DNA of 64,000 nucleotides from an uncultured archaeon (GTDB lineage Archaea; Asgardarchaeota; Lokiarchaeia; Sigyniarchaeales; SOKP01). This document shows, one piece after another, positions 1 through 64,000 of the stretch (the first letter of the stretch is position 1; every line of letters begins with the position of its first letter). The notes under the pieces were generated by a model. The model saw only the letters and a program-made list of their open reading frames with translations. It was not told where the DNA came from and searched no databases. Location: positions 1-64,000 of the forward strand of contig CAZGJX010000004.1 in NCBI GenBank assembly GCA_964525635.1. The letters are read 5' to 3'. Position numbers and translations under genes: made by a program.

Positions 1-346
1 TTTATTTAAAAATAAAAATAAAAATTAACTATATCCTATCTTTGAAAGTCAAGTTTTTCTTTTTTTTTATTTTCATATTTCTCTATAATAATCAATAAAA
101 GATTCTTTCTACTTTTTCCTTTCAAATAGGGTGTAATTAGGGATAAGAAGGTATAGCCACATCAAAAAATTTTTAATAGGGGATCGCGTCAAAGGATCTA
201 ATCGATATTCATAGAGAATTATGTTTGAATTATTATAATTATACTCATAGTATATTTCCTTAATTCAGTTAATTTCCTTTTACTTTAAATACTTCTTTTT
301 TAATTATATAGTAATAGAATAAATAAAACTTAATCTAAAAAAGAGG

Positions 347-538
347 TTGATAAATATGAATAAAATAATTAAAGAACATGAATTTACCCAAGAGGATATT
401 GAAAGGATGGTAGAAAGTGTAGTGTTAGATGAATATTTTTATTGCCCTCATTGTGAATATGGGGATTTAGAACCCGATTATGACACCTGTCCAGAGTGCC
501 ACAGGAAAAATCCCCTTAAGATACTTGGATTAATCTAA
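347..538 (+). CDS. small Zn-ribbon protein
   Basis: 63 aa with CPHC and CPEC pairs; GAGG upstream; directly upstream of the ArdC-like gene. Confidence 0.6.
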   Translation: MINMNKIIKEHEFTQEDIERMVESVVLDEYFYCPHCEYGDLEPDYDTCPECHRKNPLKILGLI

Positions 539-556
539 TAAGGAGGATTAAAAAAA

Positions 557-1306
557 ATAGCTGTTAAAAATAAATCTTATGGTGATAGATTTACAGAAGA
601 TCAAAAGAAAATCTATCGTGAAAGTAAGGAAAAAGAAAAAGAAGAGCTTTTTGAATTATATCAAAGATTCTTAGAATCTAGAACAATTTTAGAGGTCTTA
701 GAATTAGAAGAATCATATAAAGCAATGCATAATTATTCCTTTAGAAATAGAATGCTAATCCTAATGCAATCCATAAAAAGAGAGGATAAAACCTTTGTTG
801 GAATATGCAACAGTTTTGCTAATTGGAGGAAGCAGAAAATCACAGTTAAGAAAGGCTCAAAAGGGTATAAGGTGTTAGTTCCGATATTTAAAAAAGTGAA
901 AGTATCAGTTTTAGGAAAAGGCGAAGAGAAAGAGCAAGAAAAAGACCAGCTAGCATTTTTTAAAATCGGTCATATATTTGATATTTCTCATACGAGTGCC
1001 TATGAGCAAAATCTTAAGGAACAAGAGATGATCGAAGAGATAATAATGAATAATGCTGAAATCAATTATAATACTGCTTTAGAATTCATACACAACAATA
1101 ATTTTAACGTTCAGATTACAGAAGACTTTAAAGAGCTTAAGAATGGTGATGCAAAAGGTTTCTATGATCCAAAAAGAAGGATTATTGAGATCCATGAAAA
1201 AAGCTCACATACTCTCTTTCATGAAATAGAACATCATATAACTGATGTATTAGAGATAATGTTTGACAATTGGCGAACTAATACTTCATGTTATAGTAAT
1301 ATTTAA
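557..1306 (+). CDS. ArdC-like antirestriction ssDNA-binding protein, probably C-terminally decayed
   Basis: YSFRNRMLILMQ, SFANWRKQ and VKKGSKG..VLVP match the ArdC N-terminal domain; HEIEH metallopeptidase-like motif. The frame is open 56 codons upstream of the ORF-track start (725), back to ATA at 557, with AGGAGG at 541-546. Confidence 0.65.
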   Translation: MAVKNKSYGDRFTEDQKKIYRESKEKEKEELFELYQRFLESRTILEVLELEESYKAMHNYSFRNRMLILMQSIKREDKTFVGICNSFANWRKQKITVKKGSKGYKVLVPIFKKVKVSVLGKGEEKEQEKDQLAFFKIGHIFDISHTSAYEQNLKEQEMIEEIIMNNAEINYNTALEFIHNNNFNVQITEDFKELKNGDAKGFYDPKRRIIEIHEKSSHTLFHEIEHHITDVLEIMFDNWRTNTSCYSNI

Positions 1307-1508
1307 ATCATTAATAATCAAATCTATCTTAGTTGAGCATCTCTAATCAGAAATTATTTAAGATTAAATTAATCATATACCTAAAGAGAAACCCCTTTAA
1401 TGAAAATCAAGCCTTTTAATAAAATTATTATTCTATTAAAGATTTTTTAGAGATATAATTTTATTATTAAAACAACAATTTATAGTTTTAAATAGAGAAT
1501 TATTAGCT

Positions 1509-1613
1509 GGGCCATTAGCGCAGTTAGGTAGCGCAGCAGGCTCTTAACCTGTCGGTCGTGGGTTCGATATATCCCACTCAATTGGAATGGATACGAAATT
1601 CCCACATGGCCCG
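1509..1613 (+). tRNA. tRNA-Lys(CUU) with a T-loop intron
   Basis: Acceptor stem GGGCCAT/ATGGCCC; anticodon arm GCAGG-CTCTTAA-CCTGT; T-stem GTGGG/CCCAC; T-loop TTCGATT after removing 1569-1599. Confidence 0.95.
1569..1599 (+). other. 31-nt BHB tRNA intron (position 59/60)
   Basis: GTGGG|TTCG|AT^A|TATCC...GGATA|CGAA|AT^T|CCCAC: a 4-bp central helix flanked by two 3-nt bulges. Confidence 0.9.
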
Positions 1614-2739
1614 TATTTTTATTAAAAGTTCTCTCTATAATTTATTTATTTTGTTCCAATCTTCTTTAGATTTAGGTTGTATTCCCATCACTTGAATTTT
1701 CCTCCAATCTCCTCTATTTGGTGTATCAATATTCCATTTTTCACACCACTTTTTAATAGTTTTATCAGAAACATTGTATATTTTACTTATTTTTGTCATA
1801 GGCATTATCCATACCATTTTTTTCAATTCCCATTTAGAAATTTTAAGTTTTCTTTCGTGATGATGATTCCAAACCTTTGATTTTATTCTATTTATTCTTT
1901 CTTCATTGGTTTTAAATTTAATTGCTTTCCTCTTCATACTAAATGGATAATTCTCTAGCATTTCGTTAAAAACTTCAGCACCCAAAGTCAAGTAATATCC
2001 TCTTGGTTTTTTTGGGTAAGGTTTAGATTTTAAATTCATCTTTTTTTGAATTTGTAATAGGAAATCTAAATTACTGGAAGTTAGTATTGATGTTTTTTGA
2101 GTTCCATCTCCATCAAAAAATCCAAGTAGAAAAGCAAGATCTAATTTTCTATTTCCTAAATCTGGATATCTAATTAGTTTAGATTTATTTGGAACAACTC
2201 CATGTTTCAATAAATCTCTAACAACTTTTATACTATAAATTCGAAGTTTAATAATATTCCTTCCTGTATTGTTTTTACTTATTTTAATTTTATCAGATTC
2301 TATTCCGATATCATCTGCTAGTTTTAACAATGTTCCCATATCTTTTATACTGAGTTTTATTTCTAGGTAGTTCAGTTCCTTAGAAATAGTTCCATCAGCG
2401 TATATAAATCCTAACCAATAAGCATTGTTTAAAGTATTAATATCTTGAAAGAAATTGAATTTAAAATTTGGATTTTTCTTTAGTATCCTCATCCTATCTA
2501 CAGCAAAGTTATTTCTTGTTAATAATTCAGCAATTTTATATATATCTCCTGAAGATTTTGAATAGATAGATGAATCATCAAATATATCTAATAAATAATT
2601 CTCAAGATGTTTCCTTTCAGGATAATCTTTAAAAAATCTATTCATTTTAAGTTTATTATTCATAATTCTATTTATTTCTAGAATTATATGCATTTTATTC
2701 AATGGAGTGTAAAAAATTAGTAAATAAATACATGGCCCG
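1604..2739. repeat. 10-bp direct repeat of the tRNA 3' end (ACATGGCCCG) bracketing the LAGLIDADG gene
   Basis: ACATGGCCCG at 1604-1613 and at 2730-2739. Confidence 0.75.
1635..2663 (-). CDS. free-standing double-motif LAGLIDADG endonuclease with C-terminal HTH
   Basis: AYWLGFIYADG and AFLLGFFDGDG motifs; HTH MTKISKIYNVSDKTIKKWC. Start placed at ATG 2663; the ORF track extends to 2780. Confidence 0.8.
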   Translation of the reverse strand: MNNKLKMNRFFKDYPERKHLENYLLDIFDDSSIYSKSSGDIYKIAELLTRNNFAVDRMRILKKNPNFKFNFFQDINTLNNAYWLGFIYADGTISKELNYLEIKLSIKDMGTLLKLADDIGIESDKIKISKNNTGRNIIKLRIYSIKVVRDLLKHGVVPNKSKLIRYPDLGNRKLDLAFLLGFFDGDGTQKTSILTSSNLDFLLQIQKKMNLKSKPYPKKPRGYYLTLGAEVFNEMLENYPFSMKRKAIKFKTNEERINRIKSKVWNHHHERKLKISKWELKKMVWIMPMTKISKIYNVSDKTIKKWCEKWNIDTPNRGDWRKIQVMGIQPKSKEDWNKINKL

Positions 2740-2929
2740 CTTTTCTGATATTTACAATTTATTAGTAAACACCCTTTCATTAGATTAATACATTCAATAA
2801 ACTAAATACTTTCAATTTTAGGTTAGTTGGATTTTTATACATTATAAAAAAATAGATAAAAATGAATTCAATTTTTAAATTCTTTATATTAAGTTTTTAT
2901 TATTAAAAATTATATTATTGCGTTCTATA

Positions 2930-3880
2930 TTATTCTAAAAATTTAAATAACGGATTAAAATCAATTAAATCAAATGGTTTTAAGATAAATCCATCTGCTA
3001 GAGTTTCCTTTAATTTCTTCCTTACTTCAGATTCAGGTATAGCTGTTAGCAGATATATGGGAATGTGTTTAGTTTTTTTATTTGTATGAATCATTTTACA
3101 TAGATCATAACCACTTAGATCAGGAAGAATTATATCTAGCAAAATTAATTTTGGTTCATAATGTTTTAATTCTTCAATAGCCTTGGTCCCACTAATAACT
3201 CCTTTACACTTATATCCCTTATTTTCGAAATAATTAGTTAATAAACGGATAGTTGCTACATCATCTTCAATAAGTAAAATATCATAAAGAGAAGGATTTA
3301 TACTAATATCATCTAAAATACTTTTAATTTTACTCTCTAAGAGTAGACTTTGTTCAAAAATACTTTCAATTTTTGATTTTATTTCAGGATTAAGCTCATC
3401 ATTACTGTTTTCAAGAAGTAATTGACTAAATCCTTTTATTGTTGTAAGTGGTTCTTTTAATGCATGAGAAATATTTGATAATGTTTCGAAATCTAATTTT
3501 AATAAATTATCACTGAATATATTTGATTTATTATCTATGAAATAATTGACACTTTCTCGAATTAATTTAGATATTGTAGAATAATTATGTTCTTTGATAA
3601 ATTCCTGCCATTCTTCTTTTGCTTCTTCAGAGATATAGAGAGAAATTCTTTCTTTATCACGATCATATATTTTTTCACCCTTTAGCCATTTTTTAAATCC
3701 TTCAGTCACAACTCCACGCCAAATTGCATATTTACCTGTTTCCTCTTCATATTTTTTTATAATTGGTAATGTATCTTTATATTCTCCACTTTCAATTTTT
3801 TTTACTAATTCTTCTAACTCTTCATCATTTATGGTGTCTTCTTTATTATTTTCATCTTCTATGATTTTATCAACTGTCAA
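2930..3880 (-). CDS. signalling protein: RHH-like + HisKA + receiver domain
   Basis: H-box SHALKEPLTTIKGF; receiver motifs LLIEDD, LILLDIILP, LLTA, LKPF; no HATPase domain visible. Confidence 0.8.
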   Translation of the reverse strand: MTVDKIIEDENNKEDTINDEELEELVKKIESGEYKDTLPIIKKYEEETGKYAIWRGVVTEGFKKWLKGEKIYDRDKERISLYISEEAKEEWQEFIKEHNYSTISKLIRESVNYFIDNKSNIFSDNLLKLDFETLSNISHALKEPLTTIKGFSQLLLENSNDELNPEIKSKIESIFEQSLLLESKIKSILDDISINPSLYDILLIEDDVATIRLLTNYFENKGYKCKGVISGTKAIEELKHYEPKLILLDIILPDLSGYDLCKMIHTNKKTKHIPIYLLTAIPESEVRKKLKETLADGFILKPFDLIDFNPLFKFLE

Positions 3881-4322
3881 TGTATTTTTTTTTTAACACA
3901 ATTATAATTTTTGACCACATTATATTTATATTAATTCGTTTTTTAATTTTATTTATTTTTTTTTTATAATTGTCAGCCAAAAAATCCTTCACTTTAGAAA
4001 TTGCATTACTTAAGATAAAATAGAATTCAATATTCTGCATTAATCATCCTATATTAAAATTACATAAAAGATGATAATAAATTAATTAATTATATGTTTA
4101 TATTAATATTTTCAACAATAAAAATGATAAATTCTATTATCAGACTAAATAAAATATTCATTTTTAGATAAATCATTAGATTTTACACATTCATGATTTA
4201 CTTAAATGATATTTTCTAAATTATATGTCTATTGGTCTTATTGAATAAATATATTACGAATATATAGATTTTTAATAATCTAAAAACTTTATAGAATAAA
4301 TAATGTAGATGTAATTTCCCCT

Positions 4323-5246
4323 TTATTTTATTGTTTCAAGTATTTTAATAATTGGTTCAAAATCAGAAAAGTTAAATGGTTTAAGAATATAACCATCCGC
4401 CCTTGTTTCATCTAGATTCTTTTCTACTTCCGAACCAGCTATAGCAGTTAGGAAATAAACAGGAATATCACTATATTCTTTATCTGCCTTAATAATTTTA
4501 CATATATCATAACCATTTAGATCAGGTAATATTATATCTAAGAGAATTAATCTAGGTTTTGAATTTTTTAATTCATCTAAACCTTTAGTTCCACCAACCA
4601 CTCCCTTACATATAAATCCTTTACTCTCAAAATATGAAGTAATTAATTTGATTGTTGCTAAATCATCCTCAATAAGCAGGACATCATATTTTTTAGTCTG
4701 AACTTTGATATTATCTAAAAATTGAATAATTTTATTTTCAAGAAGGATACTCTGGTCAAATATACTTCTTATTGTGTTATTTATTTGTTCACTAAGATCA
4801 GTTTTATTATTTTCTAAAATTAATTGAGCATAACCTTTAATTGTTGTAAGTGGTTCTTTTAATGCATGAGATATCTTTGATATATTTTTTGAATTAGCAC
4901 TCAAAATCCCATTCGAACTAATATCATTCTTATGTTCTTTGATAAATTTTTTAACACTTAATCGAATTAGTTTGGAAAGAGTAGATAAGTTATTTTCATC
5001 GAGAAATTGTTGCCATATATCTTTAGTTTCTTCAGACACATAAAGAGAGATTCGTTCTTTATTACGATCGTATATTTTTTCTCCCCTCATCCAACGTTTA
5101 AAACCTTCAGTTATAACGCCTCTCCAAATCGCATATTTACCTGTTTCTTCCTCATAATTTTTCATTTCTAGTGTTTTTTCGATTTGAGATCGTTCTTCTA
5201 GTTTTTTTATGTATTCATCAATTTTTTCTGAGTCTTTTCCACTCAT
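4323..5246 (-). CDS. signalling protein: RHH-like + HisKA + receiver domain (paralog of 2930-3880)
   Basis: Same motifs as 2930-3880; shared block YEEETGKYAIWRGVxTEGFKxWxxGEKIYDRxKERISLY. Confidence 0.8.
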   Translation of the reverse strand: MSGKDSEKIDEYIKKLEERSQIEKTLEMKNYEEETGKYAIWRGVITEGFKRWMRGEKIYDRNKERISLYVSEETKDIWQQFLDENNLSTLSKLIRLSVKKFIKEHKNDISSNGILSANSKNISKISHALKEPLTTIKGYAQLILENNKTDLSEQINNTIRSIFDQSILLENKIIQFLDNIKVQTKKYDVLLIEDDLATIKLITSYFESKGFICKGVVGGTKGLDELKNSKPRLILLDIILPDLNGYDICKIIKADKEYSDIPVYFLTAIAGSEVEKNLDETRADGYILKPFNFSDFEPIIKILETIK

Positions 5247-5703
5247 ATATTATAAAAACCTTAATCATTACTTAATTGGAGAATTAAATTGGGAGAATAT
5301 TAAAAATAATAAATTTTTTTTACCACAATTACGTAGACCTTCAATAGTGTCTTTATAATAATAAAGGTTTAATTTAAACTTATGTTGATAAAAAAAAACA
5401 TAAATTAATGAAAATTTGATTTTATAATAAATAAGATTTTTGCATACAAAAAATTTTTATTGTAGATAATTTAATCCTAAGCTCAGTTTAATTGATTAGA
5501 AAATATTATGTTTATAAAAAAAAGAAAATATTATAACAAAAATTGAATATAATTTATATTTTTATAACAAAACCTTTAAATATATGACTATCATATAAAT
5601 TTATATTACAAAAAAAAGATAAATTGTGTATAAAAAAAATTTTCTCTTATTAACAATTAAAAAATCTTACGAGACAATTTATCTTAAAAATTAAGGGGTA
5701 AAA

Positions 5704-6603
5704 ATGGTAGAAACCGAAAGAACATCAATTTGTGATCTATCTAATATATGTCCAGAATGTGGAGGAGCAACTATCTCAGTAGATGAAAGGGGTGAGACAG
5801 TATGCAAACAATGTGGATTAGTTATTGGTGAAAGATTATTAGATATCTCTCATAGCGGTATAAGGGCTTATACTAAAAGAGAAAAAGAAAAGAAAGAGAG
5901 GACAGGATGCCCGATCTCTATTTTAATGCCGGATATTGGATTGTCTACGATAATTGACCGCTCAAAGATCAAGAATCCAGACTTAAGACGAGCAGCAAAA
6001 TGGAATACCCACTTATCTTGGGAGAAACGTAATATGTTAATTGCTATAACTGAATTAAAAAGAATTGGTAGTAATTTAAATTTTCCAGAAAGAGTTAAAA
6101 AAGCAGCAGTTAAACTTTATAAACAAGTTTATAAAAAAAACTTATTAAGAGGAAGATCTATTAATGGAATGATTGCTGCTTGTGCTTATTATAAATGTAA
6201 AGAAGAACGAATACCTATTACGTTACAAGAAATTTTAGATGAAGCCTCTATTAGTGATAATATTGTTAAAAAATGTTATAAAATCTTAGTTAGAGAGCTT
6301 AATTTAAAACCTCCAAATATTGATCCCATCTCATTAATTCCTCGATATTGTGCTGATTTAGGACTTTCCATTGAAGTGGAAAAAAATGTCATTAAAATTT
6401 TAAGGGGTTTTATTGATAAAAACGCTATATGTGGCAAAGATCCAAAAGGTTTATGTGCAGGATCTATTTATTTAGTATCAAAACTTAAAAACAAAAGGGT
6501 AAGTCAAAAAGAGATTTCTACAGTCGTGGGAGTAACAGAAGTAACCTTGAGGTCAAGATATAAAGAACTCATGAAAAATATTAGTATTAATTATCAATTT
6601 TAG
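5704..6603 (+). CDS. tfb: transcription initiation factor IIB
   Basis: Zn ribbon CPECG...GETVCKQCGLV; LRGRS, GKDPKG, VTEVTLRSRYKEL. Confidence 0.95.
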   Translation: MVETERTSICDLSNICPECGGATISVDERGETVCKQCGLVIGERLLDISHSGIRAYTKREKEKKERTGCPISILMPDIGLSTIIDRSKIKNPDLRRAAKWNTHLSWEKRNMLIAITELKRIGSNLNFPERVKKAAVKLYKQVYKKNLLRGRSINGMIAACAYYKCKEERIPITLQEILDEASISDNIVKKCYKILVRELNLKPPNIDPISLIPRYCADLGLSIEVEKNVIKILRGFIDKNAICGKDPKGLCAGSIYLVSKLKNKRVSQKEISTVVGVTEVTLRSRYKELMKNISINYQF

Positions 6604-6845
6604 ATATTTTCTTTATTCTAATTATTTTTTTCTATATTCTATCTTTTATTTTTTACATTTTCTTTTCTAATTTATCTTTAAAGATGGATATTTAAAGAAA
6701 ATTATATCAAAATTAAATAGAATATTGAAAAGAATATATGTAATAAAAATAGTTTAGTTTTGATGACCCGTTCTTCTTGCTTGGGAAAATAAATTTTATC
6801 TCTCTTTTATTTATTTTTGTCTCTAAATCCTTTTAAGAATACTTT

Positions 6846-9800
6846 ATGGATGTCAAATATTATCAAATGGAAGCAGTTCAAAAAGCAGATGTTTATTACC
6901 CAGAGGATAAGGTTGGAAAAGCTCCTAAATCTCTGAATGAAAAGACCTTCTGGGATGATTTTATGGGTGAATCCCTTCCTTCAGCGCTTACAGGTCATAC
7001 AGGAGCATATTATACAACCGTGAGAGGTCAATCTTCTGGAAATGATTATACTGCTCATGTGATTGTATCTCCTCCAAATTGGGAGCGTATGCAGACTGTA
7101 TCTGGGAGCCTTTTGAGTTTTCTACTAATGGGAGGGGTTTTAAACTCTTCCTCGATGGATGAGCAATTACCTTTTGATGACAATAATTTAGATTTTTTCC
7201 TTGTATCAAATGAGCTCTATACGTATAATGAGATTGATGACTATAGTTACAGTGAAGAGGGTGGAAATATTGAACTCTATTCCCAATACATGACAAACTC
7301 TCTTGGATATGCAACTTATAGTATTACCGAAGAGACTGATGGTAAATTACACTCTATTATTCCCATATGTGTTGATGGAGTTCCATCATATATTTTCTCG
7401 GAGATAGATGGTGCGTTCAATGGAGCTATGTATAAACCTTTAGTTGTAAGTCAGGAACGGTATGATGAGCTAGAGGAAAATGGACTAACAACAGGACAGC
7501 TTTCAATTATTATTCAACATCCTGATGCAGCAGATACTAAGGGAATTGCTACTCTAGAGCTCTCAGAAGCAGAAACCATGCTTGAATATCAAGCTAAAGT
7601 TCCACTTGCTTCAAGACTTGGCGGATTTGAATATCCAATTTCACAGATATTATTATATCCATATAAGGATTCACAGCAGATTGGATCTCCAATTGAAATA
7701 GATAATTCACAATATATTTTAGATTCAGGAAATCTTTACTTTATAACCCCTATTCATAAGCTTCTTGAAATCAATATAAATCCATCACATGAGTATCACT
7801 ACAAGTTGGAGATAAAAATACATAAAATAATCCCAGATACCACAGAGGATACATCCCGCTTGGCACTTATCCAGACTACTTCCCACATGTGTATGGATTA
7901 TTTTAATTTGTACACATATGCAGCCCAAACTGCTTATATGGTCTCTGAAGTAGAATATACCCGAGATATTACCTTGGTATCCACAATGATCTCTACTCCA
8001 TTGGTTTTTCTTGGATCATATCTTACCAGCTCGGCGACAAAGATGTATACTGAGGCAAGCGCCATTGCTGGGAAAGAAGTAGCCAAGACAGCTTTAAACA
8101 CCATGATGACAGATCAAGTTAGAAAATTAACAACCTCACAAATAGTAAAGCAATTACTAACTCAAATGGCGATTAGGACCGTGGTTGGCTCTATATCTGA
8201 GGTCCTTCAAGAAGTCATTCTGGATGGAATTATTGAAACATTAGTGACCGGAGCTGTCAAATATTTCAAAGGCTCTCAAGAGGCAGCATATTGGATAAGC
8301 ACCTTGGTTACATCTGCCCGTGAAAGCAAATTCTTCGGATATCTCTCCAGTGAGACAGGTTTACAAACTCAACAGCAATCGCTTTCCTACAACGCCCAGA
8401 TCTTCTTGGCACAGAAGGCAAGTAAAGAATTTAAGACTTGGTATGGTTCACTCCTATTAAAATCGGAATATAGCAAGATGTCGGAAGCTGATATACTCCT
8501 TAAAGCTAAAGATTCTATTTTATCAAAGATCAGTGATCTAAAATTATTCGGTAAAGAACCAGAAGTTCCAAAAATTAAGAAGCTAGGAGCTTTGTCTATA
8601 ATCAGCGGGTTATTGTTATTTATGCCTTCGCTCACCTTCTTGGGTTCTGGTCTCGCTTTAGAATATACCGCCTCTAATTTGTTACAAGGTCTTGATATGA
8701 GGCTCATGCATACATACAACATTCGCCTTCATAACAAGATGGTAAAAGAATATGATACTTCAACTTTCGAAAGACCTAGTATCACTCCCACAACAACTAC
8801 TCTTATTGAAGGGGATGTATCAGAAAAAATTGAAGTTCTTCCTACAATTGGAGTGATGCCTGAAACTGAAGAGCAGCATAAACCAAGTGTATTCGATAGA
8901 GTAAATTCAAGACTTTCTCTTCCGTATAAATTAAGAAGTGTTGCAAGAAAAATAGGTGATATGTTTAGAGCTCCTAGCACCATTTCTGAGTATGCCAAGA
9001 ATATCAAAGAAAGAATCATTAGTTCAGATAGTTCACAAATGAAATTAGATATATTAGGAAATGAAAAATCATTTGACGAGGAAGTAATTGAATCATCAGA
9101 AAGGATTAAAATCCCTATTGTAAAAGCATCAGAATCTACTGAAGCTGTTGAGGCTGTTGATCCAATATTTAAATGGAAAGATCAAGTAATCGCTTTTATG
9201 TTTTATCCAGAGGATAGAAAAATATCAAATCTTGAAGCATTTATGCTTATTAAAGAATTCCTAGGCATTTCTAAAGATCAACCGGTTTATTTACGATTTT
9301 ATGAGCAAGATATTTTATCAATAGAGGCAAATTATTTGAAATATATCGATTCAGAAGGAGTAATTCATCATTATGATTTAGATGGAGATTTTTCACAATT
9401 ATTAGATGAGCTAGGATATAGGGAAAGAATTGATAGTATAAGCATTCAAGATTGGATTGATGGAAAAGCTTTAGAAAATATAGATTTACAAATTGAAGTA
9501 TTAGATACTGAGGAATATATTGGTTCAACAGGTCTAAGTCAAGAAGCACAAGAATTTTATGTTGATAAATTTGGATATTGGTTAAAAGAAAGATTTGATG
9601 TACTTATTACGGAGCATAATGTTCAAATGTATGAAGAATTATTTCAGCTTATTAAAAAATTAGACAAATCTTTAACATTAACTATTGCACCAATTAAAAA
9701 TGATAAAGAAATTTCTAACATGAATAAACAAGATTTAATAAAATATATCGATAACATTGGATACCTAATGGAGAGCTATTGGAATAATTATTTCACAAGT

Positions 9801-12800
9801 GAGGCTACTTTCCAAAATGAGATTATTTCAAATAATTATAAGAGCTTTGTACAAAATTTATATAATAACATCTTTAAAGAAGTACTTGAGAAAGCAAAAA
9901 GTGATATTTCCGCTTTATCTGATGATGAAATAGCGAAATTAGGTGATGATCCGAAAAGTTTTATGAACATTGTTAAAGATCGCCTCCAATTTACAATTCT
10001 TAATGATATCATGCGAGAATGTGGAATAGATGATCCTACTATGAGTATTGGAGACATCAATCAAAAATTACGAGAATTCTTACAGGATAAAGACAGAATT
10101 ACTCAATTTGAGCAAGATTTCCATACAAGTGAAGGCATAGTTAAATTCCTACAAGTTTTCGCTGAATGTTTTTTAACTGATCCACTTATGAATAGATTAA
10201 TAATAAATAGAAGAATGGATAACTACTTTGGCTACACTAATGAAAAAAATTACATATTTACCGTATTAAAGAGTAAAATTATTGATTGGTTTAACGAAAT
10301 TGTTGATAAATTAACTCCTGAACAGCTCGAGAAAATTACCGTCTATGATAATGTAAAATACAATCCAAATGATAAAGTAATTAATCCATTTGATTTAGTT
10401 TATACAATCATAGATAAAAATAATAAAAAAATTCCTCTTATCAATTTCTACTCAACCACTGGAGCTCAAAAGACAGGAAGATTTTTTGATGGTGGAGGAA
10501 TCTTCGATTTTGGTGCTTTTGTAGTATCTACACACCTTAAGAGCACATGGTATGAATCAATTGTGAAGTATGATGGGAAGACTAATACCGTTAGTCTTGT
10601 AAATTCTATGTGTAGTGATGGGATTTCTGCTATGATTGTTGATGTTGTAAAGAGATTATCAACCGGTCAGGATATTAAAAATCTCCCCGATCGCATCGTT
10701 CAATTAATTGCCCCTTTCATTGTTCAAGATCTTGACGAGACTATTGTTAATGTCGAGAAAATTCTAGAAACATTCTATTCCAAAGATATTTTCCATCTAG
10801 ATCATAAACTTGCCGATCATGAAGTATTTCTTGTAGCATTGATCGACCTCATTAATATAGAATTGAAACAGAATATAAAATATAGCGGAATGAATACAAA
10901 TAAGAGAGGACTTAGAGAAGCCATTGGTTCAATGATGCAAGATCCTGTCTTCCAAGAAAAAGTTCAAAAGAAAGCTTCTAGTTCTTTCAATTCTCAATTT
11001 TACCCAAATAAATTAAAAAAGAAAGAAAATTTTATCGAATTGGCTAATTTTCTTATTAACCCAGATAATTTTGAAAAATTAACTATAACATCGAGCTCTG
11101 AAACTTTTCAATTACAATTAAGAATGGATTACAATCCTCACTTTTTAGATAAAAATAATGAAATGATTTCTCTTAGCGACTTCCCAGCACAATATCAAAT
11201 TTACAGATTAGATCATAGATTTGTCGATGATATGCAACCAATTACCTCCGATCAAGAACTATTAACTATGGCCTCAAGAGGAGGCTTAGTTGTATGCCAC
11301 CATGATAAATATCTCGATAATAGAATAATACTCGTTCCGGGTGAGCATATCCATGAACTCTCTGACACCCAAATTCGAGAAGGTTTTAAAGATGCAAATT
11401 CAATCGTACACCATAACATTTTTGTTGCTAACAAGGAAGGAATTAAGTTAATTAGCGAATTGGAGTACTCTGAAAATACCCTATCTATTCGAGAGAGAAA
11501 TTGGGCAAATGAATTTTATCAATACTCCGAGATCAGGAATGAGAATCAACAGATTATCAGATATGAATCTAATTTCTACGCTGCTTATCTATTTGCCACC
11601 GGTTATGATATTAAAATGACTCTACAGCCTACCTCCTTAATGCTTGAGCATATTGAACCATATAAATCTCCTCTCCCATTAATCCAATTCACCAAAGATC
11701 GCTTAACTGAGAAAGAATTACCTTATAAAGTTCCTGAATTTATTGCTTTTAATCAACTTGATGATGAGGTTAAGAATGAGCTTGGTGAAATTATTAGTGT
11801 TATTGATCAATTATCTATAGTATATTTACCTCGTGGATATATTAAGTATAAATATGAATCTGTATCACAATTAATTGTCTCTGAGAATTTCTTCGAGAAG
11901 GATCTGAACGTTATCAAAGCAATTCTAATTGATTTTAATCCTTCCATGGATGAACTTGCTGATCTATCTCAATCCCATCAGAAATTATTCTATCATACAT
12001 TCAATGAGCTTATCAAAAAATACAATGGAGAAAATTATTTACTTAAAGAGTATCAAGAAGCACATTCTGGCCTTACCTTCTCTTATACTAGCTCATATAG
12101 TTATACTAGTGAAGAATTTGAAGCTGTAAGACAAATGGAAGAAATTCTGCCAGAAGTCTTCGGATATAGGTTTTATTCATTGCTCAAAATAGGCATGATT
12201 TCATTATCTATGGAAGAAAATCAAGTGAAATTTACACCTTTAGTCTTTCACTATACAATGTTGGATGACATCCTTAATATGAAAAGAGTCCAACCAATCA
12301 ATACTTTGTATAAAGATAGATTTACCTCTTTTGACAATCCAAATAGATTTAAAGATAGAATTTTTATTCCACTACTAGTTTTTGGGCATTTAACTACCCT
12401 TGATGTAAAGGATCTTGGAGCGCAGACTATATATACCAAGTCTCAAGATATATTCTTAAAGGAGCTCACCAATGGAAAATATGAACATCCAATCAGACAA
12501 TCCAGATTCGCTAGAGACTATGGAAGTTTGGCGAGAATATTTATATCGAAATATATGGATAAAGGCTTTAGTACATCCTATCTTGAAACCAAAAATATCA
12601 TTGGAAAGACTTCCATTATGAATTCTTTTAAAGATCTTTTAGAGTTTCTTTTAAAGCCTGAAATGATGAGATCTGCTGGAGGATTGCTCGAAATCGATAC
12701 TCTAAAAGATAATCCGAAGATTTGGAGTAAAAAATATATCAATTATGCATTTACCACTACCTTCCAACGATTAGTTAGACCTGGTGATCCAACAAGAAAT

Positions 12801-13673
12801 AAAGACTTTGTATCATTCCTTACACATTTATTTACTGGAGACTATAAGACTGATTCATATTTATTAATAGATCAAAATTTAAGAGGGATTAGCAATTCAT
12901 TTTGGGATCAAAGGAATTATGGAACGTTAACTTTGGACTATAATGCATTTATTCAATATTTCGGTGCTAACCTCCATGAAATACAACCTGCTTTTTATTA
13001 TAACTATAAGAAATTCCTGAGATATGGTCAACAACTTAATGTAGAGAGTATATTATCCAGAGAATTCATTGGCAAAATAACACATCTATTTAATAATTTT
13101 TACGATATATTATCAAATAATTATGGAAATGGGCAAAAGTTAACAGCTGAATTTCATATTGAAAATCATTTAGGATTTAATGATGAATCAAGAATTAATA
13201 GTATGACTAATGAAAAAATAATCGAAGAATTTAAGGATTTAATTGATGGATATACTTTAGAATTTACTCTTAATAAATATGATAATAAGATCTTAAATGA
13301 TAATGAATTTCAGACCTTTATTGCAAGCATAGTATTCTATATGGTTATGTTCAATGCTCAAGTATTCATAAAAGAAGGAGACATGAATAGTAATGGTAAT
13401 TATGGACTTTTTGCTTCTCAAAGAGAGCTATATTTTAATGATTATATAATTGGTATAGGAAAAGGAGCCCTTGATATTAGATCTAGCGAAATAGGAAATC
13501 AAATTTATAATGAATGGAATAGTAAATGGAACTTAGAAGGTAATGAATTAGTTTGGGATTATAGCGATTGTTGGCCATTATATCTTTTAAATGATGCACG
13601 ATCCATGATTACTTGGTTCAAAAATAATTTTATAGAAGGTCAAATGGAATTATTAAAATTAGATAAATCATAA
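6846..13673 (+). CDS. giant hypothetical protein (2275 aa) with central hydrophobic helices
   Basis: Uninterrupted ORF; hydrophobic segments near aa 375-480 and 580-615; no family recognised. Confidence 0.8.
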   Translation: MDVKYYQMEAVQKADVYYPEDKVGKAPKSLNEKTFWDDFMGESLPSALTGHTGAYYTTVRGQSSGNDYTAHVIVSPPNWERMQTVSGSLLSFLLMGGVLNSSSMDEQLPFDDNNLDFFLVSNELYTYNEIDDYSYSEEGGNIELYSQYMTNSLGYATYSITEETDGKLHSIIPICVDGVPSYIFSEIDGAFNGAMYKPLVVSQERYDELEENGLTTGQLSIIIQHPDAADTKGIATLELSEAETMLEYQAKVPLASRLGGFEYPISQILLYPYKDSQQIGSPIEIDNSQYILDSGNLYFITPIHKLLEININPSHEYHYKLEIKIHKIIPDTTEDTSRLALIQTTSHMCMDYFNLYTYAAQTAYMVSEVEYTRDITLVSTMISTPLVFLGSYLTSSATKMYTEASAIAGKEVAKTALNTMMTDQVRKLTTSQIVKQLLTQMAIRTVVGSISEVLQEVILDGIIETLVTGAVKYFKGSQEAAYWISTLVTSARESKFFGYLSSETGLQTQQQSLSYNAQIFLAQKASKEFKTWYGSLLLKSEYSKMSEADILLKAKDSILSKISDLKLFGKEPEVPKIKKLGALSIISGLLLFMPSLTFLGSGLALEYTASNLLQGLDMRLMHTYNIRLHNKMVKEYDTSTFERPSITPTTTTLIEGDVSEKIEVLPTIGVMPETEEQHKPSVFDRVNSRLSLPYKLRSVARKIGDMFRAPSTISEYAKNIKERIISSDSSQMKLDILGNEKSFDEEVIESSERIKIPIVKASESTEAVEAVDPIFKWKDQVIAFMFYPEDRKISNLEAFMLIKEFLGISKDQPVYLRFYEQDILSIEANYLKYIDSEGVIHHYDLDGDFSQLLDELGYRERIDSISIQDWIDGKALENIDLQIEVLDTEEYIGSTGLSQEAQEFYVDKFGYWLKERFDVLITEHNVQMYEELFQLIKKLDKSLTLTIAPIKNDKEISNMNKQDLIKYIDNIGYLMESYWNNYFTSEATFQNEIISNNYKSFVQNLYNNIFKEVLEKAKSDISALSDDEIAKLGDDPKSFMNIVKDRLQFTILNDIMRECGIDDPTMSIGDINQKLREFLQDKDRITQFEQDFHTSEGIVKFLQVFAECFLTDPLMNRLIINRRMDNYFGYTNEKNYIFTVLKSKIIDWFNEIVDKLTPEQLEKITVYDNVKYNPNDKVINPFDLVYTIIDKNNKKIPLINFYSTTGAQKTGRFFDGGGIFDFGAFVVSTHLKSTWYESIVKYDGKTNTVSLVNSMCSDGISAMIVDVVKRLSTGQDIKNLPDRIVQLIAPFIVQDLDETIVNVEKILETFYSKDIFHLDHKLADHEVFLVALIDLINIELKQNIKYSGMNTNKRGLREAIGSMMQDPVFQEKVQKKASSSFNSQFYPNKLKKKENFIELANFLINPDNFEKLTITSSSETFQLQLRMDYNPHFLDKNNEMISLSDFPAQYQIYRLDHRFVDDMQPITSDQELLTMASRGGLVVCHHDKYLDNRIILVPGEHIHELSDTQIREGFKDANSIVHHNIFVANKEGIKLISELEYSENTLSIRERNWANEFYQYSEIRNENQQIIRYESNFYAAYLFATGYDIKMTLQPTSLMLEHIEPYKSPLPLIQFTKDRLTEKELPYKVPEFIAFNQLDDEVKNELGEIISVIDQLSIVYLPRGYIKYKYESVSQLIVSENFFEKDLNVIKAILIDFNPSMDELADLSQSHQKLFYHTFNELIKKYNGENYLLKEYQEAHSGLTFSYTSSYSYTSEEFEAVRQMEEILPEVFGYRFYSLLKIGMISLSMEENQVKFTPLVFHYTMLDDILNMKRVQPINTLYKDRFTSFDNPNRFKDRIFIPLLVFGHLTTLDVKDLGAQTIYTKSQDIFLKELTNGKYEHPIRQSRFARDYGSLARIFISKYMDKGFSTSYLETKNIIGKTSIMNSFKDLLEFLLKPEMMRSAGGLLEIDTLKDNPKIWSKKYINYAFTTTFQRLVRPGDPTRNKDFVSFLTHLFTGDYKTDSYLLIDQNLRGISNSFWDQRNYGTLTLDYNAFIQYFGANLHEIQPAFYYNYKKFLRYGQQLNVESILSREFIGKITHLFNNFYDILSNNYGNGQKLTAEFHIENHLGFNDESRINSMTNEKIIEEFKDLIDGYTLEFTLNKYDNKILNDNEFQTFIASIVFYMVMFNAQVFIKEGDMNSNGNYGLFASQRELYFNDYIIGIGKGALDIRSSEIGNQIYNEWNSKWNLEGNELVWDYSDCWPLYLLNDARSMITWFKNNFIEGQMELLKLDKS

Positions 13674-13691
13674 AGATTGATGACTTTATAT

Positions 13692-14885
13692 TTAAATGTC
13701 TAATCTTTCAACAAAATTCATTTTTTTTATTACTTCAGGAGTTTTCTTAAACTTATTTCGCTCTAGATACAGAATTCTTAGATTCCTAAGTTTATATAGG
13801 GAATCCGGTAAGCAAGCTAAAGCGTTCCTATTTAAAAGTAAATTCCTTAAATTAGTTAGTCTAGATATATTTTCTGGTAAATATTTGATATTATTTCCTC
13901 TCAAATAAAGTTCCTCTAGATTCTCTAGCTCACAAATTGATTCAGATAGTTTTCCTAATTTATTATTATCTATACTTAATTTCTTTAAATTTATTAAATT
14001 CCCAATATGAAGAGGAAGACATTGGATGTGGTTTGAATCTAACCTTAATTCCTCTAAATTTTTCATTGAGCAAATTGAAATCGGTAAATATTTTATTTTG
14101 TTTCTATATAGAAGGAGTCTTCTTAATTTTTTTAGACGATATATTTTTCGTAGGATTTGCTCTATTTCATTTCCAGAAAGATCTAATGCCTTAAGATGTC
14201 TCATCTTAAGAATTGAAGCTGGAAATTTCGATAATCCCACTTGGCTAAGGGTAAGTTTTACTATTTGCCGGTTCTTTATCTCAAAAAGTTCATAAAAATA
14301 AAGATCCTCTAATGTAAAATCATCGACTCCCTCATCATTCTGAAGCTCCTCCCATAAATCATAAAGCGCTGTAAAATCTTCTTCCTCTAAAATTGCGTGA
14401 AATCTCATATCTATTGGTAAGAGATTTAAATATCCCTCTTCACCTAAATATTCCCTCGTATACTCATTTCCATTCTTATATCTGTTAACAATCTCTTCAA
14501 AAAATATCGCTTTCGCTTTTGAATCTCCCACTTCTGCTAGTCTCCTAAGTAAAGGAAAAGCAAGGCTACTGTGAAGCAATCGTGTATCGTAATCATGCTC
14601 ATGCCAGACTTGTAGGTTAGAGCAATGCCCCCAAAACTCCTCCTTTGGTGGAAGCTTCCCAATACCTCTAACTTGATAGGTCTCATCATATATCCTTTGA
14701 TAGTTCATTTCCGCATCATCAATCGACTCTATCCCATCAAAATAATTTAATTTATCTATTGAAATATGAAATAATAGAGATTTACACTGCTTAAAAGGCT
14801 CTCCTTTTACATATATAATTGTTTGATTCCACTCAAATCTCAGGCTAAGAAACTCATTAACTCGAAATTCCTTTATTGCTTTCAT
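13692..14885 (-). CDS. leucine-rich repeat protein
   Basis: C-terminal LxxLxLxxNxI/L repeats; N-terminal domain containing EEFWGHCSNLQVWHEHDYDTRLLH. Confidence 0.9.
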   Translation of the reverse strand: MKAIKEFRVNEFLSLRFEWNQTIIYVKGEPFKQCKSLLFHISIDKLNYFDGIESIDDAEMNYQRIYDETYQVRGIGKLPPKEEFWGHCSNLQVWHEHDYDTRLLHSSLAFPLLRRLAEVGDSKAKAIFFEEIVNRYKNGNEYTREYLGEEGYLNLLPIDMRFHAILEEEDFTALYDLWEELQNDEGVDDFTLEDLYFYELFEIKNRQIVKLTLSQVGLSKFPASILKMRHLKALDLSGNEIEQILRKIYRLKKLRRLLLYRNKIKYLPISICSMKNLEELRLDSNHIQCLPLHIGNLINLKKLSIDNNKLGKLSESICELENLEELYLRGNNIKYLPENISRLTNLRNLLLNRNALACLPDSLYKLRNLRILYLERNKFKKTPEVIKKMNFVERLDI

Positions 14886-15099
14886 AATCTTATTATTCTT
14901 TTTTGTTATGATAATAAGAACTGCTCTAATAGTAAAATAGTCGACAATATATTTAAATTCAATCCTTTTGTTGATATTTCGAATTTAATTGTTAAGTATT
15001 ATAGTCATCTTTTCAGATTTTGTTACACTGAGAAATCCTAAATGGATTTTTTTGTTAAAAATAATTACTTTCTAAAAAAAGTTAAAACATTAAATATGT

Positions 15100-15828
15100 T
15101 TAATTTTGGTGACCTGTTCTTCTTGCTGCTATTTGACCGACTTTTCGACCAGGTGGAGCATTTCTTCTGGTTGTTGTAGGCTTGTGAGGAGATTGCTTCG
15201 CTCCTCCACCATACGGGTGGCTACAGGCGTTCATCGTACAACCTCTGACTACAGGCCATTTTTTAGCTTTAGATTGAATATAATAATGTTTACTTCCCGC
15301 TTTTAAGAAAGGCTTATCCGTTCTTCCGCCTCCCGAAACAACGCCTACTGTGCATAAACAATTTTTATTAAACCATTTTATTTTCTTTGATCGAAACAAT
15401 ACTTTTACTTGATCTTTAGATTTCTCTTTAACTGTTGCTGCAACACCTGAGGAACGGGCGAATTTGCCACCGTCTTGAGGACTACCTTCAATATTATATA
15501 CTAAAGTTCCTAAAGGTATCTTTTTAAGAGGTATAATATTTCCAACAGTAATATCCAGACCATATCCTGTTTTAGATTGAATGAAAACCTGTCCTTCATA
15601 AATACCTTCTGGTGGAAGATATAATCCTTTTTCTCCATCGTTATATCTAATTTTAGCTACAGGAGCACCTCTTCCAGGAGAATGAATTAATTCAATAATT
15701 TTAAAATTAAATATTTTATCTTTCTCTTTAAATGGTCGATATTTAACTTCTCCAACATGTCTATGGCTTGGGGAACGAGCCCATAAATTGCCGTGACCTT
15801 TTCTCTGAACAAGTATTCGTTTTCCCAT
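15100..15828 (-). CDS. rpl2: 50S ribosomal protein uL2
   Basis: MGKRILVQRKG, HSPGRGAPVA, WPVVRG.MN..HPYGGG, APPGRKVGQIAARRTG. Confidence 0.97.
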   Translation of the reverse strand: MGKRILVQRKGHGNLWARSPSHRHVGEVKYRPFKEKDKIFNFKIIELIHSPGRGAPVAKIRYNDGEKGLYLPPEGIYEGQVFIQSKTGYGLDITVGNIIPLKKIPLGTLVYNIEGSPQDGGKFARSSGVAATVKEKSKDQVKVLFRSKKIKWFNKNCLCTVGVVSGGGRTDKPFLKAGSKHYYIQSKAKKWPVVRGCTMNACSHPYGGGAKQSPHKPTTTRRNAPPGRKVGQIAARRTGHQN

Positions 15829-15949
15829 CTGTTTCACATTATAAAATATAATTATTTTATTAAATTAAGGAAAATATAAAATTTTTATTATTTAATGTGA
15901 ATTTTTTGAAATTTTAAATTAGGAAATAATAATTCATTTTATCACGATC

Positions 15950-16228
15950 ACTCAAGAAAACAGCTCCCTTTAGAGGTGATGAATTGAGTTTGAATAGAAA
16001 GCCAATAAATTATTAGACAATCACCTTTTTTAAGTAGTTCTATGCTAATGTATTAGTAAGGAATTTGACTATAGTAGTAAAATCAATTTCTTATCGCATG
16101 AACCCTCCGTGAACGAGGAATCATTCCAATTACAATAGAATGGTTTTCTACGAAAAACAGGCCAACCCGTAATAGAAGCGGTTGTGTACTCGTAGGAAGC
16201 CACGGTCTTTAGGCCGTGTGTAGTTCAC
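15950..16228 (+). mobile_element. non-autonomous IS200/IS605-family remnant
   Basis: Left-end-like hairpin around CTCCCTTTAGAGG; right end GAAGCCACGGTCTTTAGGCCGTGTGTAGTTCAC; no ORF; left boundary approximate. Confidence 0.65.
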
Positions 16229-16242
16229 TGAAACAGGAAAAA

Positions 16243-17601
16243 TCATATATTTTTATCCTTAATTAACTGATCAATGTTATAATTAAATGCGATTGGAATT
16301 TCTCTTTCAATAAATTCGCCTGCTATATTATTTAACAATATTTCTTTGATTTCTTCTTGATTATTAGTTTGTCCTAGGGTCCATCCGAGTTTTACATATG
16401 CAGTTTCAGGTAATATATTTCTTCCAGGTATTACTCCCATATTTAACAATTCTCTTCCTGTAGAATATACATTCATACCGGTAAATCCATGTAAAGTTTG
16501 TACTGTCATCAATATAGTTATTTCTTCTTCTATTGCTCTTTTTATAGAGTCATAAACTATGGTACTTACGTGTCCTAATCCAGTACCAGCAATAACTATC
16601 CCTTTATATCCTTGATCAATGTAAAAGTCGATAATATCATTATCCATACCAGGATATGAATAAAGGAGTGCTATCTTTTTTTCAAATTTTGTCAATGCTT
16701 CTATTTGTTTTTCAGATCTTTTTTGATATTTTGTATTTAACATAGTTATCTTTTTATTTCTGATTATTCCTAATGGTATATCGTCTATAGTTCTAAAAGT
16801 ATGTCTGACTGAAGAATGCATTTTTCTTACTAATGTACCTCTATGAATTAAACCATAGTCATGGGCTGAAGACCCAAGCATACATACAACAACCTCTGCG
16901 ATATCAGAAGTGGCAACTATTCCAGCATTAATAAGGTTTAAAGCCGCATCTGAAGAAGGTCTATCTGAACTTCTTTGACTTCCTACTAATACCACAGGAA
17001 TAGAGAGATCCTTTAACATAAATGATAACGCTGCTGATGTAAAACCCATTGTATCGGTACCATGCCCAATAACTATCCCATCTTTTCCTCCATTCACAGC
17101 TTTTTGTATTTTTAGAGCTAATTTCTGCCAATAATCTGGTCTCATATTTTCAGAGAGAATTTCAAAAACGATTTCAGTATCTATATTGCAAATATCCGCT
17201 AATTCTGGAACAGCACTAAATAATTCACCAGGAGTAAATGAAGGAATTACGGCACCAGTTGTATAATCTAAGCGTGATGCAACAGTACCTCCAGTTCCAA
17301 ATAGAATTACATTTGGTAATTTTTTATCTATAGGGAATTTTTTCTCTGGAATTTTATAATTTGCTTTTTTTACTCCTAATTTTCCAATTTCAAGTATATG
17401 TGAGATATGAATACCGATGTTATAGTTATTATCCAACTTTATTTCAATAAAATTTGGATTGGAATATTCATTTCTAGGAAGTAAAATACCCTCATAATTA
17501 CTTTCCTTAGTTTTTATATTTAAGATATCCCAAATTTGAATACCATTCTTTTCTAACAGATTTTTTGTTTTTCCCTTATAACCTTTTAGTTTATCATTCA
17601 A
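16243..17601 (-). CDS. gatD: Glu-tRNA(Gln) amidotransferase subunit D
   Basis: GTGGTVASRLDY, HGTDTM, GSQRSSDRPSSD, RKMHSS; adjacent to gatE. Confidence 0.97.
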   Translation of the reverse strand: MNDKLKGYKGKTKNLLEKNGIQIWDILNIKTKESNYEGILLPRNEYSNPNFIEIKLDNNYNIGIHISHILEIGKLGVKKANYKIPEKKFPIDKKLPNVILFGTGGTVASRLDYTTGAVIPSFTPGELFSAVPELADICNIDTEIVFEILSENMRPDYWQKLALKIQKAVNGGKDGIVIGHGTDTMGFTSAALSFMLKDLSIPVVLVGSQRSSDRPSSDAALNLINAGIVATSDIAEVVVCMLGSSAHDYGLIHRGTLVRKMHSSVRHTFRTIDDIPLGIIRNKKITMLNTKYQKRSEKQIEALTKFEKKIALLYSYPGMDNDIIDFYIDQGYKGIVIAGTGLGHVSTIVYDSIKRAIEEEITILMTVQTLHGFTGMNVYSTGRELLNMGVIPGRNILPETAYVKLGWTLGQTNNQEEIKEILLNNIAGEFIEREIPIAFNYNIDQLIKDKNI

Positions 17602-19521
17602 TTATTTTATCTCCTCTAACTTTTTTATCAAATTTTTTTTTAATTCTTCAGAAACGATTTTGCCATCTATCTTACCTCTTACTTCTTTCATAACCTCTCC
17701 CATTAATGGCCCAATCGCGCCCATTTTTCTATCTTTTATGAGATCAATTGTATTATTAATGATTTTTTGAATTATAAGATTCAATTCTTCTACAGTTATT
17801 ATTTCTAAATTTAATTTTTTTCTAATTTGTTCAATAGTTAAATTAGGTTCATCTGATTTTAAAATCATCAATTCTTCAACAGCCTCCTTTCCAATTTCCT
17901 TTTTCTTCAAAAGTGAAAATATCTCTTTATAATCCTTATCAGTAATATTTTCTACTTCTTTTCCGTCCCGCTTAAGGGCAGTACTTGTCTCAAGTAATGT
18001 AGTTGTAAGTAACATGGGATTTTCTGGATATATTTCAACCAGTTCATTAAATAAGTTTAATTTTTCTGTGAAAATTAAATCTTTTATCTTTTGATCGTTA
18101 ATATTATATTTTTTATGATATTCATGAATAATCTCCCATGGATATCTAGGAAGTTCTTTTATTATTTCTTTAATCTCTTCTTCAGTTGTAATAATCGCTT
18201 GAGAGTCAGTATCAGGATACAATCTTGCACCACCATGAAGTTCTCTTAAAAATTCTGTGTTCCCATTCTCTAGAGCTCTCCTAGTTTCAGGGGGAACTCC
18301 TTTAAATGCATACTTAACACGACTTAGAAGAACATCTATCGCTTTATCAATCTCTTTTTTCACCCCTAAAAGCAAAACAAAACAATCTTTCTCTGTCCAA
18401 TCTACTAATTCTTTTATTTTTTTAATATCTTTCTCAGATAATTTATATTTCTTTAAATCTTCATCAGAGTGAATAATTCCTTTTAATCCAGAGATTGATT
18501 TTACCTTACTTGCTACTTCGGTGCCAAATCGGTAATTTTCCATCAATTCTTTTCCAAAAATAGTTTTAAATCCTCTGAAATTCATACCATATAGTTTTTT
18601 TCCTGATTTTAATCCTTTTAAAATAAAATTTGAGGACGTATTTTTTAATTCTTTTGAGAGGTCATACGGATTATTAATTATACTTTCTTCTTTTAGTCCT
18701 CTTTTTATTAATTCCTCTCTAATTTCAATTAGATTTAGCTGTCTTGATATTTCATGATTTATTAATAGAGGAATCCAATCTAATTTTTGAACTCCTTTAA
18801 TTTCTATTCTTGTTCCTTCTTTAATACTTACATTTACATCTTGTCTAATGGAACCAAGTATTTTTTTTACCTTAGAGTTCCATAATAATAAACCTAATCT
18901 TTCTGCTGTCTCTCTACACTCATTTGGATCATTTATATCTGGTTTTGTTGTGATTTCAACAAGGGGAATACCTAAACGATCTAATCTAAAGTAATTTGTT
19001 TTATCTTCAGTCTTTATTTTTCTAGCAGCATCCTCTTCCAAACATACAATATCAATTCCAATTTTTTTTCCATTATCTAATTTTAAACTGCCATCTTTTG
19101 CTAAAATCATTGTTCTTTGAAATCCACATGGAACGCTTCCATCAAGATAATTTTTCCTACAAACATGCATTTCTTCAATAATGTTTGCATTTAATAAAAG
19201 GGCTAATTCAATAGCGATTTTTTTTGCTTCCTTATTACATGAAAAAGGAGGTGTTTCATCAAGTTCATATGTACAGATTACATCATTATAACATTCATAT
19301 ATAATATCCATCCCTTTCTGGTATTCTGTAAGCATTGCATCATCATAAACCCCCATTTCACCTAATACTGGCCGCATATATCTTTTAACAGTGAAATCTG
19401 GTTTTCTAGTTCCTTGAAGCTGATTTGGACATCTACAAAAAAGTTTTGTTTTAGAATCTAATTGTTGATGAATTTCAAGACCGCATTTTAAACCCAATTT
19501 TTCATAATTGAAATTATCCAT
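17602..19521 (-). CDS. gatE: Glu-tRNA(Gln) amidotransferase subunit E
   Basis: GLKCGLEIHQQL, LEEDAAR, LDRLGIPLVEITT, RQDVNVSI, RLYPDTD. Confidence 0.97.
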   Translation of the reverse strand: MDNFNYEKLGLKCGLEIHQQLDSKTKLFCRCPNQLQGTRKPDFTVKRYMRPVLGEMGVYDDAMLTEYQKGMDIIYECYNDVICTYELDETPPFSCNKEAKKIAIELALLLNANIIEEMHVCRKNYLDGSVPCGFQRTMILAKDGSLKLDNGKKIGIDIVCLEEDAARKIKTEDKTNYFRLDRLGIPLVEITTKPDINDPNECRETAERLGLLLWNSKVKKILGSIRQDVNVSIKEGTRIEIKGVQKLDWIPLLINHEISRQLNLIEIREELIKRGLKEESIINNPYDLSKELKNTSSNFILKGLKSGKKLYGMNFRGFKTIFGKELMENYRFGTEVASKVKSISGLKGIIHSDEDLKKYKLSEKDIKKIKELVDWTEKDCFVLLLGVKKEIDKAIDVLLSRVKYAFKGVPPETRRALENGNTEFLRELHGGARLYPDTDSQAIITTEEEIKEIIKELPRYPWEIIHEYHKKYNINDQKIKDLIFTEKLNLFNELVEIYPENPMLLTTTLLETSTALKRDGKEVENITDKDYKEIFSLLKKKEIGKEAVEELMILKSDEPNLTIEQIRKKLNLEIITVEELNLIIQKIINNTIDLIKDRKMGAIGPLMGEVMKEVRGKIDGKIVSEELKKNLIKKLEEIK

Positions 19522-19725
19522 ATTGAATCAAATTATTGTTAGAATTTATTATTTATTTTAGAAAGAATTAAAATTGTTTGAATAAAAATTATTTAGAAGA
19601 TATATGTTAAAAGAGAATTTAACTTTTGTAATTAATATCTTAATTTTCAAATAGATATGGGATTATAAACTAATAAATTTTGATAGTATCTCTTTATAAA
19701 TCGTATCCTTTTCAATAATAGTACT

Positions 19726-19920
19726 ATGAAATCATCTGAAGCGTGTAAATTATTACAAATTACAAAACCTACCTTATATAAGTATAAAAGTAATGGAACG
19801 ATCATAAATGCTGATGTGAATGCAGGCTATAATATTCTGAAAAAAGCATTCCCAAATTTTATAAACGATGATGGGATACAGGGTTTGGTGTTAAACCCCC
19901 AAGTTGTCAAGATTTCTTGA
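19726..19920 (+). mobile_element. internally deleted IS607-type element (TnpA N-terminus fused to TnpB C-terminus)
   Basis: MKSSEACKLLQITKPTLYKY (MerR-like HTH of IS607 TnpA) joined in frame to GTIINADVNAGYNILKK..GLVLNP (TnpB RuvC-III end); TTTTGATA occurs on both flanks. Confidence 0.75.
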
Positions 19921-20037
19921 TAATTTTAAATAAGATTAGCTACGTTTTACTAGTTTTGATAACATGATAATAAATATCATAAACATTATTTTAATAAATA
20001 TTATTAAATCAATTCTAATTATTAATTTATTATCGCT

Positions 20038-22611
20038 ATGGAACAAAAAATATTAGATTTATTAAATAATAAGAAAGTAGCTTTCTTTATTGGAGCTGGA
20101 GTTTCAATGATTCCACCATCATGTTTACCAAGTTGGTGGCAAGTCAATCATATAATTCTCGACTCTCTCACTAATTTATCGAATTCAATTACTCCTAATG
20201 TAGGGGAACTTACAACCCTAATTAAAAATAGAGAAGAAGATGGGAAACTTCCTCCTGAATTCGCAGCAGAAATAATATGTAATAGGATTGGGGATTCATA
20301 TTTTAAAGTTTTGGAAGGATTGGAAGGTGATACTCCAAATCAAGTTCATTTGTGGCTAGCTATTTTAGCAAAAATAGGAAAACTCAAAGTTATTATTACC
20401 ACAAACTTTGATACTCTTATTGAAAAAGCATTTAGAATTATTAATATTCCTCTCAAAGTATGTGTGGATCCAAAAGATTATGAACGAGTTTATGATTTAT
20501 TAAATAATTCCGTAAATGAAGAAACACCATGTATCTTATTGAAGCTACATGGAACAGCTACTCATCCTGAAACATGTATAGACACTTTAGCACAGAGAAA
20601 AAGGGGTTTAGATCCAAAAATAGTAAAAACTTTAAATCTAATTGGTTATCAAAATTTTTGGATATTTTTAGGATACTCAGGAGCAGACCTTGAAGCAGAA
20701 CCTAATTATTTGGGTCTTCGAAAAAGGATGGAAAATTCGCCAGGATTTGCTTGGCTTCATTTAAGTAATATAGAACCATTAAAATCCGTTTCTGAATTAG
20801 TCGAATTATATGGTAAAGATCGTGGTATTATTGATTTTGGTACTCTACCTAATTGGCTAAATGATATTAAAAGACTCCTTCCTGATTTTATAAGTCCTCC
20901 TAATGATTTAGATATGACACAAGAACAATTAAATGAAATAAAGGAAGGAAAACTTAAAAAAATTCGAAATCATTCAAAAAGCTGGGCAATTGAACGAGGT
21001 GAAATATCTAGTACACTTATTCTTTCAGACATAGGTATTGAAGCAGGAGCCTATGAAGCGGCAAAATTGGTATTAGTAGATTTAATTAATAATAGAGAAA
21101 ATCATCAAATAGGCTCCCGTAATTTAGCAATAATATATTTGGAATTAGGTAAAATTTTAAAACATTTTGGAGATAATAAAGAAGCTTTATCCTATTATCA
21201 AAAATCTTCAGATTTATTTAAAAATATAGATGATCTTGATGGCTATCTTACAACAGTACATGAAATATCAAGGATGCAACATCATTTTGGTGAATTTCTA
21301 AAAGCAGAAAAAAATATGGAGAAAGTTGTCCAAATTATGAGAAAAAATAGTGATAATGAGGGTTTAATTAGCTCATTAAACGATTTAGGAAGTTTTTATA
21401 ATAATACTGGAAAATTTCAAGAAGCATTAGATATTTATAATGAGAGTATATCACTTTCTGTTCAATTTGGTTATGAAAGTTGGTTAGCTCAAGCTAGCTT
21501 AGGTATTGCTATTACTGAATCAGAGATGGGCGACCTTATAAGTGCAGAAAATAATATCGAGAAAGCTATTAAAATTTTTTCACGTCTAGGAGATAATAGT
21601 TTCTTGTCAGAAGCTTTAAGAAATTTAGCAGAAATAAATTTTGATAAAGGAGAAAATGAATTAGCATTTAAATATCTTGAAGAGGCTAGAAATAAGGCTT
21701 TTCTTGTAGGAGATAAATCCAGAATGGTGCGTGTGGAATTAATGAAAGCGGATTTTATGATTCAAAATGGAAATTATGCAGAAGCAATATCAATTTTAAC
21801 AAAAATAAATAAAATAATAGAAATACTTGAAGATGCTTTATTAACAGTTGATATTTGGGAGAAAATGGGGATTGCTACCCAATTACAAGGAGATTTAAAT
21901 CAAGCAATTAATATATATAAAAATGCTCTTATTGAAGTTAATAGAATTGGATTAGAAGCAAGAGCCGCAAATATTCAAAACAATCTTGGTATCATCTTAG
22001 ATCAACAAGGAACCCATGAAGAAGCATTGAACTTTTATGCTAAAGCTTATAATAAATATAAAGAAATTGGGCAAATTAAAGCGATGTCAAATACCACAGC
22101 TAATATCGCAAATGTATATTATCGTTTGGGAAAATTCGATATATCTTTAGATTATTATAATGAAGCATTGGGTTATTTCAAGGAATTAAATGATATAGGG
22201 GCTATTTTAAATACTAAAACAAATTTAGCAAATATTAAAGTTCAATTAGGAGAATATAAGAATGCTGTTGGAATTTATAATCAAACGATTCAAATGGCTG
22301 AGCAATATGGAAAACTTGGATTAAGAGATATAACTAAATTAAATTTAGCAGGAATATATTTTCAACAAGAAGAATATCCCAAAGCTATAGAACTTTATAT
22401 TCAGATTAAAAATACAAGTATTGAACGAAATGATTTTTATTATGCAGGGATGGGAAGTTATTATTTGGGCTTAGGTTTAGGACGTATGAATGAATTAGAT
22501 AAGGCAAAAGAAGCTATAACGGATGCAATTAATCTTTGGGATAAGATGAAAGAGCCATGTCCAATGATAAATGATGCCCAAAAAATATTGGATTCATTAA
22601 ATAATATTTAA
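20038..22611 (+). CDS. SIR2-like domain protein with TPR array
   Basis: FFIGAGVS, ITTNFDTLIE, LKLHGT, FLGYSGAD; C-terminal two-thirds made of TPR repeats. Confidence 0.85.
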   Translation: MEQKILDLLNNKKVAFFIGAGVSMIPPSCLPSWWQVNHIILDSLTNLSNSITPNVGELTTLIKNREEDGKLPPEFAAEIICNRIGDSYFKVLEGLEGDTPNQVHLWLAILAKIGKLKVIITTNFDTLIEKAFRIINIPLKVCVDPKDYERVYDLLNNSVNEETPCILLKLHGTATHPETCIDTLAQRKRGLDPKIVKTLNLIGYQNFWIFLGYSGADLEAEPNYLGLRKRMENSPGFAWLHLSNIEPLKSVSELVELYGKDRGIIDFGTLPNWLNDIKRLLPDFISPPNDLDMTQEQLNEIKEGKLKKIRNHSKSWAIERGEISSTLILSDIGIEAGAYEAAKLVLVDLINNRENHQIGSRNLAIIYLELGKILKHFGDNKEALSYYQKSSDLFKNIDDLDGYLTTVHEISRMQHHFGEFLKAEKNMEKVVQIMRKNSDNEGLISSLNDLGSFYNNTGKFQEALDIYNESISLSVQFGYESWLAQASLGIAITESEMGDLISAENNIEKAIKIFSRLGDNSFLSEALRNLAEINFDKGENELAFKYLEEARNKAFLVGDKSRMVRVELMKADFMIQNGNYAEAISILTKINKIIEILEDALLTVDIWEKMGIATQLQGDLNQAINIYKNALIEVNRIGLEARAANIQNNLGIILDQQGTHEEALNFYAKAYNKYKEIGQIKAMSNTTANIANVYYRLGKFDISLDYYNEALGYFKELNDIGAILNTKTNLANIKVQLGEYKNAVGIYNQTIQMAEQYGKLGLRDITKLNLAGIYFQQEEYPKAIELYIQIKNTSIERNDFYYAGMGSYYLGLGLGRMNELDKAKEAITDAINLWDKMKEPCPMINDAQKILDSLNNI

Positions 22612-22612
22612 T

Positions 22613-24238
22613 TTATATTTTTTTTGATACATAAGGGTTATCTAATTTATATCCTAATTCATAAAACCAGTCTCTAACTCCAATACCACTAATTACAGCT
22701 AGTTTTTTTGCATTAAATTCTTCTTTTGAGATTTTTTCTGCATTTTTCATTAATAATTTTCCAAATCCTCTATGTTGAATATGTGTTAATTGATTAGGTT
22801 TTAAATCTTTTGGTACAAGTTCACCTACAACTCTTATTTCTCTAACTATTAAAGTTTTACCATCATTTAATTCTGATCTATGAGCATATTCTGACGGATT
22901 TCTTAATCGAAGAAATCCTACTAAATATCCTTCCTTTTTATTTTCATAAGATAAAAATATTTCTTGCCCTTCAGATGCTTCATAATCAATACGATTTAAT
23001 CTAACATCTTCTAGAAATCCCTCTTTTTCAATTATACCCCTTCTTTTAATTCCATATTCACGACACCTTATACAATTACATTTGCTATTCCATTCTTTCA
23101 ATCTTTCATGAACAAGTTGTCTTAAATTACTTTTCTTACACCCTGATTCTATTAAATTAGCGGGTATATCTCTCATGATTCTTTGAATTCTTACATAGGG
23201 GGGGATCTTTTGTTTAACTTTAGCAATTAAATCTATTAAATCATCTAAAGAATATGAAGTATATTTTTCCTCTTTCCACCACTGATATAATTCAGTACCT
23301 TTTATAACAACAGTCGGATATATTTTTAACATATCTGGTCTATAATTTTGATCAGAAAATAATTCATTAAACATCTCTATATCTTTAGAAATATTTGATG
23401 TGGGAAGATTGGGCATCATATGAACATTAATTTTTAATCCCGCATCTTTAGCCATTCTTATAGCTTCTATACTATCTTGTGTCTCATGGCCTCTTTTTAC
23501 AATTTTGTATATATCATTATAAATAGTTTGTACTCCAATTTCTACTCTAGTTGTCCCATAGTCCAACATTCTGTCTATTTCATATTCTTTACAATAATCA
23601 GGTCTAGTTTCTATTGTAATTCCGACTATTCTTCTTTTAGAGGATTCTGCTAATTTTTTAGCTTCCTTAAATGTTTCAACTCTCCTTTCAATTATTCCTT
23701 CTAAGGCCCCTTTAATGAAATTTTGCTGATAAATAAGGTCAGTTGATAAAAAAGTACCACCCATTACAATAAGCTCGATTTTATCTACGTTATGTCCTAT
23801 TACTTCAAGATCATGTATACGACTTTGAACTTGGCGATAAGGATCATAATTATAATGAATTGAACGCATAGCAGCAGGTTCCTTACCTGTATATGATTGA
23901 GCGACCTTATCACCAGGTTGTGATTCTTTACCTGGACAATAAATGCATTTTCCAGGACAAGGTAAGGGTTTCGTCATAATTGCTATTACAGAAACACCTG
24001 AAAGAGTTCTAGTTCTTCTTCTTTTTAATATTTGAGTGATAAATTCTTTTTCTTCAGGTGAAGCATACTTTAGAATAGTTGCATTTTTTATAACATTTTC
24101 AATTTTGTATTTCTTCCCTAGTCTTGCTTTAATATTTGTAATATTTTTTCTAGAACTCTGAGGATTCTTCATTAAATAACTAATAATTTCTTTTGAGAGG
24201 TGTTCTAATTTTGTCAAATCCTCCGAATTTTCAAACAT
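22613..24238 (-). CDS. elp3: Elp3 tRNA uridine(34) modification enzyme (radical SAM + acetyltransferase)
   Basis: CPGKCIYCPG, QSYTGKEPA, ETRPD, LKIYPT, RIQRIMRDIP, QHRGFGK, ISGIGVR. Confidence 0.95.
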   Translation of the reverse strand: MFENSEDLTKLEHLSKEIISYLMKNPQSSRKNITNIKARLGKKYKIENVIKNATILKYASPEEKEFITQILKRRRTRTLSGVSVIAIMTKPLPCPGKCIYCPGKESQPGDKVAQSYTGKEPAAMRSIHYNYDPYRQVQSRIHDLEVIGHNVDKIELIVMGGTFLSTDLIYQQNFIKGALEGIIERRVETFKEAKKLAESSKRRIVGITIETRPDYCKEYEIDRMLDYGTTRVEIGVQTIYNDIYKIVKRGHETQDSIEAIRMAKDAGLKINVHMMPNLPTSNISKDIEMFNELFSDQNYRPDMLKIYPTVVIKGTELYQWWKEEKYTSYSLDDLIDLIAKVKQKIPPYVRIQRIMRDIPANLIESGCKKSNLRQLVHERLKEWNSKCNCIRCREYGIKRRGIIEKEGFLEDVRLNRIDYEASEGQEIFLSYENKKEGYLVGFLRLRNPSEYAHRSELNDGKTLIVREIRVVGELVPKDLKPNQLTHIQHRGFGKLLMKNAEKISKEEFNAKKLAVISGIGVRDWFYELGYKLDNPYVSKKI

Positions 24239-24326
24239 ATATTATATTAATTTTTTATTGGAAAAAATTTTTTTGTCATATATTCAATTTCCTATAATTT
24301 TTTATTTATTGTTAATATCTAAATAT

Positions 24327-25751
24327 ATGTCACAAAAGAGCTCCAATAAAGATAAATTAGAATTTTTAAATTTCAACACCTTTCTTTATTCTATTACAGT
24401 TTCTAAAATTAAAGATATAATCTATAATTTCAATGATCAATGCGAAGATAATGATAAAAAAGAAAAAAAAATAAAAGGTTATTCCAAATTGAAAAAAGAT
24501 GGATTGATTAAATTGATTAATTCATCATTATCTGAGAAGGAGAAAAATCAAATATATTCTAAGCTTGAAGGTGAATTTGTAGAAGATCTGATGAAAAAAG
24601 GGGTTGAATTAATAAGTGGGGAGAGTAGAGTTGAGACAGTACAAAATGCCGCAGTAATCGGTGGAGGGAATGGTTTTACCGTTTGGTTTAAAGGAAAATA
24701 TGGTTCTCATAAATCAATAATAGAAATCCTAAATGAAACTATTGATAGAGATTGTGATTGTAAAATTGGAAAACCAGGAGGATTATGTTTACATCAGATG
24801 GCAATATATTTAATGCTAATTAGTAAGAAGATTCTAACTAAAGAAGATCTACCTTTCAATGTTGAAAATAAATATTATAGTACAATTCAAAAAAGATTGG
24901 ATTTATTAGCAACTCAAAGTCTTTTTAAAGAAGATCCAGCAATAATGTTTGAAGATGGTTATAAAATATATATCTACGAAAAGCAAAACCTAGTCATTTT
25001 AGATTGGTCAGGTGACTTTGCTGGTAAATCTACTAAAGATATATCAAAAGAAAAAGATGATATTGAAACATGGGTAGTTAAAAAAATAGTAAATCTAATG
25101 TTAAGAAATATTAAAGTAAAGACTAAAGAAGGCAATCCCGAGAAAATTGTTATTGATTCGTATGATGTTATAGGTAAAATTATGAAACATCCAGAATTAG
25201 TAAATAAAATATTAAAAAAATTTTCTGCACTTGAAAATTCAAAGCTTCCTACAAATGAAAAAGATTTAAATTTATTTTTAAAAAGTAATTTAAAGGAATC
25301 AACAACCGAAATATATATAGAACCTCCATTTTCAGCTTATATGGGAGAGGACCCATATTTATTCGTTAGTTATACACACAAGGATAAAGCAGATGTATAT
25401 CCAATCATTCAAAATTTATATAAAAATGGATTGAATATATGGTATGATGAGGGTATTCCTTTATCTACAGATTGGTGCAATACAATTGCTGAAAAGTTAA
25501 TGAATTGCAATATCTTCCTCTCTTTTATATCTCCTAATGTTAATGAATCAGATAACACACAAGATGAAATACATCTTGCAATGAATCAGAAAAAACCATT
25601 ATTAGCAATATACCTAAAAGACACAGAACTAATCCCAGGGTTACAAATGAGAATCAGAAGAGTCCAAGGAATCATGAAGTATGAAATGGAAGAGGTAAAA
25701 TTCTACGATAAGCTATTAGATAATTTAAATCACATAAATGAAAAACCATGA
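24327..25751 (+). CDS. SWIM Zn-finger + TIR-domain protein
   Basis: CDCKIGKPGGLCLH (CxCxnCxH); C-terminal YLFVSYTHKD..IWYDEGI..SDNTQDEIHLA TIR motifs; start placed at first ATG. Confidence 0.8.
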   Translation: MSQKSSNKDKLEFLNFNTFLYSITVSKIKDIIYNFNDQCEDNDKKEKKIKGYSKLKKDGLIKLINSSLSEKEKNQIYSKLEGEFVEDLMKKGVELISGESRVETVQNAAVIGGGNGFTVWFKGKYGSHKSIIEILNETIDRDCDCKIGKPGGLCLHQMAIYLMLISKKILTKEDLPFNVENKYYSTIQKRLDLLATQSLFKEDPAIMFEDGYKIYIYEKQNLVILDWSGDFAGKSTKDISKEKDDIETWVVKKIVNLMLRNIKVKTKEGNPEKIVIDSYDVIGKIMKHPELVNKILKKFSALENSKLPTNEKDLNLFLKSNLKESTTEIYIEPPFSAYMGEDPYLFVSYTHKDKADVYPIIQNLYKNGLNIWYDEGIPLSTDWCNTIAEKLMNCNIFLSFISPNVNESDNTQDEIHLAMNQKKPLLAIYLKDTELIPGLQMRIRRVQGIMKYEMEEVKFYDKLLDNLNHINEKP

Positions 25752-25761
25752 AAAAAAGAAT

Positions 25762-26595
25762 TTAATTCAAATTAATCTTTCTTCCTGAAAAATCTCTTTT
25801 ATTTTTTCCAAAATCTTTTATTTTTTTTAGTTCCTCACTTTTAAAGATGGGTCCATCTTTACAAACAAGAAGTCCTAATGGATCAAGAGCACATAATCCA
25901 CATAATCCACATCCACATCTCATAATTCTTTCTAGACTAGCATACAACGTAATATCTTTTTTAATGCAAATTTCTGATAATTTTAACATCATTATTTCAG
26001 GTCCACAGGTATATACTATAGTATTTTTCAATTCATCGAGAGAAAAACTACTAATTATTTCCTTAAAAATCTCAATAGTAAATCCTTTTTGACCATAACT
26101 TCCATCATCAGTACAGTAATGGATATAAGAAATTTCAATATTATCAGGTTTATGTACCAACACTAATTCATTTTCTTTTTTAGCACCTATAATCATTTTA
26201 AAAGAATATCCATACTTTTTTAATTCAGATGATAAAAATCTAAGAGGTGCTAATCCAATCCCACCACCAATCAAAAATATTTTTTTATCTTTATCTTCAG
26301 GAATTTTAAAACTATTACCTAATGGACCCCGAACACCTATATAGTCTCCTTCTTCCAAATTTGCAAGTGCTTTAGTACATTCACCAATAATTTTTACTGT
26401 AATTCCCCAATATTCATCTTTCTTATAATCAGAGATTGACATAGGAATTTCATCAATACCTGGAATCCATATCATAATAAATTGTCCAGGTTTAGGTATT
26501 AGACTCTTATCTAATTTAAATAGTATACTTTTAACATCTTTACATTCATCAATAACCCTTATAATTTTTACTATTTGTATCATATTCTCAGTCAA
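25762..26595 (-). CDS. pyrK: dihydroorotate dehydrogenase electron transfer subunit
   Basis: PGQFIMIW, RGPLGN, GGGIGLAP, CGPEIM, MRCGCGLCGLC..VCKDGP. Confidence 0.93.
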   Translation of the reverse strand: MTENMIQIVKIIRVIDECKDVKSILFKLDKSLIPKPGQFIMIWIPGIDEIPMSISDYKKDEYWGITVKIIGECTKALANLEEGDYIGVRGPLGNSFKIPEDKDKKIFLIGGGIGLAPLRFLSSELKKYGYSFKMIIGAKKENELVLVHKPDNIEISYIHYCTDDGSYGQKGFTIEIFKEIISSFSLDELKNTIVYTCGPEIMMLKLSEICIKKDITLYASLERIMRCGCGLCGLCALDPLGLLVCKDGPIFKSEELKKIKDFGKNKRDFSGRKINLN

Positions 26596-27514
26596 AATCA
26601 GGAACCTCTTGAGTTTTATAACTATGTGCTAGACCTTTAATATTATTAATTGATTTATACTCATTTTCTTGTAGAAATAATATAAGATTTTCATTAATTT
26701 TTGAGATGATATCTATTCCCTTATGTAAAGCTGTACCCACTGCGACGGCAGAAGCCCCAGCAAGGAAATATTCTACGACATCTTTCCAATCATAAACACC
26801 ACCACATCCAATAATTGGTATTTTCAATATTCTATAAAGATCATATACTTTTTTAATAGAAATAGGTTTAATAGCTTTACCCGACAATCCTCCACTTCCA
26901 TGAGAGAGAATAGGTCTTTTTGTGTTTATATCTATTACCATTGATGCAATTGTATTAATTGCTACTACAGCATCAGCACCTCCTTTTTCTGCAGCTAAAG
27001 CAATTTCACAAATATCAGTGACATTGGGATTTAATTTTACAAAAAGAGGTATTTTAAGTTCTTTCTTTATTTTTTGAACTAAAGAATATGTTAGCTCCGA
27101 ATTTATTCCAATAGACGATACTTTTGCATGTGGACATGAAATATTTATTTCAATAGCATCACAACCCCCTTCTTCTGCTCTCAATGCTACTTTTAAATAA
27201 GAATCAAAAGTATCTCCAAATATACTAACAATTAAAGGAAAATTATATTCTTTTATTTTTCTTATTTCATGATAAAATTCTTCAATTCCTGGATTTCCTA
27301 ATCCTACAGAATTTATAAAAGTTCCAGGAAGAATTTCGAAAATTGAAGGGTTTTTATAACCTTTTCTTGGTATTGGCCCAATTGATTTTGTGGTTATTGC
27401 TCCAGCTCCTGCATCTATTACTCTCTTCATAGATGAAAATGAGACTCCGAGTATACCAGAAGCTAAAATTATAGGAGATTTTAATTTTAAATTAGAAATC
27501 TTTACATTTAACAT
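26588..27514 (-). CDS. pyrD: dihydroorotate dehydrogenase (family 1B)
   Basis: LASG, NSVGLGNPG, EINISCPH, VKLNPN, GGLSGKAIKP. Confidence 0.95.
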   Translation of the reverse strand: MLNVKISNLKLKSPIILASGILGVSFSSMKRVIDAGAGAITTKSIGPIPRKGYKNPSIFEILPGTFINSVGLGNPGIEEFYHEIRKIKEYNFPLIVSIFGDTFDSYLKVALRAEEGGCDAIEINISCPHAKVSSIGINSELTYSLVQKIKKELKIPLFVKLNPNVTDICEIALAAEKGGADAVVAINTIASMVIDINTKRPILSHGSGGLSGKAIKPISIKKVYDLYRILKIPIIGCGGVYDWKDVVEYFLAGASAVAVGTALHKGIDIISKINENLILFLQENEYKSINNIKGLAHSYKTQEVPDFD

Positions 27515-27584
27515 AGTTTTATAAAAAATATAGTAATTATTTATAAATAGTCATTTTTTTATTTGAAATTAACGGCAAGATATA

Positions 27585-28787
27585 GTGAAAATGAAAGCTT
27601 ATATCATTAATACATTAATAGGGATTTTTGCTATTGATAATGCAGGAAACCTTCTGAATTTTAGAGATTTTAACAGAGATAAACAAAGAATTATAAAATT
27701 TTATTCAAATATAGATCAAAAAATCCTTTTAGAAAAAGAATATAAAAATTTACTTATAGAATTGAATACTTCTGGTTTTAATGAATTTATTTTTGATAAT
27801 GAGGATTTAGAAACATTAACGTCCCAAAATTATGAATTTAACACAAGTTTAAAACGTAATTCATTAGAATTTAAAAATTTTCGATTAAATTTAAAGAAAG
27901 AGTTAAGAAAAATAGGATTAGATGATGTTCAAGAAGAACTTTTACATCAATATAAATATATCAATGAAGAATTAATAAAACAAAAAATTAGACAAGTTGG
28001 AGATAAAAAAGATATTATTATTGTCCAAATTATTGAGACTTTAAATATATTAAAAAAAACTATTAGTCTTTATTCAAACCGATTAAAAGAATGGTATGGA
28101 CTTCATTTTCCAGAATTGACTGATAAAATAATAGAGGATAATATTGTTTTAGCTAAAATTGTTTCTGAAGTTGGACATAGAAAAAATATATCAAAAGAAT
28201 TCCTTCAAAATCTCGAAATAGGTCAAGATAAAACAGATAATATTCTTAATATGACTTTAGAATCAATGGGAGCGGAAATTGATCTTATGATGGTAAAGAA
28301 TTTTGCCGATCTGATTATTTCAATGGAAAATTATAGAATTAATTTAGAATTACACTTAGAAGGGCTCATGGATGAAATCGCACCAAATATGAAAGCAATT
28401 GTGGGGGCTTTAATAGGTGCAAAATTGATAGCAAAGGCAGGAACGCTCCAAAAATTAGCTTTTATGCCTGCGTCTCGAATACAATTACTAGGAGCAGAAA
28501 ATGCATTATATCGCTTTCTAAGATCAGGTGAAAAATTACCAAAGCATGGATTAATATTTCAATGGCAACAAATTAGAAGTAGTAAACTTCATCAAAGAGG
28601 AAATATTGCTAGATTAATTGCTGGAAAATTAGCAATTGCCTCTAAGATCGATTATTTTGGTGGTCAGTTCATTGGGGAGGATTTATCAAAAGAAATTGAA
28701 ATTAAAATAGGGGAAATTAAGGAAAAATATCCTGAATATATAAATAGAGATAAATTAGGAAAAGTATCAAAATTAAAGAAAAATTAG
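27585..28787 (+). CDS. nop5: C/D box sRNP protein Nop5
   Basis: RLKEWYGLHFPEL, APN, IQLLGAE, PKHGLIF, RGNIAR..IASKIDYF. Confidence 0.93.
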   Translation: MKMKAYIINTLIGIFAIDNAGNLLNFRDFNRDKQRIIKFYSNIDQKILLEKEYKNLLIELNTSGFNEFIFDNEDLETLTSQNYEFNTSLKRNSLEFKNFRLNLKKELRKIGLDDVQEELLHQYKYINEELIKQKIRQVGDKKDIIIVQIIETLNILKKTISLYSNRLKEWYGLHFPELTDKIIEDNIVLAKIVSEVGHRKNISKEFLQNLEIGQDKTDNILNMTLESMGAEIDLMMVKNFADLIISMENYRINLELHLEGLMDEIAPNMKAIVGALIGAKLIAKAGTLQKLAFMPASRIQLLGAENALYRFLRSGEKLPKHGLIFQWQQIRSSKLHQRGNIARLIAGKLAIASKIDYFGGQFIGEDLSKEIEIKIGEIKEKYPEYINRDKLGKVSKLKKN

Positions 28788-28822
28788 AACTATTGTTAAT
28801 AATTATAAGTGAATATATCGAA

Positions 28823-29518
28823 ATGGGAAAAATGAAGATTAGAAAACATCCTCAGATAAACAACCTTTTTATTTCGGGTCCAATAGAGAGACCTAAATTA
28901 TATACTAAAAACTTAGTAGTAGGAAAAAGAATTTATGGAGAGAGATTATTCAATGATAATGGAATTGAATATAGGGAGTGGAATCCTTATAGGAGTAAAT
29001 TATGTTCTATTATTCTAAAAAATCCTTCAACTAAATTTCTTAGAAATGGTCAAACCTACCTTTATTTAGGTGCTTCATCTGGTACTACTGTCTCTCATTT
29101 ATCAGATCTTATTCCTAACGGAATTATCTATGCCGTAGAATTCGCGGAAAGAAGTATAAGACAACTTATCCAAAACACATCAGAAAGAAAAAACGTTATA
29201 CCTATTTTGGGAGATGCTCGTCATCCTGTGAACTATGCTAAATCTATTTTTAATTATATTGACATAATATATCAAGATGTAGCTCAACCAAATCAATCAG
29301 AAATCGCAATTAGGAATTGTAAATATTATTTAAAAGAAGATGGAATATTATTATTAGCAATAAAATCTCAGTCCATTGATAGTATTTCAAAATCAGAAAA
29401 TATCTACAAGCAAGAAAAAAGCAAGTTAAAAAAAGCAGGATTAAACATTTTAGAAACAGTAAATATTCATAAATATGCTTCTGAACATATATTTTTAATC
29501 GCTAGAAAAGTAGGTTAA
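28823..29518 (+). CDS. flpA: fibrillarin rRNA/tRNA 2'-O-methyltransferase
   Basis: YREWNPYRSKL, LYLGASSGTTVSH, DVAQPNQ; follows nop5; start could be 28832. Confidence 0.95.
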   Translation: MGKMKIRKHPQINNLFISGPIERPKLYTKNLVVGKRIYGERLFNDNGIEYREWNPYRSKLCSIILKNPSTKFLRNGQTYLYLGASSGTTVSHLSDLIPNGIIYAVEFAERSIRQLIQNTSERKNVIPILGDARHPVNYAKSIFNYIDIIYQDVAQPNQSEIAIRNCKYYLKEDGILLLAIKSQSIDSISKSENIYKQEKSKLKKAGLNILETVNIHKYASEHIFLIARKVG

Positions 29519-30234
29519 CTGAAATATTGAGTAATTTTTCTATTATTTAATTCCTCATTTAATATTCTTTTTGTTGTTTCCCATGATTTCCTAGCAAATG
29601 GAGGAACATCCTTATGATTTTTTATCCATTCTCGTAAAAAATGGATTGTTTTTTTATCTGAAGTATAACCAGAACCTAAATCACTATAACCAAGATTGAG
29701 ATATTTTTCTCTAAGATCATTAATTATAGTATCTCTTTTATTCTTTGCAATTATTGAAGCAGCAGAGACTATAGGAAATAGATCATCTGCTTTATGTTTC
29801 GAAATGATTTGTTTTGGATGATAAGATAAGAGTTTTTTTATTGATTTTCCAAATCTAGTTTCATCTACATCTGCGGCATCAATATAAATAATATCTGGTT
29901 TTAAATCATTAATTATTTCCACCATTTTAAGAATTTCAAGTTTATTTAAAGAAAGATTCTTTAATATCCTATTATCGATTTCTTGAGATGAAACTTGTGT
30001 TTCTTTAAAACAAACGCAATTTTCTTTTATTAACTTAGCTAAAATTTCTCTTTTTCTTGATGTTAGTTTTTTAGAATCTTTAACACCAATGTTATATAAA
30101 TAATCAAGATTAGTATATGGAAAACATACACCACATAACACCATAGGACCTAAAACGGGGCCTTTCGGGCAAAAAAGCGAATTACTTTTTCAACTCCCGG
30201 CCTCATCAATTCCACATATTAGATGATCATCCAT
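29515..30234 (-). CDS. rnhB: ribonuclease HII, split by an intron (exons 30234-30194 and 30163-29515; 229 aa spliced)
   Basis: Exon 1 reads MDDHLICGIDEAG; the splice gives AG+A = Arg, then GPVLGPMV; downstream GVKDSKKL, IDAAD, HKAD, VSAASIIAK, GSGY. Confidence 0.93.
30164..30193 (-). other. 30-nt BHB mRNA intron in rnhB
   Basis: CGGG|AG^T|TGAAAAAG-loop-CTTTTTTG|CCCG|AA^A; contains an in-frame TGA. Confidence 0.85.
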
Positions 30235-30309
30235 AATTCTAATAAAATCCTTTTTTCTTTTTTCATTTGCATTTTTTCAGTTTTTCAATAAATTTAATAT
30301 AAATTATCT

Positions 30310-31335
30310 TTATGAAGTGTTAAGAGTCTCATGAATTTTATTTTTTCTGATATAATTGATAAATTCTATTTCATCATCCATCTTTTCTAAGTTATGAATA
30401 GTTATTACGGGAATTCTTAATTCAGAGAAGTATTTTGGAATTTTTACATCATTATTAACAATAAAAAGAGCATATTTATGAAATAATTTGGTAAATTTGA
30501 ATAAATTTTTCAAGCTATTCCTATTTATATTGCTTTTAATATTTGTTACATCAGAAAATAAGGGGTAAAACTGATTTTGACCATCAATACCCAAGTCTTT
30601 TGAAGAGATTAACATATCAAAAGGGAAAATATCTTTTTTATACCAATAAGATTTGATACCTATATCCTCAATGATATTTTGAATGTGTTCTTCAAATTGA
30701 GTCAATTCTTCCTTTTTTTTTACTTTTTCTATGTTAAAATTTAGTTTAATATCCCAATTAAGAACATTTATTTTTCTAAATATAGAACTTGAGTCTAAAA
30801 CCTCACTTATTTTTTCAGCAACTTTTTTTGAAGGACGCATGTTTTCACTTTCATATGAACAAAGGGTTCTTTTTGTAACTCCAATTTCTTCTGATAGTTC
30901 TTTTCTGGTGATATTTTTTTTTTCTCGTAAAGATTTCATTAATTCTCCATCAAGGAAAATAATCCCACCCCCTCTACGAGCTAATATAATTGGATATGAT
31001 TTTTCTTTAAGGATTTTCTCTAATGTATTTATGGTAATAAATGGTAAATCATTTCTGATATAAATTGTATTATCATCAAGTTTTTGATATCTATTTTTAA
31101 GTCCGATTAATAGAGGTTTAGATTTAAGCAAAGTAGATAGAGTTTTTATTCCATTTATGATATCTTCATTTATATTATCAATATTTTGAACTACTTTTAT
31201 TATAAATACTGTATCATTCTTTTTAACAATTAAATCATAACAATATTTATTTATATGTGATTGAAAATCAAAGACAAATGTTTCGAATTTTGCCTCTATT
31301 AATAGCTGATTTATTCTTTGAATTATTTTTTCCAT
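30310..31335 (-). CDS. conserved archaeal HTH transcriptional regulator (central XRE-type HTH)
   Basis: IKVVQNID, ARRGGG, LREKKNITRKELSEEIGVTKRTLCSYE. Confidence 0.8.
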   Translation of the reverse strand: MEKIIQRINQLLIEAKFETFVFDFQSHINKYCYDLIVKKNDTVFIIKVVQNIDNINEDIINGIKTLSTLLKSKPLLIGLKNRYQKLDDNTIYIRNDLPFITINTLEKILKEKSYPIILARRGGGIIFLDGELMKSLREKKNITRKELSEEIGVTKRTLCSYESENMRPSKKVAEKISEVLDSSSIFRKINVLNWDIKLNFNIEKVKKKEELTQFEEHIQNIIEDIGIKSYWYKKDIFPFDMLISSKDLGIDGQNQFYPLFSDVTNIKSNINRNSLKNLFKFTKLFHKYALFIVNNDVKIPKYFSELRIPVITIHNLEKMDDEIEFINYIRKNKIHETLNTS

Positions 31336-31384
31336 TACTTATTAGTATTATATCGCATGGTTTTAAAAAATTTTTTCATAAAAA

Positions 31385-31645
31385 CAGAAAAATCTCATTT
31401 CTTTAGGATGGATTATGTAATAAAATAATTTGAAAGTCAATAATATCTCTCATACCCTATCTTTAAATAAAAGGAATTCTCTTTAGCAAATAGTGATGAT
31501 AAATTAGATAACCAATGAAGCATCATCATTCTACCATAGGGACTACGGAATATCAAGTGTTTGGAAAAAATATAAGATTCAAGAAATTCGTTGAGCTCGT
31601 TTCGATGAATTACGAATCCAAAACCTTTAGGTGATGGTAGTTCAA
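31385..31645 (+). mobile_element. IS200/IS605-family remnant retaining a tnpB 3' end / omega-RNA-like region
   Basis: TACCATAGGGACTACGGAA...GTTTCGATGAA..GAATCCAAAACCTTTAGGTGATGGTAGTTCA resembles tnpB right ends; left-end-like hairpin ATCTCATTTCTTTAGGATGGGAT; boundaries approximate. Confidence 0.6.
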
Positions 31646-31702
31646 CAAATCCTAGTCTATGATTATTGATTTATTTTTTTTTTCTATTGTTGTTTTATTA
31701 TT

Positions 31703-32236
31703 TTAATTGCTATAGCGTCTATATAGATATTTTGTTATTTTTTTTACTGATTTATTTATTTTTCTATAATTAGCTAAAGGGATTTTATAAAATACATCTG
31801 GATTTATGTGATTTATTACTGTTGTTAGATTTTTATCAATAATTTTTGATCTATATTTAGTTGTGACCATGCAAAATATTAGCTTAGCTGTATTTTTCTC
31901 AGACTTTTCATAAAATATCTCTTTTATATTGTTTGTATGTTTAAGAAAGTCACTATTAGATAAATTAAGTAAATAAACCAAAGCACTAGCACCTTTTAAA
32001 AACTTTGGTAAGAGGAATTCAAAATGTTTATCTTCTGTGATGTTCAATATCTGGAGTTTAACAGCATTATTTTTTATTTTTAAGTCTTTTATATCAAAAT
32101 CTAAACCTATAGATAGTTCTTTATTAAAAGGTAATTTATAGGTATATTTCTCTAAATATCCACTTATCCCCGAATCTTGATGTCCAATAAAGACTATCTT
32201 AAACGTGAACTTATATTTATTATTCAAATTGGGCAT
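31703..32236 (-). CDS. degenerate Rab/Ras-like small GTPase
   Basis: YKFTFKIVFIG, SIGLDF..K, VKLQI, FEFLLPKFLKGASA scaffold; GKT, DxxG and NKxD motifs lost. Confidence 0.75.
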   Translation of the reverse strand: MPNLNNKYKFTFKIVFIGHQDSGISGYLEKYTYKLPFNKELSIGLDFDIKDLKIKNNAVKLQILNITEDKHFEFLLPKFLKGASALVYLLNLSNSDFLKHTNNIKEIFYEKSEKNTAKLIFCMVTTKYRSKIIDKNLTTVINHINPDVFYKIPLANYRKINKSVKKITKYLYRRYSN

Positions 32237-32514
32237 TTAATTTAATTATTAGATAAAGAAAATCAATCTCAAAATATATAAATAATCTTTATTTAAAAGT
32301 TGTTAATTATCAGTTCTATTTAAATTATCTTTAGTTATGTATAGAGAAAAATTTCTACGTAAAGAATTACATTTTAATTAATAATCAAGCTTTCTTTTAT
32401 AAGTGTAGAATTCAATTTCAATTAACTATTATCAATATCTAGAATAATTTTTTTTTGATGAATAATTTAAAAAGATAATTTAAGTCGATATTTAAATAAT
32501 TAGATGATGAATAA

Positions 32515-33750
32515 ATGTTAAAAATCGATCGTGCTAAATTTGATCCAATCGAAGAAAGTGACTTTCCAGAGATTGTTGAACGAAAGGGAGTAGGCCATCC
32601 AGATTCTGTTTGTGATGCTGCTGCAGATGCGTGTTCTAGGGCGCTTTGTAAATATTATTTTGAAAATTTTGGTAGGTATTATCATCATAATGTTGATAAA
32701 GCAGCATTAGTCGGAGGAATTTCTAAACCTGAATATGGTGGAGGTTTAATTATCGAACCAGAATATTTTTTAATCGTAGGTCGAGCAATAAATCAGATTT
32801 TAAGAGATAATAAATTAGAATATATTCCTGTAGCAACTCTTTGTTTGAATGCTTGTAGACAAGTTGTTTCAGATACTTTTCGAAATATTGATGTTACATC
32901 CAATCAACACATACAATTTGATTATGCTGTAAGACCAGGTTCAATTGATTTGACAGGTGTTTTTGAAGAATCAGATGCCCTCGAAAGTGTACCATTAGCA
33001 AATGATACGAGTTTTGGAGTGGGTTATGCTCCTTATTCAGATGTAGAGAAAATTGCATTAGAAGCAGAAAGATTACTTAATTCTGACCAATTTAAAGATA
33101 AATGTCCTGCTTCAGGTGAAGATATTAAAGTCATGGTTCAGAGAGTTGATAAAGATGTGGATATTACTGTCTGCGGTGCTATGGTTAGTAAATTCATACA
33201 TGATAGAAGCGAGTATACAAATTATACAGAACAAATGAGAGATGCAGTTTTAGATCTTGCTGCTAAAAGTATCCCAGATAAAAATTGTAATTGTGCGGTA
33301 AATTTGGGTGATAATATTGAGAAAGATCTTGTATATTTAACAATTACAGGTACTTCCGCAGAAGCTGGTGATGATGGTGAAGTTGGACGTGGGAATAGAA
33401 GTAATGGTTTAATAACACCATGTCGTACAATGTCTCTTGAAGCTGTTTGCGGTAAAAATCCGATTAATCATGTTGGAAAAATATATAATATACTCAGTAC
33501 AAATATAGCTAGAGAAATTTATAAAAGAGGAAAGGGAGACATTATGGAAGCCCATGTTAAATTATTATCTCAGATAGGGCGTCCAATAACAGATCCTTGG
33601 GTTACATCCATTAGTTTAATTCCAAGTGATAATGTATCCTTCGCAAGTATCGAGAAAATTGCAACTGAAGTATCAGAAGAGAAATTAAGCAATGAAAATA
33701 TAATCAAACTAAGAGAACGATTAATTGCAGGAAAAGAACAAGTATTTTAA
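32515..33750 (+). CDS. mat: archaeal S-adenosylmethionine synthetase
   Basis: EIVERKGVGHPDS, HHNVDK, ANDTSFGVG, GEDIKVM, GTSAEAGDDGEVGRGNR, GKNPINHVGKIYN. Confidence 0.96.
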   Translation: MLKIDRAKFDPIEESDFPEIVERKGVGHPDSVCDAAADACSRALCKYYFENFGRYYHHNVDKAALVGGISKPEYGGGLIIEPEYFLIVGRAINQILRDNKLEYIPVATLCLNACRQVVSDTFRNIDVTSNQHIQFDYAVRPGSIDLTGVFEESDALESVPLANDTSFGVGYAPYSDVEKIALEAERLLNSDQFKDKCPASGEDIKVMVQRVDKDVDITVCGAMVSKFIHDRSEYTNYTEQMRDAVLDLAAKSIPDKNCNCAVNLGDNIEKDLVYLTITGTSAEAGDDGEVGRGNRSNGLITPCRTMSLEAVCGKNPINHVGKIYNILSTNIAREIYKRGKGDIMEAHVKLLSQIGRPITDPWVTSISLIPSDNVSFASIEKIATEVSEEKLSNENIIKLRERLIAGKEQVF

Positions 33751-33937
33751 AATTATACCTAATTAGTTATTTTCATTTTTTTATTTTTTTAAAGAAGTAT
33801 ATAATTAAAAAAAAATATTAAATTTAAAATCTATATCAATTTTAATTAGTAATAATTATAATAATCTATATAGGTATAATTCACTTATTAGAATGAGTTT
33901 ATAATTAATAATTCCAATTAATAATTGAGGATTTCTA

Positions 33938-34192
33938 TTGAGTTTAGATAAATGGATTAATTCAGAAGATAAGAACATTAAAAAGAAAAAGATAAAAAGA
34001 AATTTACATGAGAGTAAAGAATCCAAAATTGAGTTAGATAGGGATAAAACATCCATAAAGTTGAAAAAATATACCTTTAACTGTCCAAAATCTAAATGTA
34101 ACTATCAAAAAACCATTTTAAAGAAAAATTTAAATGAAAATGATGGAATTTGTCCAAGATGTAGAGGTAAAATGAAGATTCAAGAGCTATGA
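33938..34192 (+). CDS. small Zn-finger protein
   Basis: CPKSKC...CPRC; TTG start after GAGG. Confidence 0.6.
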   Translation: MSLDKWINSEDKNIKKKKIKRNLHESKESKIELDRDKTSIKLKKYTFNCPKSKCNYQKTILKKNLNENDGICPRCRGKMKIQEL

Positions 34193-34199
34193 AAATTTC

Positions 34200-34436
34200 C
34201 TATCCTATTGGTCCTTCTTGTAGTACTTTCAAATCAAGTTTATCTTCACAAAAAGGGCATGAATTTTTTTTTTTTATGTATTTCCTTATAAGATAAACTA
34301 GATAACCAAATCCAAATGTTAAAATAACAATAAAAAACCAAATCTCATGATATTTTTGATCTATTTGTTTACGTTTTGGTTCAACATATCTCTCACATAT
34401 ATGACAAAACACTTTTTTTTTCACTCTTATAATCAA
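34200..34436 (-). CDS. small membrane-associated Zn-ribbon protein (LITAF-like layout)
   Basis: CHIC - hydrophobic segment - CPFC. Confidence 0.6.
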   Translation of the reverse strand: MIIRVKKKVFCHICERYVEPKRKQIDQKYHEIWFFIVILTFGFGYLVYLIRKYIKKKNSCPFCEDKLDLKVLQEGPIG

Positions 34437-34523
34437 CCTTTAGGATTAAATAGAATAGATCTCTATAATTAAAAAACTTTTTAAATTTAATAATTAATTA
34501 TCTTATTTTTAATATCTAATATT

Positions 34524-35267
34524 TTATTCTTCTAATTTGTGATTATTTAGTATTTTCTTCAATTTTTTAGCAGGTCTTCCAACATAAATCCAATCTTTCT
34601 CAAGATGTTGATTAATTTTTGTATAACTTCCCATTCCTAAAATACATCCTTCTTCTGCTATGGTTCCAGGAGCTACTACACTATAGGCTCCAATCGTGAC
34701 TCTATCTTCTATAATTGTTTTTTTAATTAAGAGTTTATTTCCAATAATCAGAGAACTTAAAATAATAGAACCCTCTCCTAAAATAGCTTCATCACCAAAT
34801 TCAATAAAATCAGAATCAATATAACTATCAAGAACTCCTGTGCTAGAAGGCATTTTTAAATTAAATAACTTTAAAGGAAAAAGTTTTGACCAAGGAAGTG
34901 GAAAGTAATCATAAATCTTAATCACGAATTCTTTTAGTACTTTCCTCAAGTAGTAAAAATAATAATCTTTATTATATACAGAAATTTTAAAAATACCCTC
35001 TTTAGGTTTATGAATTAGATTAAATAAAACTAAGTATAATTTTGCGAAAAACACAAGAGATAGGACAAAAGAACCAAAGTAAATAATAATTAAAAAAGGA
35101 ATTATAAAAAATAATGTAACTAAATTAAAAATTTTATAAAAGATTTCTAAAAACGGTAAAGCAACAATGGAAGTGAAAAAAACCGTTGGCCATACTAATA
35201 AGATTTTTAAAATAAAAAAACGATTTTCTCTAAGATTATTTCCCTTGATTATTGTATCAGAATTCAT
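34524..35267 (-). CDS. membrane protein with left-handed beta-helix (hexapeptide repeat) domain
   Basis: Two TM helices, HKPKEGIF, hexapeptide repeats, YVGRPAK. Confidence 0.75.
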   Translation of the reverse strand: MNSDTIIKGNNLRENRFFILKILLVWPTVFFTSIVALPFLEIFYKIFNLVTLFFIIPFLIIIYFGSFVLSLVFFAKLYLVLFNLIHKPKEGIFKISVYNKDYYFYYLRKVLKEFVIKIYDYFPLPWSKLFPLKLFNLKMPSSTGVLDSYIDSDFIEFGDEAILGEGSIILSSLIIGNKLLIKKTIIEDRVTIGAYSVVAPGTIAEEGCILGMGSYTKINQHLEKDWIYVGRPAKKLKKILNNHKLEE

Positions 35268-35299
35268 TTATTGTTTTAACCTTATCATTATTAAATAAA

Positions 35300-36910
35300 C
35301 TAATAAAATTCTATATTTAAAATTCTCATTAATTCGTCCTTATTTTGAATTTCTTTAATTGGAGCATCGTAGTATATCTTATTTGCTTTTAAATGTTCAT
35401 GTTTGGATGTTATTGAGAATGGTAATATGGTAACATCGTCTTCAATTACATTTCCAGGAGCAATACAACATCCATCACATATTACCACACGATTACTTAT
35501 TTTAATTCCTTTTACAGTCAATACTCTATCCCATAATTGGTTTGTGAGTAATATTTTCCCAAGATAAGAATTTTCACCAATATTTATAAATTCTTTAGAA
35601 AGATACATATCTTCAATTACAGTCCCTTTACCAATAGAACATCCACCAATATAATTGAATACTGGCTTAATTAACCACGGATAGGGGCCTCTCTGGATTT
35701 TCCATTTTGCATATCTGAGTAAGAAAGAACGTAAGAAATAGAAATCATAATCTACGGTTTTTTGTGACCAATGGAATATACCTTCTTTTGGTTTATTAAT
35801 TCGACTTATTATATAATATAAGAATTTAGTGATCAACACCACTAATAGGATATTAAGAATATGAAAACATAATAAGATTAATGGTGTGAAAACAAGAATC
35901 AAATTTGAAATATTTGTAATAATTAATGGGGAGGATGAAGGTGATGCTAATACGTATGGATAAAAAACACCAGCAAAATAGAGATAAAGGCCAAAAAATA
36001 CTATTATATATGATCCTACATAAACAAGTACCCAAATACCAATATATGTTGGAATTCTCATTATGAATTTATTTTCAGGTATTTTTTTCTGTGTTATTAA
36101 ATTTAAAATTTCATTTGATTGGATTTTATCTTCTTCAGATTCTTCTATTGAATCATTAAATAAGTCATAAGAGAGGTCCGTATTATTACACACTTTCCCA
36201 GCAGGGTATCCGGAATAAATTGAGTCTGATTCTAATATTTGATTTATCTTCGTCATAGAAAGCGTGTTTAGAGTAGAATTCTTTTTTATATTTGTCCCCG
36301 GAGATACATAAGAATGAGGGCCTATATTTACATTATCATCAATAACAATTTTTTTTATTACTAAATAATTTCCAAAGATCATACATGATTTAATGAAACT
36401 TCCTTTACCTATGATGATATTACTTCCCAACTCAATAAATTCTGTATCAATATTTCCATTGTTTATACTATTTGATAATGAAGTTTTTACTCCAAATAAC
36501 GTTAAAAAAACGTTATTTAATAATGATGAAGGAATAAGACTTAAAGTCCATATTGGCCATTTTTTTATTACAGCTCGTAAACTCCAGAAATAATAATCGC
36601 GATTTGATTTCTTTCTTTCAAATACTCCTTCTTTAGGTGTATGAATTAGATTTATTAGACTTATAAATAATTTTGATACAATAAATGATGATACAACAAT
36701 AATATAATATCCAATGAGGATTTGAATAGGTAAAAGTAAAAAAAATAGAAGCTTATTTTCCTCAACTAATTTCCAAAACAGAAGAGATTCTATTAATAGC
36801 AAATAGAAACTTATCCAAATATTACTAATATAAATAATCAGGAATTTTTTTGATGCAAGTGTATTAGTTGAATAAGGACCATCTCTCGTAGAAGTAGGGG
36901 TGCTTGTCAT
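35300..36910 (-). CDS. membrane protein with two TM + left-handed beta-helix modules
   Basis: Two copies of the module in 34524-35267 (PKEGVF / PKEGIF; YSGYPA / YYDAPI). Confidence 0.75.
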   Translation of the reverse strand: MTSTPTSTRDGPYSTNTLASKKFLIIYISNIWISFYLLLIESLLFWKLVEENKLLFFLLLPIQILIGYYIIVVSSFIVSKLFISLINLIHTPKEGVFERKKSNRDYYFWSLRAVIKKWPIWTLSLIPSSLLNNVFLTLFGVKTSLSNSINNGNIDTEFIELGSNIIIGKGSFIKSCMIFGNYLVIKKIVIDDNVNIGPHSYVSPGTNIKKNSTLNTLSMTKINQILESDSIYSGYPAGKVCNNTDLSYDLFNDSIEESEEDKIQSNEILNLITQKKIPENKFIMRIPTYIGIWVLVYVGSYIIVFFGLYLYFAGVFYPYVLASPSSSPLIITNISNLILVFTPLILLCFHILNILLVVLITKFLYYIISRINKPKEGIFHWSQKTVDYDFYFLRSFLLRYAKWKIQRGPYPWLIKPVFNYIGGCSIGKGTVIEDMYLSKEFINIGENSYLGKILLTNQLWDRVLTVKGIKISNRVVICDGCCIAPGNVIEDDVTILPFSITSKHEHLKANKIYYDAPIKEIQNKDELMRILNIEFY

Positions 36911-37103
36911 ATAAAAATACTGAACTTATCTTTCTCTTAAAACATATTATTTTTTTTAAGAATTAAATTTTCTGAATTTATAATTTAACTATCAAATATC
37001 TTTAATATTTATAACAAATAAATGTTTAAATATTGATTATTGTTTAATCTTATAGGATAAATATGTTTTTTTTATATTTTAATGCTTAAAAGTTGTATAT
37101 AAT

Positions 37104-38132
37104 ATGCCAAATTGTTATCATTGTGGAAAAGAATATGAGGAATTAAATTATTGTAATAATTGTGGTCAATATTATTGTTACTTGCATAAAGAACAAATAG
37201 ATCATGAATGTAATATTGTTAAAGAAGCCGGAGAAATGATTAATAATCAATTCAATTCAAATAACCAAACAGTACCTTATTTTTCATCATCACAAGAAGA
37301 TTCTACTTTTGAAGGTGTTTCACATCCATCATTATCTTCAAATGAAGCTGAATCGCTCTCAGGAAGTAGAACTGATGGAAGTTTTGTATGGTATAGGAGA
37401 GAATCAAATGTACCTCAAAATGCTTTTGATCCAAATTCTGGTATTGAGTTTAAAGGAATTCTATTACCCTATCACTCAGAATTAACGCATTTATTAATAG
37501 GATGTCTTTTAATATATATTATTGGCCTCATTGGATTTTACAGACCAGATCAACAAGCTGTTTTAAATGCTAGTGGATATGGATGGATAATATTTATGCT
37601 TGGAGGATTTTATACAACAGCATTCCTATTCCACGAATTAGGGCATCGTCAAGTGGCCATTCATTTTGGCCTTCAGACTAAGTTTAGATTATTAAAATTT
37701 GGTATGATAATAACAGTATTTGGATTAATAATGGGAGTTATGTCTTTAGTAAATAGAACCCAAGCATTACCTTCACTAGCATTGCCTGGTGCCGTAGTGG
37801 TTTTAGGTTTGGATAAAATAGATAGAAAAACAGGATTATGTAAAACAGCTGGACCTTTAATAAATCTTATCTATGGATCTATAATATTAATAATTTCATT
37901 TTTGGTTCCAATTTATCCAATTAATCTATTTTTGGGATTATCAGCATCATTAAATTTTATGCTTGGTCTATTTAATTTAATACCCATTGGAATTCTAGAT
38001 GGAGAAAACATATTTAAATGGAATAAAAAGGTATATTTTTTACTTGTTATATCTATGCTTATTCTAATAATAATTAATTATCTCTGTATTTATTTACCCA
38101 CTGAAACTAATCCATATTATCAAGTTATCTGA
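37104..38132 (+). CDS. AN1-type Zn finger + M50 (site-2) intramembrane metalloprotease
   Basis: N-terminal CYHC..CNNC..YCYLH..HEC; FHELGH, AGP, FNLIPIGILDG. Confidence 0.85.
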   Translation: MPNCYHCGKEYEELNYCNNCGQYYCYLHKEQIDHECNIVKEAGEMINNQFNSNNQTVPYFSSSQEDSTFEGVSHPSLSSNEAESLSGSRTDGSFVWYRRESNVPQNAFDPNSGIEFKGILLPYHSELTHLLIGCLLIYIIGLIGFYRPDQQAVLNASGYGWIIFMLGGFYTTAFLFHELGHRQVAIHFGLQTKFRLLKFGMIITVFGLIMGVMSLVNRTQALPSLALPGAVVVLGLDKIDRKTGLCKTAGPLINLIYGSIILIISFLVPIYPINLFLGLSASLNFMLGLFNLIPIGILDGENIFKWNKKVYFLLVISMLILIIINYLCIYLPTETNPYYQVI

Positions 38133-38323
38133 TTTTTTAAAATAATTTTTTTTAATTTTTTAATTAATATAATGGCATATGCTCAAGCATTCAATTATAA
38201 AAATAGTTGTTAGTTAAAATTATCAATTATCATAACATTAATTACATAGGAGTTATTTTTAATTTTAATTTTAAAGTAATTAAAATATTTCAATAAAAAA
38301 TTGAAAAAGTATAGGTCAGGAAA

Positions 38324-39250
38324 GTGCCTTTTTGTGAACATTGTGGGGATGAAATGGGATATCTCCCATTTAAATGTAAATATTGTGGTGGAACATTTTG
38401 TAAGGAGCATAGACTTCCAGAAAATCATAATTGTACCTTTGAAATAAAACATACACCGACAGTTTCAACGCAAAGGAAGAAAAGAGACATTAAGTACGAG
38501 GATAAAGAGATTATAAAATATTCTCCTTCAAGTGAAGGAAAAAAAATGGAAAAATTTTTGAAAAAACAAGAAAAACAGAGAAGGAATGCACGGAAGATTT
38601 ATGAACACCAGATTAAAGATTCTAATATAAGATCGATAGGTATTTATTTAATAATAGTAGTTTTAGTAGTTTCTATACTTGGTTCTATAAAGGAATTATC
38701 AGAGTATATTTGTCTTAGTTCTCGAAGTTTTTTCCAATATCATTACTGGACTTTTCTTACTTCTATTTTTAGTACTACTCCATCAGACATATTTGGTTTA
38801 TTCATTTTATTTATTATGTTAATTATCTTTTTTAATATGATTAAAATCATTGAGTTGAGATTTGGAGGTAAATTTTTATTACAATTATATTTACTTTGTA
38901 CATTATTTGCATTTATTATATATGTATTAATCTGGTTACCAATTGAATTATTATCACTTGAAGAAATATATATGCCAATTGGTTTAGCTTATAGTGGATT
39001 ATTAGGAGTTATAGCCTTTTTAATATATTTTAATATTAATTCAGAAATGACAATGTTGCTTTTCTTTATTCCAATAAGGATGAAGGGAAAAGTGCTTTTA
39101 TTATTATTAGTACTTTTACAAGTTATTCCTGCTGTATTATTTGCTGCTTTTATTATGAGTCCCTTACCTTTCGCATTATATTTACCTAATTTAGGTGGTT
39201 TATTAGCTTCATATTTAATATTTAGATATAAATTTAGAAAAATAATGTAA
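38324..39250 (+). CDS. AN1-type Zn finger + rhomboid-like membrane domain
   Basis: [28 protein letters not shown]; [23 protein letters not shown]; canonical GxS and catalytic His not evident. Confidence 0.75.
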
Positions 39251-39360
39251 TTTTATTTTTTTTATAGTATAATAATTCATAAAAATTATCAATAACATAT
39301 CTTTATTTTTTTTATTCTATAATAAAGAAGTTGATAACCAAACTTTTAAAGAATATATTT

Positions 39361-40032
39361 ATGCCAGAAAATGCAAAGTTATCTAGAATTATTGAATTAA
39401 ACGAAGATTTAATTGAAAATAATGATGAAATTGCTGCTAATAATAATAAGATTTTTCAGAAAAATAATATAAAATCTTTTGAATTTGTTGGAGCTATTGG
39501 AGCTGGAAAAACTTCTATAATAGAAGTTATACTAAAAAATATTTCGAATAAATATAAAACCTTAGTCATTAACGGAGATGTAGCTACTAGAGTTGATGCT
39601 GATAGAATTGAAAAAATGGGAGTAAAAACAATACAAATTAATACAGGACGAGAATGTGCTTTAAATGCTTATCATATTTCTCAAGTCATACATAATATTG
39701 ATATACATGACTATAACACCATTATTATAGAAAATGTCGGAAATTTAATCTGTCCTTCTGATTTTATATTAGGAGTTGATAAGAGGATTGTTATAGTATC
39801 TATCACAGAAGGAGAATGGGTTATAAAAAAGCATCCAATTCTCTTTAAATCATCAGACATAGCAATAATTAATAAAATAGATCTTTTAGATGTTATTAAT
39901 ATTAATCTTGAAAATATGATAAATGATGCAAAACAAATCAATCCAAATCTAACAATTTTTAATACTAGTGCGATAACTGGTGAAAATATTGAAAATCTAA
40001 TCAATATGTTGATAGAAGAAAAAATTCATTAA
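39361..40032 (+). CDS. hypB: hydrogenase nickel incorporation GTPase HypB
   Basis: GAIGAGKTS, QINTGRECAL, ENVGNLICP, SITEG, NKIDL. Confidence 0.88.
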   Translation: MPENAKLSRIIELNEDLIENNDEIAANNNKIFQKNNIKSFEFVGAIGAGKTSIIEVILKNISNKYKTLVINGDVATRVDADRIEKMGVKTIQINTGRECALNAYHISQVIHNIDIHDYNTIIIENVGNLICPSDFILGVDKRIVIVSITEGEWVIKKHPILFKSSDIAIINKIDLLDVININLENMINDAKQINPNLTIFNTSAITGENIENLINMLIEEKIH

Positions 40033-40082
40033 TTGAAGATTACTTTATAAAATTATAAAATAAATGAATAATATAGTCTATC

Positions 40083-40499
40083 ATGTCAATTAGCAGAGAA
40101 TATAATACAGAATTACAAAAATTAATAGATAAAATCGTAAAAGTATATATAGATAATGAACAATTTTTTGTAGGTCAATTAAAAGGTGTATCTGAAAATT
40201 CAAATCTTATCCTTGTTAACGCAAAAGATAAAAAAAATAAAGATTATCCTACGATTTTAATTCGAAGTTCTTATTATAAATACTTGACTGTTGAAGAAGA
40301 GCCATTTCCAATGCAAGCTTTAGCTGATCGAATTGCTACGATATTTTCAAAAGGTCATGTTTCTTATATTGAAGATCAAAACATGATTTCAATCTTAAAT
40401 GGAAAAATTCTTGTCGATGAAGATGGAGTTAGAGGTAGTGGCCCATCAGCAGATAGAGTAAAAAAAATTTTTGAACAATTTAAAATGGATCTGGAATAA
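40083..40499 (+). CDS. Lsm-family RNA-binding protein (SmAP3-like, extended C-terminus)
   Basis: ELQKLIDKIVKV..FVGQLKG..NLILVNA Sm motif; C-terminal GVRGSGPSADRV. Confidence 0.75.
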   Translation: MSISREYNTELQKLIDKIVKVYIDNEQFFVGQLKGVSENSNLILVNAKDKKNKDYPTILIRSSYYKYLTVEEEPFPMQALADRIATIFSKGHVSYIEDQNMISILNGKILVDEDGVRGSGPSADRVKKIFEQFKMDLE

Positions 40500-40519
40500 T
40501 TTTAGTCTTTTTAATTTTA

Positions 40520-41026
40520 TTATTCTTTTTTAAAAACATCAATTAGATTTTTTAATTGTAAGTTTTGAATAATATTTTTCATTAATGCTTTACCTAATGG
40601 TGAAACTTGAATGATCTCTAAGTCATTTATGGATAATTTTCTTAAATAGTCATTTTTTAGTAAGAATTTTATATCAGAGTCCCAGACTTCTGAAAAAATT
40701 TCATTAATATCTGAAAATTTAAGATTTTCATCAATCTCTTTACTTAATGCTGTGATTAAAGCAAGAGTTCCATATTGACTAGGAGTTATAGTATCATCTA
40801 TTCCATCTGATGTTAAAATATAATATTTCTGCTCTAAAAATTTAGTTGTTATTAATTCAAATCCAATTTCTTTTAGATTATCATAAATGAAATTTATTAT
40901 TTGATGAAAATCCAATGAAGGATCACATAAATTAATCAGGTCTTCTTCTCGAACCATCTTTTGCTCATTAGTTAGAATAAGCTTAGTTATTTTTTTTATA
41001 GTTTCTTGAATATAATCATCTTGCAA
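40520..41026 (-). CDS. putative tandem winged-helix (kite-like) protein
   Basis: NLKEIGFEL..YYILTS, GTLALITAL, LLKNDYL..VSPLGKA resemble the Nse1/Nse3/ScpB-type pattern (by eye). Confidence 0.5.
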   Translation of the reverse strand: MQDDYIQETIKKITKLILTNEQKMVREEDLINLCDPSLDFHQIINFIYDNLKEIGFELITTKFLEQKYYILTSDGIDDTITPSQYGTLALITALSKEIDENLKFSDINEIFSEVWDSDIKFLLKNDYLRKLSINDLEIIQVSPLGKALMKNIIQNLQLKNLIDVFKKE

Positions 41027-41046
41027 TTCTTTTATTAACCTCTCTT

Positions 41047-42651
41047 CTAAATCTCTATTAAATTGATATTATTTATAGTTTTTTTCATTTCAAGATTTGA
41101 GATTAAAAAAATAAGATTGAAATCTTTTAAATCTTTATTACTCTCAAATATTGGGACTATTTTTTCTATTGTTCTAAATAAAGACCCTCTCTTATTAAAT
41201 CTTTGATTGATAAAGAGATTTGAAAAAATGATATCTTTGTTATTTAAAACAATCATGATAGAAATAAAAAACATAACTACGAAGAAAATTTTCTCCGGAG
41301 TTGTTAATTCTTTAAAAAGTGATGATTCTTTATTATTTCGAATAAAATTAGGCTGAATTAAAAATTTTTTATCCTTATTATCTATTTTTATATTGAAGTT
41401 TATTTCTAAATTAATTGTAATTAAAAACTGATTTATTAATTGTTCAATGTTATTCGTTAATAATTCAAGATCTCTAAATTTTGCAATACTTGAAGTTATA
41501 ATTTTAATTTCTGGAGGAAAAATTAAATTATCATTATTAGTTTTGATATTTTTAATGATATTTGAAATTTGATTGTTTATATTTTTGAAATTTTTAATAT
41601 TATTTTCATTAAAATCTTGTATAGAATTTTTTATTTGCTTCATTTCTCTGTTGATATAATCCATTTCTTTTTGAATTTCTTCATGAGATCTAATATTATT
41701 TAGCTGAAGAGGTTTTATTTTATTAAATTGATCTTGATTATTATCAGATAAAATTTGTTTAATTTCATTTTGGATCTTTTTTATTTGAATCTCTTGGTTC
41801 TCTATAGTAGATTTTAATGAATTGTAGTCTTTTTCATATACTTTAAATTTAGGATCAATTTTATCTAAATTTTCAATTTCAAGATCTAGATTTGATTTTA
41901 TTCGATTAATTTCATCATGAACCGATTTTGCTTCCTCTCGAAGTTTCATTATCATTTCTGAATTAGATAGGTCAGTCTCCATAAAAGAATTGTCCTTCTT
42001 AAAATTAGGATCTTCCATACTTCTCGTAATTTTATTGATCTCACTGAATTTTTGTTTTTTTTGATTTGATAGATCTCTAATTTGGTTTTTATTTTTGTCA
42101 ATTGTTTTTAAGATTTGATCTCTCTGATCTCTTATATTAAAGAAATCTTTTCCTAAAAAAGATAATTTTTCCTCGGTTTTAATTATATTTTTATTTAATT
42201 TATTTAATAGATCTGTTTTTGCTGATAATATACTTGATTTATCTTTAATTTTAGATAATTCTAATTCATGTGTTAAAGATTTTTTTTTAAATCTTAAAAG
42301 ATTAAGGTCTAAAATAGACAAAAATGATTCTAAAGTATTAATATATTCACTAAGAATTGAGATATTATTATCTGAGATTATTCTAAACAAGTTTAAAAAT
42401 TCTAAAATCATATTATATTCTTCTAATTTCTTATAGGAAACATTAATATCACTTAAAAACTTTAGAAAATGATCTATTGGTATAGAATCAAAATCTTCAA
42501 AAGATTCAAATTTCTCAATGATTTTATACGAATTTAACTGTTCTTTTTCAAAATTTCCTGAAATTAAAGTGTATTTATCCTTGATAGGAATTGTTTTATC
42601 TCCAATTGAAACTTCAATTTTATTATTAGATATTTTTAACCACAGTTTTAT
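41047..42651 (-). CDS. short SMC/Rad50-like coiled-coil protein with degenerate ATPase head (534 aa if started at ATA 42651)
   Basis: Frame open 80 codons upstream of the ORF-track start; long coiled coil; YTLISGN at Walker A position, ELTTPEK at signature position, IIFSNL at Walker B position, LIFLISN at H-loop position. Confidence 0.6.
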   Translation of the reverse strand: MKLWLKISNNKIEVSIGDKTIPIKDKYTLISGNFEKEQLNSYKIIEKFESFEDFDSIPIDHFLKFLSDINVSYKKLEEYNMILEFLNLFRIISDNNISILSEYINTLESFLSILDLNLLRFKKKSLTHELELSKIKDKSSILSAKTDLLNKLNKNIIKTEEKLSFLGKDFFNIRDQRDQILKTIDKNKNQIRDLSNQKKQKFSEINKITRSMEDPNFKKDNSFMETDLSNSEMIMKLREEAKSVHDEINRIKSNLDLEIENLDKIDPKFKVYEKDYNSLKSTIENQEIQIKKIQNEIKQILSDNNQDQFNKIKPLQLNNIRSHEEIQKEMDYINREMKQIKNSIQDFNENNIKNFKNINNQISNIIKNIKTNNDNLIFPPEIKIITSSIAKFRDLELLTNNIEQLINQFLITINLEINFNIKIDNKDKKFLIQPNFIRNNKESSLFKELTTPEKIFFVVMFFISIMIVLNNKDIIFSNLFINQRFNKRGSLFRTIEKIVPIFESNKDLKDFNLIFLISNLEMKKTINNINLIEI

Positions 42652-43679
42652 TATTTTTTTAACTTGTCTATAAATTCCTTATATTCTTCTTCTTTTTTCT
42701 TTTTTCTCTCACGAATAATATTGATAGGATCTTTACTATCATCTTCCTGAATCAGATATTTATCTTCAAATGTATTCTCAAATTTTGATTTGAATTTTTT
42801 TATTTTTTCTGCTACATCTTCACTTAAACTCTCCTCTTTTTTGGGTTTTTCAGCAATTTCAGAAAGTTTTTCTCTTTTTTTTTTTCGTCTTCTCCTCTGA
42901 AATTCTTTATCAGAGTATTTAAAATAATCTTCATATGATTTTTTTTGTTCTTCTTGTGTCTTCTTTAGTACTTCTAATTTTTGCTTTTCTTTTGCTTTTT
43001 CAATTAAAACTTTTCTTTTTTTTAATTCTTGTTCAGATAACTCCTTTTCAATATTTATAATAAATTGATTAAATGTAAGAGAAGGATTTTTTAAAAAAGC
43101 TTGTTTAAAATCCTTTATTATTATAGGATCAGTATCCTCAGGAATTTCTAAAATTCTTTTTTTTAATTTTTTCTTGATTAGAATTTTATAAAAATCATAA
43201 ATCTTATCTATCGTTTTTAAGAATAATGTATTATTATGAAGAGAATCAAGTAAATCAGACCAATAATTAGCAGTTATTGAGGGAATATAAGATATTTTTT
43301 CTATTATTCTTGATATTTTCTTATTTTCAATTAAATACAATCCAATGGTTTTAGTTAATTTATTATTGAGGTTTATTCTTTTTAATTGGTTTGCATAAAT
43401 ATCTTTATACTTTTTAATTAAAGTATCTTGAAATATAATAAATTTATTTAAATTTTTTTGTGTAATATCCAATAACTTATGATTTATATTTTCTACGTTT
43501 ACAGAGATTTCTTTAATAACTAATACTAAATCTTCTTTATCTATCTTATTTTCTATATTTTCACTCAATTCAATATATCTATCATATATAGAATGAAGAG
43601 AGTCTAATTTTCCATGCAATTCTTCAATTGGACTAAAATATTTCCTAATATTGTCAAGATCAAATATTTTAGATTCCAT
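42651..43679 (-). CDS. hypothetical helical/coiled-coil protein
   Basis: ATG preceded by AGGTGA; K/E-rich C-terminus; in operon with the AAA+ ATPase. Confidence 0.75.
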   Translation of the reverse strand: MESKIFDLDNIRKYFSPIEELHGKLDSLHSIYDRYIELSENIENKIDKEDLVLVIKEISVNVENINHKLLDITQKNLNKFIIFQDTLIKKYKDIYANQLKRINLNNKLTKTIGLYLIENKKISRIIEKISYIPSITANYWSDLLDSLHNNTLFLKTIDKIYDFYKILIKKKLKKRILEIPEDTDPIIIKDFKQAFLKNPSLTFNQFIINIEKELSEQELKKRKVLIEKAKEKQKLEVLKKTQEEQKKSYEDYFKYSDKEFQRRRRKKKREKLSEIAEKPKKEESLSEDVAEKIKKFKSKFENTFEDKYLIQEDDSKDPINIIRERKKKKEEEYKEFIDKLKK

Positions 43680-43709
43680 AAATATCACCTTTAAAATAAT
43701 CAAATATCT

Positions 43710-44792
43710 TTAAATCTCTTTGGGACCCATTGATTTTTTTTTATTTAAGTTATATTTTAGATTTTTTTCTTCTGTTTGTTTTGAAATACTTACTATGTCT
43801 TGTCTTTCTACATGAACTGCTGTACCACCTACAAGCTGAATTGATTTAAGAAAAAGATCGTAAGTGAGGAGTCCTGTCTGGATTACTTTAAATAAAGCAA
43901 CTCTTGTTCCTCTTTCAATATCAGATCCAGAATATCCAATTGTTAATTTTAATAAACCGCCATTATGCATTTTTCTATCAACTTCATTCCATAATAAGTT
44001 ATCTTCAAACTCAGAAATGTTTCTATTTAATTTAGATTCTAAATTTTGATGGATCTCTTTAATCTTCTTAAATTCTTTATCTAAAGAATCATGAATGCTA
44101 CTATCAACACCAATATTAGCCTTCTCTATTTTATCTAAAAATGATTCTATAATCATTTTACGTAATTCATAATTAGGAAAATTGAATCTTAAATGAAAAG
44201 TAAATCGACGCCACATTGCAGAATCAAGTTGATGAGAATGATTAGTAGCACCCACTATAGCTAAGGCTATTCCTTCATAATTAACTCGGTCAATAACCTG
44301 TAAAAATGATATGACCGCTCGTTTTATTTCTCCGACTTCATGTATATTTGACCTTTCAGAGCCAATAGCATCAATCTCATCAAAAAATAAAACAAATGCA
44401 CCATTTTCTTTGGCAATTTCAGCAGATAACTCCACAACATTTCTGATATTTTTTATAGTGTCTCCTAGTAAAGGTGATACTAATCTATCGGATTCAACTA
44501 CACACATAGGAAGTTCATATTGTTTAGAAAATGCTCTTGTTAAAGATGTTTTTCCTGTGCCTGGTGGCCCATATAATAAAATAGTTAAATTCGGAGATAA
44601 TTTGGTCTTTTTTAATTGTACAGAAACTTCATCATATTTTTTAAGAGCCTTGAAAAAATCTTCTAATCTCTCCTTTATTGCCTCATTTCCCTTAATATCG
44701 TCAATACTTTCCTTAATATCATCAGGTAAATAAACAGCACCATATTTACCTAATCTATCCTTTATTTCTTCGTCTGTATAAGTAATTTTTAT
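43710..44792 (-). CDS. classic AAA+ ATPase (about 360 aa)
   Basis: Walker A LLYGPPGTGKTS lies in frame upstream of the ORF-track start; FFDEIDAI, GATN, LDSAMWRRF, GYSGSDI; no in-frame ATG/GTG/TTG upstream, ATA at 44792. Confidence 0.88.
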   Translation of the reverse strand: MKITYTDEEIKDRLGKYGAVYLPDDIKESIDDIKGNEAIKERLEDFFKALKKYDEVSVQLKKTKLSPNLTILLYGPPGTGKTSLTRAFSKQYELPMCVVESDRLVSPLLGDTIKNIRNVVELSAEIAKENGAFVLFFDEIDAIGSERSNIHEVGEIKRAVISFLQVIDRVNYEGIALAIVGATNHSHQLDSAMWRRFTFHLRFNFPNYELRKMIIESFLDKIEKANIGVDSSIHDSLDKEFKKIKEIHQNLESKLNRNISEFEDNLLWNEVDRKMHNGGLLKLTIGYSGSDIERGTRVALFKVIQTGLLTYDLFLKSIQLVGGTAVHVERQDIVSISKQTEEKNLKYNLNKKKSMGPKEI

Positions 44793-44813
44793 GCATCTCT
44801 TTTTTCTATTATT

Positions 44814-46052
44814 TTATTTATTTTTTTTTTCTTTATCAATTTTTTTACAATAATGTGATACTTCTTCAATTAGATCTTGAAGATTATCTATCTGGGAACC
44901 AATAAAATTAAAAATTTCTTTTCTATATTGAGGAGAATCTCTAATTTTTGTTTTATCTAATCCAAGGTAATTTGGAAAACAGATTAATTTCATTAAATAA
45001 GGTAGAACTTTTTCATTAGTCTGAAGATCCTTAAAAATAGCATAAAAGATATTCTCATCTGAGAGCTTCCATTTTAATATTCCCATATAGACTAAAAAAG
45101 CAAAATTCATTGCAATCCAATTTATAAGTTCCTTAGACAAAAATCCTCTCCTTCTTGAAGCGAATGCTAGATAATATATTATAAGGGTCTCATTACTAAA
45201 TTGTGGAATTAATCTATTTACTCCATCAGATTGTTTATTTTCTTTTAAATAATTATTATCAATCAATATATCAACAAATTTATTTTCTGGACCTAAAAAG
45301 ATACCATCTATAACACGAAGACCTATTCTTTTAGCTATACTTTCTATAGATTCTTGTTCTGTATTAGCAATTGAATCAATGTAAGGTAAAAACATATCAT
45401 TTTTCAAAATTAAAGGAAGTTCATAGTTATCTCGCTCAGGAAAGGGTCCATAATTAGGATCTAAGTTGTATAATGATGTAATGTTATTAATAATTTGATA
45501 AACTTTTGGTGATAAACCTGGAATTATAAAAAAATCTGGATTATCTAATTCTTCTCTATAATAAGTATGAGATTTTAATAAATGTCTTTGTGATTCATAG
45601 AATTCTGATGCATAATTTAATAATTTTTCATATGTTATTTTAATTGTATTACCCCTTGGAAATAAAATATTTTCGATGAATTTTGTTAATTTATATAAAT
45701 ATGTTTTTTCAAGATCTCTTTGATCTGGATTTGATATATTTCCAAGAACTGTTAAAGCATCAACAGATTCTTGGAGGAATTCAATAATATAATCTTTAAT
45801 ATCTATAAGTGTAATTTTATCCTTATATTTAATAATAAAATCTTTCATTATTTCATAAACATTTGATCGATACATGGCAGAGAATTCCGATAATGCACGT
45901 ACTTTACGAACATTTCTTTTTTCTTCCTCTTCTCGAATTTTATCCAGAACTTCTGTATCATACAATAAATCAGGATCTAAATCTTCGATAATTCTTCTTG
46001 TTTCTCGAAGAATCGGCCTCATATGACTAAGAAATGTTTGATAACGTGGCAA
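44814..46052 (-). CDS. hypothetical protein, first gene of the AAA+/SMC-like operon
   Basis: 412-aa ORF; the frame extends nine codons further to ATT at 46079. Confidence 0.75.
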   Translation of the reverse strand: MPRYQTFLSHMRPILRETRRIIEDLDPDLLYDTEVLDKIREEEEKRNVRKVRALSEFSAMYRSNVYEIMKDFIIKYKDKITLIDIKDYIIEFLQESVDALTVLGNISNPDQRDLEKTYLYKLTKFIENILFPRGNTIKITYEKLLNYASEFYESQRHLLKSHTYYREELDNPDFFIIPGLSPKVYQIINNITSLYNLDPNYGPFPERDNYELPLILKNDMFLPYIDSIANTEQESIESIAKRIGLRVIDGIFLGPENKFVDILIDNNYLKENKQSDGVNRLIPQFSNETLIIYYLAFASRRRGFLSKELINWIAMNFAFLVYMGILKWKLSDENIFYAIFKDLQTNEKVLPYLMKLICFPNYLGLDKTKIRDSPQYRKEIFNFIGSQIDNLQDLIEEVSHYCKKIDKEKKNK

Positions 46053-46583
46053 AATATCAGTCCATTTCTCTGAACGAATTTTTTATCATCTCATTCCGAT
46101 ATTCAGATTAATTTTTAATTTCTTTTTTTTCAATAAAGTGAATTTGAATAGATCTAAATATTTGGAAAAAAAAGTTATTCTTGTAAATAAAACATTTCTA
46201 AAAAATTTTACTGAAGAGAACGAAAATACATAATCTGAATAAAGTTATACTTTATTTTACTAAATTTTAATTGTTATCTTTAGGTGGTTCATATTCATTG
46301 AATATATATACATATCAATCTCTCTAACCAAATTTTTACTCATTTCATGAATTTGTCTTTAAATTATTTTAGCTAAAGTATGATTATATAATTGAATAAT
46401 AAATATATTAAATAATTAATTTTTAGATAAATCCTTGAATAGGTTCATGATATTATAAATATTATGACAATTATCCCTCTACTAATTAAAATAAAAAATG
46501 TGGTTTTAGTGAAAATAACATGAATTTTTTTAAAATATACAATTTAAAAAGAATTCTTAAAATCAATAATTAATCCCCTATTC

Positions 46584-48767
46584 TTATTGATTAAAATCAT
46601 TATAGTTCTTAAAATAAAAAGCTAAGATTGGAATCAAATCTTTTGGAGTAATAATAACTAATTTCTTACTTTTCCATTTAGTGATTTCAATTAATGCCAT
46701 TTTTAATTGAGTGTCAACAACTCTTCCAGATACAATTAATACAAAACTAATTGATTCATTAAAACATGCTTCGATAAATTGTTCTAATAAATTATCATTA
46801 TTTTTAAAAGTTAATTTGCTAAAGGGGATGTCATGAATGTATTCAAGATTATCATTAGATGTTTTCTTATAACTCTTTGCAATTCCATAAATTAATTCAA
46901 GACCAGTAGAAAATTTCTGGGAAAATTCAAAATCTCCAAACTCCAATCCACTATGAGGATGTGACTGACCATTAGATAGTTTAGAAAAAATTTTAGAGAT
47001 ACAATCAATTTCAGAATTCTTAAGCAAATGACAATTTCTACACTTTCCTTTGTATTCTTTGCATTTTTCTAAAATTTGTGTTATATTTTGAGTTTGAGCT
47101 TTTTGAATTGTTAGATGAAGCTCATTTATTTTAGGGATTTTTTTAAAACTTGGTAATTCGTTCCATTGATATAAAAGTTTCTTTTCATTAATAGTTCTAT
47201 ATAGCTTATTCTCTTTAATATAATATATCTCTTTATCGTTATTTATCAGAAATCCAATTTCTAATATTTTAAATATTTTATTAATCTCTGTTTTTAATTC
47301 TAAACTAAAGATGTATGCAAATATCTCATTTTTATTCAAATATTGTTTATGGTTGTTTATACATTCAATTTCTATTTCTTCTGATATTTCAGTTTTGCAT
47401 TGAATGCATTTTATTAATTTATCTTTTCCACTCTTTTTATTTTTTATAAAATTGGTTGAATTACAATCTTCGTTTGGACATTGAAGAATTGCATTAGAAT
47501 CACTTTTTTGACATCTAGAATTAACAGAATTGATTAGAAAATCTTGAAAATAATATGCTATATCGGAAGGAAATAGAAATTCTACACATTCTATTTTTGT
47601 ATTATTTTTTAAAATAATTACTTTCTCTATTAATTCTAATAATTTTTCTTGGGCGTTCTTACTTCTAATATAATTATATAATTTTGTTCTTTTGATATAA
47701 TCATGAGATCTAATATATAAACTAAAATCTTTTGTTAAAAGAAATTCATCTTGTATTTTCATTAATTCTATTAATAACTCAATGAGCCAATCTCTGCATT
47801 TATCAATTTTAATATACTTTCCCTTTAATGAGATTTTACCAACCTCTGAGACGTCTATTTTAATTTTCTTGGAAAATCCTTTAATACTTGTAAAATAGGT
47901 TCCCATCTTCCTTTCATATTCTTTTAAAAACGCATATATAGGCTCTTTTTGTTTTTCGGGAAATTTCTTATCAATTATTATAATAGAATCTAAATATGAA
48001 TTATCAATCTCTCTTTTAGATGCAAGAGCTATTTTTATAATTTCATTAAAATCAAAAATCTTATCTATAATATCTTTCTGTAAATTAAATTTCCAAAAGA
48101 CAGTTTTAAATAATTTTTCAAAAAATTTAATTATTGCTTCAACAATTCTATAAGCTTGGCATTTTATGATAACTAAATGATTTATAATATCAATCCAAAA
48201 TAATCCAAACTTTAATGAATATACATAACTTGGAATATAGTCTTTATCAAGATAATTTATTTTCTCTAAAAAATCGAATTTGAACTCTATAATTTTTTCT
48301 TTCCAAATATTTTTATTTAATAATTTAAATTCTTTAAACCTTAGATTAGATATATTATCTGCATTTTCAACTCTTTATTTTAGTGTAAATTTACAATATT
48401 CATTTAATTTCAATCCTTTAAATGATGCTCTAATTATTTTACTTAATTCAGTAGTATTTTCAAAATTATGTTCCTTATATTTATATAAGTAAAAAATAGG
48501 ATTAGTACTGTCTCGAAATTGAAAAAATAATTCCTTTTCTTCACTGATTGATAATATATTACATATTATAAAAAATTCAATGAGTTTATAATGAGGAAGA
48601 TTATTAATTCTTTGCTTTGGATTTTCTACTTCTTTTTTGAAAACTTTTAAATATTTTTTTTTTAATTCTTGTTTCGAATAGTTCTTTTTATTTAAAATTC
48701 CTATTAAATAAGAATCTGGAACTACATTCAAGAAAAAATGACGTTGAGGATTTTTGTCTAAACTCAT
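46584..48767 (-). pseudogene. putative Zn-binding restriction-endonuclease-like gene broken by one TAA at 48375-48377
   Basis: ORFs 48375-48767 and 46584-47906 share a frame that is open between them; Cys clusters; C-terminal EFGDFEF...GIAKS resembles PD-(D/E)xK. Confidence 0.65.
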
Positions 48768-49018
48768 TTTTTGATACTAGGAAAAATGAAATATAAGATT
48801 ATGTCTTTAATAAAGAATCTTTCTACATTTATTTAAGTTTTAACATATTTCTTAATATTTTATCATTTTTAGTTTTAATATGTAATTAAAACATTTCCAT
48901 ATAATAGATTTCAAAGTTTGATCAATTAATTCAGCTAAAAGTTTTTTTTTTTAAATATGACTATCTAATTTTTTCTAGAAATAATACATAATTATTTCTA
49001 AATAAATGATGAAGTACT

Positions 49019-49363
49019 ATGATAAAAAATAGAAATTATCAATACTTAGTTAGATTTTTAACATTAATTGGAGGAATTGGTGGATTCTTTTTTTCTTTCA
49101 CAAATTTATATCATATTATTGATGTTATTGAATTAATTAACATAGAAGGGTTCACATATATTATAATAAATTGTATTGGAATGATATTTGCAGAAATAGT
49201 AATGCTATTTTCAATAAGACCTAACAAACCTATTCCAATTCATTTTGTACTAATTGGAATTATGGGTTTTTTAATTATGATTTTCAGTTATTTTTGGTGT
49301 GGTTTTTTATTATTAATCGGAGGAGGTATTGATTTAATTACTAGAACAGGTGGGAAAGAATGA
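49019..49363 (+). CDS. small membrane protein
   Basis: 114 aa, about four hydrophobic helices; ATGA overlap with the next gene. Confidence 0.65.
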   Translation: MIKNRNYQYLVRFLTLIGGIGGFFFSFTNLYHIIDVIELINIEGFTYIIINCIGMIFAEIVMLFSIRPNKPIPIHFVLIGIMGFLIMIFSYFWCGFLLLIGGGIDLITRTGGKE

Positions 49364-52300
49364 AATATTTTATAAAAATACATTATAAGTTTATTGTTTT
49401 AATAATTCTAGCTTTTTTAATTTTTAATTTTATTCCAAACTTAGATTTAATGCATTATAATGAAGATAAATTTGAATCCTCTAGCTTTACTAATGAATTA
49501 TTATGCTCTAGTATAAAAAGTAATTATAATATAATTGAAGATCTCTTTAAAGATAAAATAGAACAATATTCAGAAAATAACTATTATAATCAATATTACA
49601 CCCCTTCTTTACAAGGAATGTTTTATGCTCTATATATATTAGATGTTATTGGAAAATTAAATTCAGCTAACCATACTTCAATGGTCTCCTATATAATAAA
49701 TCAATATGATGAAGATTTACAATTTTTTATGGGTGATTATTCATACCATTATTTGGACACAGACTTTAATTTAAAGTACTATTCTTTAAATTCAGTATTA
49801 GAAGTAAATTGCTATGCTGTTTTATCTCTTAATATTTTAAACAGAACTGATTTAATAAATTCAGAGAAATTTATTGATTTTATTTGGAGTTGTTTTAATC
49901 CTAATAAAGGGGGATTTATAGAACAACCATTTAATCATGATATTCATCCATTTTTTAAATTACCAACATTAGACAACACTTATTTCGCAATTCTTACCTT
50001 AGATTTGTTAAATAATGATTGGAGTTTAAATAGAGGGGAAAAAAATAATATAACTAATTTTGTTAACAGTTTGCAAAGTGACATGAGTAGTGATATCTTC
50101 TTTGGAGGTTTTCTCAATGACAATAATGATAATTTTAATAGTCTAAATTGTTTTGAACCAAATCTTCTTTCAAGTTTTTATGCAATAAAGATTCTTGACA
50201 TTTTTGGATTAAAGGAGACAATTGATATGAATAATTTCTATTCATATTTGGGATTTTTATATGATTCAAATGAGAATTATTTTAATTTTGCTGGATTATT
50301 GCCATCTAATAATTATTCAAATTTAATCGCTAGTAGTTTAGGATTAGATCTTTCTATTATTACTAATTATTTGAATATAAGCAAACAAGAGATTATTACA
50401 TTCTTATTAGAAAATCAGAATGGTATAGGATTATGGTCTCATACTACAGAAACCGAAACACTTCAATTAATTGATACTTTTCAAATAATCAGATCTTTAA
50501 AAGAATCAGGTAATATAGATATATTAAATGAATCTAATAAAAATAAAATTTCTGAAGCATTATCACTTTTTACCTCTAATCATGGATATAGTATAACACC
50601 TCACACGTTTACTCTTCAATCTACTTTAAACACAGTAATAAGATCATTTTATTTGCATGATAGAATTTCTGAATTAGAAATCCAAGATCTTTATTCAAAA
50701 ATCGAGAAATCTTATTATGATTCAGATAATGATCCTAGTCGAGGATTTTATGCTTGTATAAATTTAGATAGGGCATATTCAGATTTTCGTTGTCTTCCTA
50801 TAGAGTTTCATAATTTTGGAAATCATATATTCACATCAAAAATTGATTATCCAAATGCTCAAAAACATACTTATTTAGCATTGGATTCTTTGAGAAATAT
50901 TTTTAAAATGGATGATTTTTCAAGAAGACATAATCTAACTGAATTATTGCATAGTATATTAAATTGCCAATATATGGATGAGAATTCTCCTTACTATGGG
51001 GGTTTTATCCCTTTTGAAGGATTAAACCAATTGAATACAACAAATAAAGAAAAATTCATATTCTTAGAAAATTCTTACTATACAATCAAATGCTTAGAAT
51101 TACTCTCTCAGATTCTTGGCTTAAATTCTATAACTAATATGAGTTTTAATAAAGAAGCCTTATTCAATTATTTACAAAGTAATGTAAAAGAAACAGATTC
51201 GGAAGTTTATTTTCAACCATCTTATAGCTCAGATATAGAACTTGCATTAAAAAATACGTATTTTATGATCTATATACTACAGACTCTAAACCTTTATGAT
51301 CTTAACACTCTGAAAATTAAGAATTTCATTTCAAATCATTTAAATTATGAAAATATTATTAATATCTACTATTCATATAAAATCTCTGAACTATTAAAGT
51401 TAAATTTTCCATTCGATTCTGAAAAGATATATGAATTGGTTAAATTATTATTTGTTGAAGATATAAAAGAATTCAAAGTATCTAAAGATTTTAATGTAAT
51501 TAATCAAGAAATTGTTTTATGGATAGTAGAAATGGCGAAATTTAGTCCTCTTGAAATTGATTTTGATTATCAAGAGATGATTAAATTAGGAAGTGTAAAT
51601 ACGATAAGATTAAAATTTCAAAACATGATTCTTAAAGAATTTGGAGATTATGTTATAATAATATATGAAAATGAGCAATTAGGTACACTTTATTTTGAGG
51701 AACAATATGATAAATCATATCAAGTAAGTTTCTATATCCCTGAAGAACCTCAATATTTTCCTTCTATAGATGGTAAAGTTAAAATTTATATAAATGGTGT
51801 CTTGACAAAAGAATTAAATATTGAAATACAGACAGAACTAGATCAAGTAATAATAGAAAAGATCAATAAAGTAAACACAGAAATATGTTTTGAATACAAT
51901 ATCTCTCGACTAACTAATTCTGAATATCTCGCTTTAGGTAATTCTTCACTAAAAACAGAGATTTATTACCAAAATAATCTTATTGATATAGTTAATTTTG
52001 AAGAGGAAGTGTTTATTAACCATACTTATTATTTCCTTGAATATAATTGTTCTTTCGAAGGTCTTTTTGAGTTTAAAATAGTATTAACTGATGATTTTTA
52101 TCCCTATGGTTTAGATTTATCAATTATACCTTTTGAGGTTGAGTTTCAAAATACTGAATTAAATAATAATCTAATTTTCACTGGTCCCTTATTAGCAGTT
52201 CTATGTTTGATGCTAAGTTCAGCAATATTAATTATTTCAATCAATTCTGGAAAATATTTAAAAAATAAGTTTTGGGTTAAAAATCCAAAAGTGAACCCCC

Positions 52301-52380
52301 ATATAGTAAAAGAAGAAGAAGACTACAATACAATTGATAATAAACTTAAATCATATGTAAAAAAACTCTTTAAAGATTGA
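49360..52380 (+). CDS. secreted/membrane-anchored alpha/alpha-toroid (prenyltransferase/squalene-oxidase-like repeat) protein
   Basis: N-terminal signal/TM; repeated Q..GGF....TY.A+..L units; C-terminal TM. Confidence 0.7.
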   Translation: MKYFIKIHYKFIVLIILAFLIFNFIPNLDLMHYNEDKFESSSFTNELLCSSIKSNYNIIEDLFKDKIEQYSENNYYNQYYTPSLQGMFYALYILDVIGKLNSANHTSMVSYIINQYDEDLQFFMGDYSYHYLDTDFNLKYYSLNSVLEVNCYAVLSLNILNRTDLINSEKFIDFIWSCFNPNKGGFIEQPFNHDIHPFFKLPTLDNTYFAILTLDLLNNDWSLNRGEKNNITNFVNSLQSDMSSDIFFGGFLNDNNDNFNSLNCFEPNLLSSFYAIKILDIFGLKETIDMNNFYSYLGFLYDSNENYFNFAGLLPSNNYSNLIASSLGLDLSIITNYLNISKQEIITFLLENQNGIGLWSHTTETETLQLIDTFQIIRSLKESGNIDILNESNKNKISEALSLFTSNHGYSITPHTFTLQSTLNTVIRSFYLHDRISELEIQDLYSKIEKSYYDSDNDPSRGFYACINLDRAYSDFRCLPIEFHNFGNHIFTSKIDYPNAQKHTYLALDSLRNIFKMDDFSRRHNLTELLHSILNCQYMDENSPYYGGFIPFEGLNQLNTTNKEKFIFLENSYYTIKCLELLSQILGLNSITNMSFNKEALFNYLQSNVKETDSEVYFQPSYSSDIELALKNTYFMIYILQTLNLYDLNTLKIKNFISNHLNYENIINIYYSYKISELLKLNFPFDSEKIYELVKLLFVEDIKEFKVSKDFNVINQEIVLWIVEMAKFSPLEIDFDYQEMIKLGSVNTIRLKFQNMILKEFGDYVIIIYENEQLGTLYFEEQYDKSYQVSFYIPEEPQYFPSIDGKVKIYINGVLTKELNIEIQTELDQVIIEKINKVNTEICFEYNISRLTNSEYLALGNSSLKTEIYYQNNLIDIVNFEEEVFINHTYYFLEYNCSFEGLFEFKIVLTDDFYPYGLDLSIIPFEVEFQNTELNNNLIFTGPLLAVLCLMLSSAILIISINSGKYLKNKFWVKNPKVNPHIVKEEEDYNTIDNKLKSYVKKLFKD

Positions 52381-52455
52381 TCTATTACATTAATTTTTTT
52401 TTTTCTTATTTCATTTCTTTTTTCTTTAAATAATTATATATTAAATTTTTATTAA

Positions 52456-54873
52456 ATGAAAGAACAAATTCAAAAAAAGAATGTTTTATTATATTGTGAA
52501 AACTGTGGTGTAAGAATAGATGATATAGATCTAAATAATAATATTTTGGAGAATAATAGTTTATTTTGTCAATATTGTGGGATTGAAATAGATATCAATA
52601 TTGACTCTTACACCTCCTTTAAATCGTCTAAACACGAAAATGACAAAGATAGAAATAATTATGATACTCCGTTGGAGAGAATTCTATATGACACAAAATT
52701 ACCAAATAATTTTAAGCAAAATTTGATTATTGTAATAGCCCGGTTATCCTATGAACCAATAAGAGAATTTGAACAAATACTAAATAAAAAGATTAGAAAT
52801 ATTAAATTAACAAAGGAACTATTAGACAAGTTGGAAAGTGTAATAAAACCTATAACTTACAAAGAAATTCGTCAAAATTACCTTAAGAATCTCTATAAAA
52901 ATATGAAAATAGAAGATTTTAACCATTTTCATACCCTTCTGAAGGAGAATCTAAAACTTAATCCTAATTATGAACATGATTTTATTATATTTTTAAGGTG
53001 GATTATTTTTCAAGTTTTTACAATCATAAAGAAAAAATGGAATAATAAGGGGATTTCTAGTTTCCATAAAATCGTTAGAGAGGATTTAAAGAAATTTTTT
53101 AATGTAGATCATGAAAACATTAATAAAAATAATTTAAAAATCAATTCAAGGATGATTAAAATTATGGTAATTTTGGAGGAAAATTTTGAAAGATTTTATA
53201 GTGTTTCTGATTTAGCTGATGAAATAAAAGCAGACCGTGCTAATATTGCGAAAGATCTTAATTATTTATTAAAACATAATTTAGTTGATTACAGATATGA
53301 AGGAAAAAGAAAATTATGGAAAGCTATAAAAAAAATACCGAAAAATGAAAAAATTCAACATATATCTGTTGATAAACTAAAAGAACTCTATGTAGAATTA
53401 TGGAGTTTTAAAAAGATAGCAAGATTTTTGGAAAATCAAGGTTTTAGCAAAATATATCATCCAACAACCATTGATAAAAAAATTAGAGAATCATTTCATT
53501 CAATAGAAGAGTATGAAAAATGGAAAAATGAATTTAAAGTTAATAAATTAATTGAAATTGCTAAATTAAAAGGTGGTAAATTTTTAGGAAATAAATATCT
53601 TGGGATGAAAACAACACATATTTTTTATTGTGAAAAACATAAAAGAAATTTTAATATTACTCCTGATTGTTTGATTAATCGGGGACAATGGTGTCCAAAA
53701 TGTGGACATGAAAAAGCAGGAAAAAAACAGAGATTAAAAATTGAAAATTTAGAAAAAATCATTAAAAAGAGAGGGGGTAAATTAATTTCAAAAACTTATG
53801 GAAAAGATCAATGTGATCCTATTATAATCGAATGTAAAATGCGACATAAATTTTCAATTTTACCTAAGACATTAAAGAGAGGTGCTTGGTGTGATATATG
53901 TTCTTCAGGAATCAATGAAAATATTACCAGAAAGATGTTCGAATATATATTTAATGTTAAATTTCCAAAAAGTACTCCAAAATGGTTAATAACAAAAAAG
54001 GGATTTCAAATGCATCTTGATGGATATAGTAAACAATTGAATATTGCTTTTGAATTTCAAGGAAAACAACATTATCTATATCATTCCTATTTTCATAAAA
54101 ATGAAGATGCTTTTCATAAACAACAAAAAACGGATCTATTAAAACGAAAACTATGCAAAGAAAACAAGGTTAAATTAATTGAAGTACCATATTTTATAAA
54201 AAAAAAAGACCGATTTATTTATATTATTGATGAATGTAAAAAAAGAAATATTAAAATAAGAAAGGATCTTGAACCTAAAAATTGGAATGATTTTAAAATT
54301 TATCTACCAGAAAAATATGAGAGATATAAGAAAATGGCAAATTCATTCGGTTTTGATCTAGTTTCTGGAACTTACAGAGGATTTTACCAAAAAGTTACTT
54401 TAATATGCCAAACCTGTAACATTAATTTATATGTAACTCCTAATTTAATACAAAGAAAAGTCAGGGAAGAAAAAATATTAGAATGTCCTAATTGTAAGTT
54501 TACCAAAAATATAAAGAAAATAATTGATAAAATTCAAGATAAAAATGGTAGACCTATTAAATTCAAATTTAAGGGTAAGGATAAAAGACTTTATTTTCTC
54601 ATTGAATGTATGATATGTAATTATCAATGGTGGTTGAGGGATGATGCAATAATGGGAGATGTATCTTGGTGCCCTAAATGTTCTGGTAAAGAAAAAAGAA
54701 CAATAGAACGAATAAATAAATTCGCTAATCGATTTGATGGTAGATGTATAAATAGAGAATATTTTAATAAACATACATATTTTACATTTCAATGCAATAA
54801 ATGTAACCACCAATGGAAATCAACATATGATATGATGAAAAAAAGAAAATATTTTTGTCCTGCATGCAAATAA
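52456..54873 (+). CDS. multi-Zn-ribbon putative endonuclease with winged-helix domain
   Basis: Repeated WCPKC/WCDIC modules; LDGYSKQLNIAFEFQGKQHY...KRKLCKENKVKLIEVPY nuclease-like motif; SVSDLADEIKADRANIAKDLNYL HTH. Confidence 0.7.
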   Translation: MKEQIQKKNVLLYCENCGVRIDDIDLNNNILENNSLFCQYCGIEIDINIDSYTSFKSSKHENDKDRNNYDTPLERILYDTKLPNNFKQNLIIVIARLSYEPIREFEQILNKKIRNIKLTKELLDKLESVIKPITYKEIRQNYLKNLYKNMKIEDFNHFHTLLKENLKLNPNYEHDFIIFLRWIIFQVFTIIKKKWNNKGISSFHKIVREDLKKFFNVDHENINKNNLKINSRMIKIMVILEENFERFYSVSDLADEIKADRANIAKDLNYLLKHNLVDYRYEGKRKLWKAIKKIPKNEKIQHISVDKLKELYVELWSFKKIARFLENQGFSKIYHPTTIDKKIRESFHSIEEYEKWKNEFKVNKLIEIAKLKGGKFLGNKYLGMKTTHIFYCEKHKRNFNITPDCLINRGQWCPKCGHEKAGKKQRLKIENLEKIIKKRGGKLISKTYGKDQCDPIIIECKMRHKFSILPKTLKRGAWCDICSSGINENITRKMFEYIFNVKFPKSTPKWLITKKGFQMHLDGYSKQLNIAFEFQGKQHYLYHSYFHKNEDAFHKQQKTDLLKRKLCKENKVKLIEVPYFIKKKDRFIYIIDECKKRNIKIRKDLEPKNWNDFKIYLPEKYERYKKMANSFGFDLVSGTYRGFYQKVTLICQTCNINLYVTPNLIQRKVREEKILECPNCKFTKNIKKIIDKIQDKNGRPIKFKFKGKDKRLYFLIECMICNYQWWLRDDAIMGDVSWCPKCSGKEKRTIERINKFANRFDGRCINREYFNKHTYFTFQCNKCNHQWKSTYDMMKKRKYFCPACK

Positions 54874-54883
54874 TTTAATTTTT

Positions 54884-56029
54884 TTAATCATTATCTCCTC
54901 TAGCAGAGACTAAGGCTTCTACTAGTATACTGCCTATGCTAATGAATATGGGCACTTCAACTCTGACAAGCTCCCCGAGGATCCAGCGGTTGATATCCTT
55001 AATGAGAAACCGTATTTGAGAGATTAGATTCTTTCTTACATCAGAATCAAGGATCTTAGTTAACCATAACCCTCCTCCTAATCGATAAGCGATTATTTTA
55101 ATTAAAGGATCAAATAAATCATCTAATACTTGTTTCATCATCCAAGATTTTGGAATCACACTCATGTTATTTTCATTAAATGAAGGATCTCTAAGAAGAG
55201 GATTATTTTCGTCTACAGATATTTTGGGCATAAAACTAAGTAGGAGGATTAAAGCAAATATAGCAGAAATACCGTTTATTGTATATTCTCCTCCAATTTT
55301 ATCCAAGTTTTCACGATTTATTGCGGTATTCGCTAAAAACATACAAATAAAGATATTTCGATCAAAATCCTCAGAAACATAAGCATAGCCTAATTTTTCA
55401 TCTATAATAAGATATTTCTCTTCCAGAATGTATAAAATTTCATCTGGAAATGTATAAAATGTATAAACTTTTTCTTCACTTCTACGTTTATCTTTTTCAA
55501 CAATTAATTCTTTTGATACTAATCCAAATAGTTCTACAAGATTATCTAATTGTTTTTTAATATTTTTTTTTGGTTTATTTGGATCTCCGAACATAGCATA
55601 AAATTGATGATCGACAATATGAAAATCATTTCTACTACTAAATGCTTCTACCATTCTGTCAATAATTGGTATTTGTGTTCCTGAAGCAATTGCTTTTGCT
55701 TTTGATGTAATAAAGCCATTAATTAATTCATTTATAATAAAATCTTGTTCATGAGTTCTTGATTTTAAAATATTTTTAAAAGCTTCAGTAAAATCAAGTG
55801 TATTGGGAAAAAAAGCGTTCTGAATTTTATCATCAATAGCTTTTTTAAATATATCTCCTTCATTTTTAGGAAAATGCGTTTTAATATCATTTAACCGCCT
55901 TAAAAGTGCTTCTCTAGAACCAGGTATTTTTTCAATATCTCTTTCTTCTAGTTGTTTGATAGCTTTTTCAATTCCTTTTATAAAATCTTGTATTAGATTT
56001 TTCCAAGTTGGATCTTGCTTTTCAGACAT
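54884..56029 (-). CDS. hypothetical protein
   Basis: 381-aa ORF in a tight three-gene cluster. Confidence 0.75.
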   Translation of the reverse strand: MSEKQDPTWKNLIQDFIKGIEKAIKQLEERDIEKIPGSREALLRRLNDIKTHFPKNEGDIFKKAIDDKIQNAFFPNTLDFTEAFKNILKSRTHEQDFIINELINGFITSKAKAIASGTQIPIIDRMVEAFSSRNDFHIVDHQFYAMFGDPNKPKKNIKKQLDNLVELFGLVSKELIVEKDKRRSEEKVYTFYTFPDEILYILEEKYLIIDEKLGYAYVSEDFDRNIFICMFLANTAINRENLDKIGGEYTINGISAIFALILLLSFMPKISVDENNPLLRDPSFNENNMSVIPKSWMMKQVLDDLFDPLIKIIAYRLGGGLWLTKILDSDVRKNLISQIRFLIKDINRWILGELVRVEVPIFISIGSILVEALVSARGDND

Positions 56030-56045
56030 AATATATTATTAAATT

Positions 56046-57020
56046 TTAATTATTATCAATATCCCAATTCAATTCTTTAGCTAATTTTCTCAAAGCATCA
56101 ATTAGGGGTTTAATTAATTCTTTATTATAAAGATTACTATTTCCTGACCCCTTTTGAGCTTTCCAACCTAATTTTGAACCATTTGCAATTTCATTAATCC
56201 CATATTTTAATACACTTTTGAGATCACGAGTCCACCAATAAAATCTAAGCCATTTTTTATTTGGATTATCTTTTGAGTAGATAACTACCAGTGCTTTCCA
56301 TTCTCCCATTAACCATTTTATAGTTATCCCACTTACAGGTAGATAAAAGTTTATAGGAAAATTCCCTTGAAAGTTTAATTTTAATTCAGATGTGGGAATA
56401 TTAAATATTGGCTGATTATAACCTTCTAAAATTACAATTTCTCCACAATGAGGACATTCATAATGGGATTTTTCTTTTTTCATTTTTTTTTGGCAATTTG
56501 GACATGTGCGATTTTCGATTATCCTATATCTAATTAAATCCAGTTTGTTATCTCTTATTATTTCATCTTCTTTTTTTGATTTATTTTCCTTAAATTTCCC
56601 TTTAAAAGTCCAAAAATCATCGAAATCTTTATTTATACGTTCTAATGATTTAATAAGATTAATTAATACCTCTTCTTCATATATTTTTATCATTCCAGCG
56701 TGTTGATAGAAGGATTTTTTCCACCATGATAATCTTATGTATTTTTCACTTTCTAAATAAGTGCTATGGCAAATCAAAACTGCAAACATCCTCGTTTCTG
56801 TTTTATTTATAATTAGACCTTTTTCACATACTTCATAATCAGAATTGAGGGAAGCAGTTCGATGAAAATATTCTCCATCTTGAAAATCGCCCTTCTCCAG
56901 TTTTTTCGTTTCTATTTCCTTCTTTTCCTTAATATCTCTAGTAATTTTTTTACATTGAGAACATTGATATATTCCTTCAACCAATGGGACCATATCAATA
57001 TTACAAGCGGGACATTTCAT
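56046..57020 (-). CDS. internally duplicated Zn-ribbon protein
   Basis: CPAC..CSQC + KYIRLSWWKK, then CPNC..CPHC + KWLRFYWWTR. Confidence 0.75.
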   Translation of the reverse strand: MKCPACNIDMVPLVEGIYQCSQCKKITRDIKEKKEIETKKLEKGDFQDGEYFHRTASLNSDYEVCEKGLIINKTETRMFAVLICHSTYLESEKYIRLSWWKKSFYQHAGMIKIYEEEVLINLIKSLERINKDFDDFWTFKGKFKENKSKKEDEIIRDNKLDLIRYRIIENRTCPNCQKKMKKEKSHYECPHCGEIVILEGYNQPIFNIPTSELKLNFQGNFPINFYLPVSGITIKWLMGEWKALVVIYSKDNPNKKWLRFYWWTRDLKSVLKYGINEIANGSKLGWKAQKGSGNSNLYNKELIKPLIDALRKLAKELNWDIDNN

Positions 57021-57031
57021 AATTTACATCT

Positions 57032-58126
57032 TTAGCTGTTTGTTAAGAGAAATCTTTCATAATCTAAATTTAAAAGTTTAACTTGCTTTTTTGTTAATGT
57101 TTTTATAATTTTATTGATATCTATTATCTTTTCTCTTAGAGAAATTAAATCATTTTTTATTTTATCATGAATATTATCTTCATTGAAGGATATTTTTTCA
57201 ATAAATTCTAAATAGCTATTTTTTCTATTTTTCCCTGTATAATTATTTCTAATTGATTCTAGCTCTTGATCAATATTATCCATTTTGTATCTAAATTTTA
57301 ATATTTGAATAAGTTTTGAGTGCCATTCTTTAAAGATTTTCTCATTTTTATCTATTTTATCAAATTCAAATTTATCTGAGAGAGAGATTTTTTCATCTTT
57401 TAGATGTTTTACTATATCTTTATTTTCTTCAATTGATTTATTGATTTTTTTTTTGATATTTTTTTTATTTAATGTAGGATCGTAAATATCTATAAATTCT
57501 AATATTTTATCAAAAATCTCTTTAAATCTATAATAAAATCCTTCAATAGTAATCTCTATTTTAATTGCTTGATAAATATTTCCAAATTGGTCTAGGATAT
57601 TATATAAATCATTGGAAAGGGAGTAATCATTTTCTCCAATTTGAAAAATAAAAGAATGAATCATACCAGAATGTTCACACCTTACACTTTTTAATCTTGT
57701 TAATGCTAGATTAAAATTCCTTCTAGTTAAATGTTTGAATTTCTTATTTATCATTAAAAAAAGGGTATCATCAGGGATTAAAATCATATCCTCTTCGATT
57801 GTAATTGTTTCTTCTCCTAATTTTATTTGGAAATCTCCATCTTTTTGTTCAAATTCCTTTATATTTCTAATATTTTTCATTAAACCTAAATCTATAGCAA
57901 TTTCAATGAAATCTTCATTCCAAAATTTTAATATATTATTTTTATAAATTTCATCAAGAATTAGCACCCTTTCATAGGATTCTGTGATTTGTTTATCTGT
58001 TAAGTCTTTAAAAAGATCATTTCTTACAATATATTGAAAAAGAATAATATATCTCATATTAATATCATCAAGAATTCGATTAATCAAATCCTTGTCATAT
58101 TCTAATGATAATTTATTATGCTCCAT
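57032..58126 (-). CDS. hypothetical protein with C-terminal coiled coils
   Basis: 364-aa ORF; GAGG upstream of ATG. Confidence 0.75.
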   Translation of the reverse strand: MEHNKLSLEYDKDLINRILDDINMRYIILFQYIVRNDLFKDLTDKQITESYERVLILDEIYKNNILKFWNEDFIEIAIDLGLMKNIRNIKEFEQKDGDFQIKLGEETITIEEDMILIPDDTLFLMINKKFKHLTRRNFNLALTRLKSVRCEHSGMIHSFIFQIGENDYSLSNDLYNILDQFGNIYQAIKIEITIEGFYYRFKEIFDKILEFIDIYDPTLNKKNIKKKINKSIEENKDIVKHLKDEKISLSDKFEFDKIDKNEKIFKEWHSKLIQILKFRYKMDNIDQELESIRNNYTGKNRKNSYLEFIEKISFNEDNIHDKIKNDLISLREKIIDINKIIKTLTKKQVKLLNLDYERFLLTNS

Positions 58127-58553
58127 ACCTATTATCCTCTATTATTTGGTAATATCATAAATATTTCAACCAAAAAGAGTATCTAGAGAAATAAATCACT
58201 CCTAAAAAATTTTATGATGATTGATAGTAAAATCTTGGATATTTTAACATTTGTTTTCATGAAATAATATGCCAGTTTCAACATCAATATGCACCACACT
58301 ACCCAATTAATATTAAAAGTATGGTTATATTTAGAAAATTTCTATCTCTTAGAAATTTTTTATCCTCTATCTTATAGGTTTTTTTTAGAGAAGGAATAAG
58401 ATGTTATATTTAAAAAAAAAGGAAAAATAAAAGAATCAGAGTAATAGAATGAACTAGAAAAATATTTAAGATTTAGCTTCTTTTATTTAATTAGCTATTT
58501 TTGTGAAATAAAACAATTATTTAATTCAATAAATCAAAAATTAGGTGATAGAT

Positions 58554-59168
58554 ATAGGTAGACGAAAGAGAAAACAACAAACTTATAAGAGGATTAAAAA
58601 GTTACCTAAGATTTTCACTTGCCCACAATGATATTTGGATTTACCAAATATTGAGGAATGTGGTGAGAAATCTGTTAAAGTTGAAAATGTTAAAAAACAA
58701 AATGGGTTTGCAAAAGTGAAATGTGGTCATTGTAGTTTGGAAAAGGAAGTATTAATTAATTCGATTTCAGAACCTGTTGATGCTTTTGGTGATTTTATTG
58801 ATATTTACTATGCTGATACTGAACTTCAGAGATTGGAAAAGGGTATTTCTAAATTAAAAGAAAATAATGAATGGGGAGAACTTGGTTTAGCTTATTCTTT
58901 ATTATCGAATTTATGCAGAATTAAAGCCGCTCAACTTTTAGAAGAAGAGGAGGATGTTGATATGAATGAAGTTACTGAATGGAAAACTAAGGGGGAAAAA
59001 TATAAAAGATTAGAAAAGGATGCTTTATTAAAATTAGAAACTGAAGAATTAGAAGAAGGGATCAAAACTGATGAAGACTCTTTATTTTCAGAACATGATG
59101 AAAGTGATATTCGTAAAAAGCGTGATATTGAAGATGTTTTCGAAGATCCAGGTTTTTTAGAATTTTAA
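58554..59168 (+). CDS. elf1: transcription elongation factor Elf1 with C-terminal extension, split by a 30-nt insert (194 aa spliced)
   Basis: (M)GRRKRK..KKLPKIFTCPQ^CGEKSVKV..AKVKCGHCSL..EPVDAFGDFIDIY; ATA start after AGGTGA. Confidence 0.88.
58628..58657 (+). other. 30-nt putative relaxed-BHB mRNA intron in elf1
   Basis: Hairpin ATATTTGG-ATTTA-CCAAATAT; candidate bulges CA^A and GA^A; in-frame TGA; exact ends ambiguous because of the AATG direct repeat. Confidence 0.7.
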
Positions 59169-59187
59169 TTATATTACCTTTTATTAA

Positions 59188-60942
59188 TTATTTAGAATTG
59201 GTAAAAAGTATTTTCTTTATATCATTAGGAATATGTTTCCATATTGACAGATTTAAAATAAAATCAAAGATTTCGTGTTTATTTAATCCTTTATTAATAA
59301 TATAAAATGCCCAGTTATTAAATGCTAATTTATTAAAATATTTAATTAAGTTTAAACCAATTAAATTATATTTTGAGGTTAAAAATTTCGCTAAATATGC
59401 CCATATTAATCTTTTCGGTGGAATTGCTTCCGGATAAACTGATTCTGATAAGGGTCTAGAGAATATTTCATAAATAGCAATAATTGGTATCAGTTGTATT
59501 ATATATTTTTTTATTATTTCTTTATAATTTTCTTTTTCTGGGGGAATATCATTAATTTTATTAAGTGTATTGGTAGCATATTTAAAAAAACGTTCTTTAA
59601 AGAATAGCCACATTTTAGCCATTTTATTTCTCAATCCTTTAAAATCTTTTATTAAATCCTTATCTTTGAATTCAAAATCCTCCTTTTCTTCATATAATTC
59701 TATAAAAGTAAGAAAAATAGATTCTGTTGATTTAATTTCATATTCAAATTCATCTAAATTTACAAGTTTTTTGGGAAAATCAAGAATTTTCATAATTTTT
59801 GAAGGTTCATGTATTGTATGAGAATAAAGAGGTGTATTCCATAGTAATTCTTTTAATTTTTCGATTAAGTGTTTATTTTTATGACTTTTTTCAATTTTAT
59901 TGTATTTTATTGGTGTATTTTTTTTTAGAATTGGTAGTTTATTTGATTGATAAAGACGGAATTTTATTTTTTCAATAAATGATAAAGATCTAATCAGATT
60001 CTTACGCTTATTTTTATAAAATAATAATTTTTTATTAAGTAGTTGATTTAGATCCAATATACTTTTGATATATTTATAGAAATCAATTTCAAATTCTTCT
60101 TTTATAAATTCATTATCTATCATTGGTATTTCTAATATGTAATCTATATTCTTATTTATAATACTCATAGCATGATCTCCAATACTATAGGAAAATGTTA
60201 TTTTTTTTAATAGTTCATCCAATGATGAGAATTTACCAAGTATTTTTGATTCATTTGTAAAATAACCATGTACCAATGTATCAATTCCTTTATATACATT
60301 ATTTTTATATTCCGAAATAATAACAGATTCAAATTCCCCTGGATGATGTCGTTTCATATTAAACCTACTTTCTAATCGAAAGATTAATATATTAATCCAA
60401 TGAGATATTTTATAAATCCACTTAAACAATGGATTTAAATATTTAATGAATTTAGGTCTATAACCATAGAAATATGGATGGAAAAAAATCGGAAATCCAA
60501 GACCTCGTGAAGTAGAGAAAATAAATTGAAAAATATGCCTTGTTTCCTCTCCTTTTTGAAATCCAGGAAATTTAAAATGAAATACAACTTGAGGATATAA
60601 AGCATCTATTCCTAAAGTCATCCATGCACTAAAAAGAATAATACTATCAGGGAATCTAAAAGATTTCTTTTTACTAATAAAATCTTCATTTATTTTACTC
60701 AATAGTGAAGGTATACTAAAAAGCCAATCTTTATCATTTTTTATTACTTTTAATTCTTCTCGAAATTTATTTAAAATAGTTGGTTTAATTTGTTCTTGAA
60801 TTTTTTTTTTTTTATAATAAAAATTATTTATAACTCTAATTAATGATAAAATTTCCAAGATTTGCCGATTTAAATCATGTGTTACTTTTATCTTATTTTT
60901 CGTTTCGAAGAGATAATGTTTAGATGACAATGGATTCCTCAA
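59188..60942 (-). CDS. hypothetical protein
   Basis: 584-aa ORF; no family recognised. Confidence 0.7.
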   Translation of the reverse strand: MRNPLSSKHYLFETKNKIKVTHDLNRQILEILSLIRVINNFYYKKKKIQEQIKPTILNKFREELKVIKNDKDWLFSIPSLLSKINEDFISKKKSFRFPDSIILFSAWMTLGIDALYPQVVFHFKFPGFQKGEETRHIFQFIFSTSRGLGFPIFFHPYFYGYRPKFIKYLNPLFKWIYKISHWINILIFRLESRFNMKRHHPGEFESVIISEYKNNVYKGIDTLVHGYFTNESKILGKFSSLDELLKKITFSYSIGDHAMSIINKNIDYILEIPMIDNEFIKEEFEIDFYKYIKSILDLNQLLNKKLLFYKNKRKNLIRSLSFIEKIKFRLYQSNKLPILKKNTPIKYNKIEKSHKNKHLIEKLKELLWNTPLYSHTIHEPSKIMKILDFPKKLVNLDEFEYEIKSTESIFLTFIELYEEKEDFEFKDKDLIKDFKGLRNKMAKMWLFFKERFFKYATNTLNKINDIPPEKENYKEIIKKYIIQLIPIIAIYEIFSRPLSESVYPEAIPPKRLIWAYLAKFLTSKYNLIGLNLIKYFNKLAFNNWAFYIINKGLNKHEIFDFILNLSIWKHIPNDIKKILFTNSK

Positions 60943-61168
60943 CTTAATCCATTTATTAATGATTTCTATTATTAAATGATTTATTAATTGAGGTTAATAA
61001 TATTATGGTATATATAAGGTTATTCGGAATTTCTGGTTAGAATTTAAATATTTTTAATAATATTTATGATATTTTTATTAGTTTAGTTTTAATATTTCGA
61101 ATTATACCTCTTTTTTCAAAACTATATTATAAATAGAGATGAAAAAATAAAAAATGAGTGAATAATAT

Positions 61169-61597
61169 CTAACCTTGACGTCTTTTAGAAAAAAGTTCTT
61201 TAAGTTCTCCCATAATAGCGCCTCTTAGGGAGACAGGACTTGCAGGTCGTGCAGGTTGGGGTCTTCCTGGTCCTCCAGGTGGCCCTCCAGGTCCTCCAGG
61301 TGGTCCTCCAGGTCCTCCAGGCGGTCTTCCTGGCCCTCCAGGTGGCCCTCCGGGTGCTGGTTTAATACTTGGCATACCGGCGGAAGGCATTGATGCTCCT
61401 GATGCCCTTAGATTATTCAATTGTGATTCTAAATTAGACATCTTTTGGTTAATTCCTGCTAATGTTTGATCTACTAAGTCGGGAATTCTTAAAACAATAC
61501 TCATTATTTTTTCTACGATTTCACCAAACGCATTTACTTTCTCTTCTATTGGTGATTTTCTCGCTTCTGCGAGGAAATTTGAAAATTCTTCTGCCAT
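61169..61597 (-). CDS. coiled-coil / Pro-Gly repeat / WH2-like protein
   Basis: N-terminal heptad helix; PPGGPG(G/R) repeats; C-terminal SLRGAIMGELKELFSKRR. Confidence 0.75.
   Translation of the reverse strand: MAEEFSNFLAEARKSPIEEKVNAFGEIVEKIMSIVLRIPDLVDQTLAGINQKMSNLESQLNNLRASGASMPSAGMPSIKPAPGGPPGGPGRPPGGPGGPPGGPGGPPGGPGRPQPARPASPVSLRGAIMGELKELFSKRRQG
61262..61354 (-). repeat. imperfect 21-nt coding tandem repeat (PPGGPGG/R, about four copies)
   Basis: Recurrent CCTCCAGGTGGYCCTCCAGGT on the + strand; GC-rich island. Confidence 0.85.
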
Positions 61598-61782
61598 ATA
61601 AATATAAAGCCTCTTTTATTGATAATAGTTATGAATTTAAAATAAAATATTTCTGATTATTATAATAAATATAAAGTTAAATTTATTAAATTTAAGTTAA
61701 TTGATTTAAATTTCATATCAAGAGTATAAAAAACTTATTATTATAATAGAAAAAAAATATATTGTAATTTAAATAAGATTTA

Positions 61783-62406
61783 CTAACCTAAATCAGAGGT
61801 AGCATCTTTTAATTTTATCCATAATTTACTAACCCTACTTTTAACTTCTAATAAATGCTCGTTTTTTTTTAAGAGAATATCTCTTGCTCTATCGAATTCT
61901 CTTTGTAAATCATTTTGTTCTTGATCAAGTTCATCTACTTTCTCAGGTTCAATCATCTTGTTTTTTACTTTATCTATATCAATAGCTTTTTTAATAACAG
62001 CTTTCCTCTTTCCGGCAACATCATTAAGAGCATCAGCAAATTCTCTCCTTATATTAATTAAATACTCCTTTTCTATTGTTAGATCTTTTAAAGCTTCTAA
62101 ATATTTTTTATTAGTTTCCATGTGTGTGTTATTAAATTGAATTAAACTTTCTAACAGTTTTACATCTTCATCTTTGACATTAGATTTATGTTCCCTTGCA
62201 AGCATTTTAATTTGTTTATAAACATCTCTCATTGTTCTATTCATAGAATCTCGAGTAATATTCATATCTAAAATATTTTCTGCAAATTTTTGCTGTGTTT
62301 TAACTATTTTACCTTGTTGTTTGGAAAGATCATTGAGTGTTTTTACAAACTCTTTTTCAAGGCGACTTAAATCAAGTTCATCCTCTGTTGTTATAATAGG
62401 ACACAT
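61783..62406 (-). CDS. all-helical protein, possibly BAR-like
   Basis: About 200 aa of long amphipathic helices with very few Pro/Gly. Confidence 0.6.
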   Translation of the reverse strand: MCPIITTEDELDLSRLEKEFVKTLNDLSKQQGKIVKTQQKFAENILDMNITRDSMNRTMRDVYKQIKMLAREHKSNVKDEDVKLLESLIQFNNTHMETNKKYLEALKDLTIEKEYLINIRREFADALNDVAGKRKAVIKKAIDIDKVKNKMIEPEKVDELDQEQNDLQREFDRARDILLKKNEHLLEVKSRVSKLWIKLKDATSDLG

Positions 62407-62515
62407 AATTGATCACAATTATTTATTATACAATATTTAATTTGAATGAATACAATAACGTATTATAAAAAACATAGCCTATTATATTTTATTCTTAATT
62501 TCAAGATTTATAAGA

Positions 62516-63547
62516 TTAAAAAGGAAAGTATGTAGTAATGATACTATCTCTAAAACTTGAGTTTAAGACTTTTACTTTGAGGTCTTTACCAATTAATTTT
62601 TCAGAGAATTCTATAGGAATATTAAATAAAACTTTTGCAGAGAAATTATCATCTATTTTTCCAATAAACTCATTTTTCCATCGTCCTTTTGAAACTATTT
62701 TAATTGGGATTATTTCTCCTTCTTGAATATTAATATTTGATATTGGTCTTTCATGTATACCAAAATCATGTGGTCCAAGCTTTAATTTGATATTATATTT
62801 TTTTTCTAATTGATTGAGTTGTTGATAAAAATAACCCCAGCTTTTAGGTCGTATTTTTTTTAGTTTTCTTCCCGTTTTATATACTAAGTATTTTTGGATT
62901 CCAATTTGAATTTTCTTATAAGAATACTCTTTTTCTCTAAGATTTATAACAAATTTGATAATATTTTCAATATCCTCATCATTTTTTCCAGGAAACCAAA
63001 CTGGTGCTATTAATATATCTATATTAGATTGTAATAAAAGGTTTATATTATTTTTTAAAGAATCTATATCATAATTATTACAAGCTGTTAAATATTCTGC
63101 GAGTTTCTTATCAAATGTGTTTAAACTGATATTAATTCTAGTTAGATTCGAATTTTCAAGATTTTTGATAATTTTTTGACTAAGTAATAATCCATTTGTC
63201 TGCATAGATATAGTTTTAATCCCATCAATACTCCACAATAATTCCAATAAATGAAATAAATCTTTATATAGAAAGATTTCTCCATATGGTGCTATATGAA
63301 CTTCAATATCGTGGTGCCCCTTATATTTTATGAGATTTTGAACTTTTTCTGCTAAAAAATAAGGATCAACAATAAAATTAGTAGCATAATCTCCTGATTT
63401 TACAAAACAATATTTACATTTTAAATTACAAAGAGTCAATGGTTTGATTTCAACAATATTTGTCCCCCTATCAATAATACCTATAAAATCCAATCCAAAA
63501 ATAGGAATTTTTGAATCTTTATTTAAATAAACTATTTCACTACTCAT
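62516..63547 (-). CDS. radical SAM protein with C-terminal TRAM-like domain
   Basis: IIDRGTNIVEIKP..CNLKCKYC; SMQTNG; beta-rich C-terminus. Confidence 0.85.
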   Translation of the reverse strand: MSSEIVYLNKDSKIPIFGLDFIGIIDRGTNIVEIKPLTLCNLKCKYCFVKSGDYATNFIVDPYFLAEKVQNLIKYKGHHDIEVHIAPYGEIFLYKDLFHLLELLWSIDGIKTISMQTNGLLLSQKIIKNLENSNLTRINISLNTFDKKLAEYLTACNNYDIDSLKNNINLLLQSNIDILIAPVWFPGKNDEDIENIIKFVINLREKEYSYKKIQIGIQKYLVYKTGRKLKKIRPKSWGYFYQQLNQLEKKYNIKLKLGPHDFGIHERPISNINIQEGEIIPIKIVSKGRWKNEFIGKIDDNFSAKVLFNIPIEFSEKLIGKDLKVKVLNSSFRDSIITTYFPF

Positions 63548-63565
63548 AATTCAATTTAATTCTAT

Positions 63566-64000
63566 TCATATTTTATATCTTAAAACAGCTACTATTGATC
63601 CTAAATTATCTAGCTGTTCACCAGCAGGATGATTAGTATTTAAAATATTTATTTTACCACCGATTTTTTCTACATCATTAATTATACCTTCAATATGTAG
63701 TTTTTTTGATTTATCAGATCCACGAATAAGCGTATCGGTTATAAATAATTGTTCAGTCGCACCCATTTGTGTAGCATTTTCAATTTCTTCGAATCCTATT
63801 GCAATTAGGTCAGGATTTTTTCCAAGTAAAGTTATAATTTTTTCAACTTTCTCAGTATCTTCTAAAGCAATTACTTTATTTTTCAATTTAACCAATTCTT
63901 TAGATTTTAATGTCTCATATATCGCACTTTCAGTTCCTGAACTAGCAAAAATGCTCCTTATTTTATTGAGATAATTATCATTAGTTTTTTCTTTTAAATA
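63566..64000 (-). CDS. pelA: Pelota/Dom34 ribosome rescue factor (C-terminal part; gene starts beyond the window)
   Basis: Frame open to the window edge; ATQMGATEQLFITD..VEKIGGKINI...HPAGEQLDNLGSIVAVLRY. Confidence 0.9.
   Translation of the reverse strand, partial: YLKEKTNDNYLNKIRSIFASSGTESAIYETLKSKELVKLKNKVIALEDTEKVEKIITLLGKNPDLIAIGFEEIENATQMGATEQLFITDTLIRGSDKSKKLHIEGIINDVEKIGGKINILNTNHPAGEQLDNLGSIVAVLRYKI

Follow-up and report, generated by a model that had tools for sequence, protein, structure and literature searches.

The 64,000-nt stretch of DNA analysed here (the window) comes from an Asgard (Lokiarchaeia-type) archaeon of salt-marsh sediment and contains two protein-coding genes that look essential, for RNase HII and Elf1, in which a conserved motif is broken by a short insert. 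A preliminary description of the window had attributed to both inserts a length of 30 nt, a hairpin, an in-frame TGA, a position near the 5' end of the gene and a site within a conserved motif, and each of these traits is present in both, the hairpin having 9 bp in either case.

The RNase HII gene lies on the reverse strand. Its first exon (30194..30234) starts with an ATG at 30234 and encodes MDDHLICGIDEAG followed by the two leading bases of an Arg codon (...GAG GCC GGG AG, the last base being 30194). The candidate bulge-helix-bulge (BHB) intron occupies 30193-30164, and the second exon (29515..30163) continues with A and GGC CCC... through the stop codon. Read without splicing, the frame would give G S *, as the TGA (30192-30190) begins one base past the proposed cut. 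The insert falls at about codon 14, within the catalytic motif. When it is removed, the gene reads GIDEAGRGPVLGP and matches the Pfam family RNase_HII (3.5e-43). Gene callers report nothing of this gene beyond a 209-aa ORF starting at 30144, and a search of a protein collection for the spliced form from the same organism returned only this truncated call, at 100% identity. The preliminary description had suggested that such introns hide as truncated genes; indeed, when the 120 closest database representatives of RNase HII are examined, 53 prove to be N-terminally truncated calls that lack the catalytic motif.

The splicing endonuclease EndA measures a 3-4-3 geometry and cleaves each bulge between its second and third bases. 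In RNase HII, the central helix (H) is formed by CGGG in exon 1 (30199-30196) and CCCG in the intron (30169-30166), with 4/4 pairs. Both bulges are 3 nt long: the first is AGU, of which A30195 and G30194 are exonic and the third base, T30193, is intronic, and the second is AAA (A30165 A30164 | A30163). The rest of the intron forms the hairpin h', with 9/9 bp (30192-30184 with 30178-30170) and the loop AATTC (30183-30179), while the outer helix (h) amounts to 1 bp only. Cuts between the second and third bases of the bulges give back DEAG|RGP exactly. Shifted cuts would place K or S where R belongs, so that DEAGRGP results from the canonical cut only.

The Elf1 gene lies on the forward strand, with a first exon (58545..58628) ending in GRRKRKQQTYKRIKKLPKIFTCPQ, a candidate BHB intron of 30 nt (58629..58658) whose TGA (58629-58631) stands at the cut, and a second exon (58659..59168) that begins with CGEKSVKVENVKKQNGFAKVKCGHCSLEKE and runs through the stop codon. 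The start codon is probably ATA at 58554, which has a Shine-Dalgarno-like AGGTGAT upstream; GTG at 58545 is an alternative. The insert interrupts the zinc-knuckle motif at about codon 25-28 (...TGC CCA CAA | 30 nt | TGT GGT). Its earlier placement at 58628-58657 specifies an identical mRNA. Removal yields FTCPQCGEKSVKV and a match to Pfam Zn_ribbon_Elf1 (2.1e-13), and the cut after the second bulge base again restores the motif, CPQ|CG, exactly. Here the central helix pairs CCAC (58623-58626) with GAGG (58653-58656) at 3/4 positions, leaving one A.A mismatch. The first bulge is AAU (A58627 and A58628 exonic, the third base T58629 intronic) and the second is also AAU (A58657 A58658 | T58659). 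The h' helix has 9 bp (58630-58638 with 58644-58652) and a loop ATTTA, and the outer helix has 4 bp, three of them G.U, with its 5' strand at 58619-58622. The junction peptides predicted for the two spliced products are GIDEAGRGPVLGPM and IFTCPQCGEK.

The window also encodes a tRNA-Lys(CUU) (1509..1613, forward strand), which was not detected in an ARAGORN run. The preliminary description had reported a 31-nt BHB intron in a tRNA of this window, and this was borne out: the intron occupies 1569-1599, at T-loop position 59/60, and is a canonical hBHBh' motif with the central helix UUCG/CGAA and the bulges AUA and AUU. When we listed BHB motifs and ORF fusions across the window, no further convincing introns emerged besides those of RNase HII and Elf1. 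As to processing enzymes, the genome encodes two EndA paralogues (PF01974), and the alpha paralogue is closest to the Aeropyrum pernix catalytic subunit (3p1z_B), i.e., the crenarchaeal catalytic alpha type. RtcB and Archease are encoded as well. An (alpha-beta)2 EndA with an L1 loop, which cuts relaxed motifs, has been reported in Asgard archaea (PMC5829648).

The two inserts in related genomes

The phylogenetic distribution of the inserts is patchy. In RNase HII, an insert at the same site is found in 26 of 42 loci of relatives, and the ORF 3' of the insert is intact in these relatives, with 58-70% identity. The insert sequences differ from each other, and they carry TAA, TAG or TGA at differing offsets, with up to three stops within one insert. 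Two relatives have variants of 29 and 31 nt. Across 20 distinct introns at this site, 90% of cells are paired, versus 70% after shuffling and 29-39% when the partners are slid. Compensatory changes, in which both sides change, occur in 11 of 14 pairs, and the covariation score is 0.537 versus 0.18 for shuffled alignments (0/500 shuffles reach 0.537). The covarying pairs include some that join wobble bases of exonic Ala and Gly codons to intron bases. The differing sequences, stop codons and lengths, along with the covariation, argue strongly against a pseudogene, an artefact or TGA recoding.

The Elf1 intron is confined to four genomes of the same genus. Its hairpins have diverged among these genomes, with 4 compensatory pairs (3/500 shuffles), and pairing across the four is 87% versus 32-47% when slid. 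The mismatch in the central helix, A.A or G.A, is present in 4/4 genomes.

Genome-wide census of inserts

Introns of this kind can be sought by structure or by homology. For the first approach, we collected BHB-like sites with at least 3/4 pairs in H and at least 4 pairs in h' (3.7 million sites) and counted those that fuse reading frames. This structure-only scan of the genome gave no excess over decoys with cuts shifted by 1-2 nt, in any class, because in a genome of 27% G+C any signal is drowned by hairpins that arise by chance where genes meet. At this base composition, the BHB motif alone is unspecific.

For the second approach, we compared about 1000 orthologous loci with those of a relative (G018, 1.97 Mb) by tblastn and defined inserts by homology. 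This census found 19 further inserts of 28-45 nt, mostly 30-31 nt, in 16 other genes. At least 18 introns lie in genes other than RNase HII and Elf1, and with these two the total is no fewer than 20 introns, distributed over 18 genes. The genome-wide frequency anticipated in the preliminary description is thus seen in the 20 introns of the homology census. A single gene has up to three introns. Two census sites, C109:8360 and C100:13124, proved not to be introns.

When the 20 introns were inspected at their homology-defined splice sites, the central helix proved to have 4/4 pairs in 15 and 3/4 pairs in the remaining 5; in CTP synthase and MoxR, H has only 3/4 pairs and the hairpin is irregular. 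As in the window, the canonical cut after the second bulge base would yield a functional product in the census introns. The outer helix has 0-1 bp in 13/20, and many of the motifs therefore have the relaxed HBh' form instead of the strict hBHBh' form. We also applied an automated test, in which a site passes when a BHB core of the exact length, its central helix fully paired, lies within 12 nt on either side of the homology-defined insert. A lack of BHB enrichment over controls had been named in advance as one observation that would count against the proposal, and it was not borne out: at least 12 of the 20 sites pass, where chance gives about 1.1% per site (binomial 3e-19). In addition, a BHB is present in 10 of 11 stop-bearing inserts of 30 nt versus 3 of 45 stop-free inserts of at least 21 nt (Fisher 8e-8).

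The traits by which the inserts had been grouped hold in part. The position near the 5' end (18 of 20 introns lie within the first 35% of the protein) and the length of exactly 30 nt (11/20) stand as tendencies, while a TGA that begins one base past the cut does not generalise: a stop codon of any kind occurs at offset 0-1 in just 5 introns, and the relatives have TAA or TAG elsewhere. Nor are the introns restricted to information-processing genes, as had been claimed. Such genes are represented by RNA polymerase A' and A'', EF-2, aIF5B, aIF2-gamma and DnaG (EF-2 and RpoA' were seen split in the census), but introns are also carried by genes for aldolase, POR gamma, CTP synthase, AMP/thymidine phosphorylase, MoCF and small GTPases, and by genes of the ubiquitin system. 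The introns occupy locally G+C-rich codons of conserved motifs. When the 20 introns were compared for signs of a common sequence family or a mobile element, their longest shared words did not exceed those in shuffles, and no loop motif was enriched among compact BHB-like hairpins genome-wide.

Some introns are species-specific, which implies that gain is ongoing, and related genomes have other sets. These introns are gained and lost over short evolutionary times, and the census suggests dozens of them per genome.

Proposed splicing and competing explanations

We consider it highly likely that both 30-nt inserts are introns of the archaeal splicing-endonuclease (BHB) kind in protein-coding transcripts. 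Endonuclease-type mRNA introns were also what the preliminary description had proposed, and the BHB geometry at the splice sites, the covariation, and the presence of genes for EndA, RtcB and Archease all speak for them. Judging from these sequence features, this archaeon very probably needs to cut and rejoin mRNAs routinely. We infer that EndA cleaves, that RtcB ligates and that spliced mRNAs exist. In the pre-mRNA, the central helix would be built from four bases of exon 1 and four located at the intron's 3' end, and the remainder of the intron would fold into the 9-bp hairpin, leaving a 3-nt bulge on each strand. A heteromeric EndA, composed of the crenarchaeal-type alpha subunit and the second paralogue, would then cut after the second base of both bulges, and RtcB, assisted by Archease, would ligate the exons. 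In RNase HII, ligation would complete the split Arg codon of DEAGRGP, and in Elf1 it would join CPQ to CG. In an unspliced mRNA, the stop codon inside the first bases of the intron would end reading. The RNase HII and Elf1 introns would be members of a genome-wide population.

It might be supposed that something other than EndA and RtcB takes the inserts out of the RNA, either another nuclease and ligase pair or self-cleavage. The lack of an outer helix in many of the motifs and the mismatched central helix of Elf1 would be in keeping with this possibility. However, a 3-4-3 geometry with EndA-type cuts is seen at 20/20 sites as well as in the tRNA-Lys of the same window. As for self-cleavage, the inserts are much too short to be group I or II ribozymes, and an Rfam search of the window matched no ribozyme. 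We therefore regard removal by a different machinery as quite improbable.

Alternatively, the inserts could be kept in the mRNA and be dealt with in translation, either through read-through or recoding of the stop codon, which would insert 10 residues, or through programmed bypassing like that of T4 gene 60. It is true that 30 nt, the exact length of 11 of the 20 inserts, is divisible by three, and that a stop followed by a hairpin looks like a bypass signal. Against this, the lengths of the other 9 are not multiples of three, the lengths span 28-45 nt, and RNase HII has its 29- and 31-nt variants. The variety of stop codons among the relatives, in kind, place and number, is hard to reconcile with read-through or recoding, and UGA recoding in particular, whether by Sec or by read-through, is contradicted by the lack of a conserved in-frame UGA at the RNase HII site in relatives. 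Bypassing fits no better, in that the take-off and landing codons are unmatched (AGU..AGG in RNase HII, CAA..GAA in Elf1). Moreover, the active site would not survive 10 extra residues within DEAG|RGP or the CPxCG knuckle, and retention does not account for the scarcity of the BHB among stop-free inserts. Taken together, these observations make retention in the mRNA very improbable. Finally, the idea that the genes are broken, i.e., that they are pseudogenes, products of assembly or sequencing error, or subject to excision at the DNA level, draws on the truncated ORFs given by gene callers and is close to refuted by the many MAGs, independent of each other and from separate studies, that have an insert at the same site between intact reading frames and with compensatory changes, by the single match per genome for the tested query segments of affected genes (including RNase HII, Elf1, RpoA'' and aIF5B), and by an RNase HII insert that is identical in DNA contigs from four other metagenome runs, among which no joined, insert-free DNA form was seen.

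Relation to known systems and implications

HAC1 and XBP1 resemble the splicing proposed here in being independent of the spliceosome, in using a protein endonuclease and an RtcB-type ligase, and in having an unspliced mRNA without a functional protein. In that system, IRE1 cuts at two 7-nt loops with a sequence consensus, and there is one regulated target, under the control of ER stress. The cut sites described here differ, lying in 3-nt bulges across a 4-bp helix. A search of the genome for the IRE1 RNase domain (PF06479), run without a positive control, gave no match. Conditional control like that of HAC1 is pure speculation.

The closest archaeal precedent is the cbf5 pre-mRNA intron of Crenarchaeota (Aeropyrum, Sulfolobales and Desulfurococcales; Watanabe 2002; Yoshinari 2006; Yokobori 2009, PMC2738675). 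It too is a short intron in coding sequence, often with a relaxed BHB, cut by a hetero-oligomeric endonuclease and gained and lost patchily among relatives; the Asgard inserts likewise lie inside coding sequence and break the frame or carry stops. In contrast, cbf5 is one gene in one lineage, while the present introns affect at least 18 genes of one Asgard genome, with up to three per gene, and are of very uniform size (30-31 nt), some being species-specific. Splicing of cbf5 has been shown by experiment, whereas that of the Asgard mRNAs is predicted from sequence. The HVO_1309 mRNA of Haloferax volcanii is also an EndA substrate, with a spliced product in RNA-seq (PMC10485636); it is, however, a single euryarchaeal case with an alpha2-type enzyme, unlike the set of micro-introns in coding sequences seen here. 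Asgard archaea also have non-canonical tRNA introns, which have been described in papers on tRNA genes only (PMC11291895; bioRxiv 10.64898/2026.10.13.758758). They share the motif, the presumed enzymes, the lineage, repeated gains and positions that permit the motif, and the tRNA-Lys intron belongs with them. In mRNA hosts, by contrast, a reading frame, stop codons and translation are involved. In a 2023 review, cbf5 and HVO_1309 are the two archaeal mRNAs listed as spliced by the tRNA endonuclease (PMC10485636); the later papers that we searched cite no others, and we found no publication on such mRNA introns in Asgard archaea.

It is important to consider what at least 20 candidate introns in one Asgard genome entail, several of which interrupt the genes that transcription and translation can least do without. 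With standard gene callers, the intron-bearing genes come out truncated or split, and inventories of Asgard genes and estimates of completeness are consequently distorted. Splicing may also gate expression: RNA polymerase A'/A'', EF-2, aIF5B, aIF2-gamma, DnaG, RNase HII and Elf1 would need EndA and RtcB before translation, so that the core capacity for transcription and translation could be tuned or checked, with splicing separated from translation in time or space. We think this unlikely, although if it were true, it would represent a precursor, in a prokaryote, of the separation of RNA processing from translation in eukaryotes. Should spliced transcripts be confirmed, the coupling of transcription and translation must accommodate splicing, and these genomes would offer a natural system in which to study intron gain, 5' bias and site preference, including a possible preference for GAY-CAT-GG. 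Such confirmation would mean that protein-catalysed mRNA splicing is routine in the closest archaeal relatives of eukaryotes.

Introns in the window

In a BHB (bulge-helix-bulge) motif, the 5′ strand has the order h-H-bulge-h′ and the 3′ strand the order h′-H-bulge-h, where H is the central helix, h the outer (exon-exon) helix and h′ the intron hairpin; the endonuclease cuts behind the second base of either 3-nt bulge (Marck and Grosjean 2003, summarised in bioRxiv 2026.10.13.758758). The preliminary description had proposed that two 30-nt inserts with an in-frame TGA lie in the most conserved motifs of information-processing genes. Both inserts, in the genes for RNase HII and Elf1, agree with this proposal. 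The RNase HII gene starts at 30234 on the minus strand and reads MDDHLICGIDEAG, next G-S-stop, and the frame picks up 30 bases later with GPVLGPMVLCG; the gene as a whole has a Pfam RNase_HII match at 3.5e-43. Exact excision of 30193-30164 (minus strand) joins AG to A and so regains the Arg codon within DEAGRGP, an invariant motif; moving the excision by 1 or 2 bases puts Lys or Ser at this position. Both predicted BHB cuts are also the two bonds required by the protein alignment: H is CGGG paired with CCCG, the bulges are AG/U and AA/A (slashes mark cuts), and h′ has 9 pairs and the loop AAUUC. The outer helix is a single pair.

The Elf1 homologue on the plus strand (Pfam match 2.1e-13) reads KIFTCPQ-stop when unspliced. 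Excision of 58629-58658 (plus strand) joins CPQ to CGEKSVKV, which regains the first zinc knuckle. Here H is CCAC with GAGG, including an A.A mismatch, both bulges are AA/U, h′ has 9 bp, and h has four pairs, three of them G.U. As a separate observation, the gene seemingly starts at ATA 58554, 5 nt after a Shine-Dalgarno-like AGGTGAT (58543-58559); an in-frame GTG at 58545 overlaps this element, and the homologous MGRRKRK start in relatives is ATG, GTG, TTG or CTG.

A 31-nt tRNA BHB intron had also been claimed for the window, and it was recovered. ARAGORN reported zero tRNAs over the window, and Rfam gave a partial tRNA at 1516-1577 that covers model positions 8-63 only. Reading through from this partial match yields a tRNA-Lys(CUU) at 1509-1613 with a T-loop intron at 1569-1599 that folds into a textbook hBHBh′ motif. 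Because standard tools overlook tRNA genes whose intron is in the T-loop, they will undercount the tRNAs of this genome.

The genome (G000; 4.45 Mb in 245 contigs, the window being C4:1-64000) has two paralogues of the splicing endonuclease EndA. One is closest to catalytic alpha subunits of crenarchaeal heterotetramers (3p1z_B, 3ajv_B, 2zyz_B), and the other is more divergent. Genes are present for the ligase RtcB and for its activator Archease, the latter at 69469-69888 of the same contig, 5.5 kb past the window's end. Asgard archaea are reported to have an (alpha-beta)2 EndA whose L1 loop confers broad specificity (PMC5829648), and the weak outer helices of the introns in this genome fit such an enzyme.

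Comparison across relatives

We sought RNase HII loci in 40 relatives as well as in a species-genome collection, and obtained 42; close-relative MAGs are labelled Promethearchaeota, Promethearchaeia or Lokiarchaeota, which identifies the window's source as a Lokiarchaeia-type Asgard archaeon. An insert occupies the identical bond in 26 loci, and DEAGRGP is unbroken in 16. The inserts are 30 nt long in 24 loci and 29 or 31 nt in one each, and have strongly divergent sequences with TAA, TAG or TGA at varying offsets; the frame 3′ of them is intact, with 58-70% identity. For 20 distinct inserts in a gapless alignment, we counted the pairs of the BHB structure. Paired cells amount to 90%, versus 70% when shuffled and 29-39% with slid partners, and both partners have changed in 11 of 14 pairs. 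None of 500 shuffles reached the covariation score of 0.537 (0.18 when shuffled). Column 12, the wobble position of the Gly codon, is paired with the intron in every insert, in the forms G-C, U-G, U-A and C-G.

Together, these features exclude UGA recoding, a translated insertion, a pseudogene and an artefact as explanations of the RNase HII insert. The insert is also base-identical in contigs of four other salt-marsh runs, among which no joined DNA form was found.

The Elf1 insert is confined to four genomes of the window's genus, and CPx-CG is unbroken in all other genera among the relatives searched. The four hairpins show compensatory differences, with 87% paired cells versus 32-47% with slid partners.

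A genome-wide census

When the genome was scanned by motif and open-frame fusion, candidates were no more frequent than among frame-shifted decoys, and we therefore defined inserts by homology, blind to structure. Open frames from 1.97 Mb (~60%) of a relative of the same family but a different genus, which lacks both window introns (G018), were compared with the whole genome by tblastn, making ~1000 orthologous loci comparable. This comparison yielded 19 short inserts in 17 genes or, with Elf1, 20 introns in 18 genes, in line with the earlier expectation of more such introns genome-wide. Eleven are 30 nt long, four are 31 nt, and one each is 28, 29, 32, 40 and 45 nt.

Host genes were named by Pfam matches of the intact G018 orthologues and by one conserved motif. 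They encode RNA polymerase A′ and A″ and Elf1; EF-2, aIF5B and aIF2-gamma; a DnaG-like Toprim protein and RNase HII; a Ras-family GTPase and an Arf-like GTPase (three introns); a ubiquitin-family protein, a ThiF/E1-like enzyme and MoxR; a DeoC-family aldolase, POR gamma subunit and CTP synthase; and an AMP/thymidine phosphorylase and a MoCF-domain protein.

Taken at precisely the length that the protein alignment dictates, all 20 sites have the 3-4-3 core, with H paired at 4/4 positions in 15 and 3/4 in five. In an automated scan within 12 nt on either side, 17 of 20 sites passed a relaxed test (15 of these at the true site) and at least 12 passed a perfect-helix test. Control positions near the same loci passed at 0.36% per position (8.7% per site) and 0.044% per position (1.1% per site), respectively, giving binomial probabilities of 1e-12 and 3e-19; the predicted BHB enrichment over controls is thus present. 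Relative to G018, 10 of 11 stop-bearing 30-nt in-frame inserts have a BHB, versus 3 of 45 stop-free in-frame inserts of at least 21 nt, our negative control (Fisher 8e-8).

Placement, turnover and annotation

A position near the gene start holds as a tendency: the first 35% of the protein holds 18 of the 20 introns (median 0.20; binomial 5e-7). This 5′ bias is strong and similar to that seen among introns of intron-poor eukaryotes; candidate causes are N-terminal nucleotide-binding motifs, damage from long truncated products, and 3′-side loss. Unspliced mRNA meets a stop at most 27 nt past the 5′ cut in 17 of 18 scorable introns. A TGA one base after this cut is found for RNase HII, but it is not a general trait, since only 5 of 20 introns have a stop at offset 0-1.

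G+C content is 21-33% across the window, 26.8% for the genome, 26% for the introns and 46% for the 12 flanking exon bases per side. In such an A+T-rich genome, we infer that a stable central helix is obtainable solely from the G+C-rich codons (Gly, Ala, Pro, Arg) of conserved motifs, which would explain why introns lie in the most conserved motifs.

The 20 introns share no sequence family. TAATTC occurs at the apex of the hairpin or close to it in five (RNase HII, ThiF, POR gamma, DeoC, MoxR), a count that was noted post hoc and that 2 of 5000 composition-preserving shuffles reach; relatives' RNase HII introns retain AWTTC as their loop consensus (columns 25-29 of their alignment, A1). The Arf-like GTPase has introns of 28, 45 and 30 nt within ~200 nt (contig C10:23524-23725), the first inside its Walker A motif (GPS/LGGKT).

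The intron population is dynamic, because G018 has its own sites (introns of 33, 36 and 42 nt in three genes, and a 32-nt intron in DeoC at a site unlike that of G000) and the RpoA″ and aIF5B introns are confined to G000 among the 41 genomes searched, including three congeners. By age, the RNase HII intron is among the old ones, being common to several genera, that of Elf1 is genus-level, and those of RpoA″ and aIF5B are species-specific. An intron directly follows DHG in aIF5B, EF-2 and aIF2-gamma, which are paralogous translational GTPases, and in the DeoC aldolase (C19:11080, C151:5048, C142:4695, C3:4428). The motif's codons are GAY CAT GG, and ATGG or CATG forms the exon's part of the central helix. 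The pattern suggests recurrent gain at a favoured proto-splice sequence rather than inheritance; the intron of aIF5B is limited to one species.

In six relatives (G008, G017, G021, G024, G036, G037), the RpoA″ match begins at query residue 40, with open frames of 617-942 aa, and in G017 the first 69 residues matched 1.5 kb upstream; the explanation is either a different A′/A″ arrangement or a larger element intervening there. In the congener G002, the aIF5B match (C278:4410-4784; 582-aa open frame) starts at residue 24, the G000 intron site; this bond may hold a frame-shifting intron in G002 as well.

Introns were suspected to hide as truncated genes, and for RNase HII they do. Among the closest 120 cluster representatives, 53 are N-terminally truncated, without DEAGRGP (median 212 aa), and the remaining 67 (median 228 aa) are full-length; several truncated calls begin at an ATG within the intron. 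A 2023 review (PMC10485636) counts at least two genes spliced by the archaeal endonuclease, cbf5 and HVO_1309, and considers it probable that others are undiscovered; tRNA introns of Asgard archaea are already described (PMC11291895; bioRxiv 2026.10.13.758758). A full-text literature search, with subscription journals outside its coverage, gave no match for BHB introns in Asgard mRNAs, and in the 2025-2026 papers found, cbf5 is still the sole cited example. Our results confirm the inserts and support reading them as BHB introns in mRNAs; we infer that they are spliced out, and any regulatory use is conjectural. They are part of a population that probably numbers dozens per genome.

What the first reader, a model, noticed from the sequence alone, without database searches (positions are those of the whole stretch)
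58628..58657. 30-nt stop-containing insert splits the first CxxC of Elf1
Seen: TGC CCA CA^ATGATATTTGGATTTACCAAATATTGAGGA^A TGT GGT. Removing 30 nt gives C-P-Q-C-G and joins the basic GRRKRK N-terminus to the rest of the Zn ribbon. The insert has a perfect 8-bp hairpin. CCCA/TGAG can form a central helix with one mismatch, with bulges CAA and GAA and further exon pairing (TTTTCAC/GTGAGAA), so this is a relaxed BHB. Alternative: TGA read as selenocysteine (CPQU) with a 10-residue insertion, since Lokiarchaeia are known to encode Sec; splicing gives the more canonical protein.
Basis: partly seen in the sequence, partly recalled or inferred. Interest (0 to 1): 0.85.

Follow-up and report, generated by a model that had tools for sequence, protein, structure and literature searches.

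The report
tRNA-type mini-intron in Asgard Elf1 gene
The only gene for transcription elongation factor Elf1 in this Lokiarchaeon-type (Asgard) archaeon is broken by a 30-base insert shaped like a tRNA intron, and comparison with 38 related copies indicates that the tRNA-splicing enzymes cut it out of the messenger RNA, a kind of splicing published so far for only one other archaeal protein-coding gene (cbf5).

Summary
A 30-nt in-frame insert carrying TGA splits the first CxxC of the single Elf1 gene (PF05129). The Sec alternative is rejected. The homologous insert sits at the same site in 39 loci from four genera of the same family. There it carries TAA or TAG stops and is 28, 30, 31 or 32 nt long, so it often shifts the frame. 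Only removal at the RNA level restores the protein, and in-silico splicing opens the frame in all 39.

The cuts fall at 58628|58629 and 58658|58659. The central helix is CCAC/GAGG with one A.A mismatch, and both bulges are AAU. This register pairs 147/119/122 of 152 cells in the three helices, against at most 115/56/94 for any other. On the alignment 87% of cells pair (33-44% when slid), and 11 of 17 pairs show compensatory changes. Both exons are under strong purifying selection (dN/dS about 0.04). The genome encodes two EndA paralogues and RtcB.

No RNA reads were available, so splicing is inferred, not shown. The scan has already noted this Elf1 intron on other genomes and other mini-introns in this genome. 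It is a new member of a known kind.

The parts
58545..58628 (+). Elf1 exon 1: basic N-terminus GRRKRK... up to Cys-Pro-Gln of the first zinc knuckle. The start codon is uncertain: GTG at 58545, or ATA at 58554 where orthologues have ATG/TTG/GTG.
   Evidence: exon 1 dN 0.017-0.052 within the genus
58619..58622 (+). Outer helix h, 5' strand (UUGC). Pairs with 58660-58663: C22-G60, G21.U61, U20.G62, U19.G63.
   Evidence: 147/152 cells paired across 38 alleles; helix 1, 96.5% paired
58623..58626 (+). Central helix H, exon strand (CCAC). Pairs with 58653-58656: C23-G56, C24-G55, A25.A54 mismatch, C26-G53.
   Evidence: pairs 17/49 and 18/48 of A1 show AU/UA/GC and GC/AU/CG types
58627..58629 (+). 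5' bulge AAU. Predicted EndA cut between 58628 and 58629 (2nd and 3rd bulge nucleotide).
   Evidence: register test; cut rule as stated for cbf5 in PMC2738675
58629..58658 (+). The 30-nt intron (UGAUAUUUGGAUUUACCAAAUAUUGAGGAA), with in-frame UGA at 58629-58631.
58630..58652 (+). Intron hairpin h': 9 bp (58630-58638 with 58644-58652, the first a G.U pair) and loop AUUUA (58639-58643).
   Evidence: helix 3: all 9 pairs show changes on both sides, 87% paired
58653..58656 (+). Central helix H, intron strand (GAGG).
58657..58659 (+). 3' bulge AAU. Predicted cut between 58658 and 58659.
58660..58663 (+). Outer helix h, 3' strand (GUGG).
58659..59168 (+). Elf1 exon 2: second Cys of the first knuckle (CGEK...), the rest of the zinc ribbon, the EPVDAFGDFID block and an acidic C-terminal extension ending in DPGFLEF. 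The stop codon is included.
   Evidence: dN/dS about 0.04

Best explanation
The insert is an archaeal bulge-helix-bulge (BHB) mini-intron inside the coding sequence of the single Elf1 gene. In the pre-mRNA, CCAC of exon 1 pairs with GAGG near the 3' end of the insert. This 4-bp central helix (one A.A mismatch) is flanked on opposite strands by two AAU bulges. Outside them lie a 4-bp exon-exon helix and a 9-bp intron hairpin. The splicing endonuclease EndA would cut between the 2nd and 3rd nucleotide of each bulge, at 58628|58629 and 58658|58659. EndA is encoded here as two paralogues, consistent with a two-subunit enzyme of broad specificity. The ligase RtcB would then join the exons, and probably circularise the 30-nt intron. 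The result is CAA|UGU, an mRNA for a ~194-aa Elf1 with an intact C4 zinc ribbon (CPQCGEK). Shown here: the site, the structure with compensatory changes, frame restoration, purifying selection on both exons, and the enzyme genes. Inferred: the cleavage and ligation themselves, and the timing relative to translation.
For: The same site is interrupted in 39 loci of 4 genera of the family, while the other family members examined and the 9 sister-family (f2) orthologues translated have CPxCGEK uninterrupted. Insert lengths are 28, 30, 31 and 32 nt, and the stops are TGA, TAA or TAG, so translation through the insert cannot work. Splicing at the predicted cuts opens the frame in all 39 loci, and in the four full-length loci it runs to the conserved C-terminus DPGFLEF. 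One register stands out: h 147, H 119 and h' 122 of 152 cells paired, against at most 115/56/94 for five other registers. On alignment A1, 87.2% of cells pair against 33-44% for slid partners; 11 of 17 pairs change on both sides; the covariation score is 0.396 against 0.05-0.11 slid and 0.164 shuffled (0/500). The central helix covaries with the synonymous third base of the Pro codon (A-U, U-A, G-C) and with the first base of the next codon (C-G, A-U, G-C). Some alleles (L051-L056, L058) have a perfect 4-bp H. Within the genus dN/dS is 0.04-0.07, exon identity 80-86% and intron identity 57-70%. Elf1 is single-copy in this genome. Two EndA paralogues of ~200 aa with N and C domains, and one RtcB, are encoded. 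The cut rule (2nd|3rd bulge residue) and the link to hetero-oligomeric EndA are as reported for cbf5 (PMC2738675).
Against: There is no transcript evidence. In this genus the central helix keeps one A.A (or G.A) mismatch in all four species. The BHB fold is not the minimum-energy fold of the isolated RNA (-5.9 against -17.1 kcal/mol), and the local fold is not better than shuffles (z -1.41). The register test is not fully independent of the reading frame, because the insert length was set by the distance between the two Cys codons.
Confidence: 0.88

Rival explanations
1. UGA at 58629-58631 is read as selenocysteine (CPQU), or otherwise read through, and the 30 nt encode a 10-residue insertion in the zinc knuckle.
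For: In this genome the insert is in frame and its only stop is TGA. The genome encodes SepSecS (379 bits).
Against: The homologous inserts of the three sister species carry TAA or TAG, at other positions, and not a conserved TGA. Other genera have 28-, 31- and 32-nt versions that shift the frame. The insert evolves like a paired RNA, not like codons. The authentic second Cys lies after the insert. Nothing SECIS-like reached E <= 1 in 58300-59500 (Rfam may not cover archaeal SECIS).
Confidence: 0.01
2. The gene is broken. It is either a pseudogene or a split gene making a 28-aa peptide and a separate 177-aa protein from TTG 58635.
For: Gene callers call only the downstream ORF (P0001 177 aa; 159-162 aa in relatives). 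In this genome an in-frame TTG exists inside the insert.
Against: Both exons are under strong purifying selection (dN/dS 0.04-0.07; exon 1 dN 0.017-0.052). It is the only Elf1 copy. Exon 1 keeps its start and frame in all 39 loci. The sister species have no in-frame start between their intron stop and CGEK. A zinc knuckle cut between its two cysteines could not bind zinc.
Confidence: 0.04
3. Translational bypassing (T4 gene 60-like hop): the ribosome takes off at the codon before the insert and lands just before UGU/UGC.
For: In one group of alleles (g11) the take-off codon GAA is followed by UGA and a hairpin, and an identical GAA precedes the resume codon. A hairpin follows the take-off site in all alleles.
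Against: Matching take-off and landing codons are absent in this genus (CAA vs GAA/GAU) and in the g2 alleles (AAU/AAC vs GAU). G001 and G003 have no stop after the take-off codon. Pairing between exon 1 and the 3' end of the insert covaries, which bypassing does not require. The repeat is explained by the two similar AAU bulges.
Confidence: 0.03
4. The insert is a small DNA element (a MITE-like insertion with target-site duplication AATG) or an assembly or sequencing artefact.
For: AATG is repeated at both ends (58627-30 and 58657-60). The core is palindromic.
Against: The core occurs once in the 4.45-Mb genome; the other hits have 3 mismatches and look like chance. The insert is present in independent assemblies and in a metagenome contig. 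It diverges with the host gene and keeps its pairing to exon sequence.
Confidence: 0.02

Closest known systems
BHB intron in the cbf5 (aCBF5/dyskerin-type pseudouridine synthase) pre-mRNA of Crenarchaeota (Watanabe 2002; Yoshinari 2006; Yokobori 2009 = PMC2738675)
   Same: A short intron (cbf5: 16-44 bp; here 28-32 nt) lies inside a protein-coding sequence. Its borders fall between the 2nd and 3rd residue of the two bulges of a BHB-like motif. The lineage has a hetero-oligomeric EndA. The distribution among close relatives is patchy, implying gain and loss.
   Different: The gene differs (Elf1, a eukaryote-type transcription elongation factor), as does the phylum (Lokiarchaeia/Promethearchaeota-type Asgard, names). 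Splicing of cbf5 was shown by cDNA and in vitro cleavage; here it is inferred. Most cbf5 motifs are described as unconventional; here many alleles are canonical hBHBh', and this genome's has a single mismatch.
Archaeal tRNA and rRNA BHB introns, including the many tRNA introns of Asgard archaea (preprint 10.64898/2026.10.13.758758)
   Same: The same motif (two 3-nt bulges on opposite strands, a 4-bp helix, one cut in each bulge), a similar size, and the same enzymes. The preprint reports two EndA paralogues consistent with (alpha-beta)2 in 44 of 60 Asgard genomes, as seen here.
   Different: The host RNA is an mRNA, so splicing must precede or compete with translation, and failure gives a truncated protein. 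The exon strand of the motif is constrained by codons.
Unconventional HAC1/XBP1 mRNA splicing in eukaryotes (Ire1 cleavage, ligation by tRNA ligase/RtcB)
   Same: A short intron in an mRNA for a transcription-related factor is removed without a spliceosome, by endonuclease cuts in small stem-loops and ligation by tRNA-splicing ligase (established knowledge; RtcB/XBP1 is mentioned in the PMC8718801 abstract).
   Different: The nuclease is different (Ire1, not EndA/Sen) and so is the RNA motif. The eukaryotic case is regulated by stress; no regulation is shown here. This is an analogy of mechanism, not membership.

Membership tests
Archaeal BHB (EndA-dependent) intron | [quoted passage not shown] | tested here: met
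   Bulges AAU (58627-29) and AAU (58657-59). H is CCAC/GAGG with 3 of 4 pairs in this genome, and a perfect 4 bp in L051-L056 and L058. Across the family H pairs 119/152 cells in this register against at most 56/152 in others, and two H pairs show compensatory changes.
Archaeal BHB (EndA-dependent) intron | Flanking helices directly next to the bulges (hBHBh') | tested here: met
   h: 58619-22 with 58660-63 (4 bp, 3 of them G.U); 96.5% paired in the family. h': 9 bp, 58630-38 with 58644-52; all 9 pairs covary.
Archaeal BHB (EndA-dependent) intron | Cuts between the 2nd and 3rd bulge residue give a functional mature RNA | tested here: met
   Cuts at these positions restore CPxCGEK and an open frame in all 39 loci, whatever the insert length (28-32 nt). 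The rule is as stated in PMC2738675.
Archaeal BHB (EndA-dependent) intron | Splicing endonuclease and RNA ligase present in the organism | tested here: met
   Two EndA paralogues (C18: 102 bits; C105: 68 bits; both have N and C domains) and one RtcB (554 bits).
Archaeal BHB (EndA-dependent) intron | Spliced RNA (exon junction, excised or circular intron) observed | not testable with these tools
   No RNA run was listed. No contig with the spliced junction was found in the metagenome collection.
Selenoprotein gene (UGA = Sec) | In-frame UGA conserved among orthologues, aligned with Cys or Sec | tested here: not met
   Sister species have TAA/TAG at other positions of the insert, and intron-less orthologues have no residue there.
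Selenoprotein gene (UGA = Sec) | SECIS element in the untranslated region | tested here: inconclusive
   No Rfam hit except a chance snoRNA-like match. Rfam's coverage of archaeal SECIS is uncertain.
Elf1 family (PF05129) | Basic N-terminus plus a C4 zinc ribbon matching the profile above the curated cut-off | tested here: met
   53.7 bits against a cut-off of 29.8, profile positions 1-78/79, across the break. Orthologues are named 'transcription elongation factor Elf1' by sources.

The most novel reading that the evidence does not exclude
The Elf1 intron is one member of a population of ~30-nt EndA-type mini-introns that have colonised protein-coding genes in this family of Lokiarchaeia. They would be gained, precisely lost and exchanged by recombination between close relatives. 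That would mean the closest archaeal relatives of eukaryotes routinely express core information-processing genes, including a eukaryote-type transcription elongation factor, through mRNA splicing by the tRNA-splicing machinery. Splicing could then act as a control point for Elf1 supply.
Probability: 0.45. Interest if true: 0.85.

Novelty: new member of a known kind. Interest (0 to 1): 0.68.

Why it matters
In the papers I could search, protein-coding BHB introns are reported for one gene (cbf5) in Crenarchaeota. A second, well-supported case matters for three reasons. First, it lies in a eukaryote-signature transcription factor of Asgard archaea and is shared by dozens of genomes, with repeated loss or gain. 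That suggests mRNA splicing by EndA/RtcB is a normal part of gene expression in this lineage, which bears on how split genes and mRNA splicing arose before eukaryotes. Second, it is practical for annotation. Standard gene callers truncate these genes (177-, 162- and 159-aa calls), so Asgard proteomes and presence/absence tables are wrong wherever such introns sit. Third, it gives a directly testable substrate for Asgard EndA.

Tried and rejected
RNA evidence: no RNA holder was listed for window 58450-59250.

Spliced or intron-less form of this genus: an exact-junction pattern found nothing in metagenome contigs. The intron-bearing pattern found one contig identical to the G003 allele, which adds no new variation.

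Protein database: no full-length protein above 90% identity to this genus. There were only truncated 159-177-aa calls.

P0064 and P0082 matched the in-silico spliced products of L062 and L076. I fetched them hoping for transcript contigs. P0064 lies on a 22-kb intron-less MAG contig (DNA). P0082 is from a different species (82% DNA identity).

Repeat-element idea: the hairpin core is unique in the genome.

Thermodynamic folding alone does not pick the BHB, so I did not use it as support.

Rfam: nothing relevant.

Literature: no paper in the held library reports BHB introns in Asgard protein-coding genes. The Asgard tRNA-intron preprint does not treat mRNAs.

Full report
**1. The observation.** Window 58545-59168 (+) holds an ORF that matches Pfam Zn_ribbon_Elf1 across its whole profile (53.7 bits, cut-off 29.8). 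It is interrupted after Cys-Pro-Gln by TGA at 58629-31. The insert is 30 nt and stays in frame. It contains a perfect 8-bp hairpin (58631-38 / 58644-51), which a G.U pair extends to 9 bp. Deleting the 30 nt gives CPQCGEK. AATG is repeated at both ends, so five pairs of boundaries give the same product in this genome.

**2. What relatives show.** I searched the first 102 codons against 40 relatives and then against all 135 genomes held for the family.
- All four species of the genus carry a 30-nt insert at exactly this place, but with different stops. G001 and G003 read NLIDLL*NED and G002 reads *SLDIP*NED.
- Fetching every locus with stops or a frame change gave 39 interrupted loci (38 distinct) in four genera: g1 4 of 4, g2 16, g11 at least 18, g5 1.
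- The distance between the two Cys codons is 37, 39, 40 or 41 nt instead of 9. The inserts are therefore 28, 30, 31 or 32 nt long.
- The other genomes of the family that I examined, and the 9 sister-family (f2) orthologues that I translated, have CPxCGEK uninterrupted.
- Many inserts shift the frame and carry TAA or TAG. Reading through them, by Sec or otherwise, therefore cannot explain the family. This holds even though this genome does encode SepSecS.
- An independent metagenome contig carries the G003-type insert, so it is not an assembly artefact.

**3. Is the gene alive?**
- Elf1 is single-copy in this genome and in its three congeners.
- After in-silico removal of the insert, every one of the 39 loci gives an open frame. 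In the four loci long enough, it runs to the conserved C-terminus ...DPGFLEF, 194 codons.
- Within the genus dN/dS is 0.04-0.07. Exon 1 alone has dN 0.017-0.052 with saturated dS. The intron is only 57-70% identical where the exons are 80-86% identical.
- This rules out a decaying pseudogene.

**4. The RNA structure.** I scored six possible registers of a canonical helix-bulge-helix-bulge-helix on the 38 distinct alleles. One stands out:
- 5' cut after the third base of the codon following Pro;
- 3' cut immediately before TGY;
- outer helix 147/152 cells paired, central helix 119/152, first four pairs of the intron hairpin 122/152;

In window coordinates the structure is:
- outer helix h: 58619-22 with 58660-63;
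- central helix H: C58623-G58656, C58624-G58655, A58625.A58654 (mismatch), C58626-G58653;
- bulges: AAU 58627-29 and AAU 58657-59;
- intron hairpin h': 58630-38 with 58644-52.

Cutting between the 2nd and 3rd bulge residue is the rule reported for cbf5 (PMC2738675). Here it gives the intron 58629-58658 and the junction CAA|UGU.

On the MAFFT alignment A1 this structure has 87.2% of cells paired, against 33-44% when partners are slid by 1-3 columns. Eleven of 17 pairs change on both sides. The covariation score is 0.396, against 0.05-0.11 slid and 0.164 shuffled (0 of 500 shuffles reach it).

The most telling pairs are in the central helix. The synonymous third base of the Pro codon pairs with the intron as A-U, U-A or G-C. 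The first base of the next codon pairs as C-G, A-U or G-C. Several alleles (L051-L056, L058) have a flawless 4-bp helix.

In this genus one mismatch (A.A, or G.A in G003) persists. The nearest-neighbour model also does not favour the BHB fold (-5.9 against -17.1 kcal/mol; z -1.41). I count both as evidence against, though a motif stabilised by protein binding need not be the minimum-energy fold (my inference).

**5. The machinery.** The genome encodes two EndA paralogues of about 200 aa, each with the N-terminal and catalytic domains. One matches the second repeat and the other the first repeat of the two-repeat EndA model. It also encodes one RtcB ligase. [quoted passage not shown] A recent preprint reports that architecture in 44 of 60 Asgard genomes. 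In Crenarchaeota this kind of enzyme cleaves relaxed motifs outside tRNA.

**6. Mechanism.**
1. The pre-mRNA folds locally.
2. EndA cuts in both bulges.
3. RtcB joins the exons and probably circularises the 30-mer.
4. The mature mRNA encodes a ~194-aa Elf1 with an intact C4 ribbon.

Shown here: site conservation, covarying structure, frame restoration, selection and the enzyme genes. Inferred: the cleavage and ligation themselves.

**7. Rivals.**
- Sec or read-through is rejected.
- A split gene or pseudogene is rejected by selection, and because the sister species lack an in-frame start after their intron stop.
- Translational bypassing has the right look only in the g11 alleles (GAA-UGA ... 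GAA). It lacks matching take-off and landing codons in g1 and g2, and it does not explain covariation between exon 1 and the 3' end of the insert.
- A repeated DNA element is excluded because the core is unique in the genome.

**8. History.** On an Elf1 protein tree of 68 rows, the intron state needs at least 8-10 changes. My sample of intron-less rows is incomplete, so this number is only indicative. The shared site and the shared hairpin apex (GG-A-U-U-x-CC, closing G-C pair nearly invariant) favour one origin within the family followed by repeated precise losses. Repeated gain at the same site is not excluded.

**9. Comparison and novelty.** The closest known case is the cbf5 pre-mRNA intron of Crenarchaeota. 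It is similar in size (16-44 bp), follows the same cut rule, is linked to hetero-oligomeric EndA, and shows gain and loss. Searches of the held library found no report of BHB introns in Asgard protein-coding genes. The source names of homologues place the lineage in Lokiarchaeota/Promethearchaeota.

Earlier notes of this scan (AI notes, unchecked by me except as stated) list this same Elf1 intron on other genomes. They also list mini-introns in other genes of this genome. I confirmed by reading only that the RNase HII gene in this window has a 30-nt insert whose removal restores DEAG|RGP. Two of those notes mention transcripts from relatives; I could not check that.

**Verdict.** This is a real feature and very probably a spliced mRNA intron. 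It is a new member of a known kind, and it awaits RNA evidence.

Noticed in passing
window 58545-58559: Directly before GRRKRK, where orthologues have ATG, TTG, GTG or CTG, this genome has ATA (58554-56). An in-frame GTG lies 9 nt upstream (58545), overlapping the Shine-Dalgarno-like AGGTGA. The true start codon is therefore uncertain.
   Followed up: partly
L062 (G075:C6) versus L082 (NCBI MAG contig carrying P0064): The intron-bearing allele and an intron-less allele are about 99% identical in DNA throughout exon 2. They are only about 85% identical in exon 1 and cannot be aligned upstream. A recombination breakpoint therefore lies at or next to the intron site, which hints that intron loss or gain travels with recombination.
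   Followed up: partly
window ~30163-30234, minus strand: The RNase HII gene has a 30-nt insert between GAT GAG GCC GGG AG and A GGC CCC. Removing it restores the DEAGRGP motif. It contains an 8-bp hairpin and a CGGG/CCCG helix like a BHB. An earlier scan note (e1-2079606) reports it as a mini-intron.
   Followed up: partly
G000 contig C50:10329-11486: A strong SepSecS match (379 bits) suggests the organism has a selenocysteine pathway, although it is not used at this TGA.
   Followed up: no
window 58830-59168 and orthologues L010-L038: Elf1 of this order is about 192-207 aa, roughly twice the usual archaeal length. It has an acidic, probably helical C-terminal extension ending in the conserved motif DPGFLEF (D[PTK]GFLE[FWL]). 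The function of this tail is unknown.
   Followed up: no
window 58627-58630 and 58657-58660; L059-L076: A direct repeat spans both splice sites: AATG here, GAATG in the g11 alleles. It arises from two similar AAU bulges, each followed by G/U. It makes the exact boundaries ambiguous by sequence alone and mimics take-off and landing codons.
   Followed up: yes
G065 (contigs C94 and C171); G010, G020 and G041-G043 (genus g8): G065 holds both an intron-bearing and an intron-less Elf1 copy; its contamination is about 9%, so this may be a strain mix. Genus g8 genomes have two tandem Elf1-like matches within one 253-261-aa open frame.
   Followed up: no
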